Virus record (IMG/VR): IMGVR_UViG_3300017917_005385
Length of the DNA: 64,000 bases
Strand: one strand, 5' to 3'
From: an uncultured virus (IMG/VR IMGVR_UViG_3300017917_005385)
Lineage: Duplodnaviria; Heunggongvirae; Uroviricota; Caudoviricetes
In this document: positions 1 to 64,000 of the stretch, in pieces
How positions within the stretch are numbered: the stretch's first letter is position 1
How the letters are laid out: each line of letters starts with the position of its first letter
Position numbers and translations under genes: made by a program
The notes under the pieces: generated by a model
Seen by the model: the letters and a program-made list of their open reading frames with translations, nothing else
Databases searched by the model: none
Told to the model about the DNA's origin: nothing

Positions 1-1
1 C

Positions 2-1105
2 TCAACTGATTATGAAATCGATGGATTAATTATAGAGTTAAATGATCTTAGTTTACAAAAGCAATTAGGTCGTGAAACTTCATCTAATAACCCTTGCTAT
101 GCAAGAGCATTCAAACATCCAAGTTTTGAACAGTCCGCTGAAACTGAAATCATCGGTATTTCTTGGAATATTTCTAAGCAAGGCTATCTAAAACCAACAC
201 TACATATTAACCCTGTTCGTTTAGATGGTGTTACTGTGTCTAATGTAACTGGTAACAATGCTCGTTTTGTAAAAGACCTAGGAATTGGAGTTGGTGCAAA
301 AGTTGTAGTAAAGAGAAGTGGTATGGTTATTCCCATTATTGCTGATGTTATTACACCTGTTGAGTTTCAAATGCCTAACGTTGATAATATCGACTGGAAT
401 GAGAATGGTGTTGAGTTAGTAACTCTTGTTGAAACTGACGACCAAAAACTTAAAAAGATTGTTGCCTTCTTTGAAATCCTAGAAGCAGACAATGTGTCAG
501 AAGGCGTTATCACTCAACTTTGGGAAGCTGGTCACAAAACAATCAAAGATATTCTTAATCTTAAAAAAGAAGATTTAGAAAAGATTGACCGTTTTGGAAA
601 ACGTAAAGCCGAAATCGTCTATAACTCAATTCAAAAATCTATTACTGGTGTTCAACTTTCTAAAGTTCAACACGCTACCGGTATCTTTAAAGGTCTTGGT
701 AGTAAGAAACTGGCTTTACTTGAACATTTCACAACTAAACCAAGTTTAGACCAAGTGATGTCTATTGAGGGATTTGCTGAAGTTTCTGCTAAATCATATA
801 TTGATAGTTATGATGTGTACTTTGACTTTGTTAAAGACTTACCAATCACTATTGAAGAAAAAGTAAAAGCTGTTGCTGTTGGAACCGACCTAGAAGGTAA
901 ACAATTTGTATTCACCGGTGTTCGTAGAGCTGACTTGGAATCAGTTATCGAATCTCGTGGTGGTAAGATTGGTTCTGGTGTTAGTAAAAATACAACACAC
1001 CTTGTGATGAAATCTGTTGGTTCTGGCTCTTCTAAAGAAAAGAAAGCAATTGAATTAGGAGTTGAAGTTATTACTGTTGAACAATTAGAAAATTTATTAG
1101 CATAA
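2..1105 (+). CDS. ligA: NAD-dependent DNA ligase, 5' end outside the window
   Basis: Frame open from position 2 (DYEIDGLII motif), OB-fold KRSGMVIP, HhH repeats, C-terminal BRCT (FVFTG...GGK...VSKNTTHLV). Confidence 0.93.
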   Translation, partial: STDYEIDGLIIELNDLSLQKQLGRETSSNNPCYARAFKHPSFEQSAETEIIGISWNISKQGYLKPTLHINPVRLDGVTVSNVTGNNARFVKDLGIGVGAKVVVKRSGMVIPIIADVITPVEFQMPNVDNIDWNENGVELVTLVETDDQKLKKIVAFFEILEADNVSEGVITQLWEAGHKTIKDILNLKKEDLEKIDRFGKRKAEIVYNSIQKSITGVQLSKVQHATGIFKGLGSKKLALLEHFTTKPSLDQVMSIEGFAEVSAKSYIDSYDVYFDFVKDLPITIEEKVKAVAVGTDLEGKQFVFTGVRRADLESVIESRGGKIGSGVSKNTTHLVMKSVGSGSSKEKKAIELGVEVITVEQLENLLA

Positions 1106-1108
1106 TTT

Positions 1109-1450
1109 ATGTCACTAATACATCATTTAGGAAAAGCGGAGACCTCTCAAGAAGGCGTGAATGATTTAGTAAAAGATTTAGAAACTTGTGTACAAACACT
1201 TGAGAATATCAATAGTATTCTAAAAGGTTCAAAATCAAGTGGAAGATCATATGTAGAAACTGAAGTCAATAAAAAAATTGAAGATGGTATATTAGATTCA
1301 ATTCATAATGCTAATAATCACCAATTAAGTGTTATATTAAATGGTGGCTATAGATTCAGATTTTATACTGAATTGAATAATAAAGAAACATTAAGAAACG
1401 AAATACAAAAAAGATTAAGAGATAACAAATTAAAAGAATTAGGACTATGA
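1109..1450 (+). CDS. hypothetical protein with C-terminal RDNKLKELGL motif
   Basis: ORF tightly packed in operon; recurrent C-terminal motif. Confidence 0.7.
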   Translation: MSLIHHLGKAETSQEGVNDLVKDLETCVQTLENINSILKGSKSSGRSYVETEVNKKIEDGILDSIHNANNHQLSVILNGGYRFRFYTELNNKETLRNEIQKRLRDNKLKELGL

Positions 1451-1830
1451 TATTTTTAGGAATTTTAATAGGATTTATTTTAGGTCTTCCAATTGGATTT
1501 ATTAAGTGGAAGAAAAAACAAGAACCTGTTGTTGAGAAATATACAAGACGAGGTTTATTAGGTAAAGAATTTAGCGTAACTGATGGTATAACCGGTAGAA
1601 AAAGCACAGTTGAGTGTAACTTTGAAATTGGTGAATTAGAATCAACAGATACTCTTTCAAAAATTGAAGTAATATTTGTTAAATCAAATCAATCTGAATA
1701 TAACACAGACTCTAATAAAAAGAGATTGATTGATATGATTGACAATACTTGGGTTAACTCCAAGGATATTATGTGGATTACAACTACGGCTGATGTTAGA
1801 AACAAAAAAATAGACCAAGTTTTAAATTAA
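1447..1830 (+). CDS. hypothetical membrane-anchored protein with C-terminal RNKKIDQVLN motif
   Basis: N-terminal hydrophobic helix; ATGA overlap with previous gene. Confidence 0.7.
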   Translation: MIFLGILIGFILGLPIGFIKWKKKQEPVVEKYTRRGLLGKEFSVTDGITGRKSTVECNFEIGELESTDTLSKIEVIFVKSNQSEYNTDSNKKRLIDMIDNTWVNSKDIMWITTTADVRNKKIDQVLN

Positions 1831-1831
1831 T

Positions 1832-2284
1832 ATGGACAAACAAAAACTAGATAATATATTTAGTTATCTACCACCCTCACTTGATAAGGTTAAAGATAAA
1901 CTATATGAGAATGGTGATGAAGTTGGTCTTAAAACTGGTTATGAGCCTTATATTCAACACACACCAGAAGTGGTAGAAGAAGTACAGGCGACATTTATAG
2001 AACTATGTGTAAAAGAAGGTGTTTTACCTGAGAAGTTTTTAGAAGGTAAAATTCATCGTCAAGGTATTATCGGTAGATATTTAGATGATTCTGGTTCTGG
2101 TACTTATAAATATTGGCATAGATTTATGTGTATTGATGAAAAGTATCGTGAGTGGGAACAGCCTTATTATGCAATAAACATTGAGAAAGAAGGAAAAAAT
2201 TTTACTGGAGTTTGTATTAACACTTTATCACCAGATTTAGTGACATTCTTTAGAGACCAAAAAATTAAAGAGTTACTATCATGA
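1832..2284 (+). CDS. hypothetical protein with C-terminal RDQKIKELLS motif
   Basis: ORF in operon. Confidence 0.7.
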   Translation: MDKQKLDNIFSYLPPSLDKVKDKLYENGDEVGLKTGYEPYIQHTPEVVEEVQATFIELCVKEGVLPEKFLEGKIHRQGIIGRYLDDSGSGTYKYWHRFMCIDEKYREWEQPYYAINIEKEGKNFTGVCINTLSPDLVTFFRDQKIKELLS

Positions 2285-2586
2285 AATTTGAAGAAGTTAA
2301 ATTTCCACATATAAAGTATATTTCTGAAATCCAAGATAAACCTGAAACAGAAAGTACTCTTTATTATCTTGGTGGTGAACCTGAAGAAAACCATTCAAGA
2401 TTGACTATAGGTAAAAAATATATTGTCAGAACTGCATCATACTCACCCACATCTGATGTTGAGAGAGTTAGTGTGTGGACATGTTCTGATGATGAAAATA
2501 AAGGAAAATTATGTAGGATAAATCTAGATAATTTTGGTACCTTTGCAGATGTTCGTAATAATAAAATCAATCAAATAATCAATTAG
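2281..2586 (+). CDS. hypothetical protein with C-terminal RNNKINQIIN motif
   Basis: ATGA overlap with previous gene. Confidence 0.7.
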   Translation: MKFEEVKFPHIKYISEIQDKPETESTLYYLGGEPEENHSRLTIGKKYIVRTASYSPTSDVERVSVWTCSDDENKGKLCRINLDNFGTFADVRNNKINQIIN

Positions 2587-2620
2587 TGAATTAAAATTAA
2601 AATACCTATAAACAATAAAC

Positions 2621-3397
2621 ATGAATTACAATCCGGTCAAACAAACAAAAAATTATGAAAAAAACAACACAACAGAGCCAACTTTTGCTGATATATATAA
2701 TATAAATTATTCGGGTGAGCAATCACCATTAAAGGCAAAAAACGGCAATATTGAGGATGAACTAATGACTCCTCAACCAAAAAATGAACGGCAAATTATG
2801 GAATCGAAGGCGATTTTATTTAGCGAACAAGAAAAAATCTTTAGAGAAAGAACGGGTAAGGATTTCTCTACACTTTACACAAAGTATTACCCAAAATTAG
2901 TTTATTTTACTTCAAAAATTACTAATGACCCTCAAAAAGCCGAAGACATCTCAACAGACTCATTCATGGCGGCTTTTGAAAAAATTGAGAAATATGAAAA
3001 AGAAAAATCTCAATTTTCTACCTGGCTATTTACAATAGCAAAAAACTTAGCACTTCAAGATCTTAAAAGCGAAAAGAAAACTATGTCTCTTGACATTGAG
3101 TTTGATGATGAAGGTACAACTATGAAAGACTTTATCCAAGAAGAGGATAATGACAATCATTTACATGAAATTCATGCTAAAAAGGCTGAGATCATGAAAA
3201 GACACATATCAAACCTGAAAAGTCCATATCGTGATGTTATTGAAATGAGAGAGCTTAAAAGAATGTCATATAAAGATATTTCTGATAAATTAAATCTTAA
3301 CCTATCAACTGTAAAATCTCAAATTAGAAATGGAAGAGCTATATTAGTTCGTGAAACTAAGAAAGAGTTTGATGCAATTGATGAAATGCTAATGTAA
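2621..3397 (+). CDS. ECF-type sigma-70 family RNA polymerase sigma factor (true start may be downstream)
   Basis: Region 2 (AEDI...F...QFSTWLFTIAKN) and region 4 HTH (MSYKDISDKLNLNLSTVKSQIRNGR). Confidence 0.88.
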   Translation: MNYNPVKQTKNYEKNNTTEPTFADIYNINYSGEQSPLKAKNGNIEDELMTPQPKNERQIMESKAILFSEQEKIFRERTGKDFSTLYTKYYPKLVYFTSKITNDPQKAEDISTDSFMAAFEKIEKYEKEKSQFSTWLFTIAKNLALQDLKSEKKTMSLDIEFDDEGTTMKDFIQEEDNDNHLHEIHAKKAEIMKRHISNLKSPYRDVIEMRELKRMSYKDISDKLNLNLSTVKSQIRNGRAILVRETKKEFDAIDEMLM

Positions 3398-4711
3398 ATG
3401 AACATAGAATCTTTAGGAAGACAGGCTATAGAAAGAATCAAATCTGAATGGGGTTTACCACTACATGGATTTGTTGCTGGTGGTGCCATAGCAAACATTG
3501 TTTGGGAATTGGTATCCGGCAATAAAGCAATTGTAAATGATATTGATATCTTTGTATTTGATGGTTTTGAAGAAAAACTAGACACTGAAAAGAAGTCGTT
3601 ATTCAACTATCAAGAAAAAGAAACAAAGTATTATGAGGATTATGGTGGAATGAATTTTAGTAATTACACCAAAGATTTTTATTCTATAGTCGAGTCTGAA
3701 AGAGATGAAATGTTTAACACTATTAGATACAAGTCAAATACATCAGACCCATCTTTAATCATTAAGTCATTTGACATTAACGCAACTAGAATTGGCTATG
3801 ATATTGATAATGATAAATTATACTGGACTTCTGAGTTTGAAGAGTTTTTAAAGACTGGTGAACTAATGGTTTCTAATTTAATGACACCATCACATACAGC
3901 TGTTCGTATAGCTAAAAAATCTAAAGAGTTAAAAGCTAAACTCGATGAGTTTGAATTTAAATTGCTTCAATATGCTCTTTCTTATCGTTTTATAGACAGA
4001 ATTAAACTAAGATTCAGAGAAAGATATTTAGAAATGTGTAGAGAACACAAAGATATATTATCTAACTATTTTCAACTTTCAAGAGATTTAGAAGCCGAAG
4101 ATTTTGTAAAACAAAAAACTGGAGAAGATGTGGAACTTTATTATCTAGTCTCAATTGATAGTGAAAAAGAAGTAAAAGAGGTTTCTTTAGTTGGTGATTT
4201 TGAAAAACTTGTTTACAATAGTTTACCAAAGATTTTTCAAGATGATAATCTTAATAGAATATTTAAGTCAACTGATTTTCTTTTTTATATGAGGAACATC
4301 TATAATAAAGAAAAAAATATTAAAGACTTATGGTCTAAGCTATACTATTTCTTTGATAATGTTCATTATATAGACAGAGAGATAAGTAACGAAGATATGG
4401 AATTACTTGAAAGGTTTTCTAAATATGCTCCTGACTCTATTGAAAATCTAAAAGGATTAAAGATGTCAGAACAAATTGATATTATCAAAAAGTTTTTAGA
4501 CACTTTTAAAGAGGATCCACTTATAGCAATTTCAATCTTAGAAAGTGTTAAAGTAGATAAAGATATTATACTCGATGAGCAAACAATGTTATTACTAGAG
4601 CTCTCTGTTAGAAAAAAGATTATTAATGATACAAGAGGTAAAGTTAATAAAATACTTAACATTGAAGAAGTTGTAGATAAAAACAATAGTAATAATATTT
4701 GGGAATTCTAA
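3398..4711 (+). CDS. nucleotidyltransferase with tRNA CCA-adding/poly(A) polymerase-like head domain
   Basis: FVAGGAI...DIDIF catalytic motif; FDINATRIGYD resembles the RDFTINA..D motif. Confidence 0.6.
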   Translation: MNIESLGRQAIERIKSEWGLPLHGFVAGGAIANIVWELVSGNKAIVNDIDIFVFDGFEEKLDTEKKSLFNYQEKETKYYEDYGGMNFSNYTKDFYSIVESERDEMFNTIRYKSNTSDPSLIIKSFDINATRIGYDIDNDKLYWTSEFEEFLKTGELMVSNLMTPSHTAVRIAKKSKELKAKLDEFEFKLLQYALSYRFIDRIKLRFRERYLEMCREHKDILSNYFQLSRDLEAEDFVKQKTGEDVELYYLVSIDSEKEVKEVSLVGDFEKLVYNSLPKIFQDDNLNRIFKSTDFLFYMRNIYNKEKNIKDLWSKLYYFFDNVHYIDREISNEDMELLERFSKYAPDSIENLKGLKMSEQIDIIKKFLDTFKEDPLIAISILESVKVDKDIILDEQTMLLLELSVRKKIINDTRGKVNKILNIEEVVDKNNSNNIWEF

Positions 4712-4755
4712 ACATTTATAGAAAAAGTTAATATAAAATAAAAAATAAAAAGAAT

Positions 4756-5079
4756 ATGGTATCATATATTACTGAATTGAATGAGAACAACTATGATGAA
4801 TTTGTAAGTGAAGGCATTGTTCTTGTTGACGTTTGGGCCACATGGTGTGGACCTTGTAAGGCAATCGCTCCGATAATCGATCAAATATCTAATGAATATT
4901 TAGGTAAAATTAAAGTTGGTAAATGCGATGCTGATGCTAACAGAGATAAAGTTATGTCATTAGGTGTTAGAAACATTCCAACTTTATTCCTTTACAAAGA
5001 TGGTCAAATAGTTGACCAAATGAGCGGTGGTGGCGCTAAGTCTAAATTTACTGATTTTATTGATAAACATTTAGCTTAA
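4756..5079 (+). CDS. trxA: thioredoxin
   Basis: WCGPC active site, 107 aa. Confidence 0.95.
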   Translation: MVSYITELNENNYDEFVSEGIVLVDVWATWCGPCKAIAPIIDQISNEYLGKIKVGKCDADANRDKVMSLGVRNIPTLFLYKDGQIVDQMSGGGAKSKFTDFIDKHLA

Positions 5080-5651
5080 TGTTATCTTACCAAGATATTT
5101 TAAATCTTATTAAAGAATCTGATTTCACACTTGTTGGTTATACCTTCAAGGATGAAAGAATTAAAGATGAATTACTTTCTAATTTTAACTATGTTGAGAT
5201 TGAAAAAGTCAATTCGTCTTTTTCTTTTAAATCATTTTTAAGAGACCTTAAACTAGAATCTTTATTAGAAAATAAGTCTGTAAAAAATCCAGAGTATATT
5301 CTTTTAGATATTAATAATATAAGATTTGAAGAAAAGGATAGTTTAGGTGGTAGACAAAGAGTTATTAGAAGTTTTGTTGAAAATCTTAGAAGTCAATTAT
5401 ATACAGATTATTCTGAATTTCCTGGAAGTTCTCAATTTAAAGTTATTCTAACATCTTCTTTATATAGAAGTGGTGTAAATTCTAATAATGATGGTATTAA
5501 TAATTTCAGTGGGGGAAGTGGTCCAATTTATTCTTCTGATTTAGCTTTGACTATAATTGATAATAAGATTACAATAATCAAGAATAGATTTGGCAACAAT
5601 GGTGATGAAATAGTATATAAATTTCAAGAAAATTTAACTACATTTGCATAA
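5079..5651 (+). CDS. hypothetical protein, C-terminus weakly like DnaB/RecA-fold helicase end
   Basis: SDLAL...IIKNRFG; no Walker A motif visible. Confidence 0.5.
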   Translation: MLSYQDILNLIKESDFTLVGYTFKDERIKDELLSNFNYVEIEKVNSSFSFKSFLRDLKLESLLENKSVKNPEYILLDINNIRFEEKDSLGGRQRVIRSFVENLRSQLYTDYSEFPGSSQFKVILTSSLYRSGVNSNNDGINNFSGGSGPIYSSDLALTIIDNKITIIKNRFGNNGDEIVYKFQENLTTFA

Positions 5652-6085
5652 TGAAAATTACAACAAATAGAAAAGCATATTACGAGTATTTTGTGTTGGA
5701 AGAATTCAACGCAGGAATTATGCTATTAGGTAGTGAAGTTAAATCTATTCGTGATGGTAACGTAACCATTACAGACTGTTTTGCTTATATTTCAAATGGT
5801 GAAATTTTCGTAAAGAATATGAAAGTTGCTAAATACAAACAAACTCATATTTTTGAAAAGCATGATGAAAATCGTGATAAAAAAATTCTTCTTAATAGAA
5901 AAGAGATAGATAAAATAGAAAAACTTTTACAAGATAAAGGTACAACTATGGTTCCTTTAGAAATATTTACCTCACATAATAGAATCAAAGTTAAGATTGG
6001 TGTTGTAAAAGGCAAGAAGCTATACGATAAAAGAGAAACTATTAAAAAGAGAGATATCGAAAGAGAAATCCGCCGTAGCGTCTAA
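5651..6085 (+). CDS. smpB: SsrA-binding protein SmpB
   Basis: NRKAYYEY..AGIMLLGSEVKSIR...GKKLYDKRE. Confidence 0.95.
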   Translation: MKITTNRKAYYEYFVLEEFNAGIMLLGSEVKSIRDGNVTITDCFAYISNGEIFVKNMKVAKYKQTHIFEKHDENRDKKILLNRKEIDKIEKLLQDKGTTMVPLEIFTSHNRIKVKIGVVKGKKLYDKRETIKKRDIEREIRRSV

Positions 6086-6088
6086 TAT

Positions 6089-6457
6089 ATGCCTCGTAAA
6101 CCAAAAGATATTGGTCCTTTATTGGATAAGTTAAGTAACTCATTTACTGAAGAAGATATACTCAGTTGTCTTATAGAACTTGTAAAAGGTTACGAACCAT
6201 ATAAATATAGAGAGATTATTTATAATAATCCATATTATAAATCTTTAATACCTGATATACAGATTGATATAATTAATAATTTAGAAGACGTTAAAAAATC
6301 AATAGTTAAAGAAATTGATCAGATTGAGTCAGAACTTAAAAAGATTGGAAACAAAGATTCATCTGAGCAACTAAAAAATCTTAAAAAAGATTGTTTATCA
6401 TTGATATATGAAATAGATGAAAGGAAAAAAGAAATAGAAATGTTATCTAAGTATTGA
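6089..6457 (+). CDS. hypothetical coiled-coil protein
   Basis: ORF 3 nt after smpB. Confidence 0.6.
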   Translation: MPRKPKDIGPLLDKLSNSFTEEDILSCLIELVKGYEPYKYREIIYNNPYYKSLIPDIQIDIINNLEDVKKSIVKEIDQIESELKKIGNKDSSEQLKNLKKDCLSLIYEIDERKKEIEMLSKY

Positions 6458-8071
6458 ATCTACATATCTTTCTAAGTCTTTAAGTTTTACCATATTCTCA
6501 GCTGTTCTCTTATCACCTTCCTCATATGAGTTAATATAGTATTGAATATCCTCTGGATAATGAAATTCATTTATAATACTTCTTAAAGTTCCTGAAATTT
6601 CAAACTCATTAGTTCTTGATATTTTAAGAATAGACTCTAATTTTATAAGAATCATTCTTAAATCTTGAATTGTTTCAATTTTCTGATTTTTTAAGTATGT
6701 TAATATTTTTTCACTTATTTTATTTACAGATTTAAATTGTTCTTTTATCTCAGGCGAATCACACTTTTCAATTAAAGAAATACACTTTTGATATCTATTC
6801 GTGTAATCCATACTATTAGAATATAATCTTTTATATCTACTCTTAGCTTGTTCTAGATAGTACTTTTTATCTTCTATTAATTCACTTCTAATAGAATTAT
6901 ATAAATTACCTAATATATACTCAGTTTCTTCTAAATTAGGTCTTGATTTGAATATAGAGATAAAGGCAAACTTACCACAAACATTCTTTATAATAATATT
7001 TTGCAAATCTTTAATTTCAGCAGTATCTATATTTATAGTTTTAGAAACAACTTGTGTTAAATATCTTTCTATATTTTGACTCTTTATTTGCTCATCAGAC
7101 ATTAAACCTAAGGCGCCTTCCTTAGACTCTTCTCTTCCTTTTTTTGTCAAAGAAACAGGAGTTAATCCGGATTTTAATAAATCATCTATAGTTAAAACAA
7201 CAGCAAAATCGGCTTTATCTATATCTTCGCTACTGCTAATTGACCAATCATAATCACTCCAACTTCCATAAGTAAATCTTGAATTTGATGGTAAGTTATA
7301 GTCTAAAGGATTTTCTGAATTTTCTTTTTTAACTTCTAAACCTTCTACCTCAATTGGCTCATCGGATGGTATATAGATGTGTAATTTATGATGGTCGCTA
7401 CCTGGTGAATGAACACTATCAAGTGACCAAGAATATCTAAACTTATCACCATCTAACCACTCTCTCCAATTTACATTATCTACATCATAATCTGGTTCTC
7501 CTCCACCTGCAACATTTTGAATAGCAAATATTTGACTTCCATCTCTCCAAAGTTTAGCCATTGCTAATCTACTCATATCATCTGAATCATCTGAAAAAAT
7601 ACCAAAAATAATTTGACCGTGTCTTAAATCTTCGTAATTCTTTAATGGTTTTAATAAACCTGTTTTGACACCTAAATCATTCTTAATATAATCTAACTCT
7701 TGTGAACTGAAAATATCACCACCACTTCTCCTTCTTCTATCCATTGACTCTCTGTAGTTTATAACTTTATTACCAGTGACAGTGAATCCTAAATATCCTT
7801 TCTCTATTGAAAACCAAAATTTAAGACAGTATATACCTTTTGAGTTATTCACTTCTTCGGTATTTTTAAGTTTTAATGCCTTGAATCTATTTACATACTT
7901 AACATTTTCATCTTTTATATCACTGATAGGTATATCAAGTTCCTGTTGCATCTTTAATAGTTTATTCTTAAATCTATCAACCGATTGTTTATCTACTTTA
8001 GTTTTAAGATACTTAATAACTTTAGAAATTGTAGATGACTCAAAAGCCTCGTATAATTTTAGATATTTCAT
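6443..8071 (-). CDS. hypothetical protein with MKYLKLYEAF N-terminus, possible virion/internal protein
   Basis: 542 aa ORF; AATATATA motif just upstream. Confidence 0.7.
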   Translation of the reverse strand: MKYLKLYEAFESSTISKVIKYLKTKVDKQSVDRFKNKLLKMQQELDIPISDIKDENVKYVNRFKALKLKNTEEVNNSKGIYCLKFWFSIEKGYLGFTVTGNKVINYRESMDRRRRSGGDIFSSQELDYIKNDLGVKTGLLKPLKNYEDLRHGQIIFGIFSDDSDDMSRLAMAKLWRDGSQIFAIQNVAGGGEPDYDVDNVNWREWLDGDKFRYSWSLDSVHSPGSDHHKLHIYIPSDEPIEVEGLEVKKENSENPLDYNLPSNSRFTYGSWSDYDWSISSSEDIDKADFAVVLTIDDLLKSGLTPVSLTKKGREESKEGALGLMSDEQIKSQNIERYLTQVVSKTINIDTAEIKDLQNIIIKNVCGKFAFISIFKSRPNLEETEYILGNLYNSIRSELIEDKKYYLEQAKSRYKRLYSNSMDYTNRYQKCISLIEKCDSPEIKEQFKSVNKISEKILTYLKNQKIETIQDLRMILIKLESILKISRTNEFEISGTLRSIINEFHYPEDIQYYINSYEEGDKRTAENMVKLKDLERYVDSILR

Positions 8072-8134
8072 ATCATATATATTAAAAATTATTTGGTAAA
8101 ATAAAACTTTATTACTACTTTTGTATAAGAATTA

Positions 8135-8550
8135 ACCAAGTCATTAAGATAAGAGTCTTCAAAAGACAAGCTTTTTGCTTCACAGTTATGATATAATGAA
8201 TAAAGTGTGAGTCTTAATGAAATTATGGTAGTAAGTAGGTGACAAATAAGTTAACACCCTTGTTAAAAATCACTGAACTACCTCGTATTAATATACTATG
8301 ATAAAAATGAAGGGTGTAGATATGAAATCGAGTTGGTGATAAATATCTCAATAACTAATGAATAAACCCAACTCAAAGAAGATTTTACCGAGCAGAATGG
8401 TAACACTGCTCAACCAAGGCGATGAGCCATTAAAAGGTAATCCTAAGTGATGAGGTCACTAAAAGTCAAGTTCCAGGTTACACATTGTAATTTGGGTAGA
8501 GGTTCTCGGATTCCGACCATTCTTGACAGAAGTTCCAAACTCTTCTTTTT
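8135..8550 (+). ncRNA. candidate large structured non-coding RNA (about 420 nt)
   Basis: ORF-free region after a TTTG/TAnnTTTG promoter; many helices, e.g. 8141-8149/8212-8220, 8254-8261/8310-8317, 8330-8336/8368-8374, 8465-8470/8522-8527. Confidence 0.6.
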
Positions 8551-8576
8551 AATTGAAATTTATTAAAAAACAAAAT

Positions 8577-8981
8577 ATGACACTGAAAGAAAAAATTAAT
8601 GCTGACTTTATGACAGCATTTAAGTCAAAGAACATGGTAGCAAAGAGTATCCTTTCTGTTGTAAAGGGTGAGATTCAAACTGTTGAGAAAAACACTGGTT
8701 CAGATAATCTTTCAGATGCTGAGGTAACTAAGATCCTAACAAAAACTGTTAAGTCTCTTAAAGAAACTATTGCTCTGGCAAATGATGAAAAATCTAAACT
8801 TGAATTAGAAGTTCTTGAGGTATATCTACCAAAACAAATGTCCAAGGAAGAAGTTACTTCTAAGGTAAATGAGTTAGTTGGTTTAGGTATCACTCAAATC
8901 GGTGCTATTATGAAGGAGTTTGCTTCATTACCAGCTGATAAAAAAATGGTTTCAGAAGTTATCAAAGAAGTTATCAAATAA
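8577..8981 (+). CDS. GatB/YqeY domain protein
   Basis: LKEKINADFMTAFKSK...ELEVLEVYLPKQMS...IGAIMK. Confidence 0.88.
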   Translation: MTLKEKINADFMTAFKSKNMVAKSILSVVKGEIQTVEKNTGSDNLSDAEVTKILTKTVKSLKETIALANDEKSKLELEVLEVYLPKQMSKEEVTSKVNELVGLGITQIGAIMKEFASLPADKKMVSEVIKEVIK

Positions 8982-9017
8982 TTTGGTAACTTCTGATTTT
9001 ATCCTTATATTTGATAT

Positions 9018-9269
9018 ATGGAAGAGAACAAAATCAAGAAGATATTAGTAGGAGTTTTAATTGTAATCTCTGCCTTTGCATTTTACAATCTTTACTCAAC
9101 AAGAGATTATAAACTAACTGTTTGTAATGGTTCAGGTATAACTTATATGGAAACTTTCATCTATTGTGATTCATTTGAAATGGTTTCTACTAAAGAAGTT
9201 AAATTCTGGATTGACGGTAAAGAACAAACAGTTTTAGCAACTGATTGCGTTAGAGTTGAAACAAATTAA
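9018..9269 (+). CDS. hypothetical membrane-anchored protein
   Basis: N-terminal transmembrane segment; upstream promoter. Confidence 0.6.
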   Translation: MEENKIKKILVGVLIVISAFAFYNLYSTRDYKLTVCNGSGITYMETFIYCDSFEMVSTKEVKFWIDGKEQTVLATDCVRVETN

Positions 9270-9304
9270 GATATATTTTATATAATATAAAAAAATTATA
9301 AAAT

Positions 9305-9517
9305 ATGCCTTATTTAAGAAACAATGGTGTGTACTCAAAAGAAGAGTATGTAGGTAAATCAATTGACGAAGCTAAAAAATATGCCGAACAAGGCGGATTT
9401 ACAATTAGAATAGTTGAAGAAGATGGTAAATCATTTATGTTAACAGCTGATGTTAAATCTGATAGACTGAACTTCAGAGTAACAGGTGGATATGTAACTG
9501 ATGTCTACGGAGGATAA
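9305..9517 (+). CDS. small protein resembling the I78 peptidase inhibitor family
   Basis: YVGKS...RIV...TADVKSDRLNF...V..G pattern. Confidence 0.55.
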   Translation: MPYLRNNGVYSKEEYVGKSIDEAKKYAEQGGFTIRIVEEDGKSFMLTADVKSDRLNFRVTGGYVTDVYGG

Positions 9518-9529
9518 AAAAAATAAAAA

Positions 9530-9675
9530 TATTTGGTGAATTAAAAAAGACACCGTATATTTGTATAACAAAACAAGAAAATAAAAAAAATTCATATAAA
9601 ATTTGGTAAATTTAAAACTTTTTACTAATTTTGTATAAAATAAATCAAAAGAGACAAAAACTTTTTAATATATAA
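9530..9675 (+). promoter_or_regulatory. tandem Bacteroidota-type promoters plus AATATATA motif upstream of tRNA array 1
   Basis: TTTG...TATATTTG (9532-9563), TTTG...TAATTTTG (9602-9633), TTTTTAATATATA; near copies at 33084-33260 and 43808-43880. Confidence 0.75.
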
Positions 9676-9679
9676 ACAA

Positions 9680-9778
9680 ATGAGAACATTTAATACACAT
9701 AAACATTTTAGTAAATCGAATAAGTGGTTTAGCAACCAGTTCGGTACTGAAAGTGTATTGCTCTCAAATAAGATGTAA
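9680..9778 (+). CDS. leader peptide 1 (His/Phe/Lys/Trp): MRTFNTHKHFSKSNKWFSNQFGTESVLLSNKM
   Basis: Short ORF between promoter and terminator; H/F/K/W codons match the downstream tRNAs. Confidence 0.8.
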   Translation: MRTFNTHKHFSKSNKWFSNQFGTESVLLSNKM

Positions 9779-9805
9779 CAAATCTATTTATACAAGACAA
9801 TATTC

Positions 9806-9846
9806 AAAAGTCCGAACTTAACAAAAAGTTCGGACTTTTTTGTTTT
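9806..9846 (+). terminator. attenuator terminator 1
   Basis: AAAAGTCCGAACTT/AAGTTCGGACTTTT stem plus U tract; leader AGTTCGG (9738-9744) complements the 5' arm. Confidence 0.88.
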
Positions 9847-9850
9847 ATAT

Positions 9851-9936
9851 GGTGTCGTTATTGTTAACGGAGAGTCGCAAGACGAGCATCTGGCTCTGTG
9901 AAAGCCAGGGTACGGGTTCGAATCCCGTACGACACC
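9851..9936 (+). tRNA. tRNA-His(GTG), G-1 encoded, hairpin insertion in D-loop
   Basis: Anticodon loop ctGTGaa; C73; TTCGAAT T-loop. Confidence 0.75.
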
Positions 9937-9943
9937 CAAACAA

Positions 9944-10016
9944 GGAACCTAAGCTAATCAGGTGAAAGCACTGGACTGAAAATCCAGGGAGCCCGGATCG
10001 TTACCGGGAGGTTCCA
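9944..10016 (+). tRNA. tRNA-Phe(GAA)
   Basis: ctgga-ctGAAaa-tccag; T-loop ATCGTTA. Confidence 0.85.
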
Positions 10017-10023
10017 CTAAAAT

Positions 10024-10097
10024 GGTGAATGTAGCTCAATCGGTAGAGCGTTGGTTTGTGGAGCCAAAGGCAGCGGGATCGTAACCCGTCATTCACC
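10024..10097 (+). tRNA. tRNA-His(GTG), G-1 encoded
   Basis: ttggt-ttGTGga-gccaa; C73. Confidence 0.88.
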
Positions 10098-10102
10098 CAA
10101 AA

Positions 10103-10174
10103 GGAGACTTAGCTGAGACGGTTTAGCGTCTGGTTGAAGCCCAGAAGAGGTCGGTTCGATTCCGGCAGTCTCCA
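10103..10174 (+). tRNA. tRNA-Phe(GAA)
   Basis: tctgg-ttGAAgc-ccaga. Confidence 0.85.
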
Positions 10175-10180
10175 CAAAAT

Positions 10181-10262
10181 ACAGGTACTCATTGGTGTGA
10201 CCAGCCGGTTCCAACCCGGTAATTCGTAAGAGTGGCTGTAGGTTCGAGTCCTACTACCTGTG
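10181..10262 (+). tRNA. atypical tRNA-Trp(CCA) with non-canonical D and variable regions
   Basis: acaggta/tacctgt acceptor; gccgg-ttCCAac-ccggt; canonical T arm. Confidence 0.6.
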
Positions 10263-10277
10263 CTAAAAGACAAACCT

Positions 10278-10348
10278 ACGGGTGTGGTGAAATGGTATCA
10301 TGACGGTCTCCAAAACCGTTGTTCTTGGTTCGAGTCCAGGCACCCGTG
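10278..10348 (+). tRNA. tRNA-Trp(CCA)
   Basis: acggt-ctCCAaa-accgt; G73. Confidence 0.88.
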
Positions 10349-10436
10349 CAAAATGATTAAGATGATGAAAACTAAGTTGAAATATAAACGCTAGGCAACG
10401 ACCAAATGAATACGGGTCGTTGCCATTAAAAACAAT

Positions 10437-10509
10437 GATTCCGTAGCTCAATTGGTGGAGCTTCCGGCTTTTAACCGGAAGGATGTGGGTTCGAGTCCCA
10501 CCGGGATCA
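10437..10509 (+). tRNA. tRNA-Lys(TTT)
   Basis: tccgg-ctTTTaa-ccgga. Confidence 0.9.
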
Positions 10510-10518
10510 CTAAATATT

Positions 10519-10605
10519 GATTCTGTCGCTTAGTGGCTATAGCAACTGGCTTTTAACCAGTAGAGATAATGTTCTCAACCGTGGGTTCGAGTCCCACCAG
10601 GATCA
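10519..10605 (+). tRNA. tRNA-Lys(TTT), long variable arm
   Basis: actgg-ctTTTaa-ccagt; gaga/tctc variable stem. Confidence 0.8.
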
Positions 10606-10611
10606 CAAAAC

Positions 10612-10695
10612 ACTCCTGTCGCTCAGAGGCCGAGAGCAACTGGCTTTTAACCAGTAGACGAAAGTCCATCGTAGGTTCGAATCCTACCAGGGGTA
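10612..10695 (+). tRNA. tRNA-Lys(TTT), long variable arm
   Basis: actgg-ctTTTaa-ccagt; gac-gaaa-gtc variable stem. Confidence 0.8.
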
Positions 10696-10700
10696 CAAAT

Positions 10701-10785
10701 GACTCCGTTTCCGTAGAGGCCGAACGGTTCTGACTCTTAATCAGATGACGAAAGTCCACCGTGGGTTCGAATCCCACCGGGGTCA
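10701..10785 (+). tRNA. tRNA-Lys(CTT), long variable arm
   Basis: tctga-ctCTTaa-tcaga; gac-gaaa-gtc variable stem. Confidence 0.8.
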
Positions 10786-10877
10786 CAAATTGAAACTAAA
10801 AACTAAAAAGTAATTTTTTAGATAATTTTATAGTTTTTAGTTTTAATATATACATGAAATAAAATATATTTTTGTGT

Positions 10878-11420
10878 ATGAAAGAAGAAATAATTAAACT
10901 AATAAATGAGGGTTTTACATATGATGATATTACTAAAAAATTAGGTTGTTCTAAAAGTACAATATCTTATCATTGTAATAAATTAAATTTAAAAAGTAAA
11001 AGTAAAAATATAGATGTAAATAGTGAACTTGTAAATAAAATTAACGAATTGTATAAATGTGGAAATAGCTCTTATACAATATCAAAAATTTTAGGAATTT
11101 CAAAAAGTACAGCTCTTAAATATATTAGTAAAGAAAATATAAGGACTAAGAAAAAAACTAAAACTAAAAAGGATAAGTCCGAATACATAATGAGATGGAA
11201 GAAAAATCTTAAAAAGAGTTTAGTTGAATACAAAGGATCTAAATGTGAAATTTGTGGATATGATAGATGTATAGAGGCTTTAGAATTTCATCACTCTGAT
11301 CCAAGTAAAAAGGATTTTTCAATATCTACAAAATTATTTGGAATTGAAAAAATGAAAAAAGAAGTAGATAAATGTTTACTGTTATGTTCTAATTGCCATA
11401 GAGAAAAACATTATTTATAA
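10878..11420 (+). CDS. HNH homing endonuclease with N-terminal HTH repeats
   Basis: CEICGY...LEFHH...LLCSNCHREKH; two HTH-like segments; lies within the tRNA region. Confidence 0.85.
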   Translation: MKEEIIKLINEGFTYDDITKKLGCSKSTISYHCNKLNLKSKSKNIDVNSELVNKINELYKCGNSSYTISKILGISKSTALKYISKENIRTKKKTKTKKDKSEYIMRWKKNLKKSLVEYKGSKCEICGYDRCIEALEFHHSDPSKKDFSISTKLFGIEKMKKEVDKCLLLCSNCHREKHYL

Positions 11421-11428
11421 TAAAATTA

Positions 11429-11558
11429 GGGGATGTAGCTCAGTGGTAGAGTTTAAAATATCTCTTTTGAGGTTTTACCTTGAAAAAGTGTTGATTAAAA
11501 GAGTTACTTCGTTTGAATTGAAATCAAAAGGTCGTTGGTTCGAATCCAACCATCCCCG
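11429..11558 (+). ncRNA. tRNA-like RNA with a long stem inserted between the D arm and anticodon arm
   Basis: ggggatg/catcccc acceptor, canonical D and T arms, insert pairing ctcttttga/ttaaaagag followed by TTACTTCG. Confidence 0.6.
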
Positions 11559-11639
11559 CTAAAAAAATATTTGTAAATCTCAGAAAAAAGATTTACTTTT
11601 GTAGAAACAAAGAATAAAAAATTAATATATAATAAAGTT

Positions 11640-11717
11640 ATGAAAACAATTATGCTTACATCGAAGTCGTCAAGTAGTCGCTCGTCAAAAACGAGTGAGG
11701 TTCGATCGTATTCATAA
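11640..11717 (+). CDS. leader peptide 2 (Ser/Arg-CGN): MKTIMLTSKSSSSRSSKTSEVRSYS
   Basis: 10 of 25 codons are Ser; Arg codons CGC and CGA; followed by a terminator and Arg-ACG plus four Ser tRNAs. Confidence 0.85.
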   Translation: MKTIMLTSKSSSSRSSKTSEVRSYS

Positions 11718-11742
11718 TAGTCGTATAAATAAGATATTATGT

Positions 11743-11780
11743 AAACCCTTCGAACCAAAAGTTTGAAGGGTTTTTTGTTT
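11743..11780 (+). terminator. attenuator terminator 2
   Basis: AAACCCTTCGAAC/GTTTGAAGGGTTT plus U tract; leader GGTTCGA (11699-11705) complements TCGAACC. Confidence 0.88.
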
Positions 11781-11785
11781 TATAT

Positions 11786-11858
11786 GGTTCCATCGTCCAA
11801 TTGGACAGGACACTCCGCTACGAACGGAGAAATGAGGGTTCGAATCCTTCTGGAACTA
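11786..11858 (+). tRNA. tRNA-Arg(ACG)
   Basis: ctccg-ctACGaa-cggag. Confidence 0.9.
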
Positions 11859-11863
11859 CAAAT

Positions 11864-11947
11864 GGAGAAGTAATTTGGCCGGCGCCAAACACAGTCTTGA
11901 AAACTGCTGGTACCTTCGGGTATGGGGATCGACACCTCACTTCTCCG
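11864..11947 (+). tRNA. tRNA-Ser(TGA)
   Basis: ctTGAaa loop; long variable arm; G73. Confidence 0.8.
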
Positions 11948-11952
11948 CAACC

Positions 11953-12035
11953 GGAAGGAGTCCGAATGGACGAGGACACCGCCTTGAAAGCGGCTGGGTC
12001 GAAAGGCTTTGGGGGTTCGATTCCCTCTTCTTCCG
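11953..12035 (+). tRNA. tRNA-Ser(TGA)
   Basis: ccgc-ctTGAaa-gcgg; long variable arm; G73. Confidence 0.85.
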
Positions 12036-12040
12036 CAACT

Positions 12041-12126
12041 GGAGAGTAAACTAGTCAGGGTACTAGCACCGCCTGCTAAGCGAGTGGCACGGTAAAACGT
12101 GTGAGTTTCGAATACTCTGCTCTCCG
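12041..12126 (+). tRNA. tRNA-Ser(GCT)
   Basis: cgc-ctGCTaa-gcg; long variable arm; G73. Confidence 0.8.
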
Positions 12127-12133
12127 CTAAATT

Positions 12134-12219
12134 GGAGAATAAACTGATGAGGTCATCAGCCACGCCTGGAAAGCGTCGGGTACGTTCAATCGTATGGGTT
12201 TCGAGTACTCTGTTCTCCG
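12134..12219 (+). tRNA. tRNA-Ser(GGA)
   Basis: acgc-ctGGAaa-gcgt; long variable arm; G73. Confidence 0.8.
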
Positions 12220-12237
12220 CAACAAATAATAAATAAT

Positions 12238-12546
12238 ATGGAAGCAATTTACACAAGATTCTCAAGAAGAGAGACATCGTTTGAAAACACATTAATTCTT
12301 TTACAAGAATTGTTAAATGAAAGATTGTTACCAGATTACAAAAGAATTTGGGTTCAAGCTTCTAATTCCGGTAGAACAAGATTCTGCTTTACTATATTTC
12401 CTAATACAGGACAATATACTATGAGATTCCTAGATGCTGGCTCTTTTAGACAATTCAGAACAGATGGTAATTTAGAGGAAGAAATAGACTTAATAGAGAG
12501 GTTTATAGATTCTTTAAGATCTAATACACTAAATGGTGTTATATAA
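12238..12546 (+). CDS. hypothetical protein
   Basis: ORF after the Ser array, ending at a terminator. Confidence 0.6.
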   Translation: MEAIYTRFSRRETSFENTLILLQELLNERLLPDYKRIWVQASNSGRTRFCFTIFPNTGQYTMRFLDAGSFRQFRTDGNLEEEIDLIERFIDSLRSNTLNGVI

Positions 12547-12572
12547 AAAAGAGGCATTTGCCTCTTTTTTTT
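12545..12572. terminator. bidirectional intrinsic terminator
   Basis: AAAAAAGAGGC-attt-GCCTCTTTTTT between convergent genes. Confidence 0.8.
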
Positions 12573-14223
12573 AATATACTTTTCTTAAAACAAACATAGT
12601 GGAATATATTATGTTACTTGTACTTGCTGTGTTCCACTCTGCTGTGATACTTAATGTATTAGATATTGTTGTATCAAATGTTGTACTATTTATAGTACTA
12701 AAATCAGAACCCTCAAGTGTTACACCTGAGTCCTTAATATAAGTAAATGCACCTGAAGATGCTATAACTGCTATACCAGCCGGACCTACATTTCTTATTG
12801 TAAATAAAACCTCGACATTCCAGTTTCTATCTGTTGATGTATCTAAGTCTATAGCTCCCGTATCTGCAAATAAAACACCAGCGATTGTTTTTATTCTAAT
12901 AGTAAGAGTAGCTGTACCTAAACATGATATTTTACCAGCCATTCTCAAGAAATAACTATCACCTATAGCAAAATTATTTGCCGGAACTGTATAAGCCCCA
13001 ACTCCTGTACCAATTAAACTTGTTTCAACTACTGTGTTTGTTATGGTATTTCCATTTGATGTTTGAGCAAATAATCCAACTGGTGGTGTTGATCCTGATG
13101 TACCTGATGAACCGGATGTTCCACTTGTTCCTGATGAACCGCTAGTTCCTGATGAACCGCTAGTTCCTGATGAACCTGATGAACCATCAGCTCCAAAAAG
13201 TGAATAACTAATTGAATATGTTTTTGTATCTTGATAATTACCTACTGAACCAGATATAAATGAAACATTTAGTTGAATATATGTTGTGTTATCGACCGAT
13301 GAAGTAACAGAATATAAGCCAAAACGAGATGTATCTTCAATATCTGTTATTTTTATATGAGCCTTTGAGTTATAAGAATTTACATAATCATTAAGAGATA
13401 ACAACCAATTATATACATTTGTTGAATTTAAATCATTTATATTAATATAAATTACTGTAGATGAATTTATAACTGGAGTATCTGTGTCAAATCCTTGACT
13501 TGAAGAACCCACACTACCTAACGAATATATCCATCTTAAACTATTAGACCCATCTAAACCACTAGATCCTTGAGATCCTTGAGCACCACTTGTACCAGAA
13601 GATCCAGATGTACCACTAGACCCTGAAGTACCAGAAGATCCAGCCGAACCAACAGTACCTGATGTTATCCATCCTATAGAATAACTACTACCACTGGTTA
13701 CTGAACCATTATATGATATCATCGTACAACTAAAATCCCAGAAAGTTCCTAGGTCATTAGAAGTCATTACTTGAAATATAGCGTAATTGTTAGGTGAACC
13801 AGCCTCTGATATTTGTAAATATCCTTGTCCTGAATATAGTGATATATAAGTACCTAATGATGATAACCAGTTCTGAGCATTACCATTTGCTGATGTATAG
13901 TTTATTTTGACATTATTAGAGGGTGATGATAAAGGTCCTGTTAAACTAAACTGACCATTTACTGTTTCAAGTCCATTTACCCATCTTAAATTATTAGATC
14001 CATCTGCACCTTGTGCACCATTAACACCTGAAGTTCCACTGGATCCTGAAGTTCCACTTGATCCACTTGATCCTGTTCCTGCACCTGAACCTACTTCAGA
14101 TACGGTTCCTGTGTCTGTTTTTATTCTAAGTTTTCCATCTAGGTCTAGTGCTAATAAAATACCAGATGATGGAGTTGGTGCTCCTGTAACATCGATATAT
14201 GTCGAAAATAAAATTGAACTCAT
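12571..14223 (-). CDS. Gly/Ser/Thr repeat (GSSGTS) protein, probable tail fibre or virion surface protein
   Basis: Three blocks of G-x-x repeats; two related internal domains begin DGSNxLRW. Confidence 0.7.
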   Translation of the reverse strand: MSSILFSTYIDVTGAPTPSSGILLALDLDGKLRIKTDTGTVSEVGSGAGTGSSGSSGTSGSSGTSGVNGAQGADGSNNLRWVNGLETVNGQFSLTGPLSSPSNNVKINYTSANGNAQNWLSSLGTYISLYSGQGYLQISEAGSPNNYAIFQVMTSNDLGTFWDFSCTMISYNGSVTSGSSYSIGWITSGTVGSAGSSGTSGSSGTSGSSGTSGAQGSQGSSGLDGSNSLRWIYSLGSVGSSSQGFDTDTPVINSSTVIYININDLNSTNVYNWLLSLNDYVNSYNSKAHIKITDIEDTSRFGLYSVTSSVDNTTYIQLNVSFISGSVGNYQDTKTYSISYSLFGADGSSGSSGTSGSSGTSGSSGTSGTSGSSGTSGSTPPVGLFAQTSNGNTITNTVVETSLIGTGVGAYTVPANNFAIGDSYFLRMAGKISCLGTATLTIRIKTIAGVLFADTGAIDLDTSTDRNWNVEVLFTIRNVGPAGIAVIASSGAFTYIKDSGVTLEGSDFSTINSTTFDTTISNTLSITAEWNTASTSNIIYSTMFVLRKVY

Positions 14224-14303
14224 CTATATTGGTTTATTTTTAATAATCTATATATTTATTTTGATAAATGCCATTTATTTTTTATTTTTGTTAAAATTTT
14301 AAT

Positions 14304-14696
14304 ATGGGACATTGTATATCAATATATCTAATGAATAAGTCAGAATTAAGAGATCATAAAATTAATTCTGTGCTAGAAGACAAGAATTCTAAAGAAATAA
14401 AATGGGTTGAGCTTGATTCAGGTGTAGTAGCAACAACTCACATTCCAAACATCAGAGACTACGGAAAAGACAAAACAATTGCTAAAATATCAACCGATTA
14501 TTTTGGTGGTGCCGGACACCAAGAAGCAAAACTATTTATTAATAACAAAAAAGAATACGACCAATCAAGTGAGTTTGATTGGTCTACTAGACCTATTAAT
14601 GATGTTTTAAAATTAATGGGTATTAATAAAAAAGACGGAATGGATGAATTTGATACCATTGGTCTAAGTAGGTATCGTTCAAATGGAGACTTTTAA
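14304..14696 (+). CDS. hypothetical protein
   Basis: ORF; internal RDHKINSVL motif; TDYFGG motif. Confidence 0.65.
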   Translation: MGHCISIYLMNKSELRDHKINSVLEDKNSKEIKWVELDSGVVATTHIPNIRDYGKDKTIAKISTDYFGGAGHQEAKLFINNKKEYDQSSEFDWSTRPINDVLKLMGINKKDGMDEFDTIGLSRYRSNGDF

Positions 14697-14877
14697 TATG
14701 AGTGAGTCAAAGATTATAAAACTAATATTAGTAATTTCTATGCTTTCTTTAGCTTTTTTTACAGGCAAAGAATGTATCTTATCTACATTAATATACTATA
14801 AGATACTAATGGGATCATTCTTCTTATTTTTTATATACGAAGCAATGAGAATTTATTCAATAAAAACAAAATAATAT

Positions 14878-15948
14878 ATGAAGATAAACGAAAAATTTCT
14901 AGAAAGCTATTTAAATAGCAATTCACCAACCGGTTTTGAGTATGAACTAGGTGGTCAAAAAGTTTGGATGGATTATATCTCCAAGTTTGTAAACAAGGTA
15001 GACATTGATAACTATGGCACTGCATATGGTGTTATGGGTAATATGAACTCTGATTTCAAAGTGGTAATTGAAGCACACTCTGATGAAATCTCTTGGTTTG
15101 TAAATCACATTGATTCAAATGGCTACATTAAAGTAATTAAAAACGGTGGTTCTGATGCTCAGATTGCTCCTTCAATGAGAGTAACACTTTGGGGTGAAAA
15201 AGGACCAGTAGATGGTATCTTTGGTCATCCAGCAATTCACATTCACTATCGTAAAGATAAAGTAGACTTAGATTCTATTTTTATTGATGTTGGTGCTGCT
15301 AATAAAGATGAAGTAATTGAAATAGGTATTAAAGTAGGAACTGTAGTTACTTTCAAAGATGGTTTTATGAAGTTGAATAAAAACTACTACACTGGTCGTG
15401 CTTTAGATAACCGTATTGGTGGTTTTATGATTGCTGAAGTTGCTCGTAGATTAAAAGAAAAAGGCAAAGAACTTCCTTATCAATTGTATATTGTTAACTC
15501 AGTTCAAGAAGAAATTGGTCTTCGTGGTGCTGAAATGATTGCTCAAACAATTAAACCAAATGTGGCAATTATTACTGATGTTTGTCATGAAACATCTGCT
15601 CCTTGTTACACTGCTTCTAAAGAAGGTGAATCGGTTGCTGGTCAAGGTGGTGTTATTACAAGAGCTCCGGCCGTTCATAATAAACTAAGAAAGTTAGTAC
15701 TTGATGTTGCTAATGATAAAGAAATTCCTTTTCAATTGTCGGCTTCTTCTCGTTCAACAGGAACAGACACAGAATCATTTGCTTATTCAAATGGTGGTGT
15801 TCCTTCGGTTTTGGTTTCACTTCCTTTGAAGTATATGCACACAACTTGTGAAACTTGTCATAAAGACGATGTTGAAAATGTTATTAAGTTAATCTATCAC
15901 ACACTCTTGAGTATACAAGAAAATCATAATTTTAAGTATAACTCTTAA
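14878..15948 (+). CDS. M42 family metallo-aminopeptidase
   Basis: SPTGFE, AHSDEI, ALDNRIG, QEEIGLRGA, GTD, YMHT motifs. Confidence 0.92.
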   Translation: MKINEKFLESYLNSNSPTGFEYELGGQKVWMDYISKFVNKVDIDNYGTAYGVMGNMNSDFKVVIEAHSDEISWFVNHIDSNGYIKVIKNGGSDAQIAPSMRVTLWGEKGPVDGIFGHPAIHIHYRKDKVDLDSIFIDVGAANKDEVIEIGIKVGTVVTFKDGFMKLNKNYYTGRALDNRIGGFMIAEVARRLKEKGKELPYQLYIVNSVQEEIGLRGAEMIAQTIKPNVAIITDVCHETSAPCYTASKEGESVAGQGGVITRAPAVHNKLRKLVLDVANDKEIPFQLSASSRSTGTDTESFAYSNGGVPSVLVSLPLKYMHTTCETCHKDDVENVIKLIYHTLLSIQENHNFKYNS

Positions 15949-15981
15949 AAAGAAAACCCACTCATTTGAGTGGGTTTTTTA

Positions 15982-16344
15982 TTAATATTTAGGTATTTTC
16001 ATATCTGTTGTTATTTCAATTTTGAAATTGAAACCAGTATCATCATCTGTACTATATTTAACTTCAGAGTCATAGTCACCACCAAATGTTGTTGGTTTTG
16101 GTCCATACATTCTAGCTCTTCTTCTTTCTTCTTCATCTCTTAATTTGGCTTCATGTTTAGCAACCAACTCTTCAAATGTTAAGTTCATATCAGGATTCTC
16201 AACAGGTTGTTCTCCTCTTGTTGAGAATTGTTGAGGTTGATGTCCGTACTTTCTAAGAAGTTGTTCAGCTTCCCAACTATCGATATTAGCTGGTTGTGTT
16301 GTTTCTTCTTGATTCTGTATAATTCTTACTTCTGGTCTATTCAT
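15982..16344 (-). CDS. hypothetical protein
   Basis: ORF ending at the shared hairpin terminator 15954-15980. Confidence 0.65.
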   Translation of the reverse strand: MNRPEVRIIQNQEETTQPANIDSWEAEQLLRKYGHQPQQFSTRGEQPVENPDMNLTFEELVAKHEAKLRDEEERRRARMYGPKPTTFGGDYDSEVKYSTDDDTGFNFKIEITTDMKIPKY

Positions 16345-16348
16345 AAGA

Positions 16349-16780
16349 TTAGTTTATTTTATCTAAATATATTTCATTTCCATATCTATCTAATTCCCAA
16401 CCTTCTATTGGATTATTTTTTAGATATCTGTAATATATTTTGGTTCTTTTTGTTATTGGTTCACTTTCAGTTCCTTTACCAAGACCCTTAATTGTAATCA
16501 TTTCACACCAAGGATTTTTCTGAATAAAGTCAGGTATAATTAAACCAAAGATAGTTTTTAACAATCTATATATGTTTGTTTGTACAATATCAAAAGTCCA
16601 ATCTGAACCACTTTTAACACGATAAAGTATTTCTACTTCGCCTTGAGGTTTTCTGTCTATTTCAACTCTAAATTCATTTTGACCATCTGAAAAAAAATAG
16701 TAATAGGTAGCCTCTTGTAGACCACCATATTCAAATGAATAAGACTCAACAAATTCAAATATTTGTTTTATAAACTTCAT
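16349..16780 (-). CDS. hypothetical protein (MKFIKQIFEF N-terminus)
   Basis: ORF with AATATATA upstream. Confidence 0.65.
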   Translation of the reverse strand: MKFIKQIFEFVESYSFEYGGLQEATYYYFFSDGQNEFRVEIDRKPQGEVEILYRVKSGSDWTFDIVQTNIYRLLKTIFGLIIPDFIQKNPWCEMITIKGLGKGTESEPITKRTKIYYRYLKNNPIEGWELDRYGNEIYLDKIN

Positions 16781-16844
16781 ATCATATATATTAATAAACT
16801 TAGTTGATAATAGTAATATAATAATAAAAAAAACAAAGTTATAA

Positions 16845-17474
16845 ATGGCAAATGGTGTCTATAAAATAACAGAAGACTTTGAAAAAGCTTTGTCCGATTA
16901 TACAGGTGCTCCCTATGTAGTAACAGTTGACAATCAAAGTAATGCACTTTTTCTTGCTCTAATGTATGAAAAAGTATGCGGTATGGAAATTACTATACCA
17001 TCAAGAACTTATCCTTCAGTTCCTTGTGAAATTATTCATGCTGGGGCAAAAGTAAAATTTGAACCAGTTGAAGGAAAAACAATTAAAGGCGCTTATCAGT
17101 TATCACCAACAAATGTTTGGGACTCTGCTTTAAGTTTTACTGCTGATATGTATAAACCGGGAACTCATATGTGTATATCATTTACTGGGCCTTACAAGCA
17201 CTTTAAATTGAGTAAAGGCGGTGCTATTCTTACTGATAGTCTAGAAGCATATCATTGGTTCAAAAGAGCAAGATATTCTGGTAGAAGAGAATGTTCATAT
17301 CACGATGATCATTTTGATATGTTAGGTTGGAACTTTTATATGATGCCAGAATTGGCAACAAGAGGTTTATTATTAATGAATCAGTTTTATAATACGGATG
17401 GTACTAAAAAACACAATGATGATTTAGAGTTACCATATCCTGATTTATCAAAATTTGAAATTTATACAAAGTGA
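16845..17474 (+). CDS. short DegT/DnrJ/EryC1/StrS-like PLP-dependent aminotransferase
   Basis: FEKALSDYTGA..VVTVDN.SNALFLAL, DSA, SFTGPYKH...GGAILTD, GWNFYM. Confidence 0.8.
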   Translation: MANGVYKITEDFEKALSDYTGAPYVVTVDNQSNALFLALMYEKVCGMEITIPSRTYPSVPCEIIHAGAKVKFEPVEGKTIKGAYQLSPTNVWDSALSFTADMYKPGTHMCISFTGPYKHFKLSKGGAILTDSLEAYHWFKRARYSGRRECSYHDDHFDMLGWNFYMMPELATRGLLLMNQFYNTDGTKKHNDDLELPYPDLSKFEIYTK

Positions 17475-18058
17475 TAAAAGCATTAATTGGTAATGGTGGA
17501 CATGCTCGTGAGGTTATGTCACAAATGGGTATTGAATTAACGAGATTTGTAGATGATGAATATTGGATTAAAGGTGATAGTAAATTACTACCATTATCTA
17601 AGTTTAATCCAGAAAAATATGCTATTATGATAGCAATTGGTGATTCTAAAGATAGATTTGAAATGTCTAAAAAACTACCAAAAGAAACCATTTATTTCTC
17701 ATTTGTACATCCAACTGCTTTAATAATGGATTCTAAAATAGAAATAGGTGATGGATCTTTTATTGGTGCTTATTCTATTCTAACAAATAATATAAAAATT
17801 GGAAATCATGCTATACTAAATAGAGGTAATCATATAGGTCACGATTGTAAAATTGGTGATTATTTTAGTATGATGCCTGGTTCTATAGTTTCTGGTAATG
17901 TTAATATAGGAGATAGAGTTTATTTAGGAACGAATTCATCTATAAGAGAAAAAATAAACATATGTGATGATGTTATAATTGGATTAAATTCTGGTGTAAC
18001 TAAAAACATAAATGAGACCGGTACATATTTCGGACAAAAAACGACAAAACATAAATGA
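17471..18058 (+). CDS. NeuD/PglD-family sugar acetyltransferase
   Basis: GNGGHAREV, AIGD, hexapeptide repeats, HDC. Confidence 0.88.
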   Translation: MIKALIGNGGHAREVMSQMGIELTRFVDDEYWIKGDSKLLPLSKFNPEKYAIMIAIGDSKDRFEMSKKLPKETIYFSFVHPTALIMDSKIEIGDGSFIGAYSILTNNIKIGNHAILNRGNHIGHDCKIGDYFSMMPGSIVSGNVNIGDRVYLGTNSSIREKINICDDVIIGLNSGVTKNINETGTYFGQKTTKHK

Positions 18059-18768
18059 AAGTTGCTTTAATTCTATCTGGTCAATTTAGAAATGCTAGAG
18101 AGTGCTATAGTTCAATTAAAAGTAATATTCTTGATGTGTATTCGCCAGATGTATTTATCAGTAGTTGGTTAAATCCAAAAAGTATAACACCATCTGGATG
18201 GTTTGGTAATACTCCAAATGATGATTGTACAATAAATGATATAATAGAAATGTATAATCCAATCTCTATTGATATGGAAACATTCGATAATGATGTAAAT
18301 AAACCTTTTAAGAATATATCTGATAAGCTTGACTCTATTTTACCTGAAAATACAGAAACTAAAACGATTAATGTAGTTTCTATGCACTATAAAAGATATA
18401 GAGCTAATCAGTTAAAGAAAAACTATGAGAATCTTAATAGTTTTAAGTATGATATAGTAATTAATTCAAGATTTGATTTAGAATTTTTGGAAAAATTAAA
18501 TATAGAAGATAATAATAATGTAAACATACCAATTGGATTTGATTGGGCAAATGGTATTTCAGATCTTTTTGCATATGGTAAATCTGACATAATGGATGAA
18601 TATTTTAATCTTTTTAATATGTTTGAATTTTATAGATTAAATAAAAACATACACTATGCTCCAGAATATACTTTAAAGTATCATCTTGATCATCAAAAAT
18701 TAAATGTTTCAAGGTTTTTACTTCACTATAAATTAAGAGGTATTAATATATGGGAAGTTCCCAATTAA
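18055..18768 (+). CDS. putative glycan-modification protein
   Basis: KVALILSGQFR...YDIVINSRFD...DLFAYG pattern seen in glycosylation-cluster proteins. Confidence 0.55.
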   Translation: MKVALILSGQFRNARECYSSIKSNILDVYSPDVFISSWLNPKSITPSGWFGNTPNDDCTINDIIEMYNPISIDMETFDNDVNKPFKNISDKLDSILPENTETKTINVVSMHYKRYRANQLKKNYENLNSFKYDIVINSRFDLEFLEKLNIEDNNNVNIPIGFDWANGISDLFAYGKSDIMDEYFNLFNMFEFYRLNKNIHYAPEYTLKYHLDHQKLNVSRFLLHYKLRGINIWEVPN

Positions 18769-18783
18769 AAAAAAATAAAAAGT

Positions 18784-20664
18784 GTGAATCAAATATCTGT
18801 ACTAGTTGTCAATTTAAATAATCTGAATTATACTAAAGATTGTATCAACGACCTTTTATTACAAGATTGTGAATTTAATTTAACAATTGTTGATCAAAAT
18901 AGTTCTGAAGAAGGTACCAGAGAATATTTATCTACATTACCTTCAAATATAGAGTTTATTCAAAATGAAGAAAATAAACCTCTAAATCATTTGTGGAACT
19001 GGTTTGTGGAAAAATCAAATACACCTTACATATGTTTACTAAACAATGATGTAAGAATTGCACCTAACTTTCTATCATCTACTATCAAAGTATTTGAAAA
19101 AGAATCAAACGTTGGTTTTGTTAATCATGTATCCAATAATAAAGATTATCAAGAATGGTCTTCAAATTTAAGATATAAAATAATTGAAGAACCATATAGA
19201 CAAGGCTGGGATCCGATATTTAGAAAAGATTGTTACAGTCAAATACCAAATGAATTATCTTTCTTTTATGGAGATGACTATATTTACTCGAAACTATATT
19301 CCTCTGGAATGAAAGGCGCTTATGTTTTAAACTCACCAATGATTCACTTTGAAAGAAGTACAACCGTTGAAAAGGGTGGTCAGAGAGATGCTTCACCAGA
19401 TGGTGACTTTTTTTATTATTTAGACATAGAATATAAAAATTTATCATTTGTGGAAGAACTGAGTAAGTGGAAGCCAGAGTTTAATAAAATTAATATGAAT
19501 AATAAATATTCTAAAGAAAGTTATATAACAAGAGATGCTAATATTGAAAATTGGGAAAGTCATCTAAATACAGTTATACTCAATCAGTATAGTGATATAA
19601 TAAGAGGAAAAGTGGCTGATTTTGGATGTAATCACGGAGCTTGTACTATAATAGCAGCTAGAAATGAAAATATTGAAAATATTATAGGAATAGATATAAA
19701 TAGTGAATCTATTTTAGTGGCTGAAGAACTTTTATCAACTTGTAATGAACCAGTTGATGTTAAGAACAAAGTTAGATATCAAGTTGGTGACTTAACAAAC
19801 CTAAATAGGATAAGTGATAATTACTTTGATTCAGCAACATGTTTCCATACGTTAGAACATATTTATCCAGATGATTACACTGACGTATTTTCTGAATGGA
19901 AAAGAGTTATATCTGACGGTGGTCATTTTATTGTATCTGTTCCATATTTAAATGCATATGATGATCCTTGTCATGTTAATTATTTTGATGAAAATAACCT
20001 ATCTGAGTTGTTTAATCAGCAAGGATTTGAAGTTATAGAATGTTATAGAGATAATAGAGAAGATTTCGACTGTCTTAATATTATTTCAAAAGTTAATAAA
20101 AGAGAGATAGATCTTTCTATATTAATTTGCTCGTTAACTGAAAGAAGAAACATATTCTTAAATAGACTTTTAGACAATTTAGAACCTCAAGCTATAAACA
20201 AAAATGTTGAAATTATAGTTTTATCCGACAATGCAAAAAGAAGTATAGGTCAAAAAAGAAACGATGCTATCAAAATGGCAAATGGTAAGTATATCTGTTT
20301 TATTGATGATGATGATTTGGTATCACATGATTATGTTGATTTAATCTTAAAAGAGATAAGAGATTGGTCACCTGATGTTATTGTATTTGATGCCTTAATA
20401 ACATTCGATGATCAAAGACCTAAGATAGTAAAGTATGGTAGAGAATTTGATTATTGTGAAAAAGAAGAAGCTTATTATAGACATCCAAATCATTTAATGG
20501 TTCATAAAAAATCTAATATAACAGAATGGTTTAAAGATATTAAAACAGGTGAAGATGACGAGTGGGCGTCTAGAATGTTAGATAGAATTGTAACACAATC
20601 TAGAATTAATAGAATATTATATTTCTATGAATATAGAACAACAACAAAAAAATATTACTCATAA
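18784..20664 (+). CDS. GT2 glycosyltransferase - SAM methyltransferase - GT2 fusion
   Basis: N-terminal VDQNS/LLNND, central DFGCNHG/HTLEH, C-terminal FIDDDD/GEDD. Confidence 0.82.
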   Translation: MNQISVLVVNLNNLNYTKDCINDLLLQDCEFNLTIVDQNSSEEGTREYLSTLPSNIEFIQNEENKPLNHLWNWFVEKSNTPYICLLNNDVRIAPNFLSSTIKVFEKESNVGFVNHVSNNKDYQEWSSNLRYKIIEEPYRQGWDPIFRKDCYSQIPNELSFFYGDDYIYSKLYSSGMKGAYVLNSPMIHFERSTTVEKGGQRDASPDGDFFYYLDIEYKNLSFVEELSKWKPEFNKINMNNKYSKESYITRDANIENWESHLNTVILNQYSDIIRGKVADFGCNHGACTIIAARNENIENIIGIDINSESILVAEELLSTCNEPVDVKNKVRYQVGDLTNLNRISDNYFDSATCFHTLEHIYPDDYTDVFSEWKRVISDGGHFIVSVPYLNAYDDPCHVNYFDENNLSELFNQQGFEVIECYRDNREDFDCLNIISKVNKREIDLSILICSLTERRNIFLNRLLDNLEPQAINKNVEIIVLSDNAKRSIGQKRNDAIKMANGKYICFIDDDDLVSHDYVDLILKEIRDWSPDVIVFDALITFDDQRPKIVKYGREFDYCEKEEAYYRHPNHLMVHKKSNITEWFKDIKTGEDDEWASRMLDRIVTQSRINRILYFYEYRTTTKKYYS

Positions 20665-21284
20665 TGCAAAGATTTGAAATTATAAATTACTTGACATCTG
20701 TTAATGATTATAAGTCATTTTTAGAGATAGGAACACAAGCTAAAATAAATTTTAGTTCAGTTAATGTTTCTAGAAAAGTTTGTGTTGATCCTGATCCTAA
20801 TGCAGGTGCTGATTTTCAAATAACATCAGATGAATACTTTGAAAATAATTTTGAAAAATTTGACATAGTATTTGTTGATGGATTACATCATGCAGACGTT
20901 GCATATAGAGATATAGTAAACTCATTAAAAAGACTAAATCCTGGTGGTTGTGTTGTTGTACATGATGTAATTCCATTTTCATATGAAGCCCAGATTATAC
21001 CTTTAGAAAAGGCATCTGATATGGGTACAATAGCTTGGAATGGTGATGTTTGGAAGGCTTGGATTAAGTTAAGAACCGAAAGAAACGATTTATCTATGAA
21101 ATGTGTTAATACGGATCATGGTTGCGGAATTATACACTTTACTAATCCAGGTGAAGGTGATTTTATTAATAATTTTCAAAATGGATACTATAAATATGAT
21201 TCTAATTCTATTCTGAATAATCTCAATCTTATAGAACCTGATGAATTTTTAAATAAATATATTGAAAGAGTTCCTAAAATATGA
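20664..21284 (+). CDS. class I SAM-dependent methyltransferase
   Basis: FLEIG, FDIVFVDGLH, LNPGG.VVVHD. Confidence 0.85.
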   Translation: MQRFEIINYLTSVNDYKSFLEIGTQAKINFSSVNVSRKVCVDPDPNAGADFQITSDEYFENNFEKFDIVFVDGLHHADVAYRDIVNSLKRLNPGGCVVVHDVIPFSYEAQIIPLEKASDMGTIAWNGDVWKAWIKLRTERNDLSMKCVNTDHGCGIIHFTNPGEGDFINNFQNGYYKYDSNSILNNLNLIEPDEFLNKYIERVPKI

Positions 21285-23218
21285 AAAAAACATACATAAC
21301 ACACGTCACTAGAGACTATTTAGATGTAGCTATAAATTTAGCAAAGTCTATTGAGTTGTTTTCTAAAATACCTTTAGTTGTTTACTGCATCGGATTAGAA
21401 GATTCTGATAAGGAAAAGTTCAATATATTTAAAAATGTGGAGTTAAGAAATATAGAACTAGATATAAAATCAAATGATGATGATTATGTTACTAATAGTT
21501 CTGGTAACTTCTACATAAATAGAAATAGTACTAGAATATATCAAATTTTATGTGCTAAGACAATAGCTATGGAAATGGCTTTAGAAGAAGGATTTGACGA
21601 GGTTTGCTATCTAGATTCTGATTGTTTAGCAACACCTTTTGTAGATGAACTTTTTGATTGGACTAATAATATATCTGACTTTCCAATTGCAACTGAAGGT
21701 ATACATGAGTATATGATTATAATTGAGAATGGAATTCAAAAAGGAAATCCATTCATTAATTGGCCCATAGCAGACAATACATATAGCTTAGAATGGCCCT
21801 TAATGAATTTTATGCAAATGAAGCCAGAAGAAAGAGGTAGATACAGGACTACAGGTATAATGTTAATGAATCAAAATTGTTTACCTTTTATTAGAACTTG
21901 GAGAGAACTTTGCTTTTTATTACCAAAATTGGTTGATACTAGACATTATGCTCCGTACCATGAAGAGACTATATATAATGTACTATCATGGAAGAAAGAA
22001 AATAAAGGTTTTCCTCTTTGTTATATAAATTTAGGAGAAGGATTAGAAACAGTTAAACATTTCTACTCAGATGAATCAGTAGAAGGTAATTTAAGGTGGT
22101 CGGATACAGATACATCTCAAAATTTTTATAAAATTCCTGACGATAAAAAATATGTAAAAGTTTTACACGGTGAAAAAAGAACATCAGAGGTTGAAAGTAT
22201 TTTAGACTTCTTAAATAATAATAAAACAAAAAAAAATCCTAAAATTTTAATTCAAATTGACACTTTTGCAGATACACAAGATAAAATAGAAATAACAAAA
22301 CTTTGTATTGAGTCTTTAAAGGATTTTGAATATCCTATTCTTTTAACATCACATATAGATGTGCCAGATGAAATTAAAGATTTATGTGATTATAGTTATA
22401 TTGATAATAATAATGTTCTACTACCACCAACAACTAATAAATCATTTCTTAGATTCTATTCAGATTTTTTATCATCAGAGATTATATTAAATAACTCAGA
22501 TCCACATGCTCCGGCTTGTCTATCTAGTATCATAAATGGTGCTAGATTTGCAATAAATAATAATTTTGATTTCTTTATTAGATTTGAGTATGATGTTTTT
22601 ATAAAAGAAGAATACAAAAACTATGTAAAAGACTTAATAAAATCATCATCAAAGATGGATGGATTGGTTTTTTATAATAACAATTGGTTAGATGGTAAAA
22701 TAATAATGATTAAACCAGAATTATACCTTAAAAAGTTTGATGTTGATATTAATAGTTCAGATGATTATTATAATTTACTATCTAAAAATGGTGTACTTGA
22801 TGATAATAGAAGACATTTACAAAATACACAATATAAAATATTAAATGATTCTGGATTACTAAATAATGTAAATAAAATACCTACTAGAGATCTAGAAGAT
22901 TTAATTGATAATAGATTATCTATAAAAGAGTCTGGTGTATTTAGACCGGTCTACATAGAAGGTGATGAATCTAGTTTTGCTAATATATGCCACGGTTGGA
23001 TAGATGGTGATGTTAAGGTTGATATATATTTAGATAATGTTTTAATATACAATTATATTCAAAAGTATATTGCTAATTCTATAACATATAGAATATTTCA
23101 ATTTGAAAATAAAAATTATAAAATAATATCAACAGATTTAAAAACAAATAAAGTTGAGATTTTTGAATTTTCAAACATTCAAGAATTAAAAAATTTAGGA
23201 AAATTAATATTAAATTAA
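21281..23218 (+). CDS. putative GT-A glycosyltransferase, multi-domain
   Basis: CYLDSD (DxD), TGIML, HEETIYN; position in glycosylation cluster. Confidence 0.6.
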   Translation: MKKTYITHVTRDYLDVAINLAKSIELFSKIPLVVYCIGLEDSDKEKFNIFKNVELRNIELDIKSNDDDYVTNSSGNFYINRNSTRIYQILCAKTIAMEMALEEGFDEVCYLDSDCLATPFVDELFDWTNNISDFPIATEGIHEYMIIIENGIQKGNPFINWPIADNTYSLEWPLMNFMQMKPEERGRYRTTGIMLMNQNCLPFIRTWRELCFLLPKLVDTRHYAPYHEETIYNVLSWKKENKGFPLCYINLGEGLETVKHFYSDESVEGNLRWSDTDTSQNFYKIPDDKKYVKVLHGEKRTSEVESILDFLNNNKTKKNPKILIQIDTFADTQDKIEITKLCIESLKDFEYPILLTSHIDVPDEIKDLCDYSYIDNNNVLLPPTTNKSFLRFYSDFLSSEIILNNSDPHAPACLSSIINGARFAINNNFDFFIRFEYDVFIKEEYKNYVKDLIKSSSKMDGLVFYNNNWLDGKIIMIKPELYLKKFDVDINSSDDYYNLLSKNGVLDDNRRHLQNTQYKILNDSGLLNNVNKIPTRDLEDLIDNRLSIKESGVFRPVYIEGDESSFANICHGWIDGDVKVDIYLDNVLIYNYIQKYIANSITYRIFQFENKNYKIISTDLKTNKVEIFEFSNIQELKNLGKLILN

Positions 23219-24315
23219 TGAGTGACAATTTTTGTATAATAGTTTTTTCACATGCTGATAGTGAAGAAAAAGAAGAAATTCTTTATAATTCCTTATCATC
23301 AATAAAGCGCCTTAACATATCAATAATTCTAGCATCACATATTCCTGTGAGCGAAAGAAATCAAAACCTATGTGATTACTATGTTAAAGATAGTAACAAC
23401 CTTATATTAAGTGAGTCGGATATTATAAATAATCCGGTTAAAACATCAAAAGATATTTATAACACAACTGATTATTTTGGTGGATTAAAATTTGAGACAT
23501 CTGTTTTTAAAAAAACATATCAAGCTGGTGTTTTTAATCTTTATATAAGTGCTTTTAGATTTGCAAATAATATAGGTTTTAAAAATGCGATTTTATGGGA
23601 GTTTGATTATATACTTGGTGATAAATCAGTTTTTTTTATAAATGATTCTATTAACAGAATTTTATCCGAAGGAGTAGAATGTTTATACTTTAATAGTATT
23701 ATTAACATATTTAATAATGATATTATTCAAAAGTCTATAGATTGTTGTTATGCAATTCCTGCATTTTTTAATTTAGAGAAGTTTAACTCTATTTGTCCTA
23801 TCAATTTTATAAAAAGTGGAAAAGAGTATAATGAAATAAGTCGACTGATGATAATGGAACAATGGATAAAATCATATATTGTAGATAGATGTGAGAGAAA
23901 AATAGAATATCCATATGATCATTATAACAATTTATTACCGGATACTAAACTAGGACAAGTACACAGTCAAAGAGATAACTACCTTCTATCTGGTTTGAGA
24001 AGTGGTTTATATTTTAATGACGATAGAACATCTTTATGTTTACTTTTTGCAAATATGTCACTAAATCTACTTAGTTCAACTTTTCAGATATATCATGATG
24101 GTAATTTAATATTTGATATAAAAAGAGATTTATATCCAAAAAGTTGGTTTTATGACTTTTTAAATAGTGTAATTGTTGACTTATGTAAGTCAAAAAATGG
24201 TTGTCTTATTAAAGAAACTGTTGAAGATTTAAATACTAAAAAAGTTGATATTTTTGAGTATGTAATAAATGAAGAAAATATAGATTTTGTTTGTAAATTA
24301 AAAAAATTCTCTTAA
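23218..24315 (+). CDS. hypothetical protein related to the C-terminal domain of the previous gene
   Basis: Shared ILxSHI.V......LCDY...D.NN and xEyD motifs. Confidence 0.6.
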   Translation: MSDNFCIIVFSHADSEEKEEILYNSLSSIKRLNISIILASHIPVSERNQNLCDYYVKDSNNLILSESDIINNPVKTSKDIYNTTDYFGGLKFETSVFKKTYQAGVFNLYISAFRFANNIGFKNAILWEFDYILGDKSVFFINDSINRILSEGVECLYFNSIINIFNNDIIQKSIDCCYAIPAFFNLEKFNSICPINFIKSGKEYNEISRLMIMEQWIKSYIVDRCERKIEYPYDHYNNLLPDTKLGQVHSQRDNYLLSGLRSGLYFNDDRTSLCLLFANMSLNLLSSTFQIYHDGNLIFDIKRDLYPKSWFYDFLNSVIVDLCKSKNGCLIKETVEDLNTKKVDIFEYVINEENIDFVCKLKKFS

Positions 24316-24378
24316 ATTTGTATAATAATTGAAAAAGGGACTAAACTTTTTTAATATATACACATACAATAAAAACAT

Positions 24379-24450
24379 TGCGGGGTAGAGCAGAGGTAGC
24401 TCGCAAGGCTCATAACCTTGAGGTCGCAGGTTCGATTCCTGCCCCCGCTA
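24379..24450 (+). tRNA. tRNA-Met(CAT), initiator-like
   Basis: caagg-ctCATaa-ccttg; 1:72 mismatch; fMet-like D arm. Confidence 0.8.
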
Positions 24451-24536
24451 CTAAAAAAATAAAAAAGATTTGGTGAAATGAAAAAGTCTCCATATCTTTG
24501 TAAAAGAAATAAGAAAACAATATAAAACGAATTAAA

Positions 24537-24614
24537 ATGAACACTGTTATGAACATAGCGTATTATTATGAGGGGGAGCGTAGCTCAAACGTCAGACTAA
24601 TGTCTATGTCGTAA
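24537..24614 (+). CDS. leader peptide 3 (Tyr/Glu): MNTVMNIAYYYEGERSSNVRLMSMS
   Basis: TAT TAT TAT GAG GGG GAG; followed by a terminator and Glu/Tyr tRNAs. Confidence 0.85.
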   Translation: MNTVMNIAYYYEGERSSNVRLMSMS

Positions 24615-24636
24615 TGGTTTCATTATGATATTAACT

Positions 24637-24673
24637 AACCCAGTCTGACTTATCAGACTGGGTTTTTTGTTTT
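24637..24673 (+). terminator. attenuator terminator 3
   Basis: AACCCAGTCTGA/TCAGACTGGGTT plus U tract; leader GTCAGACT (24591-24598) complements AGTCTGAC. Confidence 0.9.
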
Positions 24674-24690
24674 AAAGTTCTTTGAAATTT

Positions 24691-24777
24691 GGGAGTATAA
24701 CGTCAGCGGCATGTTAGAGCCGCCCCTAAACAAATAGACGTATAGAGGTAACTTGTGTGCAAATCCAGGTGCTCCCA
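24691..24777 (+). ncRNA. atypical tRNA-like element, no assignable anticodon
   Basis: gggagta/tgctccc-A acceptor-like stem; cgtc/gacg and gcggc/gccgc helices; degenerate T arm. Confidence 0.4.
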
Positions 24778-24783
24778 CAAAAT

Positions 24784-24855
24784 GGTCCTGTCGACTAATG
24801 GTTAGGTCAACACCCTTTCAAGGTGTAGATGCGGGTTCGATCCCCGTCAGGACTA
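24784..24855 (+). tRNA. tRNA-Glu(TTC)
   Basis: acacc-ctTTCaa-ggtgt. Confidence 0.9.
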
Positions 24856-24863
24856 CAAAAAAT

Positions 24864-24943
24864 GCTACGGTATGCAAACCGGAATAAGCGACCAGACTTT
24901 CAATCTGGACATCGAAAGATGTGTGCGGGTTCCGTCCGTAGTA
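24864..24943 (+). tRNA. tRNA-Glu(TTC), long variable arm, truncated T-loop
   Basis: ccaga-ctTTCaa-tctgg; acatc-gaaa-gatgt. Confidence 0.6.
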
Positions 24944-24950
24944 CAAAAAT

Positions 24951-25033
24951 GGGAATGATGTGACACAGGTAGTCACGCTAGTCTGTAAAACTAGTGCCTT
25001 CGGGCGTTGCGAGTTCGAGTCTCGCCATTCCCA
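24951..25033 (+). tRNA. tRNA-Tyr(GTA)
   Basis: ctagt-ctGTAaa-actag; variable arm. Confidence 0.85.
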
Positions 25034-25040
25034 CAAACAA

Positions 25041-25124
25041 GGGAGAGCGCCAACGTTGGAGAGTTGGGCTGGTCTGTAAAATCAGTGGCTTACGCCTGAG
25101 TGGGTTCGATTCCCACCTCTCCCA
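25041..25124 (+). tRNA. tRNA-Tyr(GTA)
   Basis: ctggt-ctGTAaa-atcag; variable arm. Confidence 0.85.
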
Positions 25125-25130
25125 CAAAAT

Positions 25131-25203
25131 GATGCCATCGACTAAGGGCTTAGGTCGCCATCCTCTCAAGGTGGAAATACGGGTTCGAATCCCGTTGGCA
25201 TTA
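25131..25203 (+). tRNA. tRNA-Glu(CTC)
   Basis: ccatc-ctCTCaa-ggtgg. Confidence 0.87.
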
Positions 25204-25265
25204 CAAAAAAACTTGAAAAAGTTTGGTAATTAAAATTAAATTACTATCTTTGTAGAGTTGAAAAT

Positions 25266-25337
25266 GGTCCGTTAGTGAAGCGGTTAACACGCTACCCTTT
25301 CACGGTAGAGGCACGGGTTCGAACCCCGTACGGACTA
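25266..25337 (+). tRNA. tRNA-Glu(TTC), behind its own TTTG/TAnnTTTG promoter
   Basis: ctacc-ctTTCac-ggtag; promoter at 25222-25252. Confidence 0.9.
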
Positions 25338-25342
25338 CAAAT

Positions 25343-25457
25343 GACGCAAAAGGGTCAGGTGATGATATGATGGGTCTGCTCGAGATACTAGTTCAGCAGT
25401 TTAGTAAGACATCATATATGTAGCTTGGAGAGTTTGGTTCAATTCCGAACTGCGTCT
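25343..25457 (+). ncRNA. atypical tRNA-like element with extended central stem
   Basis: gacgca/tgcgtc closing stem, T arm tttgg-TTCAATT-ccgaa, atatgatg/catcatat helix. Confidence 0.45.
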
Positions 25458-25545
25458 CTAAAAAACAGATAACTCCGGTATGGTCTCAATCATTACTCAG
25501 AACCGGACTTAGGAGAGTTACAAGTTGAGATTCTGTTTTTTTTAT

Positions 25546-25628
25546 TGGTAGGTATGCAAGTGGTTAAAGCGATCGGTCTGTAAAACCGCCCTCTTCGGAG
25601 TTCGGGGGTTCAAATCCCTCCCTGCCAA
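25546..25628 (+). tRNA. tRNA-Tyr(GTA)
   Basis: cggt-ctGTAaa-accg; ctc-ttcg-gag variable arm. Confidence 0.85.
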
Positions 25629-25694
25629 CAAATAATAAAAAAAATTAAAAGGGAAGATAAAACTTTTTATATATACTTTAATATAATTAAAACG

Positions 25695-25775
25695 ATGAAA
25701 AATTTAACTAACATATCAACAGCAATAATCGAAGGCGGCGCGGGAGCGAATGTCACTGGCTGGTTTATGTTATAA
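25695..25775 (+). CDS. leader peptide 4 (Ile-ATA/Gly/Ala): MKNLTNISTAIIEGGAGANVTGWFML
   Basis: GCA ATA ATC GAA GGC GGC GCG GGA GCG; followed by a terminator and Ile/Gly/Ala tRNAs. Confidence 0.85.
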   Translation: MKNLTNISTAIIEGGAGANVTGWFML

Positions 25776-25799
25776 TCTTTCATCAAAAGAAGTAAACGG

Positions 25800-25836
25800 A
25801 ACCCAGTCAGTGAAAATTGACTGGGTTTTTTTATTT
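25800..25836 (+). terminator. attenuator terminator 4
   Basis: AACCCAGTCAGT-gaaa-ATTGACTGGGTT plus U tract; leader CACTGGCTGG (25754-25763) pairs with CCAGTCAGTG. Confidence 0.9.
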
Positions 25837-25917
25837 CGGCAGATACCGGTCCAATCTTATACATTGGATATCCGTAGTGGTAAGTTGAAAACGTGGGTTC
25901 GAATCCCACTCTGCCGA
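25837..25917 (+). tRNA. D-arm-less tRNA-like RNA with TAT (Ile) anticodon
   Basis: cggcaga/tctgccg; tccaat-ctTATac-attgga; canonical T arm; no D stem-loop. Confidence 0.6.
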
Positions 25918-25929
25918 CAAAAGATATAA

Positions 25930-26001
25930 GCGGGTATCGTATAAAGGCTATTACTCCAGCCTTCCAAGCTGGAGATGTCGGTTCGATTCCGACTACCCGC
26001 T
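25930..26001 (+). tRNA. tRNA-Gly(TCC)
   Basis: ccagc-ctTCCaa-gctgg; U73. Confidence 0.9.
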
Positions 26002-26045
26002 CAAATGAGAAAACATTAAAACCATCCCACCAGGATGTAAAACTC

Positions 26046-26119
26046 GGTCCTGTAGCTCAATTGGTCAGAGCAACTCGCTCATAACGAGAAGGTTGTCGGT
26101 TCAAGTCCGGCCAGGACCA
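26046..26119 (+). tRNA. tRNA with CAT anticodon, probably Ile2 (TilS substrate)
   Basis: ctcg-ctCATaa-cgag; C4:G69 and C5:G68 pairs; tilS in window; ATA codons in leader 4. Confidence 0.7.
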
Positions 26120-26124
26120 CAAAT

Positions 26125-26207
26125 GCGGGTGTCGTATAACGGTAGGTAATTCGACATTACACCTGGCTTCCAACCAGGAGACGAGGGTTCGACTCCCTTC
26201 ACCCGCT
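26125..26207 (+). tRNA. tRNA-Gly(TCC), expanded D-loop
   Basis: cctgg-ctTCCaa-ccagg; U73. Confidence 0.8.
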
Positions 26208-26214
26208 CAACTAT

Positions 26215-26290
26215 GGGGATGCATGTACCAAGGCTTTGGCGAGTCTGCTTTGCAAGCAAACTGTGGTGGGTTCGATTCCCATCATCTCCA
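26215..26290 (+). tRNA. tRNA-Ala(TGC)
   Basis: ttTGCaa loop; G3:U70. Confidence 0.78.
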
Positions 26291-26601
26291 CAAAATGAGT
26301 ATGACTATATTTAAATATTTAGTAGATGGTAAACTTTACTTCTTGTATAAAGGAGTTAAGGGTTATATTGCTATACCATTTGAACATAGTGGTAGCACAA
26401 TATCAAATCCCGACTTAAAAGAATTTGTACCAGTTGAATTTGGTAGTGGTTCTAATGGATTTGTATAAAAATAAAATTGAGTATGAAAAAGGTATTAACA
26501 GGCGAATTTGAATCAAGTAGAAAGAATTTAAGAAGAGATATAAATAAAAGTGTTTTGACTAAATTAATTAAAAGATTGAAAAGTAAGAGAAAATAAAATA
26601 A

Positions 26602-26676
26602 GCGAAAGTCGTATAGTGGCTATTATATCGCCTTGCCAAGGCGAGGACGGGAGTTCGATTCTCCTCTTTCGCTCCA
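26602..26676 (+). tRNA. tRNA-Gly(GCC), CCA encoded
   Basis: tcgcc-ttGCCaa-ggcga. Confidence 0.9.
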
Positions 26677-26717
26677 CCTGCCGGATGATCCACCGTTGTA
26701 TCACGGTGCCGGCTCCA

Positions 26718-26791
26718 GGGGGATTAGCTCAGCTGGCTAGAGCGTCTGCCTTGCACGCAGAAGGTCAACGGTTCGACTCCGTTATCCTCCA
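26718..26791 (+). tRNA. tRNA-Ala(TGC)
   Basis: tctgc-ctTGCac-gcaga; G3:U70. Confidence 0.92.
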
Positions 26792-26810
26792 CTAAAAAAA
26801 TTAAATTGTT

Positions 26811-27304
26811 ATGAAAAATCAAAGAACTAACAGCTTGGACGCCTAACCAAGAATGAACGAATCGAATTAAGAAAAAAAGAAATAGGTTCAAAATTAGATA
26901 GAAAACTACAAAAGTATTCTAATAGTTTTAATGAAATATTTACTTTCTTTTTGAAATCTTATCGTTCGGGCATTCTTACATTCTGTGGTAGTTCAGTAGA
27001 TATTGATTTTGATGTCTATGGTATAGAAGGAAAAATGACTTTTAGAAAATATGACAATGGTCAATATCAACAAGGTAAACAAATTATAACAAGACATCCT
27101 AATATAGTAAAAGGAGTTATAACTGGTAAAAAAAGTTGGGGCTTGTGGGTTAATCAGTGGTCTGATGGTATAGTAGAAGGAACATTCTCAAAAAGAGAAA
27201 TATTAGAACAATTTGAGAAATTAAATATTATAATACCAGAATCACTACTAAACGATTTTAATAATAGAATAATAAATAAAATGAAGAAAAAATATGGATG
27301 GTAA
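26811..27304 (+). CDS. hypothetical protein with an apparent frameshift near its start
   Basis: ATG ORF at 26811 stops at 26846; the -1 frame is open from 26831 to 27304. Confidence 0.45.
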
Positions 27305-27413
27305 TAAAACTTTCCATATATTTGTATAATAAATATCAACTATCATTTTTCTTTGACAAAAGGTGGTTAAAAAATTTCAAAGAAATTTGAATTAAAAAGA
27401 AAAATGTAATAGT

Positions 27414-28235
27414 ATGAAAACAAAAGACACCTTCGGGGATCGTATGAAAATGTACGAAAACCAAACCTGTGGAATTAGATTAATTCCCAGAATTCCAGTA
27501 ATTGCCCGTCTTGATGGTAAAGGATTCTCTAAATTTACTAAAGGTCTTAAAAGACCGTATGATGAAAGACTATCTAAATTGATGATTGAAACTACTAAGT
27601 ATTTAGTTAAAGAAACTAATGCAAACTGTGGCTATACTCAATCTGATGAAATCACTTTAATGTGGTACACTGATAAGATCGATGCTTCAATTTATTTTGA
27701 TGGTCGTTTATTTAAGATGCTTTCCGATCTTTCGGCTATGGCTTCTGTATTCTTTAATAGAAAACTTAGCGAATATCTTCCAGAAAAGGCTGATAAGATG
27801 CCTAGATTTGATGCTAGAGTTTACAACGTTCCAACTTTAGATGAGGCGATGAATTCATTCCTTTGGAGAGAACAAGATGCAACTAAGAACTCAATTACTA
27901 TGGCGGCTTCTCATTATTACTCTCACAAAGAGTTACACGGAAAGAATGGAAATGAAAAACAAGAAATGCTTTTTCAAAAAGGTGTTAATTGGAATGATTA
28001 CCCAACTTTCTTCAAGAGGGGTACTTATGTACAAAGAAAAAGAGTTTTAACTCCTTTCAGCGCTGAAGAGATTGAAAAACTACCAATTAAACACAATGCT
28101 AGAAAAGATCCTAGTATGTTAATTGAAAGATGGGTTATTGATGTGGTTGAATTACCTAAACTATCAAGTATTGAAAATTCTGTTGAAGTTATTGTTTTTG
28201 GTGAAGAACCTAAATTAAAAAGTCCAGTTATTTAA
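27414..28235 (+). CDS. Thg1-like protein (tRNA-His guanylyltransferase family, 3'-5' polymerase)
   Basis: RLDGKGFSKFT, YTQSDEI, FDAR, WREQDA.KNS. Confidence 0.92.
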   Translation: MKTKDTFGDRMKMYENQTCGIRLIPRIPVIARLDGKGFSKFTKGLKRPYDERLSKLMIETTKYLVKETNANCGYTQSDEITLMWYTDKIDASIYFDGRLFKMLSDLSAMASVFFNRKLSEYLPEKADKMPRFDARVYNVPTLDEAMNSFLWREQDATKNSITMAASHYYSHKELHGKNGNEKQEMLFQKGVNWNDYPTFFKRGTYVQRKRVLTPFSAEEIEKLPIKHNARKDPSMLIERWVIDVVELPKLSSIENSVEVIVFGEEPKLKSPVI

Positions 28236-28863
28236 CTGGACTTTCTTCTTTATTAAATATTTTATCTAAGTACATATAGATATATTTTCTATACCTATTA
28301 ACTGTTTTTTCATCACAGTATTTTTTAATATCAAACCAAAGATGACCAGCTTGTCCACCAATACCTCTTTGTAGTCTCTCCATACCTTCTTCTTTACTTC
28401 TAACAACTCTAGATAATTCATTTGCTATAGTGAAAGAAAAAGCCATTACTTCTTCTTTATTAGAGAAATACTCTTTTCTATTCAATGGACTTGGTAGTTT
28501 GTAATCAATTTGACCTTTTCTTAAACTTTGTTCAGCATGAACTCTTTCATGTCCAATTATGTCTAACATAATATCTTTAAAATTAGGAATAAATCTAGCA
28601 GCATTTTCATCTACTAAAACAAACATAGGCTTTTTTGTAGAAGGATTAAAAAGAGCAAAGAAAGGAACACCGTGTCTCGGAGGTGCTGTTTTTTTATTTT
28701 CTTCACTTAGTGAGTTATAAAACTCATCATAACCAACAACATCGAATCCATTTCTTTCTCCGAATTCTTTAGCGGATTGAAAAGAGTTAACTGGTGTGTT
28801 ATCTTCTATTTTTGTAGGCATAATAACTGCCTCGAATAATTCAAATTTTACTAGATGTTTCAT
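28228..28863 (-). CDS. hypothetical protein with HExxH motif (MKHLVKFELFE N-terminus)
   Basis: GHERVHAEQ...EEVMAF, zincin-like. Confidence 0.6.
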   Translation of the reverse strand: MKHLVKFELFEAVIMPTKIEDNTPVNSFQSAKEFGERNGFDVVGYDEFYNSLSEENKKTAPPRHGVPFFALFNPSTKKPMFVLVDENAARFIPNFKDIMLDIIGHERVHAEQSLRKGQIDYKLPSPLNRKEYFSNKEEVMAFSFTIANELSRVVRSKEEGMERLQRGIGGQAGHLWFDIKKYCDEKTVNRYRKYIYMYLDKIFNKEESPVK

Positions 28864-28925
28864 AATGTATATATTAATTGGACTTTTTAATTATTTGTTA
28901 TATAATTAAAAAAGTGAATTTAAAA

Positions 28926-29510
28926 ATGAAAGTATTAAATATAATAGGACATCCTAATAAAAAGAGCTTTAACTATGCTATACATAATAGAGTAAAGGAT
29001 TTTTGTAAGAAAAATAAAATAGAATATAAGTATATCGATTTATACTTAGATAGATTTGATCCTGTTTTACATGAAAAAGAATCACCTAATAATCAAAACT
29101 TGATAAAAGAATATCAAGAAAAAATAAAATGGGCAGATGCTATAATAATTACATCACCTGTTTGGTGGTTTAGATTAACTACTGTTTTAGAAGGATTCTT
29201 TGATAAAGTCTTGTCACCTGGTTTTGCTTATAATTTCAAATCACTTACAAAGTTGTATGGTTATCCTCAACCTTTATTAAGTGATAAAAAAGTTATAACA
29301 TTTTTAACACATGGTGCTCCTGGTTTGCCAGTAAAAACAATATATGTAAACTCAGTTAAACTTAGATTATTACTTGGTGTTTATTCATTTTGTTTTGGTT
29401 GGTTCAAACAAAAGATATATCAATTTTGGAGTGTGCCTTTTGTAACAGATGATAAAAGAAAATCTTACTTAGAAAAAGTAGATAAAATTTTAAAGAAAAG
29501 ATTATTATAA
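28926..29510 (+). CDS. NAD(P)H:quinone oxidoreductase, flavodoxin-2 fold
   Basis: GHPNKKSFN, DLY...FDP, WAD...SPVWW...GFFDKV. Confidence 0.88.
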   Translation: MKVLNIIGHPNKKSFNYAIHNRVKDFCKKNKIEYKYIDLYLDRFDPVLHEKESPNNQNLIKEYQEKIKWADAIIITSPVWWFRLTTVLEGFFDKVLSPGFAYNFKSLTKLYGYPQPLLSDKKVITFLTHGAPGLPVKTIYVNSVKLRLLLGVYSFCFGWFKQKIYQFWSVPFVTDDKRKSYLEKVDKILKKRLL

Positions 29511-29534
29511 TTATATTTGCTTAAAATAGTAAAT

Positions 29535-30155
29535 ATGATTAAAGTATTAGGTGAGATTCCAAAGTCAGAATTTGGCATTGCTTGTTCAGGTGGTGTTGAT
29601 TCTATGGCTATTCTTGACTTCTTAGTTAAGGGTAAATATAATCCACATGTTCTTTACTTTAATCACAACACCGAACACGGTCACGAAGCTGAAAAGTTTA
29701 TCACAGACTACTGCAATCAAAAAAGTCTTAAATTGACTATTGGTAGGACTGATTTAAAACCTGAGACTAATAAAGAAAAAATCTGGTCTGATTTAAGGTA
29801 TAATTTTTTTTCAAAGTTTGATTTTCCTATTATTACTTGTCACCATTTAGACGATTGTGTAGAAACTTATTTGTTTTCTTGTTTAAGGGGATTTCAATCA
29901 GTTATTCCTTATTCAAAAGGAAATGTTATTAGACCATTTTTATTAAATGAGAAATCTGAATTTGAAAAGTGGTGTAAACAAAAATCTGTACCTTTTATTC
30001 AAGACTATTCAAATGATTGTCTAGATTATTCAAGAAATAGAATTAGACATAAAATTGTACCAGAATCTTTACTTGTAAATCCAGGACTTAAAACTGTGGT
30101 TAGAAAAATGATTAAAATTCAAATTTATAATCAAGTTCAAAATTATTCTTATTAA
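29535..30155 (+). CDS. tilS: tRNA(Ile)-lysidine synthetase, short form (PP-loop domain only)
   Basis: SGGVDS, RY.FF, HHLDDCVET, IRPFL, D.SN....SRNRIRH. Confidence 0.88.
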   Translation: MIKVLGEIPKSEFGIACSGGVDSMAILDFLVKGKYNPHVLYFNHNTEHGHEAEKFITDYCNQKSLKLTIGRTDLKPETNKEKIWSDLRYNFFSKFDFPIITCHHLDDCVETYLFSCLRGFQSVIPYSKGNVIRPFLLNEKSEFEKWCKQKSVPFIQDYSNDCLDYSRNRIRHKIVPESLLVNPGLKTVVRKMIKIQIYNQVQNYSY

Positions 30156-30501
30156 TATGAAATTCTAATCCTTTTATAAATTCTGGTCTAACAATTAAAG
30201 TACCATCTTGTTGAAGTTTAAGATATTTATCAATGAATATTTCAGGTTCATAGATTTTCATAGATAAATCTCTTTTTAGATTATTATAAGGTATTTGTCT
30301 ATCGGGATGTAAATTATAAATTATTGATTTGTTAAAATTGGCTATATCTAAAACAACTTCTTTTTTTATAGAATCACTTTGAATTGTCTGAGCATCAGCA
30401 CTATTTAAACCAAGTGAAAGCATAGCAGATAAAATAAGATTTCTTAAAATTCCTTTTTCTTCATTTAAAACAAAATCGTTATATTCTTTTATGTACTTCA
30501 T
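30112..30501 (-). CDS. hypothetical protein (MKYIKEYNDF N-terminus)
   Basis: ORF with AATATATA upstream. Confidence 0.6.
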   Translation of the reverse strand: MKYIKEYNDFVLNEEKGILRNLILSAMLSLGLNSADAQTIQSDSIKKEVVLDIANFNKSIIYNLHPDRQIPYNNLKRDLSMKIYEPEIFIDKYLKLQQDGTLIVRPEFIKGLEFHINKNNFELDYKFEF

Positions 30502-30534
30502 TAAACTATATATTAATTTTTTTATAAAACATTT

Positions 30535-31191
30535 ATGGATTTATTTCACTTTGATATAGAAACTTGTGGTCAGTATAAAGACTACGATTCTTTTTTAGAC
30601 TCTGACGAGAGAGGCGCTAGACTTTTTCAATCTAAGTATGAAAAAATGAACTGGTCTGAAAAATATGTCGATATAAACGAAGCTTATATTGAAAATGCCG
30701 GTATAATCTCGACATATGGTAAAATATGTTGTATATCTTTTGGTTATGAATCAAATGGTGAAAAGCATATTAGATCTTTCTATGGTGATGATGAAAGAGA
30801 CATAGTTGAATCATTTAACAACTTACTAAAGAAAATAGAATCAAAAAATTTTAGTCTATCAGGATTTAGAATTAATCACTTTGATATTCCTTGGGTTCTA
30901 CATAAACTCCATAAGTATGACATTGAACCAGCTAATATGATTTATCTATATGATAAAAAGCCTTGGGATATGAGAATTGTAGATATGTCTGATGATTGGA
31001 AACAAAAATTTGCTTGGTCATTCTCATTTGACGAAATGTGCTACGAGCTAGGAGTTAAATCACCTAAAGACATAATCAATGGTTCTGATGTTCATAAATA
31101 CTACTGGTCAGGTAGAATAGAAGATATTAAAACTTATTGTGAAAAAGACGTTAGTTCATCAATTGATGCCTCTAAAAAGTTGTATAAATAA
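30535..31191 (+). CDS. DEDD 3'-5' exonuclease, PolB exonuclease-like
   Basis: FDIET, FDIP, YCEKDV. Confidence 0.85.
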   Translation: MDLFHFDIETCGQYKDYDSFLDSDERGARLFQSKYEKMNWSEKYVDINEAYIENAGIISTYGKICCISFGYESNGEKHIRSFYGDDERDIVESFNNLLKKIESKNFSLSGFRINHFDIPWVLHKLHKYDIEPANMIYLYDKKPWDMRIVDMSDDWKQKFAWSFSFDEMCYELGVKSPKDIINGSDVHKYYWSGRIEDIKTYCEKDVSSSIDASKKLYK

Positions 31192-31452
31192 TATTTTTTA
31201 TTTATCTTTGTGTTTTAAAATAAATCACTATGGGTAAAGTAAAAGAAATTTGTATTGAAATTCAAGAGAAATTTGGAGAAGAGGTTGAAATCACAGAAGA
31301 AGTTTTCAAACAACACCTAATTGAAAAAGGAATTTATAAAGAAACAAAAAACTCAAAAGAGGAAGAAGAGTAAAACCATCTAATTTAGATGGTTTTTTTT
31401 GTTTATGTAGCCTGTATATACAAATATATACTTGTAAAATATAGTATATAAA

Positions 31453-31638
31453 ATGGCAGCACCAAAAGACAAAATGTTCTCACTACGAATTCCAGAAAAG
31501 CTACTTAATGAGTATAGAGAGTTTTGTGAAGAAAACTCTATTAATATTTCTATGAGATTAAGAAAGTTTATAGAGAGAGATTTAGAATCTTGGAGACTAA
31601 AAAAGATTCAACAGAGAAAAAATAATTCTCAATCTTAA
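31453..31638 (+). CDS. ribbon-helix-helix DNA-binding protein
   Basis: MFSLRIPEKLL...NISMRLRKFI. Confidence 0.65.
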   Translation: MAAPKDKMFSLRIPEKLLNEYREFCEENSINISMRLRKFIERDLESWRLKKIQQRKNNSQS

Positions 31639-31671
31639 TATATACCATTATAATAAAAATAACATTTTAAT

Positions 31672-33069
31672 ATGAAATACCTAAAGAGATATGAGAGTTT
31701 TATTGATGATGCTTTCAAAAATGTAAATATGAATATAGATAAAGGTTTGTCTATTGTTGAAAAACAAGTTTTAAATGACTTCTCTACTAACTTCTGGGAG
31801 TTATCATTAAACTCTTCTGTTTTTACAAATGAAGAAAAATTATTTATTAAAGAAAATTTACTAACAACTAAAGTTGATTTAGTTAATGAAGGTTGGTTAG
31901 GCGATACTTTAGGTGCTGTTTGGGATAAAGCTAAAGAAGTTGGTGGTAAAGTTTGGGATAAAGTAAAGTCTAAAATTACTATCATTAAAGATAATATTAA
32001 AAATTTAGTATCTGGTATTGGTGATTTCTTAAAAAGTATGTTTAAGTCTTTAGGTAATTCAATTATTACTAAGTCAAATACATTAAAAGATAAAGTAAAA
32101 ACTGAGTTCCCAACTAAAGTTAAAGCTATAATGGATAAAAATAAACCTGATCCTAAAGAATTGAAAACTGAAATTGATCAATTAAAAGTAACATATACTC
32201 ACTTAAAAGATTCTATTACTGCTGGTTTATTAGCATCATCAATTAGTAGCTCAGATGATGTTGTTATAAAAGATGCTGAAGGTCAAATTGGAGAATTAGA
32301 AGCAGAATTAAAAGCCGAATCTCAAAATCATGACATTCTTAAAGCTTTCTACATTACTGAAGCTGAAGAAGCTGAAGTAGAATACAAAGTAGGTGATAAA
32401 GTAATCTATAAATCTAAAGAGGGTAAAGAAATCGAAAAAGAGATTATCAAAATAGAAGGTGATAACTTCTTCTTCAAAGATAAAGAAGGCAATGAGTTTT
32501 CAAAAACTAAATCTGATATAGTAGGAAAAGCTAAAGGAACTGGTGCTAAAATATGGGCTGGTTTCTCTAAATGGTTCTTAGATATGGAACAAGCAACACC
32601 ACCTGAGAAAGGTAAAGCTGTTTGGTGGATTAAATTAATTCTTAAAATAGTAGGATTAATCTTATCACCAGTTGTTAAAGGTTTAGAGGTTGCTGCTAAG
32701 TTAATAGCTTCTAATGTTCTTAAAGGCGCTTCTGCTGCTTCTAAGTGGTTAAAAGGACCTGGTGTTTTTGAATTCTTAATTTTAGGTGGAATTGTGGCTG
32801 GTTTGCCAGCTTTAGTTACAGAAGTAAGTTTACTCTCACATGTAGTACCTGAGCCTTACTCAAAAATATTTGAAGTTGTTGCTGAATTTTTAACAGAGAT
32901 AACAGGCATTGAAGGTTTACTTCTTATACTTGGTTCTTTCTGTACAGCAATGACTTTATATCAATTAATTATTGAGTTCACACATTTATTTGGTGGTCAC
33001 GGACACGGTGAAGAAGGACATTCTCCTAAACCAGGTGAAGAAGGTGCAACACCAGCACCAGCGGCTTAA
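31672..33069 (+). CDS. hypothetical protein with C-terminal hydrophobic helices (MKYLKRYESF N-terminus)
   Basis: 465 aa; amphipathic W-repeat; predicted transmembrane segments; AATATATA upstream. Confidence 0.7.
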   Translation: MKYLKRYESFIDDAFKNVNMNIDKGLSIVEKQVLNDFSTNFWELSLNSSVFTNEEKLFIKENLLTTKVDLVNEGWLGDTLGAVWDKAKEVGGKVWDKVKSKITIIKDNIKNLVSGIGDFLKSMFKSLGNSIITKSNTLKDKVKTEFPTKVKAIMDKNKPDPKELKTEIDQLKVTYTHLKDSITAGLLASSISSSDDVVIKDAEGQIGELEAELKAESQNHDILKAFYITEAEEAEVEYKVGDKVIYKSKEGKEIEKEIIKIEGDNFFFKDKEGNEFSKTKSDIVGKAKGTGAKIWAGFSKWFLDMEQATPPEKGKAVWWIKLILKIVGLILSPVVKGLEVAAKLIASNVLKGASAASKWLKGPGVFEFLILGGIVAGLPALVTEVSLLSHVVPEPYSKIFEVVAEFLTEITGIEGLLLILGSFCTAMTLYQLIIEFTHLFGGHGHGEEGHSPKPGEEGATPAPAA

Positions 33070-33263
33070 AATATTTTAGAAAGTATTTGGTGAATTAAAA
33101 AACACACCGTATATTTGTAAAACAATTGAGAGAGGCAACGATTTAGATACAAATTTCAATTTTTTTTACAAATTTTAGAAAAAAATTAGGCAAACTTAAA
33201 ACTTTTATCTATATTTGTATAAAATAAGTCAAAAGGAACAAAAACTTTTTAATATATACAACA

Positions 33264-33374
33264 ATGAAAACAATGAATTTAAATATGAATCTTAATCTAA
33301 CAGTGGTGAATACGTTATGTATTAGACCAGTGGAGGGTTTTGCCATATCTAAAAATTTGTTTTCAGTCAACTAA
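33264..33374 (+). CDS. leader peptide 5: MKTMNLNMNLNLTVVNTLCIRPVEGFAISKNLFSVN
   Basis: Codons 3-21 use only T, M, N, L, V, C, I and R(AGA), the isotypes of the downstream array. Confidence 0.85.
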   Translation: MKTMNLNMNLNLTVVNTLCIRPVEGFAISKNLFSVN

Positions 33375-33402
33375 TGTAAGACAAATAAACTAAAGATAAG
33401 TG

Positions 33403-33434
33403 AAACCCTCAGACAAAAATCTGAGGGTTTTTTT
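33403..33434 (+). terminator. attenuator terminator 5
   Basis: AAACCCTCAGA/TCTGAGGGTTT plus U tract; leader GAGGGTTT (33333-33340) complements AAACCCTC. Confidence 0.9.
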
Positions 33435-33502
33435 ATGCCTGTCCTCCTGAACATTTGGTGTTGGTTCGGGAGGACATGAAAAAGGAAAACACCATACCAC
33501 AT

Positions 33503-33574
33503 TCCTCGGTAGCTCAGTGGTAGAGCAAACGGCTGTTAACCGTTAGGTCGCTGGTTCGAGCCCAGCCCGGGGAG
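33503..33574 (+). tRNA. tRNA-Asn(GTT)
   Basis: aacgg-ctGTTaa-ccgtt; G73. Confidence 0.92.
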
Positions 33575-33582
33575 CAAAACAT

Positions 33583-33667
33583 TGGTAGGTACCCGAGCGG
33601 TATTCAGGGACTAGTCTGATACACTAGGTGAGAAATCACGACATGGGTTCAAATCCCATCCTACCAA
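33583..33667 (+). tRNA. tRNA-Ile(GAT), long variable arm
   Basis: ctagt-ctGATac-actag; gtga/tcac variable stem. Confidence 0.78.
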
Positions 33668-33673
33668 CAACAT

Positions 33674-33745
33674 TCACTGGTAGCTCAGAGGCAGAGCAGG
33701 CGCCTGTTAAGCGTCAGGTCGGGATATCGTAATTCCCCCAGTGAG
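33674..33745 (+). tRNA. tRNA-Asn(GTT)
   Basis: ggcgc-ctGTTaa-gcgtc; T-loop ATCGTAA. Confidence 0.82.
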
Positions 33746-33751
33746 CAAAAC

Positions 33752-33830
33752 GCCTCAGTAGCCGAGGTCGCCTTCTAAGCGACTAATCGTAACGGAACTG
33801 AAAATGTAGGTTCGAATCCTACCTGGGGTA
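33752..33830 (+). tRNA. D-arm-less tRNA-like RNA with TCT (Arg) anticodon
   Basis: gcctcag/ctggggt; gtcgc-ctTCTaa-gcgac; canonical T arm. Confidence 0.6.
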
Positions 33831-33836
33831 CAAAAT

Positions 33837-33909
33837 GGTCTCCTCGTCCAACTGGATAGGACATCGGTCTTCTAAACCGAGAATATGGGTTCGAATCCCG
33901 TGGAGACTA
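33837..33909 (+). tRNA. tRNA-Arg(TCT)
   Basis: tcggt-ctTCTaa-accga. Confidence 0.9.
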
Positions 33910-33917
33910 CAAAAAAT

Positions 33918-34000
33918 GCCGAAGTGGTGGAATGGTAGACACGCTAGCCTTAGGAGCTAGTACCCGAAAGGGTGTGTGGGTTCGAGTCCCACCTTCGGTA
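33918..34000 (+). tRNA. tRNA-Leu(TAG)
   Basis: ctagc-ctTAGga-gctag; variable arm. Confidence 0.92.
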
Positions 34001-34006
34001 CAAAAT

Positions 34007-34094
34007 TGGCAGGTAGCCTAGTGGTTCAGGCACCAGACTGTTAATCTGAGAGAAGAAATTCTCAACGTGGGTTCGAATCCCACCCTGTCAGCCA
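34007..34094 (+). tRNA. tRNA-Asn(GTT), long variable arm, CCA encoded
   Basis: caga-ctGTTaa-tctg; gagaa-gaaa-ttctc. Confidence 0.78.
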
Positions 34095-34097
34095 AAT

Positions 34098-34170
34098 AGT
34101 CCTGTAGCTCAATCGGGGGAGCGCCACTGTTACATAGTGGAGGGAGTCGGATCGTAACCGACCGGGACTA
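34098..34170 (+). tRNA. tRNA-Val(TAC)
   Basis: ccact-gtTACat-agtgg; T-loop ATCGTAA. Confidence 0.8.
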
Positions 34171-34176
34171 CTAAAA

Positions 34177-34274
34177 TGCTTTATGCACAATCTTACGATC
34201 TCTCAGTTAAAAGCTGTCGTAGGTTTAAGTGATAAAACAATATGTTTATCAGTTGTGAAAAACATAAAGCACCA
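34177..34274 (+). ncRNA. candidate three-way-junction RNA within tRNA array 5
   Basis: tgctttatg/cataaagca, cacaa/ttgtg, cttacga/tcgtagg, tgataaa/tttatca; ends in CCA. Confidence 0.5.
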
Positions 34275-34275
34275 T

Positions 34276-34349
34276 TGGAACATAGCTCAATTGGTTAGAG
34301 CATTCGCCTGATACGCGAAAGGTTATGAGTTCGAGTCTCATTGTTCCAA
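34276..34349 (+). tRNA. tRNA-Ile(GAT)
   Basis: ttcgc-ctGATac-gcgaa. Confidence 0.9.
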
Positions 34350-34357
34350 CAACAAAT

Positions 34358-34440
34358 GGTACTGTGGCCGAGTGGTGTCGAAAGACGAGAGGCACAGATC
34401 TGCAAAATCTGTCACACTGGTTCGAATCCAGTCAGTACCT
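34358..34440 (+). tRNA. tRNA-Cys(GCA), hairpin in D-loop
   Basis: cagat-ctGCAaa-atctg; U73; gtc-gaaa-gac insert. Confidence 0.85.
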
Positions 34441-34446
34441 CAACAT

Positions 34447-34518
34447 TGTTCTGTAGCTTAATGGGAAAGCGCTACCTTGACATGGTAGAGAGAGTCGGAT
34501 CGTTACCGACCAGAACAA
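34447..34518 (+). tRNA. tRNA-Val(GAC)
   Basis: ctacc-ttGACat-ggtag; T-loop ATCGTTA. Confidence 0.85.
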
Positions 34519-34524
34519 CTACAA

Positions 34525-34600
34525 GCCTCTATAGCTTTAACGGTAGAGCACCGCACTTGTAATGCGGGGGTTGGCGGTTCGAATCCGTCTGGAGGCTCCA
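34525..34600 (+). tRNA. tRNA-Thr(TGT), CCA encoded
   Basis: ccgca-ctTGTaa-tgcgg. Confidence 0.9.
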
Positions 34601-34601
34601 A

Positions 34602-34721
34602 ATAATGGATGGTGATTAAGAGTGTTACTTCGTGAAATTGGTATACACATTTGTCCTAAAAACAAACTTTTGAGGGTTCAAGTCCCTCAGTAAAATCACT
34701 CTTTAGACTTTCCTCCATTAT
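34602..34721 (+). ncRNA. tRNA-like domain on a long closing stem (Y-RNA/YrlA-like architecture)
   Basis: ataatgga/tccattat and aagagtg/cactctt stems enclose D, anticodon (TAA) and T arms; GTTACTTCG shared with the 11429 element. Confidence 0.55.
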
Positions 34722-34723
34722 AT

Positions 34724-34807
34724 GCCGATGTGGCTCAGTGGCGACAGCACTGGTTTTGTAAACCAGAGACGAATAGTCCAACGGGGGTTCGAGTCCCTCC
34801 ATCGGCT
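34724..34807 (+). tRNA. tRNA-Thr(TGT), long variable arm
   Basis: ctggt-ttTGTaa-accag; gac-gaata-gtc. Confidence 0.8.
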
Positions 34808-34822
34808 CAAAATAAATCACCT

Positions 34823-34908
34823 GCCTGGGTGGTGGAATTGGTAGACACGCTGGACTTAAAATTCAGTGGGCAGTAATGCCCGTGCGGGTTCGAGTCCCGC
34901 CCCAGGTA
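34823..34908 (+). tRNA. tRNA-Leu(TAA)
   Basis: ctgga-ctTAAaa-ttcag; variable arm. Confidence 0.92.
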
Positions 34909-34939
34909 CTGAAGTGAAACAAAAGTTCACTACTAAATT

Positions 34940-35010
34940 ATTGGGATAGTTTAACGGTAAATCGTGGGCCTGATATGCCCTTGTTCTTGGTTCGACTCCA
35001 GGTCTCAATA
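34940..35010 (+). tRNA. tRNA-Ile(GAT), divergent
   Basis: gggc-ctGATat-gccc. Confidence 0.65.
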
Positions 35011-35016
35011 CTAAAC

Positions 35017-35088
35017 TTCGATATTGCCTAATGGTAGGGCGCAGGGGGACATGTTCCTGAGGACTTGGTTCGATTCCGGGTATCGATA
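35017..35088 (+). tRNA. degenerate tRNA, anticodon unassignable
   Basis: D and T arms present; irregular anticodon loop. Confidence 0.45.
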
Positions 35089-35096
35089 CAAAAAAA

Positions 35097-35169
35097 GCAG
35101 TCATCGTATAATAGGTGATTACACGTCCTTGGTACGGACGAGACTCCGGTTCGAATCCGGATGATTGCT
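35097..35169 (+). tRNA. tRNA-Thr(GGT)
   Basis: cgtcc-ttGGTac-ggacg. Confidence 0.87.
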
Positions 35170-35180
35170 CAACAACATCT

Positions 35181-35261
35181 GCCCAGATGGTGGAATGGTA
35201 GACACGCTCGTTTAAGAGGCGAGTACCGAAAGGTGTGAGAGTTCGAGTCTCTCTCTGGGTA
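35181..35261 (+). tRNA. tRNA-Leu(AAG)
   Basis: ctcgt-ttAAGag-gcgag; Leu-type D and variable arms. Confidence 0.8.
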
Positions 35262-35271
35262 CAAAATATAT

Positions 35272-35341
35272 GCCGTGGCTTAGTGGAAAAGAGCCTACTC
35301 TCATAAGGTGGGTTAAGTGAGTTCGAACCTCATACACGGTA
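35272..35341 (+). tRNA. tRNA-Met(CAT), divergent
   Basis: ctCATaa loop; weak stems; shortened acceptor-D junction. Confidence 0.55.
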
Positions 35342-35346
35342 CAAAT

Positions 35347-35427
35347 GTCAGAATGGTGGAATGGTATACACACTGGTCTCAAAAGCCAGCGCCTAACGGT
35401 ATGAGAGTTCAATTCTCTCTTCTGATA
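35347..35427 (+). tRNA. tRNA-Leu(CAA)
   Basis: ctggt-ctCAAaa-gccag; variable arm. Confidence 0.87.
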
Positions 35428-35449
35428 CTCGATAAAAAAACCAATAGAA

Positions 35450-35662
35450 ATGGAAAAGAATGAAATTAAAAAAGCATTGTACAAACAAAACCCAAAAGCC
35501 GAGTTTAAGTTTATCAGAAAAGGTGTAGCTTATTACTTAGCAATTATCGAATTTGAAAGTGAACCAGTTGAAATTAGATTTGAGGTTCCTGTTTCAGATA
35601 TGGGTGATGCTGACTTTGAATACATGATGGATTCAAAGTATTTAATTAGATGGATATCTTAA
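35450..35662 (+). CDS. hypothetical protein
   Basis: 70 aa ORF after the tRNA array. Confidence 0.6.
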   Translation: MEKNEIKKALYKQNPKAEFKFIRKGVAYYLAIIEFESEPVEIRFEVPVSDMGDADFEYMMDSKYLIRWIS

Positions 35663-36231
35663 TTAGGAGTATAATCATCATATTGGTCCAAGAACTTAAA
35701 ATCTTCTTTTTTAAGTTTCATTCCTGAGAACTTATTCAGGAAATTTACAAATGATTCTAGAGAGTCATCTACTAAACCAAATACGGTATTACTTGGATCA
35801 AATTTAGAGTGGTAGGATGTATATTCTACCACTTTTATTTTATCTGGTGATTCAATTGTAAATTCACAAGCCATAAATTCACCATATGTTATATCAATAT
35901 CTAATATTATTTTATTATCAACTTTAGCAAAGTGTATATCAAATTCTAAAGTATCAGGTTCACCCCAAATCTCTCCTTGCTCTTCACTATCTAAAGGTGT
36001 TGACGCATATGTTATCTGAACCATGTCAGAGTGTAGCATTATATTATCTCTTTTGAATTTAAATAGTTTGCCACCATTATTTATTGTTAAGTACTCAGGC
36101 AATTCATTTTCCCACTTCTTATCATATATAGTTCTATTATGGTTGGTTTTAACTTTGATATTTGGCTTAATAGTACCATCAGAAGCAATTCTAGCTTCTA
36201 TATCTTCGTTAAATCTTTTTAAGTATTTCAT
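35659..36231 (-). CDS. hypothetical protein (MKYLKRFNE N-terminus)
   Basis: ORF with AATATATA upstream. Confidence 0.65.
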   Translation of the reverse strand: MKYLKRFNEDIEARIASDGTIKPNIKVKTNHNRTIYDKKWENELPEYLTINNGGKLFKFKRDNIMLHSDMVQITYASTPLDSEEQGEIWGEPDTLEFDIHFAKVDNKIILDIDITYGEFMACEFTIESPDKIKVVEYTSYHSKFDPSNTVFGLVDDSLESFVNFLNKFSGMKLKKEDFKFLDQYDDYTPN

Positions 36232-36291
36232 AATGTATATATTTGTTTTTTCAAATCTTTTTAGTTAGATTTGTAATCTAAAAAAAATTAT

Positions 36292-36429
36292 ATGCTAGGA
36301 GTCTGTACTAGATTAGAAGAAAAAACAGGAATTGATAAGTTTTGGTTTAGATTATTGTTTGTTATCTGGTTCTTTAATACTGGATTTGCATTGCTTTGGT
36401 ATTTTATTATATCATTGATAATCGACTAA
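36292..36429 (+). CDS. PspC-domain small membrane protein (45 aa, not in the ORF track)
   Basis: MLGVCTRLEEKTGIDKFWFRLLFVI fits the PspC GVCxGLA..GID...VRL pattern. Confidence 0.6.
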   Translation: MLGVCTRLEEKTGIDKFWFRLLFVIWFFNTGFALLWYFIISLIID

Positions 36430-36472
36430 AATAAAATTTTGAAATTAATCACATTTTTATTAAATTTGTAAA

Positions 36473-37936
36473 ATGAAAAATATAGTAACAAGAATTGCAC
36501 CTTCTCCAACTGGACCGTTTGCACATATTGGTAATGTGAGAACTCTATTGTATAACTACTTTCTTGCTAAAAAGAATGGTGGTAAATTCTATGTTCGTTT
36601 GGAAGATACCGATCGTGATAGATATAATGCCTCGTTTTTAACATACTTTAAAGATATGTGTGATTGGCTTGGTATAGTACCTGATGGTTCTTATTGGAAC
36701 CCTGATCCATCTATTGGCTCATTCACTCAATCAACAAGAGATTATTCAGATAAGGTTAAATTCCTTTTAGATAAAGGTTTGGCTTACTATGCCTTTGATA
36801 CTAAGGATGATTTAGACGCACTAAAGGCTAAAGGTCTAAAGTATGACTCAACAACTCGCATGTCTATGAATAACTCATTGACTAATCCATCCACTGATAT
36901 TATGTTACAAAGTGGTGTTCCTTATGTAATTAGATTTGCTGTTCCAGCTGACTTAGATGTAACTTTCACTGATGCTATTTTAGGTGATATCACAATCAAC
37001 ACAAATACTTTAGATGATAAAGTTTTAATTAAGTCAAATGGAATTGGCTCATATCATCTTTGTAATGTTTGTGACGATCATGATATGGGTGTTACTCACG
37101 TTCTTAGAGGTAACGAGTGGGTAAACTCTACTCCTTTCCACGTTATTCTTTATAAGGCTTTTGGTTGGGATGTTCCTACATTTGCTCACTTACCTTTAAT
37201 TATGAATCCAGATGGTAAAGGTAAGTTGTCTAAGAGAACTGCTATGAAGTATGGTATTCCTATCGCACCACTTGGTTACACAGATGATAATGGTGTTTAT
37301 ACACCAGGTTGGAAAGACTTAGGATATGATCCTAAAGCATTTATGAACTATCTTGCTTTAATTGGTTGGAATCCAGGAGCTGAAGTAGAAATTATGTCTA
37401 TGGATGATATGATTAATTTATTCTCTTTAGATAGAGTTCACAAGTCTGGTGCTCGTTTCGATATGGATAAAGCTAAGTGGATGAACTCTCAATATCTTAA
37501 ATTAACAGATAACAAAGACTTGATGCCTTATGTTGATGTAGTTGACGATAGATATTCTGATGATAAATTAGACATGATTGTCTCTTTGGCTAAAGATAGA
37601 TCTGACTTTAAAACTGACTTGAATAAAATTGTTAAATTATTCTTTGATGTCCCTTCTATCGATGATAGAAGTAAATTAGATGATAACTATACAAAAGTTA
37701 TGTCAGACTTTATCAACAAAATTGATACAATTAACTTTGATGATACAAACTCAATCAAAGACACTATCTCATCAATCTGTAATGATTTAGGTGTTAAGAT
37801 GGGTAAAGTAATGCCTGGTTTAAGAATGGCTTTGGTATCCGGGATTGCTGGACCAGACTTAATGACAACAATGTCAATTCTAGGTAAAGACCAAACAAAA
37901 TTGAGAATTAATAACTCAATTACGGTAATGGCTTAA
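36473..37936 (+). CDS. gltX: glutamate--tRNA ligase
   Basis: RIAPSPTG, HIGN, RLEDTD, THVLRG.EW, KLSKR, anticodon-binding domain. Confidence 0.95.
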   Translation: MKNIVTRIAPSPTGPFAHIGNVRTLLYNYFLAKKNGGKFYVRLEDTDRDRYNASFLTYFKDMCDWLGIVPDGSYWNPDPSIGSFTQSTRDYSDKVKFLLDKGLAYYAFDTKDDLDALKAKGLKYDSTTRMSMNNSLTNPSTDIMLQSGVPYVIRFAVPADLDVTFTDAILGDITINTNTLDDKVLIKSNGIGSYHLCNVCDDHDMGVTHVLRGNEWVNSTPFHVILYKAFGWDVPTFAHLPLIMNPDGKGKLSKRTAMKYGIPIAPLGYTDDNGVYTPGWKDLGYDPKAFMNYLALIGWNPGAEVEIMSMDDMINLFSLDRVHKSGARFDMDKAKWMNSQYLKLTDNKDLMPYVDVVDDRYSDDKLDMIVSLAKDRSDFKTDLNKIVKLFFDVPSIDDRSKLDDNYTKVMSDFINKIDTINFDDTNSIKDTISSICNDLGVKMGKVMPGLRMALVSGIAGPDLMTTMSILGKDQTKLRINNSITVMA

Positions 37937-37970
37937 AAGAAAAAACCTCTGAGAAATCAGAGGTTTTTTC

Positions 37971-40250
37971 TTATTCAAATAACGGGAATCTTGGTAGATA
38001 AAGTCTTGTTGTGGCATTATCAGCAAAGACAAGATATTTAGAATCATCTCTAATAATATATTGATTAAGTATTTTATTATGTTGATCTTCTGGTATAACT
38101 TCAGTAAACATTCTAATGTTAGTAACAGACATATCAGATGCTAATATCTCACATGTGTTATTCTCAATTTGATAATTAACTGGAGTTATCACTTGAGAAC
38201 CACTATAAACTTTTCTAAGTATAGTATTTGTTAAATTTGCAGCATCGTCTTCATCTTCAACATTTCTCTTATAGATATAGTAATCCATCTTTCTTTGTCT
38301 TTGTTCTATATTAATAACTAAACAATACCAAGTATCTTCAAATAAAGCTATATTTTGATCAGATGGATATCCTAATAAATCATAATTATAAACATCTGAA
38401 TTAAGAGTAATACTTAAAGCGTCATTACTTAAATTAGCCTTCCACCCTAACATATTTACATTATCATAATAGTTTATAAAGTTATAAACTTCATCTGTTA
38501 TATAATTATTAATTCTAAACCAAATTTGATATCCTATATTATCAGAAACACTTAATACCGGATCTAAATTTTGATATTTAACTGCTACTTCTTGATAATT
38601 AATAGAAGATAAATCATAATTTGATTTAGATATAATTGTTGATGAGTTTTCAATTAATTCTTTATCAATAGATGCTTTATATTCTAATCTAATTGGATCT
38701 CTAGTTAAAGGTGTTAATTGTTGTTTATTAGCAATTGCTGCCTTATCTTGATTATTTTCAACTCCAAATAACTCATCAATTGTTGAGTTCTTAGTGAGTT
38801 GCTGTAACTTATCTTTAATTTCTTGAGTTCCAGCTTTGACATTTGCTTTCTGAGTGTATTTTTTCAGAACTAATTTATAGTAAACAGCTGAATTATTAAA
38901 GTTTCTAAATTGCTGAGCATGGTCAACTTGAAACATTCTATTAATATCACAGAAATATAAGAAGTCTTCCTTAGAAGGTCTTCTTTGTGGTCCAAATATT
39001 TCCTTAAACTGTTTCTTAGTAATATGAACTGTCATAGATTCAAATAGACTTAAATCAAATTGATTCATTACTATTTGAGAATCTGGAAAATTATTACCAT
39101 CAACACCAACCTTTATATTACCCTCACAAACAACATTATATAATTGATATTCATGCATTGTATGGTCTTGACCTCTCTTATCAGGATCTGTACAAAAGTA
39201 TATAACTCTATGTCCAAATACTTGTTCAGCATCAGCACTTAATTTATTTAATAAATCCATTGCTGTATTTTGCTTATATGGATTAAATAAATTTGCTTTG
39301 TCTTGAGATGACATTTGAGGTAGAGTTGAACCTGAACCTGTTGTATCACAAGCACCACCAGAATTTGATATACCGCCATTATTTCCTGTACCCGAACCGT
39401 TTGTATTGTCCGCTGGTACATAATTACCACTAGCATCAATATATCCTGTTAAATTAGATTGACAACATTCTCTAATACCATATAGATTTGTTTTGAAGTA
39501 ATCTTTGCTAACATTTTGAAAATCGCCAATCAAGTTAATATCTTGAATAGATTTATTTACATTTGAATTATTTGTTATTGAATATTCAATTTGAAAGAAT
39601 CTAATTGGATTTATTCTAACAGTTGTAATATTTTCTTTAGTAAAAGGTTCCCATTCCGACCAAGATCTGCTATTGTCTTGTGATATTCTATATTTTATAT
39701 CTAAGCCGGTTAAATTTGAAGATGATATTATTTCAATATCAGATACACCAAAAACTTTATAGATAAAAGGTGCTGACCAAATTACATTTTCTCCAGGTTT
39801 TATATTTATAGTACTAAAACCATCACCCGCTGTTTCAACTAAATTTCTTTCTAATTTACCATCAATTGAGTATTCTAAAATTCTTATTGTTCCTACAGAA
39901 GATTGTCCAGCTCTAACCCACTTAATATCTAAGTAAAGAGGATCTTTTGAATCAACAACTGGAAAATTATCAATTACTCTTTTTAAATCTAACCATTGTG
40001 TCCAATTTTGACCATCTCTTGATATTCTATAATAGTTTCTTAAAAATCTAGTATCTGTTAAACCTAAAGTATCATATTTAAAGTTGGTAATTTCTTTAAC
40101 ATTTTGTAAATTTACAAAACTTATAATATATTCTGAACCGATTGAATTAAAATAAGGAGTAGCATCTGATGATCCAACTGCCGCATTAATATCGAATTTA
40201 TCAGATATACTGATACTACCATTTTCTAAACTTGAAACTATTTGTTGCAT
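37971..40250 (-). CDS. probable virion structural protein (central neck-protein-like region, C-terminal beta-sandwich)
   Basis: 759 aa; central D...EY..Y...F..FG...RP...DFLYF pattern recalls myovirus neck proteins; AATATATA upstream. Confidence 0.5.
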   Translation of the reverse strand: MQQIVSSLENGSISISDKFDINAAVGSSDATPYFNSIGSEYIISFVNLQNVKEITNFKYDTLGLTDTRFLRNYYRISRDGQNWTQWLDLKRVIDNFPVVDSKDPLYLDIKWVRAGQSSVGTIRILEYSIDGKLERNLVETAGDGFSTINIKPGENVIWSAPFIYKVFGVSDIEIISSSNLTGLDIKYRISQDNSRSWSEWEPFTKENITTVRINPIRFFQIEYSITNNSNVNKSIQDINLIGDFQNVSKDYFKTNLYGIRECCQSNLTGYIDASGNYVPADNTNGSGTGNNGGISNSGGACDTTGSGSTLPQMSSQDKANLFNPYKQNTAMDLLNKLSADAEQVFGHRVIYFCTDPDKRGQDHTMHEYQLYNVVCEGNIKVGVDGNNFPDSQIVMNQFDLSLFESMTVHITKKQFKEIFGPQRRPSKEDFLYFCDINRMFQVDHAQQFRNFNNSAVYYKLVLKKYTQKANVKAGTQEIKDKLQQLTKNSTIDELFGVENNQDKAAIANKQQLTPLTRDPIRLEYKASIDKELIENSSTIISKSNYDLSSINYQEVAVKYQNLDPVLSVSDNIGYQIWFRINNYITDEVYNFINYYDNVNMLGWKANLSNDALSITLNSDVYNYDLLGYPSDQNIALFEDTWYCLVINIEQRQRKMDYYIYKRNVEDEDDAANLTNTILRKVYSGSQVITPVNYQIENNTCEILASDMSVTNIRMFTEVIPEDQHNKILNQYIIRDDSKYLVFADNATTRLYLPRFPLFE

Positions 40251-40366
40251 GACTTATATATTAAAAAAGTAATCACACAATATTATTTAAAATAATTCTT
40301 AATAAAATTTGGCAATTGTTAATAAGTATTGTATATTTGTAATAATAAGTCTAAATATAAATAAAG

Positions 40367-41566
40367 ATGAATATAAAAGAGAAGTTTCTTGAATTAACAA
40401 GCAGAACATATCCTCACGGAACTGAAGAGGATGTTTTTCCTTTGTTAAACTCAGAACTACAAAAAGATGAATTTGGAAATCTATTCATTAAAATAGGTGA
40501 AAGTGACGCTATGTTTACCTCTCACTTAGATACAGCAACCTCAGCTCTTACTGAAGTTAAACATGTATTTGATGGAAATCTAATTAAGACAGACGGTAAA
40601 TCAATTCTTGGCGCAGACGATAAAGCAGGTGTTACCATTATGCTTTATATGATTGAAAACAAAATACCAGGACTTTACTACTTTTTCTTAGGTGAAGAGG
40701 TTGGTTGTATTGGTTCTAGAAAGGTAGCAAATAAATTAAAAACAGAAAAGATTGAAGGTATCAACAAAGTAATTTCATTTGACCGTAGAGGTACTGATTC
40801 AGTTATTACTTTTCAATCTGGTCAAAGATGTTGCTCAGAAAAGTTTGGTGAAGAACTTTCAAAACAACTAAACTTAGCAGAAGATACATTTTCATACAAA
40901 AACGACCCAACTGGTATTTTAACAGACTCTGTTCAATTTATTAGTATTTATCCAGAGTGTACCAATATCTCTGTTGGTTATCGTTCAGAACACACATTTT
41001 CTGAAGTTCAAAATATTGAACACTTAGAAAAGTTAGCAGAGGCTTGTTTGAAAGTTGATTGGAATTCATTACCTGTTGATAGAGATCCTTCTAAAACTGA
41101 GTACAAATCTTACGGAAGATACGGGTACGATTGGGATGATTATGACTATGGTTATAGTGGGTATGGAAGAAACTTATCTGCTTGGTCTAAACCATCAGAA
41201 CCAAAGACTGAAAAAGTTTGGTTCCATGATAAAAAATACAACTATGTTTCTAACGTAGAAATTGATAGTTTAACTAAAAAAGTTGTATCTGTTGATCTTT
41301 GTAAAGAACGTGTTAACTATGAAGAGGTTATAATTAGTGATTTGTTAAATTCTCTTGAACTTGACTATACTGGATTTCAATGGGATGGTTTCAAATTAAA
41401 AGTTTATTACAAACAAGAACATTCAACTGAATGTAACAGAAATGACTTGATTGAATATCTTCCAGAACTAGACTACTCTAAAGGTGACGACTTAGATGAA
41501 AGTAATTTTTTTGACAGTGATAACCTAAATGATGTAAGTGGATACTGTAGTGATTTATACGACTAA
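40367..41566 (+). CDS. M28/M20-like zinc peptidase
   Basis: SHLDT, LGADDKAG, GEEVG, SFDR, EHT. Confidence 0.85.
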   Translation: MNIKEKFLELTSRTYPHGTEEDVFPLLNSELQKDEFGNLFIKIGESDAMFTSHLDTATSALTEVKHVFDGNLIKTDGKSILGADDKAGVTIMLYMIENKIPGLYYFFLGEEVGCIGSRKVANKLKTEKIEGINKVISFDRRGTDSVITFQSGQRCCSEKFGEELSKQLNLAEDTFSYKNDPTGILTDSVQFISIYPECTNISVGYRSEHTFSEVQNIEHLEKLAEACLKVDWNSLPVDRDPSKTEYKSYGRYGYDWDDYDYGYSGYGRNLSAWSKPSEPKTEKVWFHDKKYNYVSNVEIDSLTKKVVSVDLCKERVNYEEVIISDLLNSLELDYTGFQWDGFKLKVYYKQEHSTECNRNDLIEYLPELDYSKGDDLDESNFFDSDNLNDVSGYCSDLYD

Positions 41567-41742
41567 TAAAAAAAGAGCCTTAATGGCTCTTTTTTTATAT
41601 TTTTTTATTATATTTGTAATATGATTTACTTTAAGAAAAGAAGACTGATGAAAAAGATTTTTTCAGAATTCAATAAAGCGGTTTCTGAAAAAAATTACAT
41701 CAAGAGTGAAATCTTAGGTAAAAGATATTTAAAATTATCAAA

Positions 41743-42195
41743 ATGAAAACATTAGCAATATACGCCGGTTCTTTTAATCCTTTTCACATCGGACATCTTA
41801 ACATTGTTGAGAAAGCAGAAAAGGTATTTGGTAAAGGCAATGTTTTAATTGCTATTGGTGTTAACCCTGAAAAATCAAAGTCAGAAAACTTACTTTTAAG
41901 AGCATCTGAGATAAATTCTAAAACAGGTAGACCTGTTGAGGTTTATACAACTTTCTTACATGAGTTAGTTGAGAAAAAAGAATCAGAAGGTTATAAAGTC
42001 GTTTTAGTTCGTGGTCTTAGAAATGGTGACGACTTAGCTTACGAAGATAACCAATTGAAATTCATCAATGATTTCAAAAAAGATATTGATGTTGTTTTCT
42101 TCCGTTGTGATGAACAATTTGCACATATCAGTTCATCTGCTATTAGAAACTTACAATCTTTCAGATCAGGTTCTGGTGATAAATACTGCATATAA
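41743..42195 (+). CDS. coaD: phosphopantetheine adenylyltransferase-like (HxGH nucleotidyltransferase)
   Basis: YAGSFNPFHIGH, VRGLR..DD..YE, ISSSAIR. Confidence 0.8.
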   Translation: MKTLAIYAGSFNPFHIGHLNIVEKAEKVFGKGNVLIAIGVNPEKSKSENLLLRASEINSKTGRPVEVYTTFLHELVEKKESEGYKVVLVRGLRNGDDLAYEDNQLKFINDFKKDIDVVFFRCDEQFAHISSSAIRNLQSFRSGSGDKYCI

Positions 42196-42348
42196 TGGAT
42201 ATAAATAAAATGAAAATATCCGAACTTGTTAAACAATTAGAAGTTGTTGCAAAAGCATATGGTTTAAAATTAAACCGTTTAAAGGATTTTAATTTTGCAA
42301 AGACTGTTCTTGTTAATTTATATACAAAAGAATTATCTTGTGAGTTCT

Positions 42349-42621
42349 ATGAGTTTGAGAACGACTGATGGTTGGTTAGTACCAGATGAATATGTAGATG
42401 TTATTTTAGAATATCTTAAAAATAATGGTGCATTAAATCCAAACATAACAAGTGTTATGGAAGCGACTAAACATGATCCTCAACTAAAAACACATGAAAA
42501 TGTATTTCTTATCGAATATACATCAGCCAATACAACAGATTTACAAAATATTAATATAAGTATTAAATATATTAAATCTGTTATCAGAGATAGAAAAATA
42601 AACAAAATAATAAATGAATAG
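42349..42621 (+). CDS. hypothetical protein with C-terminal RDRKINKII motif
   Basis: ORF; first ATG at 42349. Confidence 0.55.
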   Translation: MSLRTTDGWLVPDEYVDVILEYLKNNGALNPNITSVMEATKHDPQLKTHENVFLIEYTSANTTDLQNINISIKYIKSVIRDRKINKIINE

Positions 42622-43042
42622 AGAAGTTGAAATATTAAAAATAGGAACTATTCTACCATCTACAATATCAAGAGATAAAAAAGAAGGTAAAAGTACCATT
42701 ATGATTGTTTTCAATGGAGGTCCTGTTTTTGACTATTATATCGATATTCTAAAAGAAAAATGTGGAGATGAATACAAGTATCTAAAAACAGATAAGGCAA
42801 TTGTTGGTTCAATAAATAATGCTCCTAGATTTGCTAAATCAGATAAAATATCGAATACTCTAAAAGGAATTCAGAATGGTGATCCAGTTGTAGGTCAATC
42901 TTATGGTATAGGTAATTGGTACACATCAACTGTTATTAGAATAATAGATGAAAATATTTTAATTACAAGAAACTCTGTTTATGCTATTCATGATGTTTCT
43001 AAATTAAGAGAAAAAAGATTAAATGATTTAGGTATAAACTAA
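42614..43042 (+). CDS. hypothetical protein with C-terminal REKRLNDLGI motif
   Basis: ORF. Confidence 0.65.
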   Translation: MNREVEILKIGTILPSTISRDKKEGKSTIMIVFNGGPVFDYYIDILKEKCGDEYKYLKTDKAIVGSINNAPRFAKSDKISNTLKGIQNGDPVVGQSYGIGNWYTSTVIRIIDENILITRNSVYAIHDVSKLREKRLNDLGIN

Positions 43043-43104
43043 AATTCAATTAATTATATAATAAGTGGTAATATTACCAAAATTAAAAATAAACAAGAAT
43101 AAAA

Positions 43105-43296
43105 ATGAAAACAGGAACGGTAAAGTTCTACAATGAGGCTAAAGGATTTGGTTTCATCACAGACGAAAACGGAACAGACGTGTTTGTACACGCAACAGGA
43201 TTAAACGATGAAATTAGAGAAAATGACTCAGTTAGCTTTGAAGTAACAGAAGGTAAAAAAGGATTAAATGCTGTTAACGTAACAGTTAACGCTTAA
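43105..43296 (+). CDS. cold-shock protein
   Basis: GTVKFYN..KGFGFI, DVFVH, KGLNAVNV. Confidence 0.95.
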   Translation: MKTGTVKFYNEAKGFGFITDENGTDVFVHATGLNDEIRENDSVSFEVTEGKKGLNAVNVTVNA

Positions 43297-43372
43297 TTAT
43301 ATTTAACTAGTGAAATTAAAACCCTTAGATTTATCTGAGGGTTTTTTGTTTATAGAAATTAATATATAACAT

Positions 43373-43750
43373 ATGAAATATTTAAAATCAATAAATGAAG
43401 AATTTGACAGAGTTGTTGGATTCAGATACTCAGATCCAAAAGAAGCATATAAGATTACGGCTTTATGTATGGGTGAAGATATAACTAATGATAAAGTAGA
43501 GAAGGCTTTAGGTAAAGTTAGTAATCTAAAATTCAAACCTGAAACTATTAATGTTAAAAATAGTGAAGAGGAAACATTAATTGAAACACCTAATGGTGTT
43601 GTTAGTATTGATGCTTTTGTTAACTTTGATATAGTAGTATATACAGATAGAGAGATAAGATCTATCATTGAAGAGTTAGGTGAAATACTATCTTCAGCAT
43701 TTGATATAGAAATATTAAACTTTAGAGTTAAAAAAGATTTTGGTATTTAA
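43373..43750 (+). CDS. hypothetical protein (MKYLKSINEEF N-terminus)
   Basis: AATATATA upstream. Confidence 0.65.
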   Translation: MKYLKSINEEFDRVVGFRYSDPKEAYKITALCMGEDITNDKVEKALGKVSNLKFKPETINVKNSEEETLIETPNGVVSIDAFVNFDIVVYTDREIRSIIEELGEILSSAFDIEILNFRVKKDFGI

Positions 43751-43885
43751 AATAATATTATTATCTTTGTACTCACAGAAGAAAAATAAATAAAAAATAA
43801 AAAAATATTTGACAAATTAAAACTTTGTTGTATATTTGTATAAAATAAGAACAAAAGGAACAAAAACTTTTTAATATATACTGAA

Positions 43886-43984
43886 ATGAAAAACTTAAAC
43901 TTAAATATTGTTAACCCGCAACCACAAGTTGTAATCGATCAGGATCCTGGTTCGAAAGGGGCTAACTATGTGGTTTTAAGTTAA
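43886..43984 (+). CDS. leader peptide 6 (Pro/Gln/Asp): MKNLNLNIVNPQPQVVIDQDPGSKGANYVVLS
   Basis: PQPQ...DQDP; followed by a terminator, Pro/Asp tRNAs and then the Gln tRNAs. Confidence 0.82.
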   Translation: MKNLNLNIVNPQPQVVIDQDPGSKGANYVVLS

Positions 43985-44005
43985 ACAAGATATTAACTAT
44001 GAAAC

Positions 44006-44045
44006 AAACCCAGTTAGTCGAAAGATTAACTGGGTTTTTTGTTTT
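44006..44045 (+). terminator. attenuator terminator 6
   Basis: AAACCCAGTTAGTC-gaaa-GATTAACTGGGTTT plus U tract; leader GGCTAACT (43960-43967) pairs with AGTTAGTC. Confidence 0.9.
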
Positions 44046-44052
44046 AACATAA

Positions 44053-44126
44053 CGGGAAGTGACTAAGGTTTTAAGCACGGGTGTTCTGGAGACATCAGTT
44101 AGTCGGTTCGATTCCGACCTTCCCGA
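44053..44126 (+). tRNA. tRNA-Pro(TGG), divergent
   Basis: cgggaag/cttcccg; ggtgt-tcTGGag-acatc. Confidence 0.7.
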
Positions 44127-44133
44127 CAAAAAT

Positions 44134-44205
44134 GGTCTAGTGGTGAAGTGGCTATCATATCTGCCTGTCACGCAGAAGTAGAGGGATCGAAACCCTTCTA
44201 GACCG
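44134..44205 (+). tRNA. tRNA-Asp(GTC)
   Basis: tctgc-ctGTCac-gcaga; G73. Confidence 0.88.
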
Positions 44206-44267
44206 CACGAAGTATAATTGGATAGAAACGTACTCTTTAGGGAATAGAGTAAAATAATTCTCAAAAT

Positions 44268-44340
44268 GGTCTCGTGGTTGAATGGTTACAATACCACCCT
44301 GTCACGGTGCGAGGTGCGGGTTCGAGTCCCGTCGAGACCG
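44268..44340 (+). tRNA. tRNA-Asp(GTC)
   Basis: cacc-ctGTCac-ggtg; G73. Confidence 0.88.
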
Positions 44341-44345
44341 CAAAA

Positions 44346-44435
44346 GGATTTATAGCTTAACTAGACGAAAATCGTCGCTGGTAGAGTAGCCCCGGTGCGT
44401 GGGGGAAGGTCTTGGTTCGAGTCCAGGTAGGTCCG
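44346..44435 (+). tRNA. atypical tRNA (G73, D-loop hairpin, irregular anticodon loop)
   Basis: ggattta/taggtcc; gacg-aaaat-cgtc insert; canonical T arm. Confidence 0.5.
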
Positions 44436-44440
44436 CAAAA

Positions 44441-44514
44441 GGTTCGTTAGTAGAGTTGGTTACAATATCGCACTGTCACTGCGAAGGTCACGGGTTCGAA
44501 TCCCGTACGAACCG
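44441..44514 (+). tRNA. tRNA-Asp(GTC)
   Basis: tcgca-ctGTCac-tgcga; G73. Confidence 0.9.
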
Positions 44515-44519
44515 CAAAA

Positions 44520-44591
44520 GGTCTTGTCGTCCAATGGTAGGATAGCCCGTTGTCTGCGGGATGGTTGCGGGTTCGAATCCCGTCAGGACCG
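44520..44591 (+). tRNA. tRNA-Asp(GTC)
   Basis: cccg-ttGTCtg-cggg; G73. Confidence 0.82.
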
Positions 44592-44600
44592 CTAAAATTA

Positions 44601-44677
44601 CGAGATGTTGGGGAGCCCGGTCACCCCGCCTGCTTTGGGAGCAGGAGAACTCGCAGGTTCGAATCCTGCCATCTCGA
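44601..44677 (+). tRNA. tRNA-Pro(TGG)
   Basis: cctgc-ttTGGga-gcagg. Confidence 0.9.
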
Positions 44678-44731
44678 CTACTCAAAGATAGGGAGTCCGA
44701 CATTTTTAATATATAAAATAAAAAATGTCGG

Positions 44732-45313
44732 ATGAACTTGAAAGAGGAAATTAAAAATTGTTATAGTGTATCAGATTTTTGTAGATTATTAAATTTATCA
44801 CAAGGTGGTGGTGGATTTTCTAAAGCGAAAAAAATAATACAAGATAACAATCTGGATATATCACATTTTGATAAGGGTTACTTGAAAAGACAAAAGAATC
44901 CTAAAATTGAAAAGGTTTGTCCAGTTTGTGATAAGAAATTTGAAACGGTTACTTGGAGCAATAGAAAAGAAAAAGTTACTTGTTCTAAGTCGTGTGCTAA
45001 CTCTTACTTTAGAAGTGGTGTTGATAACCCAAACTGGAAAGAAGAATCATACAGAACTACTTGTTTTTATTATCACAAAAAAGAATGTATAATATGTGGT
45101 GAGGAAAAAATTGTAGAGGTTCATCATATGGATGAAAATCATATGAATAATAAACCCGAAAATTTAGTACCTTTGTGTCCTACTCATCATCAATATTGGC
45201 ACTCAAGATATAAAGAGGAAATAGAAGATAAAATATATAACTACATAAAAGAATTTAAAATGAGAACAACAACACAATACCAGCAACAACAACAAATTAA
45301 TCCAACGGATTGA
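44732..45313 (+). CDS. HNH homing endonuclease whose C-terminus reads in frame through leader peptide 7
   Basis: CPVC, CSKSC, CIICG...VHH.D.N..NN..ENL..LCP.HH. Confidence 0.85.
   Translation: MNLKEEIKNCYSVSDFCRLLNLSQGGGGFSKAKKIIQDNNLDISHFDKGYLKRQKNPKIEKVCPVCDKKFETVTWSNRKEKVTCSKSCANSYFRSGVDNPNWKEESYRTTCFYYHKKECIICGEEKIVEVHHMDENHMNNKPENLVPLCPTHHQYWHSRYKEEIEDKIYNYIKEFKMRTTTQYQQQQQINPTD
45260..45313 (+). CDS. leader peptide 7 (Gln): MRTTTQYQQQQQINPTD
   Basis: Own ATG after AATATATA (45232-45239); 6 Gln codons; terminator, three tRNA-Gln and glnS downstream. Confidence 0.85.
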   Translation: MRTTTQYQQQQQINPTD

Positions 45314-45338
45314 TAACGGTATTGTATTGTCAAAATTC

Positions 45339-45375
45339 AAACCCGAATCAATTCAAATTGGTTCGGGTTTTTTTT
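45339..45375 (+). terminator. attenuator terminator 7
   Basis: AAACCCGAATCAAT/ATTGGTTCGGGTTT plus U tract; ATTGAT..CGG around the leader stop complements the 5' arm. Confidence 0.88.
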
Positions 45376-45377
45376 AT

Positions 45378-45448
45378 TGTCTTATAGTGTAACGGCAGCA
45401 CAAGAGATTTTGACTCTCTTAGTCTAGGTTCGAATCCTAGTGAGACAA
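45378..45448 (+). tRNA. tRNA-Gln(TTG)
   Basis: agaga-ttTTGac-tctct. Confidence 0.9.
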
Positions 45449-45454
45449 CAACAT

Positions 45455-45526
45455 TGCTCTATAGTATATGGGTTATCATATCTGTCTTTGAAACAGATGA
45501 ACTTGGTTCGAGTCCAAGTGGAGCAA
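45455..45526 (+). tRNA. tRNA-Gln(TTG)
   Basis: tctgt-ctTTGaa-acaga. Confidence 0.85.
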
Positions 45527-45533
45527 CAAACAA

Positions 45534-45604
45534 TGCCTCGTAGTGTAATGGCAACACAGAAGATTTTGACTCTTCTATTCTAGGTTCGAGTCCTAGCGAG
45601 GCAA
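45534..45604 (+). tRNA. tRNA-Gln(TTG)
   Basis: gaaga-ttTTGac-tcttc. Confidence 0.9.
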
Positions 45605-45633
45605 CTAAAAATAACATAAAAGATATAAATACT

Positions 45634-47238
45634 ATGAATTTCATTGAAGAAAAAATATTAGATAAAGGTAATCTTGATAAATTAACTTTAAGATTCCCAC
45701 CAGAGCCAAATGGTTATTTACATATTGGTCACGCTAAATCCATTATCTTAAATTTTGGATTGGCTGAAAAATATAATAGACCTTGTAACTTGAGATTTGA
45801 TGATACAAATCCAACTACTGAAGATACACATTTTGTTGAATCTATAATAAAAGATATAGAATGGTTAGGCTACAAGCCTGCTAATATTTTCTATACATCT
45901 GATTACTTTGAATTTATTTACAAATGTGCTGTTACTTTAATTAAGAAAGGTCTAGCTTATGTTGATGATTCAACATCTGAAGAAATTGCTAACTTAAAAG
46001 GAACACCCACAGTTGCTGGTAAAGATTCACCATACAAGTCAAGAACTATTGAAGAAAACTTAGATCTATTTAATAGAATGAGATTAGGTGAATTTGTTGA
46101 AGGTTCTAAAATTCTTAGAGCTAACATTGATATGGCTTCTCCTAATATGATTTTAAGAGATCCTGTTATTTATAGAATAATATCTAAGTCACATCATAGA
46201 ACTGGTGATACTTGGAAGATTTATCCAATGTATGATTTTGCTCATCCTTTAAGTGATTATAACGAAGGTATTACTGATTCTTTATGTACTTTAGAATTTG
46301 AAGTTCATAGACCTTTATATATGTGGGTCTTAGAAAATTGTGATTTAGAAAATCCTTTACCAGAAGAAACTGAGTTTGCTCGTTTGAACATTGACTATAC
46401 AGTTATGTCAAAGAGAAAGTTAAAGAGATTAGTTGAAGAATCTTATGTTGATGGTTGGGATGATCCAAGAATGCCTACTATCTCTGGATTAAGAAGAAGA
46501 GGTTATACACCAAGTGCTATTAAAGATTTTTGTGATAGAATTTCTGTTACTAGAAAAGATGGTGTTGTTTCTTATTCTTTACTTGAAGAATGTCTAAGAA
46601 CCGAATTGAATAAGACTGCTCCAAGATTAATGGGTGTCATGGATCCTGTTAAGTTAGTTGTTACTAATTTTGAAGGTGAAGGATATTGTGAAATTGACAA
46701 TAATCCAGAAGATGAAAATGCTGGTAAAAGAAAAGTTTCTTATTGTAATGAATTTTGGATTGAAAAAGAAGATTTCAGAGAAGAAGCCAATAACAAATAT
46801 CACAGATTAAAGTTAGGTGGTGAAGTTAGATTAAAAGGATTGTTTATAGTTAAAGCCAATGAAATAATTAAAGATGAAAACGGTGAAATTATAGAAATCA
46901 GATGTACTTATGACCACGATGCTTGGATTGGTGTTACTGAAAAGAGGGTTAAAGGTACTATTCACTGGGTTTCTGTTAACCACGGAGTTAAGATGAAAGT
47001 AAACGATTATGATAGATTATTTATCAATAGTTCACCAGACAAAGGAGATGAAGATTTTACAACTCATGTCAATCCTAACTCATTAGTTATTAATGATAAT
47101 GCTATCTTTGAGGAAAATGTAAAAGATTGTAAAGTAGGTGTGCCTGTTCAAATGATGAGAAAAGGTTACTATGTTTTAGATAAAGATGGTAAGTCTTGGA
47201 ACAGAACTGTAAGTTTGAAAGAAGGATGGGTAGGTTAA
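45634..47238 (+). CDS. glnS: glutamine--tRNA ligase
   Basis: RFPPEPNGYLHIGHAK, IYPMYDFAH, SLCTLEF, MSKRKL, GWDDPRMPT, KGTIHWVS. Confidence 0.96.
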   Translation: MNFIEEKILDKGNLDKLTLRFPPEPNGYLHIGHAKSIILNFGLAEKYNRPCNLRFDDTNPTTEDTHFVESIIKDIEWLGYKPANIFYTSDYFEFIYKCAVTLIKKGLAYVDDSTSEEIANLKGTPTVAGKDSPYKSRTIEENLDLFNRMRLGEFVEGSKILRANIDMASPNMILRDPVIYRIISKSHHRTGDTWKIYPMYDFAHPLSDYNEGITDSLCTLEFEVHRPLYMWVLENCDLENPLPEETEFARLNIDYTVMSKRKLKRLVEESYVDGWDDPRMPTISGLRRRGYTPSAIKDFCDRISVTRKDGVVSYSLLEECLRTELNKTAPRLMGVMDPVKLVVTNFEGEGYCEIDNNPEDENAGKRKVSYCNEFWIEKEDFREEANNKYHRLKLGGEVRLKGLFIVKANEIIKDENGEIIEIRCTYDHDAWIGVTEKRVKGTIHWVSVNHGVKMKVNDYDRLFINSSPDKGDEDFTTHVNPNSLVINDNAIFEENVKDCKVGVPVQMMRKGYYVLDKDGKSWNRTVSLKEGWVG

Positions 47239-47630
47239 ATAGCCTCCCATCTTCCATCTGATAGAAATCTATAAGAACCTATAAATTCAAATTTATTCCA
47301 TTGATCTGGTGATATTAAAGAAATTAACTCTTCGCCAGATTCTTTTTTATATAAATGATAAGTTTCACCGGATATTGGTTCAAAATTATGACTTGCATTA
47401 TAGAGTCTTTCATTCATTTTAATTTCAGACATTAACTTTTCATACTCTTTAGTCATTTCTTCAAATTTTGAAGAATAGTATTTTTTTATTTTAGAAGTTT
47501 TTTCCTTCTTAAAAAGACTAATGTTATCGGGTTCAAATTTTGGCGCGCCTACTTCCGTTGGATAGGCTTTAATCATCCTATTTTCAACAAAACTGTCAGG
47601 CATTTTCTTTTTCTCCATACACTTATACAT
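47235..47630 (-). CDS. DUF2452-like protein
   Basis: YPTEVGAPKF...FEPISGETYHLY...LISP..W. Confidence 0.65.
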   Translation of the reverse strand: MYKCMEKKKMPDSFVENRMIKAYPTEVGAPKFEPDNISLFKKEKTSKIKKYYSSKFEEMTKEYEKLMSEIKMNERLYNASHNFEPISGETYHLYKKESGEELISLISPDQWNKFEFIGSYRFLSDGRWEAI

Positions 47631-47732
47631 ATAAGTAATAATATTGTTTATAAAATGATATCATGATGTTTCATGAATTAAATTTTATTATATTGAATTT
47701 TTTTTACTATATTTGTATAATATATAATTGAC

Positions 47733-48188
47733 ATGCTCTGCGTATATAAATTTAACTTTACTAAGTCTCCATTTGACTTAAATGATGACTATGACAGACT
47801 ATCTGACATAGACAAGGAGAAGATTGCAGATATGGAAGCAGAATCATTTATAGATTATGAAGAAGATAATAACTATTCATTTTTTATTATTGCTGAACCA
47901 ACAGAAATTAAAAAATACACAAATGTTTTAGATGAGAATCTAATTAGTTATCGAATGAAAGATGTATCAAGTGAAATACTAAATGGTACTTTTAAAGTAG
48001 AGGACTATATATCAGATAAAAGTATTATTTCTTTTAATTCATTAAAATATTCATTTTTTATTGATGATTTAAATGAATGGATATACAACAATTTAGATAT
48101 TGATACTATATTAGATAGGATATCTTCAGTTGGAATGAAATCTCTAACAAATATTGAAAAAGAATTTCTTAAAAATTATAATTTATGA
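47733..48188 (+). CDS. hypothetical protein
   Basis: C-terminal DIDTILDRISSVGMKSLT..EKEFL motif. Confidence 0.65.
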   Translation: MLCVYKFNFTKSPFDLNDDYDRLSDIDKEKIADMEAESFIDYEEDNNYSFFIIAEPTEIKKYTNVLDENLISYRMKDVSSEILNGTFKVEDYISDKSIISFNSLKYSFFIDDLNEWIYNNLDIDTILDRISSVGMKSLTNIEKEFLKNYNL

Positions 48189-48364
48189 AAAAAATAAAAG
48201 AACTAAGAGCTAGATTTACAAGAAGTTGGGCTCAACCAATGGCTGACTTTTTAATTGAAAGATTGGAAAAGTCAGTAGAAGAACAAGAATTTGAAACTTG
48301 GTTCACAATGGCATTGCATTTGGACCTTTATTGTACAAACAAAGGAATCTATTTAAATTAAACA

Positions 48365-48778
48365 ATGAATTTATTTTTAGACGACATCAGAATTCCTGGA
48401 ATGTCACACAACGAAACTAGAGGATTAGGAATAGATTATTTACCTACTGATAAGTGGGTAATAGCTCGTGACTATTTTAAATTTATCGAAATTGTTAATA
48501 AACATTTTGATGAAATAAAATTAGTTTCATTTGATCATGATTTGGCTTGTGTTAAAGATGGAAAAGAATATACTGGAAAAGATGCGGTTGATTATTTAAT
48601 TAACTACTGTTTGGATAATGATAAAAATTTTCCAGATTGGTATGCTCACACTGACAACACATCTGGTCGTCAAAATATTATTGGTGCTATTACTTCTTAC
48701 TTAAAAAGAGTAGAAGGTAAAGACCTATCTGATTTTAGATACTATCATAACGGAATTGTTAAAAACAAATTTGTATGA
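48365..48778 (+). CDS. cyclic-phosphate processing receiver-like domain protein
   Basis: LFLDDIR, SFDHDL, TGKD, HTDN..G. Confidence 0.7.
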   Translation: MNLFLDDIRIPGMSHNETRGLGIDYLPTDKWVIARDYFKFIEIVNKHFDEIKLVSFDHDLACVKDGKEYTGKDAVDYLINYCLDNDKNFPDWYAHTDNTSGRQNIIGAITSYLKRVEGKDLSDFRYYHNGIVKNKFV

Positions 48779-49077
48779 CATTTATTGAAAGACACTTAAT
48801 TCAAAAAATCAACGATCAAATTAAACAAAAGCAATCTGTGCTAAAGCACGAACATTTTTATTGGTTTGATGAACCAATAAAACATAATAAAAAAGTCATA
48901 GATCGTATCAATAGATGGAATCCATATTATAAAGATGAGATTTTACCTTCTAGTTGGTATTCTTTTAGTGGAAGTGTTTTAAGAGAAATATTTTTTAAAT
49001 TAAAAAATAATGACTTTTACATCTATAAGAAGTTAGATGATGGTAAAAGTTACAAAACAAGAATAAAAAAGAAGTGA
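48775..49077 (+). CDS. hypothetical protein
   Basis: ATGA overlap within operon. Confidence 0.6.
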   Translation: MTFIERHLIQKINDQIKQKQSVLKHEHFYWFDEPIKHNKKVIDRINRWNPYYKDEILPSSWYSFSGSVLREIFFKLKNNDFYIYKKLDDGKSYKTRIKKK

Positions 49078-49790
49078 AAATAAGAGGATTCAATTTTAAG
49101 TATTGCACTGAGTATGATTACGACTCACATCGTGACTGTTATAGTCATGGTTGTGATGATGAAGGTATTTGTCGTTGTAGTACAATTGAAAATGCTCATA
49201 TCATTTCTGTTGATGTTACTAAGATGGTAACAGATATCAGAGAAGAATATTTTGATAATTCACAAGCATCTATAAGAAACTCTAAAATAAACTCTGTTCT
49301 AGGTAATATCACAAATGATATTGACACATATACTATTGATAGAATTTTAAGAATCAATGGTGCGTATGAACCTTCTAATTGGGAGATTCAAATTTGCGGT
49401 GGATATTATGGTCAAGAAATTGATGATATTATTCTTGAAGATTTTGTTGCTTCTAAAATTGAAAAACAATTAGAAGAAGCATTTGAGATAAATGATCTTA
49501 CAAAAAGAATTGAGTATCTTCTAAAACTAGAATACGGTTACATTTTACCAGAATTAAAAGACTGTAAATATGAAGTAGATACTGTTCTAAGAGATAAAAT
49601 AATATTTGGTAGCAAAAACCAACATAAAAAAGTAGCTACTGAAAAATTATCACATTACTCGGATAAGAACTACGATTCTTATCGTGGTATTGTTATACCT
49701 AAAGATGATGAATATCGCTTAATTGATGGTTACCATAGATGTTTTGCTTCTGAAAATATGAGAGTTGAGGTTATAAAAGCTATTAAATAG
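49074..49790 (+). CDS. protein with C-terminal ParB/Srx-like motif
   Basis: YRLIDGYHR; Cys-rich N-terminus. Confidence 0.6.
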   Translation: MKIRGFNFKYCTEYDYDSHRDCYSHGCDDEGICRCSTIENAHIISVDVTKMVTDIREEYFDNSQASIRNSKINSVLGNITNDIDTYTIDRILRINGAYEPSNWEIQICGGYYGQEIDDIILEDFVASKIEKQLEEAFEINDLTKRIEYLLKLEYGYILPELKDCKYEVDTVLRDKIIFGSKNQHKKVATEKLSHYSDKNYDSYRGIVIPKDDEYRLIDGYHRCFASENMRVEVIKAIK

Positions 49791-49980
49791 CCAGGATATA
49801 TCCTCCCCTGTTTATAAATTCAGACCAACCACCTGACCAGTTTTCTACTTCATTATTATCTAACCATTGAATTTGAGAAAAATATTCGTCTAATAAAATT
49901 CCATTTCTACCATTTAACTCAACATTATCACCTTTAATAGGTGTATAGCCTGTATCATTAATTTGTCTCATTTTAATATT

Positions 49981-51072
49981 TTATTTTATATAAACAGCGT
50001 ATGTTTTAATATCAGTTCTTTGTGAGGTTGAGGATGTAGAAACGTTTGCCATACCATAAATATTGTTACTGCTAATATTTGTCCAAGAACCTGAACCCTG
50101 AGCATTTCCACTTCTTCCTTGTGGATCTGGATAAGCAGTTGAAGGACCACAAACTGTCCACCAAACTTGACCGGACTGATAAATCCAATCACCTGGTGCA
50201 TTAACATTGAGTGATCCAGTCATTAGGGTATGACCTTTAATTCCTGACCAACTACCACCCATTGGTGTGTTGTTTGCAAGAACAGCACTTTGTGTTGATG
50301 AGAATGTTCTACTTATTATTAAGTTTCCTGGATTATTATAAACTACTTTGTTTGCTATTTCCATTCCAGATAATAATGGTATAACCGATGCTGTAGTCGA
50401 AGCCATCTTCATAACTTGAGTACACTGATAAACTCCATTATTGTACCAAATATCTTGAACATCAACATTAAATTTACTTGAGAATGATCCTGATGTGTAG
50501 CTCCAAACATTAGGATAAGGAACGCCCGAAGTAACTGTATTTGTTGGGTTGTAAGATATCAGCATCCAACCACCACCTTCATCCACCATGTTACAATATA
50601 CTTGTTTAGGAGAAGCCATTGTTGATGTTTTAATATAATACCAACCTGATGTGGTTTGACCGGAGTTATAAATAGCTTGAGCACTTACAGCAGGATTTGC
50701 TAAAGTACCTAGTGTTGATGATGAACCATCATAGGACGTATAATAACCATTTGTATTTAACCACTCAGCAGCAACAGATGCTGTTAAAAAAGATTGACCT
50801 GTTACATTTTGAACTAAAAATAAAAACTCATCATCTGATTTTATAGGTGTTCTTCTGAATCCAACGGCAGGCGATGATATAAGAACGCCCTTTGTTTTTC
50901 TATTTGAAGATGAATCAGTATAACCAATAACATAACCTACACTTTCATCTGGTCCATTCCACCAAGTAACATTTCCACCACCTTTTGAGTTATTTGAAAC
51001 TGCTAAATTTCCAGATTGACTAGCTCCTGGTATACTAGCTCCTGAATTATATGCAAATAATCTTCCTGACAT
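49981..51072 (-). CDS. fibrinogen-C-like domain protein, probable virion protein
   Basis: SGWYYIK...VYCNM..EGGGWMLI; AATATATA upstream. Confidence 0.7.
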   Translation of the reverse strand: MSGRLFAYNSGASIPGASQSGNLAVSNNSKGGGNVTWWNGPDESVGYVIGYTDSSSNRKTKGVLISSPAVGFRRTPIKSDDEFLFLVQNVTGQSFLTASVAAEWLNTNGYYTSYDGSSSTLGTLANPAVSAQAIYNSGQTTSGWYYIKTSTMASPKQVYCNMVDEGGGWMLISYNPTNTVTSGVPYPNVWSYTSGSFSSKFNVDVQDIWYNNGVYQCTQVMKMASTTASVIPLLSGMEIANKVVYNNPGNLIISRTFSSTQSAVLANNTPMGGSWSGIKGHTLMTGSLNVNAPGDWIYQSGQVWWTVCGPSTAYPDPQGRSGNAQGSGSWTNISSNNIYGMANVSTSSTSQRTDIKTYAVYIK

Positions 51073-51104
51073 AAACTATATATTAGTTTTTGATTATAAC
51101 AACT

Positions 51105-51554
51105 ATGATAGATTTTTTCCAAAATGGAAGTCAGTTAGGAATTACCATATCCGGTATTAGTGGTGGTTTATTATTATTTTACATTATTATAGAAATATGT
51201 CTATTAATAGTAACAGGAACATTATTATGGAGAAAGATTTTAATAGGATTTAGAGTTTGGAGAAATATAAATAGAGTTATACCAAGTTGGTGGAAAGTTA
51301 ATAAAATTTCTCTTATAACAATTTCTAAGAAAAAAAATAATCTTTTAGATTGGAATTATGAATGTTATGTATCTGTCTCATCAAAGTGTGTTGATGGTCT
51401 TTGGACTAACGATTTTGTTAAAACAAATAGTTGGGGTAAGATTATAAAATCTAATATATTAGATAATATAAATTCTTTAGATATTAAGAATGAGTATATT
51501 ATAAAACAATATAATAGAGATTCTATTTTAGAAGAATTAGGAATTAATAATTAA
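51105..51554 (+). CDS. hypothetical membrane protein with C-terminal RDSILEELGI motif
   Basis: Transmembrane segment; recurrent motif. Confidence 0.55.
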   Translation: MIDFFQNGSQLGITISGISGGLLLFYIIIEICLLIVTGTLLWRKILIGFRVWRNINRVIPSWWKVNKISLITISKKKNNLLDWNYECYVSVSSKCVDGLWTNDFVKTNSWGKIIKSNILDNINSLDIKNEYIIKQYNRDSILEELGINN

Positions 51555-53439
51555 GTGTATAATACTTATCGCTGTCTATATCGTCTAAACGATCAACACA
51601 TTTATCTTTTAACTTTTGTATATTATTTAGATACTGACGTTCTTCTTCTTCGTCAAATTTAAGTCTTTGTTGACCTTTGCCATCTAAAATACTATTGTAC
51701 TTTTTAATTAAAGGTAATGATCTATCTTGAATATCTTTTAATAAGTAACTTATATCTTCACTATAGCTAAAAGCATCAACTGTTTTTCTATCAGCTTTAT
51801 TTACTTTACAACCTAAAATAATTGCATCAATTGCAATTAAGTATTCAGTACCCATTAAATCTACAGAATCAGATTCTATTACTTTATAAACTGTTTCTTC
51901 AAATATTTTTGGAATCCAATTATAATCTGAGTCTTTAGTAAGAACATCTTGACTTGCTCCAGAATAGTCATCCCAATCACTAAACTTATCAGAAAGGAAT
52001 TTAAACCAAGTCATGCTTTTATACTCTCTTTCAAAGACAATATCACTATCTGATTCTTCCATCCAACTATCATCTGGACTAGGTACATCACCATCCGAAT
52101 AAATATCTGTAACTACTCTTACGGCATCATCAGAAAATATATGCTCTTGATAAACCTCAGAGTAAACGGTATCATCTATATGATAATACTCATTGTCTCT
52201 ACATTTAATAATATCATCATAGTCTTCAGGGTACCAACCTCTATGATGTCTAGATCCTCTGGTTACATTAACTGCATAGTCTCTTAATATACTATCACCT
52301 AAATGTTCAGAATAAACAGCCTCATCTTCTGGTATCATTCTATCATGCCATTCAGACCAAACACCACCTTCAACTTCAGTGTAACCACCACCAGTATCAT
52401 CTAAAATATAACAACCTTCATACTCTGAACCAGTTTCATCATCATTATATAATATACCGGTTTCAGGGTCATATCTTCTAAATGTATCCATGTAAGGATA
52501 GTTTTTATATCTTTTAGAATCGACTTTAACAGTCATGTTTAAGTTTTTATCTTCTCCATTTACACTAACTGTTGTATAACTATGGTGATTGTTATATGAT
52601 TTATAAGACCATCCTTGTTCTTTAGCATAGTTTCTAAACTTTTGAACATCAGAATCTTTTATAGTATATTGTCTATCCATAAAATACTCTGGTGCTCCTT
52701 CAAGGTCGGTTCTACCTGTTTTAATAGAATTTAATTTCCAAACAAGCGCTCTACCTATTAATTTATCATCTTCAACTAATATTAGTAATTTACAAACATC
52801 TTGGTTTTGAATATAGATATCGAATAAATTTGATTTTTTAGCCATACAAGAGTTACCTAGAGTACCAGACATTTCTTTATAATTCTCATAGTAATACCAT
52901 TTAGCAATATCTTCACCTTCAACTAAATCAAATGTTTCACCAGATTTCAATAACTGAGCTTTAAAGTTGTTTATGAACTCTTCAATTTGTTTAGAGTTAT
53001 ATTTACCAGGAAATAACTTATTAACAAATCTACCTATACCTATCTCGTTTCTTGATTTAACAAAAACACCAGTTCCTCTAGATTGAGTTTCTGTATCAAG
53101 TTCATATAGCTCTTTAGAGTAATCTTTAAAATCTGGTAAAGTTTTGTTATCTATTTCCTGAGCCCACTCCATATTAGGATATTTAGCAAGAATTAAAGGC
53201 TTAGCATTTTTCATTGTAATAAAAGAAAGATAGCCTTCTTTACCTAAGTCTACAAAAGTAATATCTGGTTTAACATCAGTTCCTTCAGATGCTAGTATAT
53301 CTTCTGCAATATCACTAGTATTTTTAGTAAATACTTTACCTAATACTTTTCTAACATTTGGTGAGAAATACAAGAAAGATTCGTTAATCATCTTTTCTAA
53401 TATTATATCTTCTGTGAAACTATTATATCTTGATAACAT
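51544..53439 (-). CDS. large hypothetical phage protein
   Basis: 631 aa; NSCM...GRALVW...MDRQY...YPYMDTF motifs. Confidence 0.7.
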   Translation of the reverse strand: MLSRYNSFTEDIILEKMINESFLYFSPNVRKVLGKVFTKNTSDIAEDILASEGTDVKPDITFVDLGKEGYLSFITMKNAKPLILAKYPNMEWAQEIDNKTLPDFKDYSKELYELDTETQSRGTGVFVKSRNEIGIGRFVNKLFPGKYNSKQIEEFINNFKAQLLKSGETFDLVEGEDIAKWYYYENYKEMSGTLGNSCMAKKSNLFDIYIQNQDVCKLLILVEDDKLIGRALVWKLNSIKTGRTDLEGAPEYFMDRQYTIKDSDVQKFRNYAKEQGWSYKSYNNHHSYTTVSVNGEDKNLNMTVKVDSKRYKNYPYMDTFRRYDPETGILYNDDETGSEYEGCYILDDTGGGYTEVEGGVWSEWHDRMIPEDEAVYSEHLGDSILRDYAVNVTRGSRHHRGWYPEDYDDIIKCRDNEYYHIDDTVYSEVYQEHIFSDDAVRVVTDIYSDGDVPSPDDSWMEESDSDIVFEREYKSMTWFKFLSDKFSDWDDYSGASQDVLTKDSDYNWIPKIFEETVYKVIESDSVDLMGTEYLIAIDAIILGCKVNKADRKTVDAFSYSEDISYLLKDIQDRSLPLIKKYNSILDGKGQQRLKFDEEEERQYLNNIQKLKDKCVDRLDDIDSDKYYTLNY

Positions 53440-53502
53440 ATAAAACTATATATTAAAATAATATTGACAAATTAATAAATATATCATATCTTTGTAAATC
53501 AA

Positions 53503-54108
53503 ATGGGAAAAGTTAAAACATTTAATCAGTTTAATACAAGTGAGTGGATTGGTCCTCTTACTATATTAGATATTAAAGAAAATACGGTTTATACAAACTT
53601 TGGTAACTTCTTTAATCAGTCCGGTAATAAATTAACCGTTGGTTACTCTTATATTTTAAGAGTTGTAAATAATGAAATCGTTGATACGGGAATGTCTTGT
53701 GTCGACCTTGTTGTACTTGTAGATACTGGTTCAAATTATAAAGTACTATCTATTAAGAGAGGAAAAGAACCATTCAAAGGAATGTGGGCTAATCCAGGTG
53801 GTAATATTGATGAAGGTGAGCGACCTGTTGATGCTGCTGTTCGTGAATTAGAAGAAGAGACTGGTTTAATGATACCAGCTAAGTATTTTACTTATATTGG
53901 TGCTTTTGATAAACCTTATAGAGATCCTAGAAGTAAAAATTGTGTTAGTCACGCTTTTGCTATTCAATTAGATGAAATACCATTTGTTATAGCAGGTGAT
54001 GATGCTACTGAATGTACTTGGAATGATGTAAGTTATGATGGTGATGTAACTGTTGATATGGCATTTGACCACGCAGAGATAATTAAAAAATCTATTCAAA
54101 CAATATAA
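53503..54108 (+). CDS. Nudix hydrolase (ADP-ribose pyrophosphatase-like)
   Basis: GG.IDEGE....AAVRELEEETG; RDPR; AGDDA; AFDH. Confidence 0.9.
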   Translation: MGKVKTFNQFNTSEWIGPLTILDIKENTVYTNFGNFFNQSGNKLTVGYSYILRVVNNEIVDTGMSCVDLVVLVDTGSNYKVLSIKRGKEPFKGMWANPGGNIDEGERPVDAAVRELEEETGLMIPAKYFTYIGAFDKPYRDPRSKNCVSHAFAIQLDEIPFVIAGDDATECTWNDVSYDGDVTVDMAFDHAEIIKKSIQTI

Positions 54109-54109
54109 T

Positions 54110-54595
54110 ATGACTCTTAAACACTTAAAAGAACCATTTGTTATTATTCTTGTTGGTCCACCATTGTCTGGTAAAACAACTTGGATTAGAAATAACTTTC
54201 CAACAACTGAAGTTATAAGTCGTGATGATCTTGTAATGGAAGTTTATGGTTCAAGAAATTATACAGAAGCTTTTAATAATGTAGACCAAAAAGAGGTTGA
54301 CCGTAGATTGGATGCTAAACTTAAAGAAGCAAATTCTGAAAAGAAAAATGTCATAATTGATATGACTCATATGGCATCAAAGCGTAGAAAACAAAACTTA
54401 GATTATTTTACTGATGATTATTATAAGTTAGCAGTTATCTTTCCTATTCTATCAGATGATGAATATGAAAGAAGAAATAAGAAAAGAATTGAAGAGGAAA
54501 ATAAAGATCTTCCGATGCGCATTGTTAAGAGTATGATTTCTTCATATCAACCAATTAGACCTGAGGAAGGTTTTAATAAAGTAATTTCACTATAA
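54110..54595 (+). CDS. P-loop kinase, polynucleotide-kinase-like
   Basis: GPPLSGKTT, ISRDD, IIDMT...R. Confidence 0.8.
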   Translation: MTLKHLKEPFVIILVGPPLSGKTTWIRNNFPTTEVISRDDLVMEVYGSRNYTEAFNNVDQKEVDRRLDAKLKEANSEKKNVIIDMTHMASKRRKQNLDYFTDDYYKLAVIFPILSDDEYERRNKKRIEEENKDLPMRIVKSMISSYQPIRPEEGFNKVISL

Positions 54596-54930
54596 TGAAT
54601 TTAAACAAACTAAATAATATGTTAAATCCAATGGATAAAGTAATTAGTACAATAGTAGATGCTATAACAGCGTCAGGTAAAAAATTTAATGAGATTGATA
54701 AAAGCTCAATTTTTGCATTTTTAGAAAATCAAGGAATATCTCGTAATAAATGGGAATCTGTTTATCAATCTTTATCTAGCCTATATTCCAATAGAAGCTC
54801 TAGTGGAACATCAGGCTTTAAAAATAAAGAGGTTGCTGTAGTTGATTATAGCGACTCATCTCATAATGATGTTAAGACTAGAAAACCACGAAAGTCTATT
54901 TTTTCTGAAATTAAAAAGATAGCTGGTTAA
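54595..54930 (+). CDS. hypothetical protein
   Basis: ORF in operon. Confidence 0.6.
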   Translation: MNLNKLNNMLNPMDKVISTIVDAITASGKKFNEIDKSSIFAFLENQGISRNKWESVYQSLSSLYSNRSSSGTSGFKNKEVAVVDYSDSSHNDVKTRKPRKSIFSEIKKIAG

Positions 54931-55003
54931 ATAATTTAAAATCCTTGAAATTTTGACATTTCAAGGATTTTTATTATTTTTACTTTTCTGAAGAAGATAT
55001 ATA

Positions 55004-55360
55004 ATGAACTTTATTTCTACATATACAATTGATACTAATAATTTGACCTTATGTGATTCAGATTGCACTAAGTCAAATGAATGGGAAGAGTTAATATGTG
55101 AGAATGAAGGACACTTTAGTAGAGAAGGTGAATATTTATCATTTGATGTGAATGGTTTTGAGTTATTAATTTTTTACGACTTGGATGTTTCCGGTAATAT
55201 AGACCATGATCCAGGCGACTACTATAATCCACCATATACAGATGTTGATATAACCGACGAATCTATTGATGTAACTCAAGTTACATTAGATGAATATGAT
55301 ATTGAGTTAACAAAAGAACTTAGATTATTATTTTCAGAAGTGGTTAAAAAAAATTTATAA
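55004..55360 (+). CDS. hypothetical acidic protein
   Basis: DPGDYYNPP motif. Confidence 0.6.
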   Translation: MNFISTYTIDTNNLTLCDSDCTKSNEWEELICENEGHFSREGEYLSFDVNGFELLIFYDLDVSGNIDHDPGDYYNPPYTDVDITDESIDVTQVTLDEYDIELTKELRLLFSEVVKKNL

Positions 55361-55361
55361 T

Positions 55362-55682
55362 ATGAATAGAGTTTATTTTGATAAAGAAGAAAACGGTTGG
55401 TTTGTAGATGATTTAGAAGACTACTATATGTTTAAAGCTGTTGATTTTCAAACAAATCAAGAATCAGACCACGTTTTATCATGGACAAGAAATTATCCTT
55501 TAGATGGATTAGACGATGTTGTTCGTGTATATGATGTTGAGATTGATGATATCAAATATCATTTTTTAGTTAAAGCTTATAAAAATGTTTGGTCAGTTGT
55601 TCAAAAAGAACCAATGGCTCTTGAAAAGCTTCTAAACGATAAGAATTTATTTTTCGTTGGAGATACTAAGGTAGTTCAATAA
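55362..55682 (+). CDS. hypothetical protein
   Basis: ORF. Confidence 0.6.
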   Translation: MNRVYFDKEENGWFVDDLEDYYMFKAVDFQTNQESDHVLSWTRNYPLDGLDDVVRVYDVEIDDIKYHFLVKAYKNVWSVVQKEPMALEKLLNDKNLFFVGDTKVVQ

Positions 55683-56504
55683 ATTATCTAATAAAGTATC
55701 GGCTCTTTCAAACAACTCTCTGTTCTTCATAACAGTTAGATTTGCTGTGTAATAATCTACACCTTTATTTACATAAAAAGCTTGTATTAATTCATCTGGT
55801 ACATAAACACCAGAATACTTTAATTGCATTACAAAAGGCATTACAACGTTTTTTGGATTATTTGAGAATCCATCATCTAGAACATCCGAGTATGAATCAG
55901 GTAGTTCTCTATCATTATAGTCATTTGCACCATCATCACCATGTGCATAGAAACAAGCAACTTTTCCTTCCAAATGATTTCTTAAAAGATGGTTGTATTT
56001 TTTTGTTTTTGATAATTTGCCTGTTACTTCAGATCTTTTTATATTATCTCTACCTAAAACATTTATAGCATCCCAAACATTCATTGTTAAGTTTATACAA
56101 ACTAATCTATCAAAAAGTGTTTTTATTTGAGCTGTTAATGAATGCCAGTGAATTGGTGACACAATTATAAAAGCATCACACTCTTGTAATAATTCATATA
56201 CACCTTCTTCGTGTAATAAATCTGGAATTTTACCACCTTTATTATAACAAGAGCAAGGAAAATGACAGTGGTAACCACCAGCTGTTGAGACACAACCTTT
56301 ACAAGGTTGAATAGTTGGTCTATTATATTGATTAACTGCTAGGTCAATAACTTTGAAATTAATAAAAGGAGACCAATTTTCTAACATATAATCAACAATT
56401 ATATGTGATTTAGAATCCATATTGGCGCAAGTTTCCTTATCTCTAGGTGAACCCTGAAAAATAACCACATTTGGTTTTTTATCTCCTAGTTTTCTAATAA
56501 TCAT
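55647..56504 (-). CDS. iron-sulfur flavoprotein / NADPH-dependent FMN reductase family
   Basis: QGSPR, PCKGC...CHFPCSC, SPIHW...KTLFDRL. Confidence 0.82.
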   Translation of the reverse strand: MIIRKLGDKKPNVVIFQGSPRDKETCANMDSKSHIIVDYMLENWSPFINFKVIDLAVNQYNRPTIQPCKGCVSTAGGYHCHFPCSCYNKGGKIPDLLHEEGVYELLQECDAFIIVSPIHWHSLTAQIKTLFDRLVCINLTMNVWDAINVLGRDNIKRSEVTGKLSKTKKYNHLLRNHLEGKVACFYAHGDDGANDYNDRELPDSYSDVLDDGFSNNPKNVVMPFVMQLKYSGVYVPDELIQAFYVNKGVDYYTANLTVMKNRELFERADTLLDNLLNYLSISNEK

Positions 56505-56541
56505 ATTGTATATATTAAATTATTGTTTTATATTTGTAATT

Positions 56542-56943
56542 ATGAAAGTAAGTTTTGATTTTGATAGTACATTGTCTAGAAAAGATGTACAATCTTTTGC
56601 TAAAGAATTAGTAGACGAAGGACATGAAGTTTGGATTGTAACATCAAGGTTTGATGATGAGTCTGCTATGTCAAAAAATTGGCACTGGATAAAAGGTCAG
56701 AATCAAAGATTATTTGATGTTGCTGATGAATGTGGTATTAAAAAAGAAAATATTAAATTTACTTGTGCTGAATCTAAATCTATTTTCATAAAAGATAAAG
56801 GGTTTATATTCCACCTAGACGATGATGATATTGAGTTGATGGATATCCTTGAAAGTAGAGATAAATGTCGACCTATACATGTTGATCATTTTGAATGGAA
56901 AGAAACTTGTAGAAATATTTTGAAAAATAATTTGGAGATATAA
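56542..56943 (+). CDS. HAD-superfamily hydrolase
   Basis: SFDFDSTL, IVTSR, K, HLDDD. Confidence 0.8.
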   Translation: MKVSFDFDSTLSRKDVQSFAKELVDEGHEVWIVTSRFDDESAMSKNWHWIKGQNQRLFDVADECGIKKENIKFTCAESKSIFIKDKGFIFHLDDDDIELMDILESRDKCRPIHVDHFEWKETCRNILKNNLEI

Positions 56944-57044
56944 AATTTTATTGTATCTTTGTATAAGAAACCTAAACGGTGAGGGATAGTAAAAGTAGCA
57001 CACGAAGTGCGAGCCCAAATAGGAGGCTGTCACCGTCCGCACTT

Positions 57045-57131
57045 GGGGAAGTTCCAGAGTGGTCAAATGGGACCGTGTCGTAACACGGTTGGTCTACGGA
57101 TCTTCGGAGGTTCAAATCCTACCCTTCCCCA
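57045..57131 (+). tRNA. Tyr-like tRNA body with a 6-nt anticodon loop (atypical or pseudogene)
   Basis: ggggaag/cttcccc-A; ccgtg-tcgtaa-cacgg; long variable arm. Confidence 0.5.
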
Positions 57132-57189
57132 CAAAAAATTTTACGGTTTTTTACAACTTTTGTAAATCGTAAAATATAATATCTAAATA

Positions 57190-57345
57190 AAGAGTTTTCG
57201 TAGTGGTTAACTCTTAATACTCCTAACAGGAGTGGTCTACATAAGTAGGGTGGATACCGAACTCCACACAAGTTTTCGTAGTGGTTAACTTCCTCTTAAA
57301 CAGAGGGGTCTGTCAATGACAGTGTGGGTACCTCAAACCCACTCT
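57190..57345 (+). ncRNA. tandem two-unit structured RNA
   Basis: Identical 20-mer AGTTTTCGTAGTGGTTAACT at 57193 and 57271, each followed by three hairpins with different sequences; terminator 57354-57390. Confidence 0.65.
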
Positions 57346-57459
57346 AATTTCAAAAAAATCCCACTAAAAAATTAGTGGGATTTTTATTTTAAAATAACAA
57401 AAAAATATCTATCTTTGTATATTAAATATCATATAACTAAAAATAATACTATAGATTAG

Positions 57460-57948
57460 ATGAAATTAGAAATCGAGAGAAAGTTCTTACTAAAAGCACT
57501 ACCGGACATTAATCCTACAGAAATTATTAAAATAGATCAGTATTACTTGAAAAACTCAAGTGGTATTTGGGAAAGAGCAAGATCTTGGAAGTCTAATATT
57601 AATGGTGTTAAGTATATACACACTATTAAGAAGAGTGTATCTAAAGGTGTAAACTTAGAAGATGAATGTCTAATGACCGAATCAGATTTTTTTAAATTTA
57701 AAAAAGATTGTCTAAATTCCAAGGATTCTAAATTTCTTTCAAAAGAAAGATGGATATATCCAGATGGTGAATTAGTTTGGGAAGTTGATAAATTTATAAA
57801 CGACCATTATATAATTATAGCTGAGGTCGAAATTCCAACAAAAAGATATAAAGTTAATATACCAGAATTTATAAGTAGCAAGTTACTACTTGAAGTAACA
57901 GAACTTAAACAGTTCAGTAATAGAAGTCTATCTAACAAAATAAATTAA
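57460..57948 (+). CDS. CYTH domain protein (triphosphate tunnel metalloenzyme)
   Basis: EIERKFL, Q.Y, K.R...WEVD...AEVE...FSN. Confidence 0.88.
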   Translation: MKLEIERKFLLKALPDINPTEIIKIDQYYLKNSSGIWERARSWKSNINGVKYIHTIKKSVSKGVNLEDECLMTESDFFKFKKDCLNSKDSKFLSKERWIYPDGELVWEVDKFINDHYIIIAEVEIPTKRYKVNIPEFISSKLLLEVTELKQFSNRSLSNKIN

Positions 57949-57952
57949 ATAT

Positions 57953-58531
57953 ATGAGTAATAAACTAGAATTAAGAATGTATGGTCTTGTACCTTATAAC
58001 ATAAGTCCTATTCAACAAGCTATTCAATTTGGACATGCTGTTGTTGAATATAGTCAAAAAATGAAGTATCTAGGTGAGAACAAGCAATCTTTGAATACTC
58101 AATATAATGATTGGGCTGATAACTGGAAAACATTTATTATCTTAAATGGCGGTACAACAAATCACAAAACTTCCTTAGAAAATGGATTACCATTTGGTAG
58201 TCTTAATAATCATTTACTTACTTTAATGGATAATGGTATTGAGTTTGCGTCATTCAATGAACCAGATTTAGGAGACCAACTTACTGCTGTTGTATTTATA
58301 GTTGATGAAAGAGTATTCAATCGTAAAAAATATCCTGATTTTGAAGATTGGGTTATTGAGAATTATGGAGACTTAATTGTTGGTACTGGAAGCTCTAGTA
58401 AAATTGCAAAGGAAATTAAAGAATCTACAAGTAAACATGACAAGAAAGTTTATCAAGAATGGGTAAAGTTAATTGGTGGTGAGAAGAATGCTTTCTTGAG
58501 AGAATTTTTGAAAAATTTCAAATTAGCATGA
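57953..58531 (+). CDS. phage peptidyl-tRNA hydrolase 2 (Pth2)-like protein
   Basis: IQFGHAV...F.EPDL...LTAV. Confidence 0.6.
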   Translation: MSNKLELRMYGLVPYNISPIQQAIQFGHAVVEYSQKMKYLGENKQSLNTQYNDWADNWKTFIILNGGTTNHKTSLENGLPFGSLNNHLLTLMDNGIEFASFNEPDLGDQLTAVVFIVDERVFNRKKYPDFEDWVIENYGDLIVGTGSSSKIAKEIKESTSKHDKKVYQEWVKLIGGEKNAFLREFLKNFKLA

Positions 58532-58863
58532 TAAACAATTGGATTAAAGTTGATGGTGTTATTTTTACTGTAAAAGAATATTCAGTTCAGTTATCAATCG
58601 GATCACATGCTTCTATTGAAGTTAGTTTTGATAATAGAAAAGATTATTCTGACTTTTTCTTTGAAAAGTATGAAAAAAGATCTAAATTTAATTTAATTGG
58701 TAAACAATTTGAGGCAAAAGGAGTACATATTAAAGGAATAGATGTTAGCTCCAATAAAATTAATTTATCACTTAGATGTGATATACTTGATAATAGAGAC
58801 ATTTCAGAAAGAAGAGACGAAATTATCGATGAAGTATTAAACAATAAAGATAAAATAGAATAG
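58528..58863 (+). CDS. hypothetical protein with RDEIIDEVL motif
   Basis: ATGA overlap with previous gene. Confidence 0.6.
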   Translation: MINNWIKVDGVIFTVKEYSVQLSIGSHASIEVSFDNRKDYSDFFFEKYEKRSKFNLIGKQFEAKGVHIKGIDVSSNKINLSLRCDILDNRDISERRDEIIDEVLNNKDKIE

Positions 58864-58870
58864 AATAATT

Positions 58871-61009
58871 ATGAAAAATAAAAAAAATATGAATACTAAC
58901 AACAAAGTTGAAGGTAGAGACTATGTTTCACCTAACATTAAGGCAGCAGTTGACGATGATGATGAAGATGGACCTTCTTTTGGATCTAGTTCTAGAAAAC
59001 AAGATTCAAAGTCTAGAACTCCTGTTTTAGATACATACAGCCGTGACTTAACCAAAATGGCTGAAGAAGGTAAATTAGATTCTATTATTGGTAGAGAAAA
59101 AGAAATTGAGAGAGTGTCTCAGATTCTATCTCGAAGGAAAAAGAATAATCCAATTTTAATTGGTGAACCAGGTGTTGGTAAATCTTCAATCGCTGAAGGA
59201 TTAGCACTTCGTATTGTTCAAAGAAAAGTAAGTCGTATTCTTTTCAATAAAAGAATTGTAATGCTTGACTTGGCTTCTATGGTTGCCGGTACAAAATATC
59301 GTGGTCAGTTTGAAGAGCGTATCAAGGCATTAATGGCTGAAATGGAGAAAGAACCGGATATTATTCTTTTCATTGATGAAATTCACACTATCATTGGAGC
59401 AGGTGGTGCTTCTGGATCATTAGATGCTTCTAATATGTTCAAACCAGCTTTGGCTCGTGGTGAAATTCAAATCATCGGTGCTACAACTTTAGATGAATAT
59501 AGAAAGCATATCGAAAAAGATGGTGCTTTAGAAAGACGTTTCCAAAAAGTAATTGTTGAACCAGCTTCTGCTGAAGAAACAATTCAAATTATCGCTAACA
59601 TTAAAGATAAGTATGAGTCACATCACAATGTAATTTACACTGAAGATGCAATCAAAGCTTGTGTTGATTTAACTGACCGTTATGTTACTGATAGATTTCT
59701 TCCAGATAAAGCTATTGATGCTTTAGATGAAGCTGGATCTCGTGTTCATATTTCAAATATTGTTGTTCCTAAAGTCATTACTGATATTGAGAACAAGATT
59801 GCTGAGATTAAAGAAAAGAAAAATCAAGTTATTCGTTCTCAAAAGTATGAAGAAGCGGCTAAATTAAGAGATGTTGAAAGACAGTTAAATGAATCTTTAG
59901 AAATTGAAAGAAAAAAATGGGAAGAAGAGTGTGCTAATAACAAACAAACTGTAACTGAAGATAATGTTGCTGAAGTTGTTTCAATGATGACAGGTATTCC
60001 TCTTCAGAAAGTTTCTGAAAATGAAACATCTAAATTGGCTAAAATGCAAGATTCAATTATTGGTAAAGTAATTGGTCAAGATGATGCTGTTAAGAAGATT
60101 GTTAAAGCTATTCAACGTGGTAGGGTTGGTTTGAAAGATCCAAATAAACCAATCGGTTCATTTATGTTCTTAGGTCCTACTGGTGTTGGTAAAACACAAT
60201 TGGCTAAAGTTTTGGCTAAGTATCTATTTGACTCAGAAGATTCTTTAATTAGAATTGATATGTCTGAATATATGGAGAAGTTTGCTGTGTCTCGTTTGAT
60301 TGGAGCGCCTCCAGGATACGTTGGTCACGATGAAGGTGGACAGTTAACTGAAAAAGTTAGACGTAAACCTTATTCTGTAGTGCTTCTTGATGAGATTGAG
60401 AAAGCTCACCCAGAAGTATTCAACTTGTTACTTCAAGTTCTTGATGATGGTCAGTTAACAGACTCTCTTGGTAGAAAAGTTAACTTTAAGAATACTATTA
60501 TCATTATGACTTCTAACACTGGTTCTAGACAGCTAAAAGACTTTGGAACAGGTGTTGGTTTTAATACCAAAAGTCGTGAAGATAATAAGAGTGATGAATC
60601 AAACGCTGTTATTGATAAAGAACTTAAAAAGAAATTCGCACCCGAATTCTTGAATCGTATTGATGATGTTGTTATGTTTAACTCACTTGAAAAAGAAGAT
60701 ATTAATAAAATTATTAATATTGAGTTAGAAAAATTAGTTGATAGAGTACAAAAGATGGAATTTGAACTTGAGATTACACAAAACGCAACTAATTATATAG
60801 CAACACAGGGATTTGACCCTCAATATGGTGCTAGACCTTTGAAGAGAGCAGTACAGAGATATGTTGAAGATGTTCTAACAGAAGAAATAATTCAACAAAA
60901 TCCAACTAAAGGATCTAAATTACTACTTGACTACAATAGTGAGGATGATAAAATGGTTGTTACTATTTCTAAAAAGAAAAAAGCAACAAGAAAAAAAGAC
61001 ACTGAATAA
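58871..61009 (+). CDS. clpC: ClpC-like AAA+ chaperone lacking the N-terminal Clp repeat domain
   Basis: Two Walker A motifs ([16 protein letters not shown]), GYVG pore loop, UVR-like coiled coil, VGF loop. Confidence 0.9.
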
Positions 61010-61096
61010 CATAAAATATTCAATTTTTTAAGAGAGAGAGTTAAACACTCTCTCTTTTTATTTTAAACAATTTTATTTATAATTTATATAAGATTT

Positions 61097-61681
61097 ATGA
61101 CTTTGTATATTTTTATTTCACATCAAAAGAATTTAAATAATTGCTATGATCGAATAGCTAAAATGATGAAGACCGACTTTGTGGTAATTCAAGGCGGTGC
61201 TATAAAAGATTATTATGATGAGGAAAAAAATATTCTTAATCTTAATTGTAATGATTCATATGTTGGACTTCCAGAAAAAGTAATGAAAACATTTCACTTC
61301 TTAATAAGTGATGATAGATTCAAAGACTATACACATTTTTGTAAGCTAGATGATGATATGAATTTATTAAAAAGATTTGAAAATCTAGAAGGCGACTACA
61401 TTGGTAATGTACATTATATTGATGGTAATAGACAATGGCATATTGGTAGATGTGGTAACTTTTGGGATAGAATTCCTTATTTAGGTGAGTTTAAGCCTTG
61501 GTGTATGGGTGGTTTTGGTTATATAGTATCAAGAAATGCTTTGCAAAAAGCCTTACCAAATTTTAATTACTTAGACCATATCTATGAGGATGTTTATATT
61601 GGTTTACTAATGTATAATTCAAAAGTATCACCTAAGATGATTAATATGACTGAATACTTTGTAAGTCCAGATCATAGATAA
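61097..61681 (+). CDS. GT31-like galactosyltransferase
   Basis: DSY.GLPEK, KLDDD, GGFGY.VS, EDVYIG. Confidence 0.75.
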   Translation: MTLYIFISHQKNLNNCYDRIAKMMKTDFVVIQGGAIKDYYDEEKNILNLNCNDSYVGLPEKVMKTFHFLISDDRFKDYTHFCKLDDDMNLLKRFENLEGDYIGNVHYIDGNRQWHIGRCGNFWDRIPYLGEFKPWCMGGFGYIVSRNALQKALPNFNYLDHIYEDVYIGLLMYNSKVSPKMINMTEYFVSPDHR

Positions 61682-61695
61682 AAATATTAAATTTA

Positions 61696-62547
61696 ATGTT
61701 TAATTTAGAAGAATTAACTATCATAATTCCTGTTAAAGTCGAATCTAATGACAGATATAATAATCTTAAAGTTGTATTGGGTTATATTAATAATCATTTT
61801 AAAACAAATGTAAAGATTATTGAGGAATCTCCTGATAAACCAAAAGTTGATTTTCTTAGTGATTTTATTAATCTAAATATTGATTATAAATTTTATTGTG
61901 TTGAGGGCAATAAACCCTATCACAGAACTAAATACTTAAATGAGATGTTATTTTCTACAACTACAAAAGTTGTATCAAATTATGATTCAGATGTATTTTT
62001 CCCAGTTGAAACATATATTAATGTTGTAAATTCTATTATAAATAACGAATATGATTTTGTTTATCCATATATATTTGGTGATGGTCAAAAACAATTATAC
62101 TATAGTAAATGGTATGAAGATCCACTAGGTAAATGGTTATACTATCCAATGTATAAATTCACAGAAGATTGGAATCCTTCTATTTTTGAAAGTGATGATA
62201 TTGATGATAAAAAAAGAGTTGTAATACAAAATTCAGAATGTGGTCACTCTATTTTTGCTAACACTGAAAAATACAAAGAGGCTTTCGGTGAAAATGAAAA
62301 TTTTATATCATACGGACCTGAGGACCAAGAAAGATTATACAGATTTAAAAAACTTGGTTATAGATTAAACTGGTATAATGATTTTGTTTATCATATAGAA
62401 CACGAAAGAACTCCTGATTCTAATAGAGAAAATCCAATGTTTAATTCAAACAATGAACTATTTGAATATATTAAAAGTCTAAATGAAAAAGAATTGTTTG
62501 AGTACTATAAAAACATTAATTATTTAAAAAAGTATAAATTAAAATGA
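61696..62547 (+). CDS. GT2/GT7-like glycosyltransferase
   Basis: IIIPV, YDSD, ENENF.SYG.ED.E...R. Confidence 0.8.
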   Translation: MFNLEELTIIIPVKVESNDRYNNLKVVLGYINNHFKTNVKIIEESPDKPKVDFLSDFINLNIDYKFYCVEGNKPYHRTKYLNEMLFSTTTKVVSNYDSDVFFPVETYINVVNSIINNEYDFVYPYIFGDGQKQLYYSKWYEDPLGKWLYYPMYKFTEDWNPSIFESDDIDDKKRVVIQNSECGHSIFANTEKYKEAFGENENFISYGPEDQERLYRFKKLGYRLNWYNDFVYHIEHERTPDSNRENPMFNSNNELFEYIKSLNEKELFEYYKNINYLKKYKLK

Positions 62548-63227
62548 AAAAAATAGGTTTATTAATTATTGCAACAAATAAGTATGTTGATTTTTTACAT
62601 ACATTAATTTCCAGTGCAGATAATTATTTTCTACCCAATCAAGATGTTACTTATTTTATATTCACGAATCAAGATTTAGATATTGAATCTAAAAGAAATA
62701 TTGTTAGAATAGAAACTGAACATAAGTCTTGGCCCTGGATGACACTTGGTAGATATAAAATATTCACTCAAAACTCTGATATACTTTCAAATATGGACTA
62801 TCTATATTACTGTGATGCTGATATGAGATTTGAGGGATTGGTATCTGATGAAGTTTTAGGTGATTTAGTTGCAACTCAACATCATGGTTATTGTGGAAAA
62901 AGAGGTACACCAGAAATGAGACCATTCTCTACCGCATTTGTTAGACCCGATGAAGATATGCAATATTTTGCTGGGGGATTTAATGGAGGTAAGTCATATA
63001 ATTATTTAGAGATGGCTAAAGTATTATCTAATAATATAGATATAGATTTTTCAAATAATATTATTGCTGTATGGCATGATGAAAGTCACATCAATAGATA
63101 TTTTATAGATAATAAACCTACTAAAATTTTGAGTCCAAGTTATTGCTTCTATGAACATATAGAAGATCCAAGGTTTGAAAGAAAATTACTGGCTTTACAA
63201 AAAAATCACAGTGAAATAAGAAATTAA
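62544..63227 (+). CDS. GT6 family glycosyltransferase (ABO-like)
   Basis: IATNKY, CDAD, AGGFNGG, WHDESHINRY. Confidence 0.9.
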   Translation: MKKIGLLIIATNKYVDFLHTLISSADNYFLPNQDVTYFIFTNQDLDIESKRNIVRIETEHKSWPWMTLGRYKIFTQNSDILSNMDYLYYCDADMRFEGLVSDEVLGDLVATQHHGYCGKRGTPEMRPFSTAFVRPDEDMQYFAGGFNGGKSYNYLEMAKVLSNNIDIDFSNNIIAVWHDESHINRYFIDNKPTKILSPSYCFYEHIEDPRFERKLLALQKNHSEIRN

Positions 63228-63260
63228 TATTTCTTTAAATAAAAATAAATTAATTAATAA

Positions 63261-63923
63261 ATGAAGATTGGCGTAGTTTTTTTCCATTCAGATATACAAA
63301 AGATTTATAAGGATAGATGGATTAAAAAGTCTGTTGAATCTATATTAAATCAGACTTATAAAGATTTTTCAATATATGAGATAAATTATTCAAGTGAGAA
63401 TGAAAATTTTTCTGTAGTTGGCGATGAAGTTAATAAAAAGTTCTGGTCAAAAAAAATGTCAAATTACGCTGAAGCTATGAATTTTATAATTACAGAAGCT
63501 TTTCTAGATGGTTGTGATTACGTTTTTAATACAAATCTAGATGATTATTATGATAAATATAGATTTGAGTCTCAGTTAAATTTGATGAAAGTACATGACT
63601 TTGATATACTCAGTTCTGATTTTTGTTATATAGTTGAGAATATTAACAATGAGGATGAAATTTCTCTTTATATGAATATTACAAAATTTGGAGATATTAA
63701 ATTTAATTTGTTTAACTCAAATAATGTAATTGCTCATCCATGTGTTTGTTATAGTAAAAGATTCTGGAATGACCCTCAAAATAGATATGATACATCAAAG
63801 GTTCCTGAAGAAGACTATGACTTGTGGAAAAGGTCAATATTAAGAGGTTATAAATTTGGCATTGATAAAAACTTACTTCTTTATTATAGAAGACATAATA
63901 ATCAAGTAAGTGAAAAAAAATAA
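63261..63923 (+). CDS. GT2 family glycosyltransferase
   Basis: SILNQTY.DF, NLDD, HP, EDYDLW, YYRRH..Q. Confidence 0.85.
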   Translation: MKIGVVFFHSDIQKIYKDRWIKKSVESILNQTYKDFSIYEINYSSENENFSVVGDEVNKKFWSKKMSNYAEAMNFIITEAFLDGCDYVFNTNLDDYYDKYRFESQLNLMKVHDFDILSSDFCYIVENINNEDEISLYMNITKFGDIKFNLFNSNNVIAHPCVCYSKRFWNDPQNRYDTSKVPEEDYDLWKRSILRGYKFGIDKNLLLYYRRHNNQVSEKK

Positions 63924-64000
63924 AAAAAGAAAATGAGTTTAAGTTATTTTGATTATGATTCACTACAAAAATGGTTTGGTGATAATGGTGATAAAACACA

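Follow-up and report, generated by a model that had tools for sequence, protein, structure and literature searches.

Seven tRNA arrays of an uncultured phage are probably controlled by leader-peptide attenuators

Introduction

A phage that carries tRNA genes for every amino acid raises the question of how these genes are controlled, and whether each group of tRNAs can be made according to the need for it. We examined this question in a 64,000-nucleotide stretch of DNA from the uncultured virus IMGVR_UViG_3300017917_005385 (hereafter, the window). For this DNA, an original prediction had proposed that seven leader peptides, each rich in the codons of its own tRNAs, gate seven tRNA arrays by transcription attenuation. 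The phage is described as huge and as infecting Bacteroidetes-type bacteria.

Results

ARAGORN found 47 tRNA genes in the window, all on the + strand at 9944-45605. A relaxed ARAGORN run, together with alignments to Rfam covariance models, yielded 12 further tRNA genes with a readable anticodon, namely His (GUG) at 9852, four Ser at 11864-12218, Glu at 24864, Ile (UAU) at 25837, Gly (UCC) at 26125, Ala at 26215, Arg (UCU) at 33752, Cys (GCA) at 34358, and Pro at 44053. The resulting 59 genes cover all 20 isotypes, as had been claimed, and 58 of them fall in seven arrays. In every array, a promoter, a short ORF (17-36 codons), an intrinsic terminator, and the tRNAs follow one another in this order, which the coordinates bear out as originally described.

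The promoters were of two kinds. A Bacteroidetes-type -33/-7 pattern, scored as TTTG-N18-21-TAnnTTTG, was observed 20 times (3.25 expected), with promoter-like sites upstream of leaders 1, 2, 3, 5, and 6 (L1, L2, L3, L5, and L6). The upstream motif AAACTTTTTAATATATA was observed 12 times (4.8 expected) and was found before L1, L4, L5, and L6; three long ORFs also have it, 4-5 nt ahead of their ATG.

All features of the seven units lie on the + strand, and the coordinates of the leader ORFs include the stop codon. The promoter region of unit 1 (9532..9674) contains two Bacteroidetes-type sites, one at 9532-9563 and one at 9602-9633. The motif lies at 9658-9674, and 5 nt separate its end from the ATG of L1 (9680..9778; MRTFNTHKHFSKSNKWFSNQFGTESVLLSNKM). 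The control codons of L1 are His, Lys, Phe, and Trp, its putative anti-terminator lies at 9737-9749, and terminator 1 (9809..9841), with its 11-bp stem and subsequent T tract, precedes array 1 (9852..10786; His, Phe, His, Phe, Trp, Trp, and four Lys). Unit 2 comprises a promoter-like site (11570..11601), L2 (11640..11717; MKTIMLTSKSSSSRSSKTSEVRSYS) with Ser (UCN, AGY) and Arg (CGC, CGA) codons and an anti-terminator at 11698-11706, terminator 2 (11745..11776), and array 2 (11786..12218; Arg-ACG, two Ser-UGA, Ser-GCU, and Ser-GGA). In unit 3, the promoter-like site (24469..24500) is followed by L3 (24537..24614; MNTVMNIAYYYEGERSSNVRLMSMS) with Tyr and Glu codons and an anti-terminator at 24590-24599, terminator 3 (24638..24668), and array 3 (24784..25629), which consists of Glu, Glu (24864), Tyr, Tyr, Glu, an internal promoter-like site, Glu, and Tyr. 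Unit 4 has the motif at 25659-25675, L4 (25695..25775; MKNLTNISTAIIEGGAGANVTGWFML) with Ile (AUA), Gly, and Ala codons and an anti-terminator at 25752-25764, terminator 4 (25801..25832), and array 4 (25837..26792; Ile-UAU, Gly-UCC, a CAU tRNA that is Met or Ile2, Gly-UCC, Ala-UGC, small ORFs, Gly-GCC, and Ala-UGC).

The largest unit is unit 5, whose promoter region (33086..33258) begins with a -33/-7 site (33086-33117) and ends with the motif (33242-33258). Here, L5 (33264..33374; MKTMNLNMNLNLTVVNTLCIRPVEGFAISKNLFSVN) contains Asn, Leu, Met, Thr, Val, Cys, Ile (AUU), and Arg (AGA) codons and an anti-terminator at 33329-33339, and terminator 5 (33405..33434) precedes the 20 tRNAs of array 5 (33503..35428; Asn, Ile, Arg-UCU, Leu, Val, Cys, Thr, and Met). 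The promoter region of unit 6 (43739..43880) combines two -33/-7 sites with the motif (43864-43880); L6 (43886..43984; MKNLNLNIVNPQPQVVIDQDPGSKGANYVVLS) carries Pro, Gln, and Asp codons and an anti-terminator at 43959-43975 that is weak in the window copy, followed by terminator 6 (44008..44040) and array 6 (44053..44678; Pro, two Asp, an unassigned tRNA-like element, two Asp, and Pro). Finally, L7 (45260..45313; MRTTTQYQQQQQINPTD) carries Gln codons and an anti-terminator at 45306-45320 that overlaps the stop codon, and its terminator (45341..45375) is followed by array 7 (45378..45605), three Gln-UUG tRNAs called by ARAGORN. The seven terminator hairpins have predicted energies of -14 to -19 kcal/mol, each with a T tract behind it, and the gap from the T tract to the first tRNA is 2-100 nt, the two abutting in unit 7. 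Because the promoters lie upstream and the T tract stands between them and the first tRNA, the tRNAs of the arrays would be reachable only by read-through.

Units 6 and 7 depart from this simple layout. An HNH-like ORF (44732..45259) is inserted between array 6 and L7 and continues into the leader without a change of frame; together they make up a 193-aa HNH-like ORF (44732-45313), of which L7 is the C-terminal end in the window. In four relatives, the HNH-like ORF is absent here and L7 is a free-standing ORF of 16-17 codons. Moreover, the Gln attenuator (L7) stands in series behind the Pro/Asp/Gln attenuator (L6), and L6 contains Gln codons though the Gln tRNAs stand behind L7. A glutaminyl-tRNA synthetase (GlnRS) gene (45634..47238, + strand) starts 28 nt past the last tRNA-Gln; given this spacing, and since no terminator lies between them, it probably belongs to unit 7. 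The order Gln leader, tRNA-Gln, GlnRS is kept in five of five genomes, and GlnRS is the only synthetase found behind a leader. The serial Gln attenuator and its position ahead of GlnRS are new points of this analysis.

The pairing of leaders with arrays was then compared with all other possible assignments. Among the 5,040 permutations for the window, the true pairing alone ranks first, whether scored by codon or by amino acid. In the 636-kb phage LR756504.1, whose eight units are grouped as N/T/R, I/M/R, E/A/I/V/G, H/F, D, Y/Q, K, and L/S/C, it is the best of 40,320; the leaders there follow that phage's own tRNA groups, which are sorted differently from those of the window (e.g., Leu+Ser+Cys, Tyr+Gln, and Lys alone). 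Clustering of cognate codons, measured in the best 10-codon window, gave P ≤ 0.021 in six of the seven leaders of the window; of 15 leaders in total, 13 had P ≤ 0.023. For L6, P was 0.064 with only Pro and Asp counted, and its enrichment is weak unless the tRNAs of the next serial unit are counted; likewise, enrichment is absent (P = 0.58) in unit U5 unless those of the next serial unit are included. The match extends down to the codon family for Arg and Ile. At the conserved positions of L2, whose array has Arg-ACG, all 11 copies encode Arg by CGC and CGA, the one stray AGA among L2 homologues lying within a 27-nt insertion; the L5 cluster, whose array has Arg-UCU, uses AGA in six of six copies; and L4, ahead of Ile-UAU, has at least two AUA codons in five of five. 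Non-cognate codons are also conserved; codons 6-7 of L3, for instance, form an Asn-Ile (AUA) pair.

These data bear on a first alternative, in which the attenuators are real and depend on translation, but act as a general timer of translation capacity or infection stage that opens all tRNA operons. The eight amino acids spanned by L5, which make it a near-general sensor, the serial arrangement of units 6 and 7, and the promoter motifs common to every unit all fit such a timer. However, where an array serves a narrow set of codons, its leader is sharply specific as well (Gln only, Lys only, and Ser/Arg-CGN), and a timer would have no need to follow re-sorted tRNA groups as closely as the two permutation results indicate. 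We therefore regard it as improbable, although it is the best of the alternatives.

Copies of the leaders were found in five related phage records or contigs, as well as in 18 of the 20 metagenome contigs. There are 58 distinct copies in seven families, and Lak-B1 has at least two units of this leader/terminator/tRNA kind. Start, frame, and stop of the leader ORFs are kept across relatives, with indels in multiples of 3, while control codons vary synonymously (Pro CCG/CCA/CCU, Lys AAA/AAG, Gln CAA/CAG, as well as Tyr and Glu). The concatenated leaders have a dN/dS of 0.34-0.49, and cognate triplets in 15 leaders number 141 in frame versus 45 and 37 in the two remaining frames. To our knowledge, Bacteroidetes-type genes are without Shine-Dalgarno sites, so that no ribosome-binding-site score is possible for the leaders.

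The conserved ATG, frame, and stop, together with the excess of cognate triplets in frame 0, argue against a T-box-like, translation-independent switch, in which the anticodons of uncharged tRNAs would base-pair with leader triplets and so stabilise the anti-terminator. Triplets complementary to the array anticodons do cluster beside the anti-terminator/terminator switch, as such a mechanism would have it. Nevertheless, a gathering-score scan of 9000-46500 with Rfam 15 gave 49 matches, all tRNA and none T-box, and we know of no T-box precedent for up to eight specificities in one leader, which also counts against this reading. We consider it very unlikely.

Next, we examined the RNA structures on which attenuation would depend. 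In 53 of the 58 copies, the segment just downstream of the control codons (segment 2) pairs more strongly with the 5' arm of the terminator than do 95% of shuffles. This count overstates independence because the homologues are related. In all 58, the segment lies within the 3' part of the ORF. The terminator-complementary segment is weak against shuffles in L5 (0.09) and L6 (0.17) of the window, as it is in unit U7 of LR756504 (0.17). In the L1 family, 98% of the anti-terminator is paired and three pairs change on both sides; its score was reached by none of 500 shuffles, and slid controls gave at most 53%. The terminator of this family has 94.6% of cells paired, and RNAalifold predicted it and the hairpin between the control-codon region (segment 1) and segment 2 independently. 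The anti-terminator co-varies with the terminator. A last alternative, in which the terminators are constitutive insulators, the ORFs are either incidental or sources of micropeptides that have functions of their own, and the tRNAs arise by leak-through or from other promoters, draws on the ACCC...GGGT-style terminators that also close ordinary genes in the window and on the internal promoters of some tRNAs, but hardly seems credible and is the least likely of all, since it leaves unexplained both the codon composition that tracks array content in three divergent lineages and the conserved, co-varying segment inside the ORF, and since in L2 and L7 the stretch from terminator to first tRNA is too short for a promoter.

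The predicted folds agree with attenuation in part. Segment 2 is paired with the control-codon region in the minimum-free-energy fold of all seven leaders of the window, and this 1:2 pairing reaches 95.9% versus at most 44% in slid controls, but with zero pairs changing on both sides; in truncated-transcript folds, the 1:2 hairpin does not win in five of seven leaders. When a ribosome was masked, the stall boundary that permits the anti-terminator coincided with the last codon of the cluster, give or take up to 2 codons, in six of seven leaders, while in L2 the stall positions were not discriminated. In folds with no ribosome, the 5' arm of the terminator stays paired upstream in five of seven leaders; therefore, termination upon lack of translation is not cleanly predicted.

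Two tRNA genes are not gated in this way. One is a tRNA-Met (CAU; 24379..24451, + strand) with its own promoter-like sites (24290-24320, and a motif at 24344-24360) and without leader or terminator, and it is likewise leaderless in the three of three relatives that hold it. Because of a 1:72 mismatch, in our own reading it looks initiator-like. The single clearly ungated tRNA would then be one that stalling during elongation could not sense, and this leaderless initiator-like tRNA-Met is a new point of this analysis. The other is the tRNA-Glu at 25266, which has a promoter-like site of its own inside array 3 (25222-25252) and no leader of its own.

Discussion

Every sequence-level prediction of leader-peptide attenuation that was checkable appears to be borne out, and the seven units are most likely ribosome-mediated transcription attenuators of the trp/his/ilv type, which control phage tRNA genes and, in unit 7, also GlnRS. 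Transcription would begin at the host-type and phage-motif promoters, and a ribosome would translate the short leader. During normal decoding, the ribosome would cover segment 2, or segment 2 would re-pair with segment 1; the terminator (segments 3:4) could then form and leave the tRNA genes untranscribed. When the codons of the array are decoded slowly, the ribosome would stall on segment 1, and the freed segment 2 could pair with the 5' arm of the terminator, allowing RNA polymerase to read into the array. As the tRNAs lie behind a test gene of cognate codons and a switchable stop, a tRNA block is probably made only while its codons are decoded slowly.

Each leader would be multivalent, reporting one to eight amino acids in the window, and the seven would jointly report all 20. 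The array products would relieve the stall, and each unit may therefore exert negative feedback on the decoding capacity for one codon set. The physiological trigger may be starvation, host tRNA nucleases, or plain feedback; the benefit would depend on what is actually short, because a greater supply of charged tRNA cannot cure amino-acid starvation. The proposal that the phage transcribes only the module replacing a lost tRNA is too clean, given the serial L6 and L7, the internal promoters, and the up to eight amino acids per leader.

Multivalent leader-peptide attenuators include those of trp, his, leu, and pheA, thr (Thr/Ile), and ilvGMEDA (Ile/Leu/Val), and the synthetase genes pheST of Escherichia coli are attenuated via the pheM leader. 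The general principle for amino-acid biosynthetic operons is set out in PMC1183508. The phage units resemble these operons in the short leader with clustered regulatory codons, the terminator opposed to an anti-terminator, the predicted 1:2 hairpin over the regulatory codons, the predicted release of the anti-terminator by a hungry-codon stall, and several amino acids per leader. They differ in being in a phage, in forming seven units (eight in LR756504.1) that jointly cover all 20 amino acids, in matching at the codon-family/anticodon level, and in having two units in series. Furthermore, biosynthetic-operon attenuators control enzymes, whereas the phage units would control tRNA genes, and their product would therefore act directly on the sensed step. 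Our literature search found leader-peptide attenuation described for amino-acid and tRNA-synthetase genes and none for tRNA genes, in agreement with the original prediction.

Synthetase genes offer a parallel in which a translation-apparatus gene stands under a cognate-codon leader, as GlnRS does behind the poly-Gln leader of unit 7; PMC2965389 reports that hisS paralogues of bacilli are preceded by a His-codon leader. Unlike in those cases, the first and main products of the phage units are tRNAs. T-box riboswitches share the sensing of tRNA status, the anti-terminator/terminator switch, and the position upstream of translation-apparatus genes, but bind one uncharged tRNA directly, without translation, whereas the phage leaders are conserved ORFs. 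In mycobacteria, according to a preprint (bioRxiv 10.1101/834739), leaderless polycysteine short ORFs act as Cys-responsive attenuators; they likewise lie at the 5' end of the transcript or close to it and sense an amino acid by ribosome stalling, but are bacterial, precede protein-coding operons, and have a single specificity. Since the motif stops 4-5 nt short of the ATG, the phage transcripts may have similarly short or absent 5' UTRs.

Leader-terminator units precede all tRNA arrays

The closest database relatives of the AT-rich window (GC 0.24-0.41) were the uncultured huge phage genomes LR745206.1 (634,780 bp) and LR756502.1 (642,428 bp). The retrieved portions of Al-Shayeb et al. 2020 (PMC7162821) describe complete 634, 636 and 642 kb genomes, a ‘Mahaphage’ clade, predicted Bacteroidetes hosts and up to 67 tRNAs per genome, and nothing on the control of phage tRNAs was found in these portions. 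Using ARAGORN, we detected 47 tRNA genes in the window, all on the plus strand. Another 12 tRNA genes, atypical in shape but with a readable anticodon, were recovered by Rfam covariance-model alignments or relaxed ARAGORN; for four tRNAs that carry inserts in the D-loop or variable arm, the relaxed ARAGORN call was wrong, and the covariance-model readings were used instead. Of the resulting 59 tRNA genes, one tRNA-Met stands alone and the others make up seven arrays, all of them lying behind a short ORF with an ATG start and, after it, a strong hairpin followed by a T tract. The architecture of the original prediction (short ORF, hairpin/T-tract terminator, tRNAs) was thus borne out in 7/7 arrays, with all 20 amino acids covered.

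The seven leader ORFs (L1-L7) and the tRNAs behind them are as follows: L1 (MRTFNTHKHFSKSNKWFSNQFGTESVLLSNKM) precedes His, Phe, Trp and Lys; L2 (MKTIMLTSKSSSSRSSKTSEVRSYS), Arg-ACG and four Ser; L3 (MNTVMNIAYYYEGERSSNVRLMSMS), Glu and Tyr; L4 (MKNLTNISTAIIEGGAGANVTGWFML), Ile-UAU, Gly, a CAU tRNA and Ala; L5 (MKTMNLNMNLNLTVVNTLCIRPVEGFAISKNLFSVN), Asn, Ile, Arg-UCU, Leu, Val, Cys, Thr and Met; L6 (MKNLNLNIVNPQPQVVIDQDPGSKGANYVVLS), Pro and Asp; and L7 (MRTTTQYQQQQQINPTD), three Gln. Pfam searches showed that the arrays are surrounded by a translation island, with genes for a sigma-70 family protein (2621-3397), SmpB (5651-6085), a YqeY-like protein (8553-8981), a Thg1-like tRNA-His guanylyltransferase (27414-28235), a PP-loop, TilS-like ATPase (29517-30155), GluRS (36473-37936) and GlnRS (45634-47238). 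No tmRNA was called in the window. The CAU tRNA of array 4 may be Ile2, which would fit with the TilS-like ATPase.

The Bacteroidetes promoter consensus is TTTG-N18-21-TAnnTTTG, and 20 such sites were observed in the window vs 3.25 expected. A second motif, AAACTTTTTAATATATA, occurs 12 times at up to 3 mismatches vs 4.8 expected. It ends 4-5 nt 5' of an ATG at six sites, which lie before L1, L5 and L6 on the plus strand (9658-9674, 33242-33258 and 43864-43880) and before three long ORFs on the minus strand (8076-8092, 16785-16801 and 40255-40271). From this position, the 5' UTRs may be very short or lacking altogether, and the leaders may share a signal with genuinely translated genes; the motif may be a phage promoter yielding leaderless or near-leaderless mRNAs. 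A sigma-70 family gene is present in the window at 2621-3397.

The leaders encode a putative anti-termination switch

We then analyzed the pairing potential of the terminators. In the first 20 leader copies, the best partner of the terminator 5' arm (segment 3) was found within the ORF, immediately downstream of the control codons, i.e., the clustered leader codons read by the tRNAs of the same array. This terminator-complementary segment (segment 2, the candidate anti-terminator) mapped to the 3' portion of the ORF in 58/58 distinct copies and outperformed 95% of dinucleotide shuffles in 53 of them, in line with the position and pairing first proposed for it.

Co-variation between anti-terminator and terminator was evident in the L1 family (16 sequences), in which the anti-terminator was 98% paired and three pairs had changed on both sides; none of 500 shuffles reached the observed values, and slid controls stayed at or below 53%. 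In LR756502.1, segments 2, 3 and 4 (the last being the terminator 3' arm) of this family change in concert (GTTCGG to ATTCGA). The L1-family terminator was 94.6% paired across the 16 sequences. The candidate 1:2 hairpin, which would join the control-codon region (segment 1) to segment 2, was 95.9% paired vs at most 44% for slid controls, with one-sided changes only, and was independently predicted by RNAalifold. Because indels made the MAFFT alignment of the L2 family unreliable in the terminator, this family was assessed by per-sequence duplex searches rather than by pair counts.

Segment 2 was paired with the control-codon region in the minimum free energy structures of all seven window leaders. 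Furthermore, stalling was modeled by folds in which the ribosome footprint was masked and the terminator 3' arm omitted, equilibrium being a rough stand-in for co-transcriptional folding. In these folds, a stall permitted the anti-terminator at every A-site codon from the start to a boundary, which in 6/7 leaders coincided with the final control-cluster codon or lay within two codons of it in either direction; the fold of L2 did not discriminate between stall positions. When no ribosome was present, the 5' arm still paired upstream in 5/7 leaders, so that termination was not cleanly predicted, which would be a limit of equilibrium folding.

The leaders are conserved in related phages

L1-L7 all recur in LR745206.1 and LR756502.1 as well as in three IMG/VR contigs found by leader-derived DNA patterns. 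A degenerate leader-1 pattern matched 20 metagenome contigs, 18 of which contained the complete leader and terminator, mostly with the expected tRNAs behind; the other two were cut by contig ends. A 19-mer leader pattern gave 14 matches, with tRNA arrays at only three loci (L010, L015 and L018), which are relatives; the other 11 carried no tRNA and were dropped. Protein-anchored IMG/VR searches returned one weak locus without tRNAs for the ORF at 31672-33069 and no match for that at 23218-24315.

The 58 distinct leader copies collected in total supported the predicted conservation of both the ORFs and their control codons. The composition of the control region is kept while its exact sequence drifts; for example, L3 reads AYYYEGE, ASYESYYEEG and IGYTGYEGAYSE in three lineages. 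Synonymous replacements are also found among the control codons (Pro CCG/CCA/CCU, Lys AAA/AAG, Gln CAA/CAG, Tyr UAU/UAC and Glu GAG/GAA), gaps in the leader ORFs are multiples of three, and the dN/dS of the concatenated leaders (0.34-0.49) weakly favours their translation.

Leader codons match the tRNAs of their own array

To score pairing, the fraction of leader codons decoded by the array anticodons was calculated for every leader against every array. The true assignment was the single best of 5,040 permutations (sum 2.65 vs a mean of 1.03), and it was again the single best when scored at the amino-acid level; the predicted matching was therefore not equalled by any shuffled assignment. With the codon usage of the long ORFs of the window (11,617 codons) as background, the best 10-codon window of cognate codons was significant in six of the seven window leaders (P at most 0.021), while that of L6 gave P 0.064 counting Pro and Asp only. 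The match extends to codon families as originally claimed. In L2, whose array includes Arg-ACG, 11/11 copies use CGC and CGA at the conserved Arg positions (the one AGA of L2 lies within a 27-nt insertion); the L5 cluster, with Arg-UCU in its array, uses AGA for Arg in 6/6 copies; and in L4, two or more codons are AUA in 5/5 copies, its array carrying Ile-UAU, a tRNA reading that was confirmed.

A natural swap is provided by LR756504.1 (636 kb), which has almost no DNA similarity to the window region yet carries the same device with its tRNAs sorted differently. Here, leader MTTIIRNMNNNINRTRTT... precedes Thr, Asn, Thr and Arg; MKTIAMIIRMRIIRPKMLG, Arg-UCU, Ile and Met; MKTVNTNIAIVEIAVIGGAEEGV..., Glu, Ala, Ile-UAU, Val, Gly and Glu; MKNLTNIFWHFHFK..., His and Phe; MKTKKQQYKQYQPQYK..., Tyr, Tyr and Gln; MRTILIIKKKKRD..., three Lys; and MKAMILSLCLSLSLSLQK..., Leu, Leu, Ser, Cys, Ser, Ser, Leu and Leu. 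An Asp unit is located upstream of the Tyr/Gln unit. The true pairing was the single best of 40,320 permutations, and the anti-terminators of 7/8 units had a shuffle fraction of at most 0.033. In Prevotella phage Lak-B1, two such units, both with strong anti-terminators, were found in the two tRNA regions examined: leader MKTLNMTYCMHPVCGMIHMFPCGGGR... precedes His, Pro, Arg, Arg, Gly, Gly, Cys and Met, and MKQFNNIYKNNVDIYADSFNWYEQDCYAD... precedes Trp, Asn, Asn, Val, Ala, Tyr, Asp, Gln and further tRNAs. With the device observed in the 634, 636 and 642 kb genomes, three IMG/VR contigs, 18 lake/marine metagenome contigs and Lak-B1, the leader-gated tRNA design appears widespread.

These data indicate that the leader-tRNA feature is real and conserved, and that a chance origin is very unlikely. 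Judged from sequence, the anatomy is that of a leader-peptide attenuator, as five defining features were found on testing, with the 1:2 hairpin as a candidate further one. The units thus resemble classical multivalent ribosome-mediated attenuation aimed at tRNA genes, which would place decoding capacity under negative feedback, and we consider this the likely mechanism. A general sensor of translation rate or timing is improbable, given how tightly the leaders track the content of their arrays. Considerably less probable still is a T-box-like sensor that works without translation: Rfam matches in the region were to tRNA only, so that a T-box or other known RNA family was rejected, the ORFs are conserved, and cognate triplets are frame-specific, with 141 in the reading frame vs 45 and 37 in the other two (15 leaders, seven from the window and eight from LR756504.1). 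Least plausible of all are incidental ORFs ahead of constitutive terminators, which would account for neither the codon matching nor the co-variation.

L6 and L7 are arranged in series

About 30 nt separate the final tRNA of array 6 (Pro) from the start of L7 in four relatives, and no -33/-7 site belonging to L7 was seen there. We therefore read L6 and L7 as acting in series; the Gln tRNAs would then need both gates open, which would explain the Gln codons in L6. In the window, an HNH-like gene (44732-45313) is inserted between array 6 and L7, in frame into L7, and its translation would therefore also traverse the Gln sensor. GlnRS starts 18-34 nt after the last tRNA-Gln in 5/5 genomes, and thus the poly-Gln leader probably controls tRNA-Gln together with its synthetase.

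Relation to known attenuators and possible roles

Textbook control of tRNA genes acts at the promoter level (growth-rate and stringent control). Nearest in logic to the phage units are multivalent amino-acid attenuators, as in thr and ilvGMEDA, and the leader-peptide control of synthetase genes, as in pheST. In bacilli, hisS is under leader-peptide control, according to the retrieved part of PMC2965389. Compared with known attenuators, it is new that the units target tRNA genes, occur in a phage, jointly cover all 20 amino acids, are matched to anticodons and include gates in series. No description of leader-peptide attenuation of tRNA genes was found in the full-text literature searched, which takes in few subscription journals and so gives no proof of absence; a ‘tRNA operon’ passage in PMC3082878, in the part retrieved, was unrelated.

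The leaders would respond in vivo to ribosome starvation, and its cause could be a mismatch in codon usage, shut-off of host tRNA synthesis, anticodon nucleases or a limited supply of amino acids. More speculatively, and with rather doubtful odds, the seven to eight independent stall sensors of this clade might provide codon-resolved surveillance of the whole genetic code, each opening exactly the tRNA replacement set (for Gln, plus the synthetase) for the failing codons. They would then serve counter-defence rather than simple housekeeping feedback, answering module by module to host defences that cut or deplete particular tRNAs or to the phage's own shut-off of host tRNA synthesis.

If the attenuation model holds, a sensor of codon-by-codon decoding speed that responds by supplying whichever tRNAs are lacking would represent a new type of regulation for the translation machinery, and it would explain how phages with 45-67 tRNA genes avoid constant production of all of them. 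It also offers a testable handle on why phages carry tRNAs, whether for codon-usage compensation or for replacing those lost to host defence. The unit is compact (about 150 nt) and modular, and the re-sorted tRNA groups with re-written leaders amount to natural re-programming, making the design attractive for experiments and as a synthetic tRNA-supply sensor.

Leaderless and atypical tRNA genes

The single tRNA-Met (24379) has promoter-like sites and lacks a leader, as it does in 3/3 relatives holding this tRNA. From its 1:72 mismatch, we read it as initiator-like; initiator tRNAs carry this mismatch and would be invisible to a sensor based on elongation stalling. Elongator tRNA-Met is found in array 5, and L5 includes AUG codons. 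Outside the window region, tRNAs were surveyed in the 476-kb close relative G001 only, where a few extra tRNAs (Leu-UAA, Arg-UCU, Met and Cys) lie far from the arrays without a leader-terminator unit before them (L027, G001:C1:384500-387500; L028, G001:C1:132000-133500).

Two homing-endonuclease-like genes are inserted in the tRNA regions, an HTH-domain ORF (10872-11420) and the HNH-like ORF before L7, and the relatives lack both at these sites. Small protein-coding ORFs lie within array 4 (26223-26468 and 26482-26595) and directly 3' of array 2 (12238-12546, no Pfam match); being downstream of L4 and L2, respectively, they would be co-regulated by these leaders.

The variable arm is normally short in Lys, Ile, Arg, Asn, Thr and Glu tRNAs. 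Many phage tRNAs of these isotypes are 80-90 nt long with a variable arm of about 14-22 nt (10519-10786, 24864-24944, 25837-25917, 33583-33668, 33752-33830, 34007-34094 and 34724-34808), and the covariance-model alignment of Ile-UAU at 25837 also lacks a D arm. D-loop inserts of 13-21 nt, because of which ARAGORN misses or mis-reads the genes, were seen in tRNA-His (9852-9936), tRNA-Gly (26125-26207) and tRNA-Cys (34358-34440). A strong hairpin between terminator 5 and the first array-5 tRNA (33438-33480), with arms of about 8 nt and a loop resembling a T-loop, could represent either a processing signal or what remains of a tRNA. In addition, tRNA-like elements with an acceptor-like stem, often a T arm, and no assignable anticodon occur in or beside the arrays (11431-11560, 24690-24778, 25342-25460, 34176-34275, 35017-35089 and 44346-44436). 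The first of these resembles a tRNA interrupted by some 58 nt of inserted sequence, that at 34176-34275 ends in an encoded CCA, and that at 35017-35089 has an 8-nt loop containing ACAU.

Follow-up and report, generated by a model that had tools for sequence, protein, structure and literature searches.

The attenuators of enterobacterial amino-acid operons include trpL, hisL, leuL and pheL, as well as the multivalent leaders thrL and ilvL. Leader-peptide attenuation also extends to the pheST operon of E. coli, which encodes phenylalanyl-tRNA synthetase and is controlled by the pheM leader. The control of tRNA genes is usually placed at the promoter, through growth rate and the stringent response. 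The general logic of leader-peptide attenuation is set out in PMC1183508. Leader-peptide control is known for amino-acid genes; our search of the openly accessible literature returned no paper that describes it for tRNA genes.

We examined one of the seven tRNA arrays (module 2) of the window, that is, the whole 64,000-nucleotide stretch of phage DNA that was analysed. Here a candidate promoter box, a short ORF, a terminator and the first tRNA follow each other in this order, all on the plus strand. We consider it likely that the element is a ribosome-mediated leader-peptide attenuator that senses the decoding of Ser and CGN Arg codons and gates read-through into the tRNAs. The original prediction had read it in the same way, as a Ser/CGN-Arg-sensing attenuator before tRNAs, and the sequence-level features that we tested by comparison are all consistent with it. 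As in trpL, hisL, leuL and pheL, a short ORF carries a run of regulatory codons, alternative 1:2, 2:3 and 3:4 pairings are predicted and an intrinsic terminator is present; the position of the stop codon, as in the enterobacterial attenuators, may also let a terminating ribosome block the antiterminator. Like thrL and ilvL, the phage element would be multivalent (Ser and Arg). It differs from the enterobacterial leaders in that it would control tRNA genes that decode the sensed codons rather than biosynthetic enzymes, and in its setting: a huge phage, a probable Bacteroidota-type promoter and membership in a set of seven paralogous, array-matched modules. Like pheM, it would apply attenuation to the translation machinery and not to a biosynthetic pathway, but the output of pheM is a synthetase, not tRNAs, and pheM senses a single amino acid. 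As in T-boxes, terminator read-through upstream of translation-related genes would depend on the state of one particular tRNA, but T-boxes lack an ORF and bind the uncharged tRNA themselves, whereas the phage element has a conserved ORF. Because the controlled genes (tRNA-Arg, four tRNA-Ser and a 102-aa ORF) lie outside the classical scope of amino-acid biosynthesis and synthetase genes, we count the element as a variant of the leader-peptide attenuators.

In the mechanism that we propose, transcription would start at a host-type promoter (-7 box, 11594-11601) and the RNA would carry the 25-codon ORF. With Ser-tRNA and Arg-tRNA(ICG) in good supply, the ribosome would reach the tandem stops TAA-TAG and cover segment 2, the terminator would form and RNA polymerase would stop 5-15 nt before tRNA-Arg. 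Slow decoding of Ser/Arg codons would stall the ribosome over segment 1 and hairpin P1, and the free segment 2 would then pair with the TCGAACC of the terminator 5' arm; with the terminator blocked, transcription would enter tRNA-Arg(ACG), the four tRNA-Ser genes and the 102-aa ORF. With no ribosome on the RNA, segment 1 would pair with segment 2 and termination would occur by default, as in trp. The comparisons below establish the anatomy, its conservation, the covariation and the match between codons and tRNAs; we infer leader translation, stalling, regulated read-through and feedback. The phage probably makes its Arg and Ser tRNAs chiefly at times when these codons are slow to be translated. 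Because the output tRNAs read the sensed codons, the loop would operate as a supply-and-demand homeostat for these decoders: how fast particular codons are decoded would directly determine how much of their cognate tRNAs is made.

Candidate promoter, codon content and conservation of the leader ORF

A candidate -7 box (TACTTTTG, TAnnTTTG) was identified at 11594..11601 by counting the motif against shuffled sequences, and direct reading placed a putative -33 box (TTTG, 11570..11573) 20 nt upstream of it. Both would be of the Bacteroidota type, for which PMC2483708 gives the -7/-33 consensus TAnnTTTG/TTTG. The longer motif TAnnTTTGTA has 29 copies in the window versus 9.9 +/- 3.2 in shuffles, none of which (0 of 100) reached 29. 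In five of the seven modules a copy precedes the leader ATG by 44-55 nt, and many homologous leaders likewise have a TAnnTTTG box upstream.

The leader ORF (MKTIMLTSKSSSSRSSKTSEVRSYS, 11640-11717) has 25 codons and ends in a TAA stop (11715-11717) that is followed by an in-frame TAG (11718-11720). It had been predicted to contain 10 Ser codons from both codon boxes and no Arg codons other than CGC and CGA; our counts agree on both points (TCG x4, TCA x3 and AGT x3 for Ser). Codons 8-16 comprise seven Ser, one Arg (CGC) and one Lys. The downstream tRNAs can read 12 of the 24 codons that follow the ATG (10 Ser and two CGN Arg), CGC and CGA both being readable by the anticodon ACG(I). Ser makes up 7.9% of the 13,635 residues encoded by 44 long ORFs of the 64-kb window, and the binomial probability of at least 10 Ser in 24 leader codons is 6e-6. 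Among the 364 short ATG ORFs of the window, two have at least 10 Ser, and the leader is one of them. The long ORFs use CGC and CGA for 17 of 516 Arg codons (AGA accounts for 421) and TCG for 32 of 1073 Ser codons. Several of the Ser/Arg codons of the leader (TCG, CGC, CGA) sit within RNA stems, so the choice of those codons is partly dictated by RNA structure. Codons of the TCY type, which correspond to the Ser-GGA tRNA, are absent from this leader and present in 16 of 22 homologs.

These homologs are 22 distinct Ser/Arg leaders from two huge uncultured phages (635 and 642 kb), IMG/VR contigs and metagenome contigs. A pattern scan of the metagenomes returned 20 loci, six of which (L017, L021, L027, L028, L031 and L032) were dropped as chance matches after reading the ORF; two others, L023 and L025, repeat L015 and L022, and each sequence was counted once. 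A scan of viral contigs with a pattern that ran from the terminator tail into the beginning of tRNA-Arg gave no match. In all 22 homologs the leader ORF is intact, Ser-rich and closed by the same TAA. The leaders contain 7-13 Ser each, with CGC and CGA always present, and their Ser codons switch between the TCN and AGY boxes. Length changes within the ORF are in frame (3 and 30 nt), the 30-nt insertion adding Ser codons, and the start and stop anchors lie 75, 78 or 105 nt apart; the non-coding spacer varies in single-nucleotide steps from 46 to 53 nt.

The encoded peptide is conserved at its N-terminus, MKT(I/T), and at its C-terminus, SE(V/I)R(L/S)YS, a pattern that would suit a functional Ser-rich micropeptide whose position before the tRNAs is incidental. 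We regard this explanation as extremely unlikely, because the codons of the conserved C-terminus fall on segment 2 and the 1:2 helix, and because the leaders of the sister modules have only an N-terminal MK(T/N) in common, their remainder following their own arrays. A scan for known families, which covered neighbouring proteins only, returned none among the homologs.

Predicted alternative structures of the leader RNA

The intrinsic terminator (11743..11781) was located by a hairpin plus T-run scan. Its 5' arm (11743-11755), loop (11756-11760) and 3' arm (11761-11773) form a stem of 13 pairs, five of them G-C, with a folding energy of -16.6 to -16.8 kcal/mol, and the T-run TTTTTTGTTTT (11771-11781) ends about 5 nt before the first tRNA, the tRNA-Arg at 11786. 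The hairpin is formed in the full-length MFE structure of 22/22 homologs. The competing antiterminator (2:3) would be made by segment 2, GGTTCGA (11699..11705), as its 5' strand. Its complementarity to a TCGAACC in the terminator had been proposed from the sequence, and we place the partner, segment 3, at 11750-11756, where it covers the terminator 5' arm and the first loop base. The duplex has an energy of -11.3 kcal/mol and is mutually exclusive with the terminator.

Taken alone, the complementarity of module 2 is near chance and not significant. A 7-mer complement arises in 567 of 20,000 shuffles of the region (2.8%) and in 1138 of 20,000 random windows (5.7%), and a first duplex test in which the loop bases were left out gave p = 0.23 for module 2. 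The 7-nt complement is by itself only weakly beyond chance because GGTTCGA is also the motif of the tRNA T-loop. The same motif raises the question of whether the leader is a decayed tRNA, an origin that we rejected: no tRNA model matched over 11640-11780, and the antiterminator sequences of the sister modules are unrelated.

The MAFFT alignment of the homologs puts the terminator arms out of register, which degrades the alignment-based pair counts for the terminator and the 1:2 helix; from this alignment RNAalifold retrieves P1 and a portion of the terminator but no other structure. For this reason, we counted pairs in per-sequence tables based on anchors. In these tables 153 of 154 antiterminator cells are paired across the 22 homologs, a count that includes segment 3 of L012 (TTGAATC), read by eye, with 7/7 positions paired. 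Covariation is seen at two positions: position 1 is G-C, G-U or A-U, and at position 2, which is free of mismatches, 15 homologs have G-C, 5 have A-U and 2 have G-U. On the MAFFT alignment 93.2% of the cells are paired, versus at most 54.5% when the partner is slid. Five cells carry a change on both sides of the antiterminator, a number that 2 of 500 shuffles reached; as the sequences are related, the covariation probably goes back to no more than two or three independent events.

These results bear on the possibility that the hairpin is a constitutive terminator or insulator that ends upstream transcription, with the tRNAs expressed by leaky read-through or from an unseen promoter and the ORF being fortuitous. 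Hairpin plus T-run elements are common in this region (6 in 4 kb versus 2.3 expected), and the near-chance complement of the single sequence would also fit. Yet the approximately 5 nt between the T-run and tRNA-Arg leave no room for a promoter, and the promoter box sits upstream of the leader. The conserved ORF, the covarying antiterminator and the recurrence of this design before 7/7 arrays and in relatives also argue against an insulator, which we judge highly unlikely.

Upstream of the antiterminator, folding predicts a trp-like 1:2 anti-antiterminator in which segment 1 (11649..11665) pairs with 11701-11718 in the full-leader MFE. At least four of the seven bases of segment 2 have an upstream partner in the MFE of 16/22 homologs, and the helix is weak in the other 6. 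The helix is kept but almost invariant, and pair counts on the alignment detected no covariation in it. Between the two segments, and within the ORF, lies a conserved hairpin, P1 (11678..11698), with 8 bp, a 5-nt loop and the codons CGC TCG TCA AAA ACG AGT. RNAalifold and pair counts gave 97.4% paired cells for P1, the invariance of parts of P1 and of segment 2 being by construction, since the search patterns for homologs fixed them. At pair 95/101, 15 rows have UA and 3 have AU; at pair 94/102, 10 have GU, 8 have GC and 1 has AU.

The stop codon of the leader lies 10 nt downstream of segment 2, a placement at which a terminating ribosome would be expected to cover the antiterminator strand. 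We simulated folding with the bases under the ribosome masked. With the A site on the upstream Ser/Arg run, the 2:3 helix formed in 22/22 homologs; with the ribosome at the stop codon, it was absent in 22/22.

The alternative structures could also be set without translation, by a bound factor, for instance an antiterminator protein of phage or host or, in the manner of T-boxes, a tRNA. In its favor, conservation of P1 and of the stretch GTATTCRTAATAGT goes beyond coding need, and the translation of the leader is itself deduced. We nevertheless find this very unlikely. The ORF is intact in all homologs, with in-frame indels and tandem stops, and the matching of codons to tRNAs across modules would go unexplained without translation. 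Searches for T-boxes or other riboswitch families found no match even at E-values of 1 and 10; for the T-box covariance model, these limits applied to 9000-13000 (E-value <=1) and 11600-12240 (E-value <=10). No Rfam leader family reached its gathering threshold: PyrG_leader scored 22.6 bits against 65, L10_leader 19.7 against 44 and PyrR 21.4 against 54, sub-threshold matches that were driven by the terminator hairpin. At module 1 Thr_leader scored 22.1 against 55.

The tRNA array and its sister modules

The original prediction had given the array as Arg-ACG, two Ser-TGA, Ser-GCT and Ser-GGA, and the ARAGORN calls, folds and anticodon loops converge on the same assignment. The tRNA-Arg with anticodon ACG (11786..11859) was identified by ARAGORN and by the Rfam tRNA model (59.8 bits). 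Four tRNA-Ser follow on the same strand. The first (anticodon UGA, 11864..11947) has a cloverleaf with the anticodon loop CUUGAAA and was missed by ARAGORN; the second (UGA, 11953..12035) was recognized by its fold and the same loop. Both match the Rfam tRNA-Sec model (43.4 and 36.8 bits, respectively) below its gathering score of 47 bits. The third (GCU, 12041..12126; loop CUGCUAA) has a cloverleaf and no Rfam or ARAGORN call, and the fourth (GGA, 12134..12219; loop CUGGAAA) was assigned from its cloverleaf. All four fold into a cloverleaf with a long variable arm, and all four were missed by ARAGORN and the Rfam tRNA model in the window. These misses, together with the two sub-threshold tRNA-Sec matches, point to a non-canonical fold, as is the case for the tRNA at 11864..11947, which has an 8-bp acceptor, a 6-bp D stem with a 4-nt loop and a 4-bp T stem. 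At the corresponding places in relatives ARAGORN does call Ser-TGA, Ser-GGA (L010, L013, L024 and L035) and Ser-GCT (L010, L022 and L024).

In 20 of the 22 homologs tRNA-Arg(ACG) starts 11-22 nt after the beginning of the T-run, and Ser tRNAs or their anticodon loops are present downstream in the same 20. One homolog, L026, has kept the leader and the terminator, yet no tRNA is found within 800 nt downstream; a truncated homolog of the 102-aa ORF comes after the leader and terminator, the tRNAs being missing. In the window, this ORF (12238..12546) begins 18 nt after the last Ser tRNA, matches no Pfam family and is probably the last gene of the unit. The end of the unit likely corresponds to a hairpin with a T-run (AAAAAGAGGC-ATTT-GCCTCTTTTT, 12545..12572, no strand assigned) that we found between convergent genes by direct reading, and which is not in the hairpin plus T-run scan.

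Modules of a leader and a terminator precede 7/7 tRNA arrays of the window, and the same kind of module precedes 5 and 7 arrays in two relatives. A run of Q codons occurs before the Gln tRNAs, YYY/E before Tyr/Glu and F/H/K/W before Phe/His/Trp/Lys. When leaders were permuted among arrays, the true codon assignment was the unique best of 5040, 120 and 5040 permutations in the window and the two relatives, respectively. The pairing of the leader 3' part with its own terminator arm ranked 5/5040, 1/120 and 1/5040 in the same order; in the cross-module matrix the leader of module 2 pairs slightly better with the arm of another module (-13.8 versus -11.3 kcal/mol).

The codon assignment also weighs against a switch that senses translation generally, through ribosome availability or the coupling of ribosome and polymerase, and in which the Ser/Arg codons are mostly a by-product of G+C-rich stems in an A+T-rich genome. 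The TCG of segment 1, the CGC-TCG of P1 and the CGA-TCG of segment 2 are indeed all helical, and any slowing of the ribosome would trigger the same switch geometry. However, the seven leaders differ exactly as their arrays differ, Ser is retained across the switches from TCN to AGY, and the 30-nt insertion brings in more Ser codons. We consider general sensing improbable.

If the homeostat operates as proposed, it would account for the grouping of the tRNAs of these phages into arrays by amino acid. We tentatively suggest, as a possibility that we hold with some doubt, that huge phages possess a whole set of attenuators matched by codon to their arrays (in the window seven, one per array), each acting as a per-decoder sensor of the usable tRNA pool of the host. 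The loss of host tRNAs through shut-off, starvation or an anticodon-nuclease defence would switch on only the matching arrays, plus a synthetase gene in the Gln module, and each array would be turned off again once decoding speed is restored. Such a set would represent a previously undescribed regulatory layer, the translation-sensed autoregulation of tRNA genes, with a counter-defence logic. The module also provides a handle on the role of phage tRNAs, whether they match codon usage, stand in for host tRNAs that have been degraded or help the phage to evade defences directed at tRNAs. At approximately 180 nt, the modules are compact and could act as natural sensors of codon-specific translation speed. 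In the Gln module (45260-45367), a GlnRS gene comes after the Gln tRNAs, and this module may be the nearer analogue of pheM.

Serine and arginine codons in the leader of module 2

The leader open reading frame (ORF) of module 2 at 11640-11717 (MKTIMLTSKSSSSRSSKTSEVRSYS) contains 10 Ser codons from both boxes (four TCG, three TCA and three AGT), carries CGC and CGA as its only Arg codons and ends with the in-frame stops TAA TAG. A terminator (13-bp hairpin and T-run, 11743-11781) and a tRNA-Arg(ACG) identified by both ARAGORN and Rfam (start, 11786) follow. The next four genes had been predicted to be Ser tRNAs, which their cloverleaf folds, long variable arms and anticodons (UGA, UGA, GCU and GGA) confirmed. 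Neither ARAGORN nor the Rfam tRNA model called these four genes in the window; the Rfam tRNA-Sec model scored two of them at 43.4 and 36.8 bits, under its 47-bit threshold, and ARAGORN called their homologs in the relatives as Ser. GGTTCGA (11699-11705) is also exactly complementary to TCGAACC (11750-11756), and the original prediction is correct in every item of its description of the module.

Serine makes up 7.9% of residues in the 44 long ORFs of the window, and the binomial probability of at least 10 Ser in 24 codons is 6e-6. Of 364 short ATG ORFs in the window, the leader included, only 2 have 10 Ser or more. In the long ORFs, TCG accounts for 32 of 1073 Ser codons, and Arg is encoded by AGA in 421 of 516 cases and by CGC or CGA in 17. 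By itself the 7-nt complement carries little weight. It turns up in 2.8% of shuffles and in 5.7% of random windows, since GGTTCGA doubles as the T-loop motif of the many tRNAs in the window.

An Rfam search of the module 2 region returned no leader, T-box or riboswitch family at threshold. The best-supported reading of the sequence is that module 2 would work as a trp-type, multivalent attenuator responding to Ser and Arg-CGN codons. As its output would be tRNAs for the same codons it senses, the attenuator would form a negative-feedback supply loop. Leader-peptide attenuation of tRNA genes was not found in the literature covered, mostly open-access and at abstract level.

In all four Ser tRNAs (11864-12219) the acceptor, D and T stems measure 8, 6 and 4 bp and the D loop 4 nt, giving a tRNA-Sec-like fold that presumably resembles that of allo-tRNAs. 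Just 5' of the candidate module 2 promoter is a tRNA-like gene (11431-11563). Its acceptor, D and T arms are normal, a hairpin of about 50 nt is inserted between the D and anticodon arms, the anticodon loop is AUUGAAA (UGA) and there is no long variable arm. The Rfam tRNA model scores its 3' part at 30 bits, and this gene also lies 5' of the leader in three homologous loci (L011, L019 and L039).

Conservation of the frame and of alternative helices

We compared 22 distinct homologous leaders, comprising pattern-scan loci (a first set of 24, from which 6 chance matches were removed after inspection, and a further set of 6, 3 of them new), the window and two phage records. The ORF is intact in all 22, with 24, 25 or 34 codons, 7-13 Ser, both CGC and CGA and the same TAA stop, and Ser is retained when codons change between TCN and AGY. 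The distance from start to stop anchor is only ever 75, 78 or 105 nt, and the non-coding spacer takes eight lengths (46 to 53 nt). In 20 of the 22 homologs, tRNA-Arg(ACG) starts 11-22 nt past the start of the T-run and is followed by Ser tRNAs or their anticodon loops. The exceptions are a contig that stops 44 nt downstream (L020) and L026, in which leader and terminator precede a truncated homolog (680-871, minus strand) of a 102-aa ORF, with no tRNA. In the window this ORF (12238-12546), which has no Pfam family, lies downstream of the last Ser tRNA and may encode a co-regulated protein. In one lineage (L022, L025 and L033), a 30-nt in-frame insertion (…SKSSTQRVISKSSTSRSS…) resembling a partial duplication raises the Ser count to 11-13.

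The terminator forms in the full-length minimum free energy (MFE) structure of all 22 homologs. In the MFE of module 2, the 5' part of the ORF (segment 1, 11649-11665) pairs with 11701-11718, covering most of GGTTCGA (segment 2) and the stop codons and enclosing a conserved hairpin, P1 (11678-11698). This 1:2 helix is weak in 6 of 22 homolog MFEs; its sequence is conserved without variation, which leaves no covariation to support it. P1 does covary: at one pair 15 rows have UA and 3 have AU, and at the adjacent pair 10 have GU, 8 have GC and 1 has AU. Invariance within P1 and segment 2 is by construction where the first search pattern specifies their bases. With segment 3 of L012 reassigned, the antiterminator, NNTTCGA of segment 2 with TCGAANN of segment 3, is paired in 153 of 154 cells, the sole mismatch being an A.C in L020. 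Position 1 is G-C, G-U or A-U, and position 2 is G-C in 15, A-U in 5 and G-U in 2. Without correction, the MAFFT alignment has 93.2% of cells paired versus at most 54.5% with a slid partner, and only 2 of 500 shuffles reached the observed number of double-sided changes.

Ribosome occupancy was simulated by masking nucleotides -15 to +14 relative to each codon placed in the A site, with the terminator 3' arm omitted. In all 22 homologs the 2:3 helix was present with the A site on codons 2 to ~15, including the Ser run and CGC, and missing from ~codon 16 through the stop codon. Segment 2 ends 10 nt before the stop codon and is thus covered by a terminating ribosome. The anatomy, conservation, covariation and codon matching are observed; under the attenuator reading, the leader would be translated, ribosomes would stall on it and read-through would be regulated.

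Codon matching between leaders and tRNA arrays

The window is A+T-rich (30.7% G+C), and ARAGORN finds 47 tRNA genes in six clusters across it. The same kind of module lies 5' of every tRNA array, with six further leader-plus-terminator modules at 9680-9835, 24537-24662, 25695-25825, 33264-33427, 43886-44034 and 45260-45367. Their leaders encode the amino acids for which the respective arrays supply tRNAs: MRTFNTHKHFSKSNKWF... precedes Phe/His/Trp/Lys; ...AYYYEGE..., Glu/Tyr (YYY/E before Tyr/Glu); ...IIEGGAGA..., Gly/Met/Ala; MKTMNLNMNLNLTVVNTLCIR..., Asn/Ile/Arg-UCU/Leu/Val/Thr/Met; ...PQPQVVIDQDP..., Asp/Pro; and MRTTTQYQQQQQ..., Gln (Q5 before three tRNA-Gln). With each leader scored by the share of its codons that each array can read, the true assignment was the unique maximum of 5040 permutations. 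Within the phage collection, the window is closest to two uncultured phage genomes (634,780 and 642,428 bp), the only 2 of 144 matching records with coverage of 80% or more for a 301-nt query spanning the element (77.0% and 80.2% identity). The relatives LR745206.1 and LR756502.1 carry the same modules (5 and 7 in the stretches examined), and the true assignment was again the unique maximum (120 and 5040 permutations, respectively), although the three genomes are homologous and the tests thus not independent. Each of the four rival readings (a functional micropeptide, a general translation sensor, an untranslated switch mediated by RNA or protein, a constitutive terminator) leaves this module-by-module codon matching or the conserved frame unexplained. 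When each leader's 3' part was paired with each terminator's 5' arm, the true assignment ranked 5/5040, 1/120 and 1/5040 in the window, LR745206.1 and LR756502.1; module 2 was not its own row minimum (-11.3 versus -13.8 kcal/mol).

At 43940-43960 the Asp/Pro leader contains GGTTCGAAAGGGG, a near-complement of the 5' arm of the module 2 terminator (duplex, -18.6 kcal/mol) and perhaps a trace of module duplication. In the Gln module (45260-47238), the Gln-codon leader and terminator precede three tRNA-Gln genes and, after 29 nt, a GlnRS-type gene (45634-47238); this proximity suggests that the attenuator may gate synthetase and tRNAs together. The Gln leader also forms the 3' end, in frame, of an HNH-like ORF (44732-45313) whose insertion separates the Pro from the Gln tRNAs. 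The neighborhood is translation-oriented by Pfam, with GluRS-type (36473-37936), GlnRS-type, Thg1-like (27414-28235), PP-loop, TilS-like (29517-30155), YqeY (8553-8981) and sigma-70 family (2621-3397) genes.

Candidate promoters and unusual tRNAs

The motif TAnnTTTGTA occurs 29 times in the window versus 9.9 ± 3.2 in shuffles, with copies 44-55 nt 5' of five of the seven leader ATGs. The module 2 copy (11594) has a TTTG 20 nt 5' of its TAnnTTTG box. According to PMC2483708, TAnnTTTG/TTTG is the -7/-33 consensus of Bacteroides fragilis and is also present in a strong Flavobacterium promoter, a match that points to a candidate promoter served by a Bacteroidota host RNA polymerase. A further motif, AACTTTTTAATATATA, lies between box and leader ATG in three modules (exact at 9659-9674, 33243-33258 and 43865-43880), with near copies (24345-24360, 25660-25675 and 44700-44715) before a tRNA-Met, module 3b and the HNH gene. 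Its overall enrichment in the window is weak (19 matches versus 11.7 expected), and it could represent a 5'-UTR element or an additional, phage-specific promoter.

Unannotated tRNA-like sequences with odd D regions lie between terminators and the first ARAGORN tRNA (9851-9941, 24689-24781, 25836-25927, 33436-33500 and 44051-44131), one having the anticodon loop CUGUGAA (His-like, 8-bp acceptor) and another CUUAUAC (Ile-UAU-like). Two more odd tRNAs, Gly-UCC-like and Ala-UGC-like, are found at 26124-26293. Several of the Lys, Trp, Ile, Asn and Thr tRNAs (10519-10786, 10181-10263, 33583-33668, 34007-34094 and 34724-34808) owe their length of 82-88 nt to a hairpin of 12-15 nt in the variable region, which is unusual in tRNAs that normally belong to class I.

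Follow-up and report, generated by a model that had tools for sequence, protein, structure and literature searches.

Leaders, terminators and tRNA arrays of the window

The window, by which we mean the whole 64,000-nucleotide stretch of DNA analysed, contains seven units in which a short ORF is followed by a hairpin with an 11-14 bp stem and a T run, and then by tRNA genes (Table 1). The leader ORFs are 17-36 codons long with a start and a stop, lie just 5' of the arrays and are kept in relatives, and together the seven arrays cover all 20 amino acids, with several of the anticodons assigned by a custom cloverleaf script or by ARAGORN at a low threshold. Array 3 contains a promoter-like site (25222-25252) and array 5 includes a tRNA whose anticodon loop has 8 nt; in many tRNAs of the window the D or variable region is unusual. 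Leader 7 is in frame with an HNH ORF (44732-45313), glnS starts 29 nt past the last Gln tRNA, and the order of poly-Gln leader, Gln array and glnS is found in 6/6 genomes.

Table 1. Coordinates and content of the leader, terminator and array features in the window
Feature	Position	Strand	Description
Leader 1 ORF	9680..9778	+	32 codons; Phe, His, Lys, Trp control run to codon 17
Terminator 1	9807..9845	+	13-bp stem and T run
Array 1	9852..10786	+	His-GTG x2, Phe-GAA x2, Trp-CCA x2, Lys-TTT x3, Lys-CTT
Leader 2 ORF	11640..11717	+	25 codons; Ser run
Terminator 2	11743..11780	+	Intrinsic terminator
Array 2	11786..12218	+	Arg-ACG (11786-11859), Ser-TGA x2, Ser-GCT, Ser-GGA
Leader 3 ORF	24537..24614	+	Control run Tyr x3, Glu, Gly, Glu
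Terminator 3	24637..24670	+	Intrinsic terminator
Array 3	24784..25629	+	Glu-TTC x3, Glu-CTC, Tyr-GTA x3
Leader 4 ORF	25695..25775	+	ATA codons 7, 11; ATC codon 12; then GGC, GGC, GCG, GGA, GCG (Gly/Ala)
Terminator 4	25799..25835	+	Intrinsic terminator
Array 4	25837..26792	+	Ile-TAT, Gly-TCC, CAT tRNA, Gly-TCC (26125-26206), Ala-TGC, Gly-GCC (26602), Ala-TGC (26718)
TilS N-terminal (lysidine synthetase) domain protein	29517..30155	+	115.7 bits, cut-off 93.6
Leader 5 ORF	33264..33374	+	Met, Asn, Leu, Thr, Val, Cys codons, then ATT, AGA
Terminator 5	33403..33437	+	Intrinsic terminator
Array 5	33503..35428	+	Asn x3, Ile-GAT x3, Arg-TCT x2, Leu (TAG, TAA x2, AAG, CAA), Val (TAC, GAC)
Array 5, rest	within 33503..35428	+	Cys-GCA (34358-34439), Thr (TGT x2, GGT), Met-CAT
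Leader 6 ORF	43886..43984	+	Pro, Gln, Asp codons in control run
Terminator 6	44006..44044	+	Intrinsic terminator
Array 6	44053..44678	+	Pro-TGG x2, Asp-GTC x4, one tRNA-like gene of unclear anticodon
Leader 7	45260..45313	+	17 codons, Gln = 6/17
Terminator 7	45339..45377	+	Intrinsic terminator
Gln array and glnS	45378..47238	+	Gln-TTG x3, then glnS (45634-47238)

The closest DNA matches to the window are LR745206.1 and LR756502.1. A promoter motif which we take to be of the Bacteroidota host type occurs 20 times in the window against 3.7 expected; some of the units are nested, leaders 4 and 7 having no such promoter. PMC7162821 assigns phage genomes of >634 kb to Mahaphage and gives Bacteroidetes as their hosts, and, as judged from its sequence relatives and the host-type promoters, the window derives from a huge Mahaphage-like phage with a Bacteroidota host.

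Predicted antiterminators and amino-acid match

An antiterminator was predicted in 65/65 leaders; in terminator 1, for example, the 5' arm has an alternative predicted pairing with the leader-internal segment 9740-9752. Using an assumed ribosome footprint that covers 13 bases counted from the A-site codon, and extending the control window by one or two codons, we found that the predicted antiterminator is lost just past the last matched codon in every leader of the window. The mean duplex energy of a leader with its own terminator arm was -10.2 kcal/mol, compared with -6.6 for non-cognate arms and -5.4 for shuffled leader strands. Compensatory changes were present at 4/6 pairs of the module 1 helix and 4/10 pairs of the module 2 helix, with 95.8% and 94.5% of cells paired, respectively, while slid controls for these two helices reached 15-55%. 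Full-length minimum-energy folds always contain the terminator, and the argument for the antiterminator is therefore a kinetic one; in ribosome-free folding leaders 2-6 still form it. Taken together, the short ORF, cognate codons, terminator and, in silico, the antiterminator of a leader-peptide attenuator are all present. We also considered a T-box riboswitch, but only tRNA matches reached the Rfam gathering score in the window and no T-box model did so.

The leader codons match the amino acids of the array that follows. In the window, counting six leaders with leader 7 merged with an identical relative, 55/109 control codons specify an amino acid served by their own array, a value reached by only 1/720 array permutations. 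Across 64 leaders the match was 558/1159, with a permuted mean of 191 and maximum of 288, and 0/10,000 permutations reached the observed count; roughly one in two codons of the control windows is non-cognate to the array.

Arginine and isoleucine codons of the leaders

The first-pass annotation had described a division of arginine and isoleucine tRNAs between modules by isoacceptor, and the codons on which it was based are in place. The Arg-ACG gene lies behind a leader that has just two Arg codons, the control codon CGC (codon 14, 11679-11681) and CGA (codon 22), whereas the two Arg-TCT genes (gene 1, 33837-33910; gene 2, 33752-33829, from the custom cloverleaf scan and with an Rfam tRNA score of 36.7 bits) lie behind leader 5, in which codon 21 is AGA (33324-33326). 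Likewise, the control Ile codon of leader 5 is ATT (codon 20, 33321-33323), ahead of three Ile-GAT genes starting at 33583, 34276 and 34940, whereas array 4, behind the two ATA codons of its leader, opens with an Ile-TAT tRNA (25837-25916) of non-canonical shape that was aligned with homologues. The CAT tRNA of this array (26046-26120) has a D arm and variable region near those of the Ile-GAT tRNA at 34276, and the TilS N-domain gene in the window supports reading it as a putative Ile2-like reader of AUA, with a predicted lysidine modification.

Exceptions had also been listed, and these are indeed there: AGA in leaders 1 (codon 2), 3 (codon 20, within the antiterminator strand) and 7, and both ATA and CGT in leader 3, where the CGT (codon 15) is unconserved and the ATA (codon 7), like GCG (codon 8) and GGG (codon 13), suits the module 4 tRNAs farther downstream. 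To these we add the ATC of leader 4, an ATA at codon 28 of leader 5 that is past the control window, and ATT/ATC in leaders 2, 6 and 7. More widely, the codon-anticodon match for Ile is leaky, with ATA forming 31/42 Ile codons in leaders ahead of TAT-only arrays and ATC/ATT the other 11/42, and with ATA at 20/70 Ile codons in leaders whose array has no Ile tRNA.

We then asked how many Arg and Ile control codons at supplied positions are decodable by the leader's own array, using a within-genome synonymous shuffle as the null. This was 5/6 in the window against a shuffle mean of 2.67 (P=0.068), or 6/7 (P=0.016) when leader 3 is taken as gating modules 3 and 4 jointly; the window alone is thus borderline, and the case rests on relatives. 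These gave 7/8 (W01, P=.019), 7/7 (W02, P=.009), 8/9 (G001, P=.044), 7/9 (G002, P=.074) and 5/6 (G003, P=.050). Pooling the window with these five related huge phage genomes gave 39/45 against a shuffle mean of 22.6 and maximum of 34, and as all six genomes are relatives the pooled P values make the support look stronger than it is. The split also recurs in differently built and independently arranged modules of more distant phages. In LR756504.1 a module of Arg-TCT, Ile-GAT and Met-CAT has a leader control run with ATT x4 and AGA x3, and an Ile-TAT module has a leader with ATA x3, while at the IMG/VR locus L135 ATT and AGA x2 stand ahead of an array including Ile-GAT and Arg-TCT.

One alternative accepts the attenuators as real and attributes their Arg and Ile codons to RNA structure, to a general leaning of leaders towards G/C-ending or rare codons, and to shared ancestry, so that the isoacceptor match is unselected. 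G/C-ending codons are about twice as frequent in the leaders as expected (0.29 vs 0.14), equally at supplied and unsupplied positions, CGN accounts for 6/8 Arg codons at unsupplied control positions, and the CGC of leader 2 pairs in a local hairpin; for these reasons CGC alone is weak evidence. In the genes of the window CGC makes up 2% of Arg codons and AGA 82%. The position of the leader 2 CGA inside the antiterminator strand, the borderline P value of the window alone and the common descent of the relatives also fit this alternative. Against it, the AGA and ATT of leader 5 and the ATA of leader 4 end in A or T, counter to the G/C trend, ATT followed by AGA is kept in 10/10 distinct module-5 leaders, and both the preponderance of ATA before TAT-only arrays and the same pairing in the differently composed modules of LR756504.1 and L135 are hard to place. 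Furthermore, CGC stands within the Ser run of all 10 module-2-like leaders listed and of the divergent G001 leader, and the only variant of CGC seen at the control Arg of module 2 is CGT, which an ACG anticodon also reads. We consider an unselected match unlikely.

Proposed demand-driven tRNA supply and known attenuators

Given the anatomy, covarying antiterminators, amino-acid match and conserved codon match demonstrated above, we propose that the seven units are probably ribosome-mediated transcription attenuators, one per tRNA array, which provide a demand-driven and isoacceptor-resolved supply of tRNA and do not sense amino acids. A shortage of charged tRNA for a control codon would stall the ribosome on the leader, so that the leader's 3' part becomes available for pairing with the 5' terminator arm, and with this antiterminator paired the RNA polymerase would continue into the tRNA genes; with fast decoding the ribosome would instead cover the antiterminator strand and the terminator would form. 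Each leader would in this way report a shortage of the tRNAs from its own module, giving a closed loop. Leader translation, read-through upon stalling and the cause of the shortage are what we infer from this arrangement. As the sensor would be a codon, isoacceptors would be resolved, and the layout of CGC with Arg-ACG, ATT-AGA with Arg-TCT and Ile-GAT, and ATA with Ile-TAT and the CAT tRNA would follow because the loop closes only if the tRNAs of a module read its control codons. The split would then be both a consequence of and evidence for control by tRNA demand rather than amino-acid sensing. That leader codons mostly match the Arg and Ile tRNA types that follow suggests that production of each tRNA type by the phage follows slow decoding of its codons. 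The earlier proposal that the sensed signal is a tRNA species and not the amino acid thus stands in part, since attenuator-like leaders sense codons and Arg and Ile codons track anticodons in the six genomes, LR756504.1 and the IMG/VR contig, but the split was overstated, given the ATC/ATT codons before TAT-only arrays and the fit of CGC to the G/C-ending excess.

A more specific explanation is counter-defence, in which an anticodon nuclease cleaves one host tRNA species and the matching phage tRNAs are switched on. Phage tRNAs reportedly rescue phages from tRNA-cleaving defences (PMC10264068, PMC11555353, PMC12673091, PMC13096335), and the isoacceptor resolution of the leaders and the unusual D or variable regions of many tRNAs would be in keeping with this. 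However, no feature of the window links the modules to a nuclease, the coverage of all 20 amino acids goes beyond known nuclease targets, and the predicted co-regulation of glnS with the Gln tRNAs points to general charging capacity. Loss of host tRNA after shut-off, or a mismatch with host codon usage, would lead to the same design, and counter-defence as the driving cause seems doubtful to us. It is quite improbable that the leaders respond to starvation for amino acids, in the manner of biosynthetic operons, and that the isoacceptor layout is incidental: their architecture is that of the classical trp, his, thr and ilv leaders, and ATA and ATC occur together in some control windows, but extra tRNA is no remedy for starvation, and Arg and Ile are each split over two modules with the leader codons following the split. 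That the short ORFs are chance frames, abundant as these are in AT-rich DNA, and the hairpins ordinary terminators of upstream units is highly improbable and was already disfavoured by the permutation tests, the covarying antiterminators and conservation in many phages.

Returning to demand-driven supply, we tentatively extend it, with somewhat less than even confidence, to huge phages whose whole tRNA complement is run by serially nested, synthetase-coupled and codon-resolved 'tRNA-stats'. These would gauge how fast decoding proceeds at precisely the codons that their own tRNAs read, would replenish each isoacceptor pool on demand in the course of infection, and would answer isoacceptor-specific depletion, including that by host anticodon nucleases, module by module. 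If true, a translational sensor feeding back on tRNA transcription for each isoacceptor would amount to a new regulatory logic in control of the decoding apparatus, and would explain how huge phages handle 50-70 tRNA genes. It would also make the question of why phages carry tRNAs testable, with leader codons naming the shortage that each module answers, and such leaders could be put to use as small programmable sensors for individual tRNA species.

Control of tRNA genes is usually ascribed to promoter strength and growth-rate signals, and our searches of the literature turned up no account of attenuators acting on them. Phage tRNA counter-defence (PMC10264068, PMC11555353) is similar in that phage-borne tRNAs replace depleted host tRNAs, but concerns the tRNAs themselves, with a codon-sensing switch undescribed in the abstracts. 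T-box riboswitches likewise monitor a single tRNA species by means of a codon-like specifier and choose between terminator and antiterminator, but bind the tRNA directly and do not need translation. The leader-peptide attenuators of amino-acid operons (trpL, hisL, leuL, thrL and ilvL) share with the units described here a short ORF rich in cognate codons, antiterminator and terminator hairpins that exclude one another, and codon-specific sensitivity, and the thr and ilv leaders also combine several amino acids in one leader. They differ in regulating biosynthetic enzymes, whereas here tRNA genes and one aminoacyl-tRNA synthetase would be regulated, in a phage genome, by seven units for 20 amino acids, some of them nested. 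Escherichia coli pheM-pheST, in which a translation-apparatus gene is controlled by charged-tRNA supply through a leader peptide carrying cognate codons, is comparable to the unit that leader 7 forms with the Gln tRNAs and glnS, except that in the phage the tRNA genes themselves would be the first regulated products.

Leader ORFs, terminators and predicted antiterminator pairing

The AT-rich 64-kb window (~30% G+C) carries 47 tRNA genes by ARAGORN at default settings, with further tRNA genes added by Rfam, a lower ARAGORN threshold and our own cloverleaf script. Each of seven short ORFs precedes a perfect 11–14 bp hairpin and its T run, after which comes a tRNA array; taken together the seven modules cover all 20 amino acids. 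The initiator-like tRNA-Met and the tRNA-Glu at 25266 have a promoter but no leader, and upstream of gltX (36232–36472) we found no leader of this kind. A motif which we take to be the Bacteroidota-type promoter occurs 20 times in the window versus 3.7 expected. A different, 14-nt A/T-rich motif lies 5–18 nt before leader starts, the leaderless tRNA-Met and several protein genes; it occurs on both strands, with 17 matches at ≤2 mismatches versus 7.3 expected, and may be a phage promoter or initiation signal.

Leaders, modules and neighbouring features in the window
Feature	Position	Strand	Array or description	A-site position past which pairing is lost (predicted)
Leader 1	9680–9778	+	His, Phe, Trp, Lys	Phe17
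Leader 2	11640–11717	+	Arg-ACG, four Ser	Lys17
Leader 3	24537–24614	+	Glu, Tyr	Arg15/Ser16
Leader 4	25695–25775	+	Ile-TAT, Gly, CAT tRNA, Ala	Gly17–Asn19
Leader 5	33264–33374	+	Asn, Ile-GAT, Arg-TCT, Leu, Val, Cys, Thr, Met	Ile20/Arg21
Leader 6	43886–43984	+	Pro, Asp	Ser23
Leader 7	45260–45313	+	Gln x3, then glnS	Asn14
14-nt motif	9661–9674, 33245–33258, 43867–43880, 24347–24360, others
AAC ATA pair	24552–24557, 25710–25715		leaders 3, 4
tRNA-Met	24379–24451		initiator-like
Long D region	9852–9935		His-GTG
Long D region	26125–26206		Gly-TCC
Long D region	34358–34439		Cys-GCA
No normal D arm	25837–25916		Ile-TAT
No normal D arm	33752–33829		Arg-TCT
8-nt anticodon loop	35017–35089		loop contains CAT
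tRNA-like genes	24676–24783, 25343–25456, 44346–44436, 11429–11559		ambiguous anticodons
ORF	10872–11420		only helix-turn-helix family matches
ORF	44732–45313		HNH-nuclease matches
Thg1-like	27414–28235		tRNA-His guanylyltransferase
TilS	29517–30155		N-domain only, 212 aa
gltX	36473–37936
glnS	45634–47238

The terminator was retained in every full-length minimum-energy fold, simulated ribosome included, so these folds did not discriminate the states and folding was limited to the RNA made before the terminator 3′ arm, with the ribosome set at each codon in turn. In these predictions every window leader pairs, through the 3′ part of its ORF, with 7–11 bases of the terminator 5′ arm, and the run of matched codons stops at the boundary of pairing loss in all seven, these boundaries resting on an assumed ribosome footprint. 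The same pairing was predicted in 65/65 distinct leaders from all sources, with a mean duplex energy of -10.2 kcal/mol with the leader's own arm versus -6.6 with non-cognate arms and -5.4 for shuffled strands. Furthermore, the antiterminator helix covaries and was recovered by RNAalifold from truncated alignments of 8 module-1 and 11 module-2 leaders, with compensatory changes at 4/6 and 4/10 pairs, respectively, and 94–96% of its alignment cells paired versus 15–55% in slid controls. A T-box riboswitch reading was rejected, no T-box model reaching the Rfam gathering score in the window.

Leaders match the amino acids of their own arrays far above chance. Among control codons, 55/109 match in six window leaders (leader 7 having been merged with an identical relative), a value reached by 1/720 array permutations. 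Across the 64 of 65 leaders with at least two tRNAs, counted after removal of 18 alternative-frame ORFs by coordinate and merging of identical leaders, 558/1159 match versus a permuted mean of 191, and 0/10,000 permutations reached the observed value.

Arginine and isoleucine isoacceptors

The first-pass annotation had claimed that Arg and Ile isoacceptors are split between modules and that the leader codons follow the split, and the observed split is right. The Arg codons of leader 2, upstream of Arg-ACG, are CGC (codon 14) and CGA (codon 22) only; in leader 5, ATT and AGA (codons 20 and 21, respectively) stand upstream of two Arg-TCT and three Ile-GAT genes; and in leader 4, codons 7 and 11 are both ATA, upstream of Ile-TAT and the CAT tRNA. 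An Ile2 identity for the latter is plausible, since its D arm and variable region are common to Ile-GAT 34276 and the window encodes a TilS N-domain protein.

The exceptions already listed (AGA in leaders 1, 3 and 7; ATA and CGT in leader 3) are present. Further ones occur in leader 4 (ATC, codon 12), in leader 5 (ATA, codon 28) and in leaders 2, 6 and 7 (ATT or ATC). Two Arg codons, AGA 20 in leader 3 and CGA 22 in leader 2, fall within antiterminator strands predicted to pair with the terminator arm, ATA codon 28 of leader 5 is past the control window, AGA codon 2 of leaders 1 and 7 is in an A-rich start region that holds Lys, Thr or Asn codons in other leaders, and the leader 3 CGT is not conserved. 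The leader 3 ATA (codon 7) is conserved and, with GCG and GGG, fits the tRNAs of module 4; as neither a host-type promoter nor a terminator lies between modules 3 and 4, leader 3 may gate both. An AAC ATA pair at codons 6–7 of leaders 3 and 4 is kept in many relatives, where it occupies one and the same site in module-3 and module-4 leaders and is also seen in some module-6 leaders; these leaders may share ancestry, or the pair may serve a common function.

Decodability over all amino acids (57/59 in the window versus 52.3 expected) is uninformative because almost every codon can be read by the arrays; the informative amino acids are Arg and Ile only. In window genes, Arg codons are 82% AGA and 2% CGC, and Ile codons 54% ATT, 37% ATA and 9% ATC. 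Within each genome, synonymous codons were shuffled over all Arg positions and over all Ile positions in the stretch that starts at codon 3 and extends two codons beyond the boundary, and decodable codons were counted at supplied positions, where the amino acid belongs to tRNAs of the leader's own array. These numbered 5/6 in the window (P =.068), 7/8 in LR745206.1 (P =.019), 7/7 in LR756502.1 (P =.009), and 8/9, 7/9 and 5/6 in the IMG/VR genomes G001, G002 and G003 (P =.044,.074 and.050, respectively). Pooling gave 39/45 against a shuffle mean of 22.6 and a maximum of 34 in 5000 shuffles; as the six genomes are related, the pooled values should not be read as probabilities. On the assumption that leaders 3 and 6 also gate the next module, the window gives 6/7 (P =.016) and the pool 45/53 versus 25.4.

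ATT then AGA is kept in 10/10 distinct module-5 leaders, and CGC within a Ser run in all 10 module-2-like leaders tabulated plus the divergent G001 leader, an additional CGT being the sole variation. ATA makes up 31/42 Ile codons in leaders of TAT-only arrays versus 20/70 where the array has no Ile tRNA. In LR756504.1, ATT x4 and AGA x3 occur in the control run of the leader ahead of the Arg-TCT/Ile-GAT/Met module, and ATA x3 and ATC x1 in the leader of the module with Ile-TAT; in an IMG/VR contig (L135) ATT and AGA x2 precede an array including Ile-GAT and Arg-TCT. Long 'cloverleaf' calls at L022 and L027 (125 and 110 nt; ACG and CGA) were regarded as unreliable and kept out of the evidence; they are absent from the six-genome tests, and the Arg table of the 64-leader comparison still files L022 under CGN-reader arrays.

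The Ile codon match is leaky. G/C-ending codons have twice their expected share in leaders, equally at supplied and unsupplied positions, CGN accounts for 6/8 Arg codons at unsupplied control-window positions, and CGC pairs inside a local hairpin in the predicted fold; the discriminating evidence is therefore ATT, AGA and ATA, not CGC.

Unusual tRNA genes and the translation island

ARAGORN with introns and low thresholds returned 178 calls, mostly spurious, and only those within arrays were used. Ile-TAT and one Arg-TCT have 7–8 nt in place of a normal D arm and a variable region of 22–25 nt. This shape recurs in relatives (L002 38144; L060 2294; L007 810–890) with compensatory changes in acceptor and anticodon stems, a sequence pattern that argues for a conserved non-canonical tRNA class, not decay. 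In the His-GTG, Gly-TCC and Cys-GCA genes, which were misread or missed at default ARAGORN settings, the D region spans 30–32 nt, and several Lys, Ile, Asn, Thr and Trp tRNA genes are 82–88 nt long. The tRNA with an 8-nt anticodon loop, to which ARAGORN gives a four-base anticodon, has a matching call at the corresponding position of the G002 array (L057). Four tRNA-like genes have good acceptor and T arms; that at 11429, just 3′ of a putative HNH ORF, appears split by a ~50-nt insertion.

With Thg1-like, TilS and gltX genes between the modules, this region is a translation island. glnS begins 29 nt past the last Gln tRNA; in 6/6 genomes compared (the window, L005, L008, L050/L072, L058 and L062) it lies behind the Gln array, and it is thus probably under control of the poly-Gln leader. 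Two further ORFs lie between tRNA modules. The one with HNH matches continues in frame into leader 7, whose counterpart stands alone in G002 and G003, with a similar stand-alone leader in LR745206.1, so the fusion looks like a homing insertion. Amplification of tRNA anti-defence loci has reportedly been tied to a homing endonuclease in a phage (PMC13096335).

Related phages and known systems

The closest records are the 'uncultured phage' genomes LR745206.1 (634,780 bp) and LR756502.1 (642,428 bp). The paper describing such genomes assigns those >634 kb to the Mahaphage clade, for which Bacteroidetes hosts are predicted, and reports up to 67 tRNAs (PMC7162821). Window-type modules are present in both records, in G001–G003 (508, 385 and 476 kb) and in many smaller contigs, and leader composition follows when arrays are merged or regrouped. 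In G001 a single leader with Ile, Tyr, Gly, Ala and Glu codons precedes a merged Glu-Tyr-Gly-Ile-Ala array. LR756504.1 (636 kb; L121–L126) partitions amino acids differently, as Phe-Trp-His, Leu-Ser-Cys, Lys-Gln-Tyr-Pro, Glu-Ala-Ile(TAT)-Val-Gly and Arg(TCT)-Ile(GAT)-Met, a partition that its leaders match. The Arg-ACG gene of this phage lacks an obvious leader of its own. Other phage contigs hold still other combinations. Protein ORFs of ~80 codons lie between terminator and first tRNA in LR756502.1 (L007 330–550) and LR756504.1 (L125 575–815), where they would be co-regulated with the array. Lak-A1 (MK250015.1) has just one doubtful leader, ahead of a Trp tRNA, and we make no claim for Lak phages.

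No report of leader-peptide attenuators or leader peptides before tRNA genes was found in the literature searched, and 'attenuat' and 'leader' have 0 occurrences in the main text of PMC7162821. By the proposed attenuation mechanism the leaders would sense individual tRNA species, not amino acids, and this is supported by the conserved layout of leader codons and array anticodons. Counter-defence as the motive is a testable idea beside host tRNA loss and codon mismatch.
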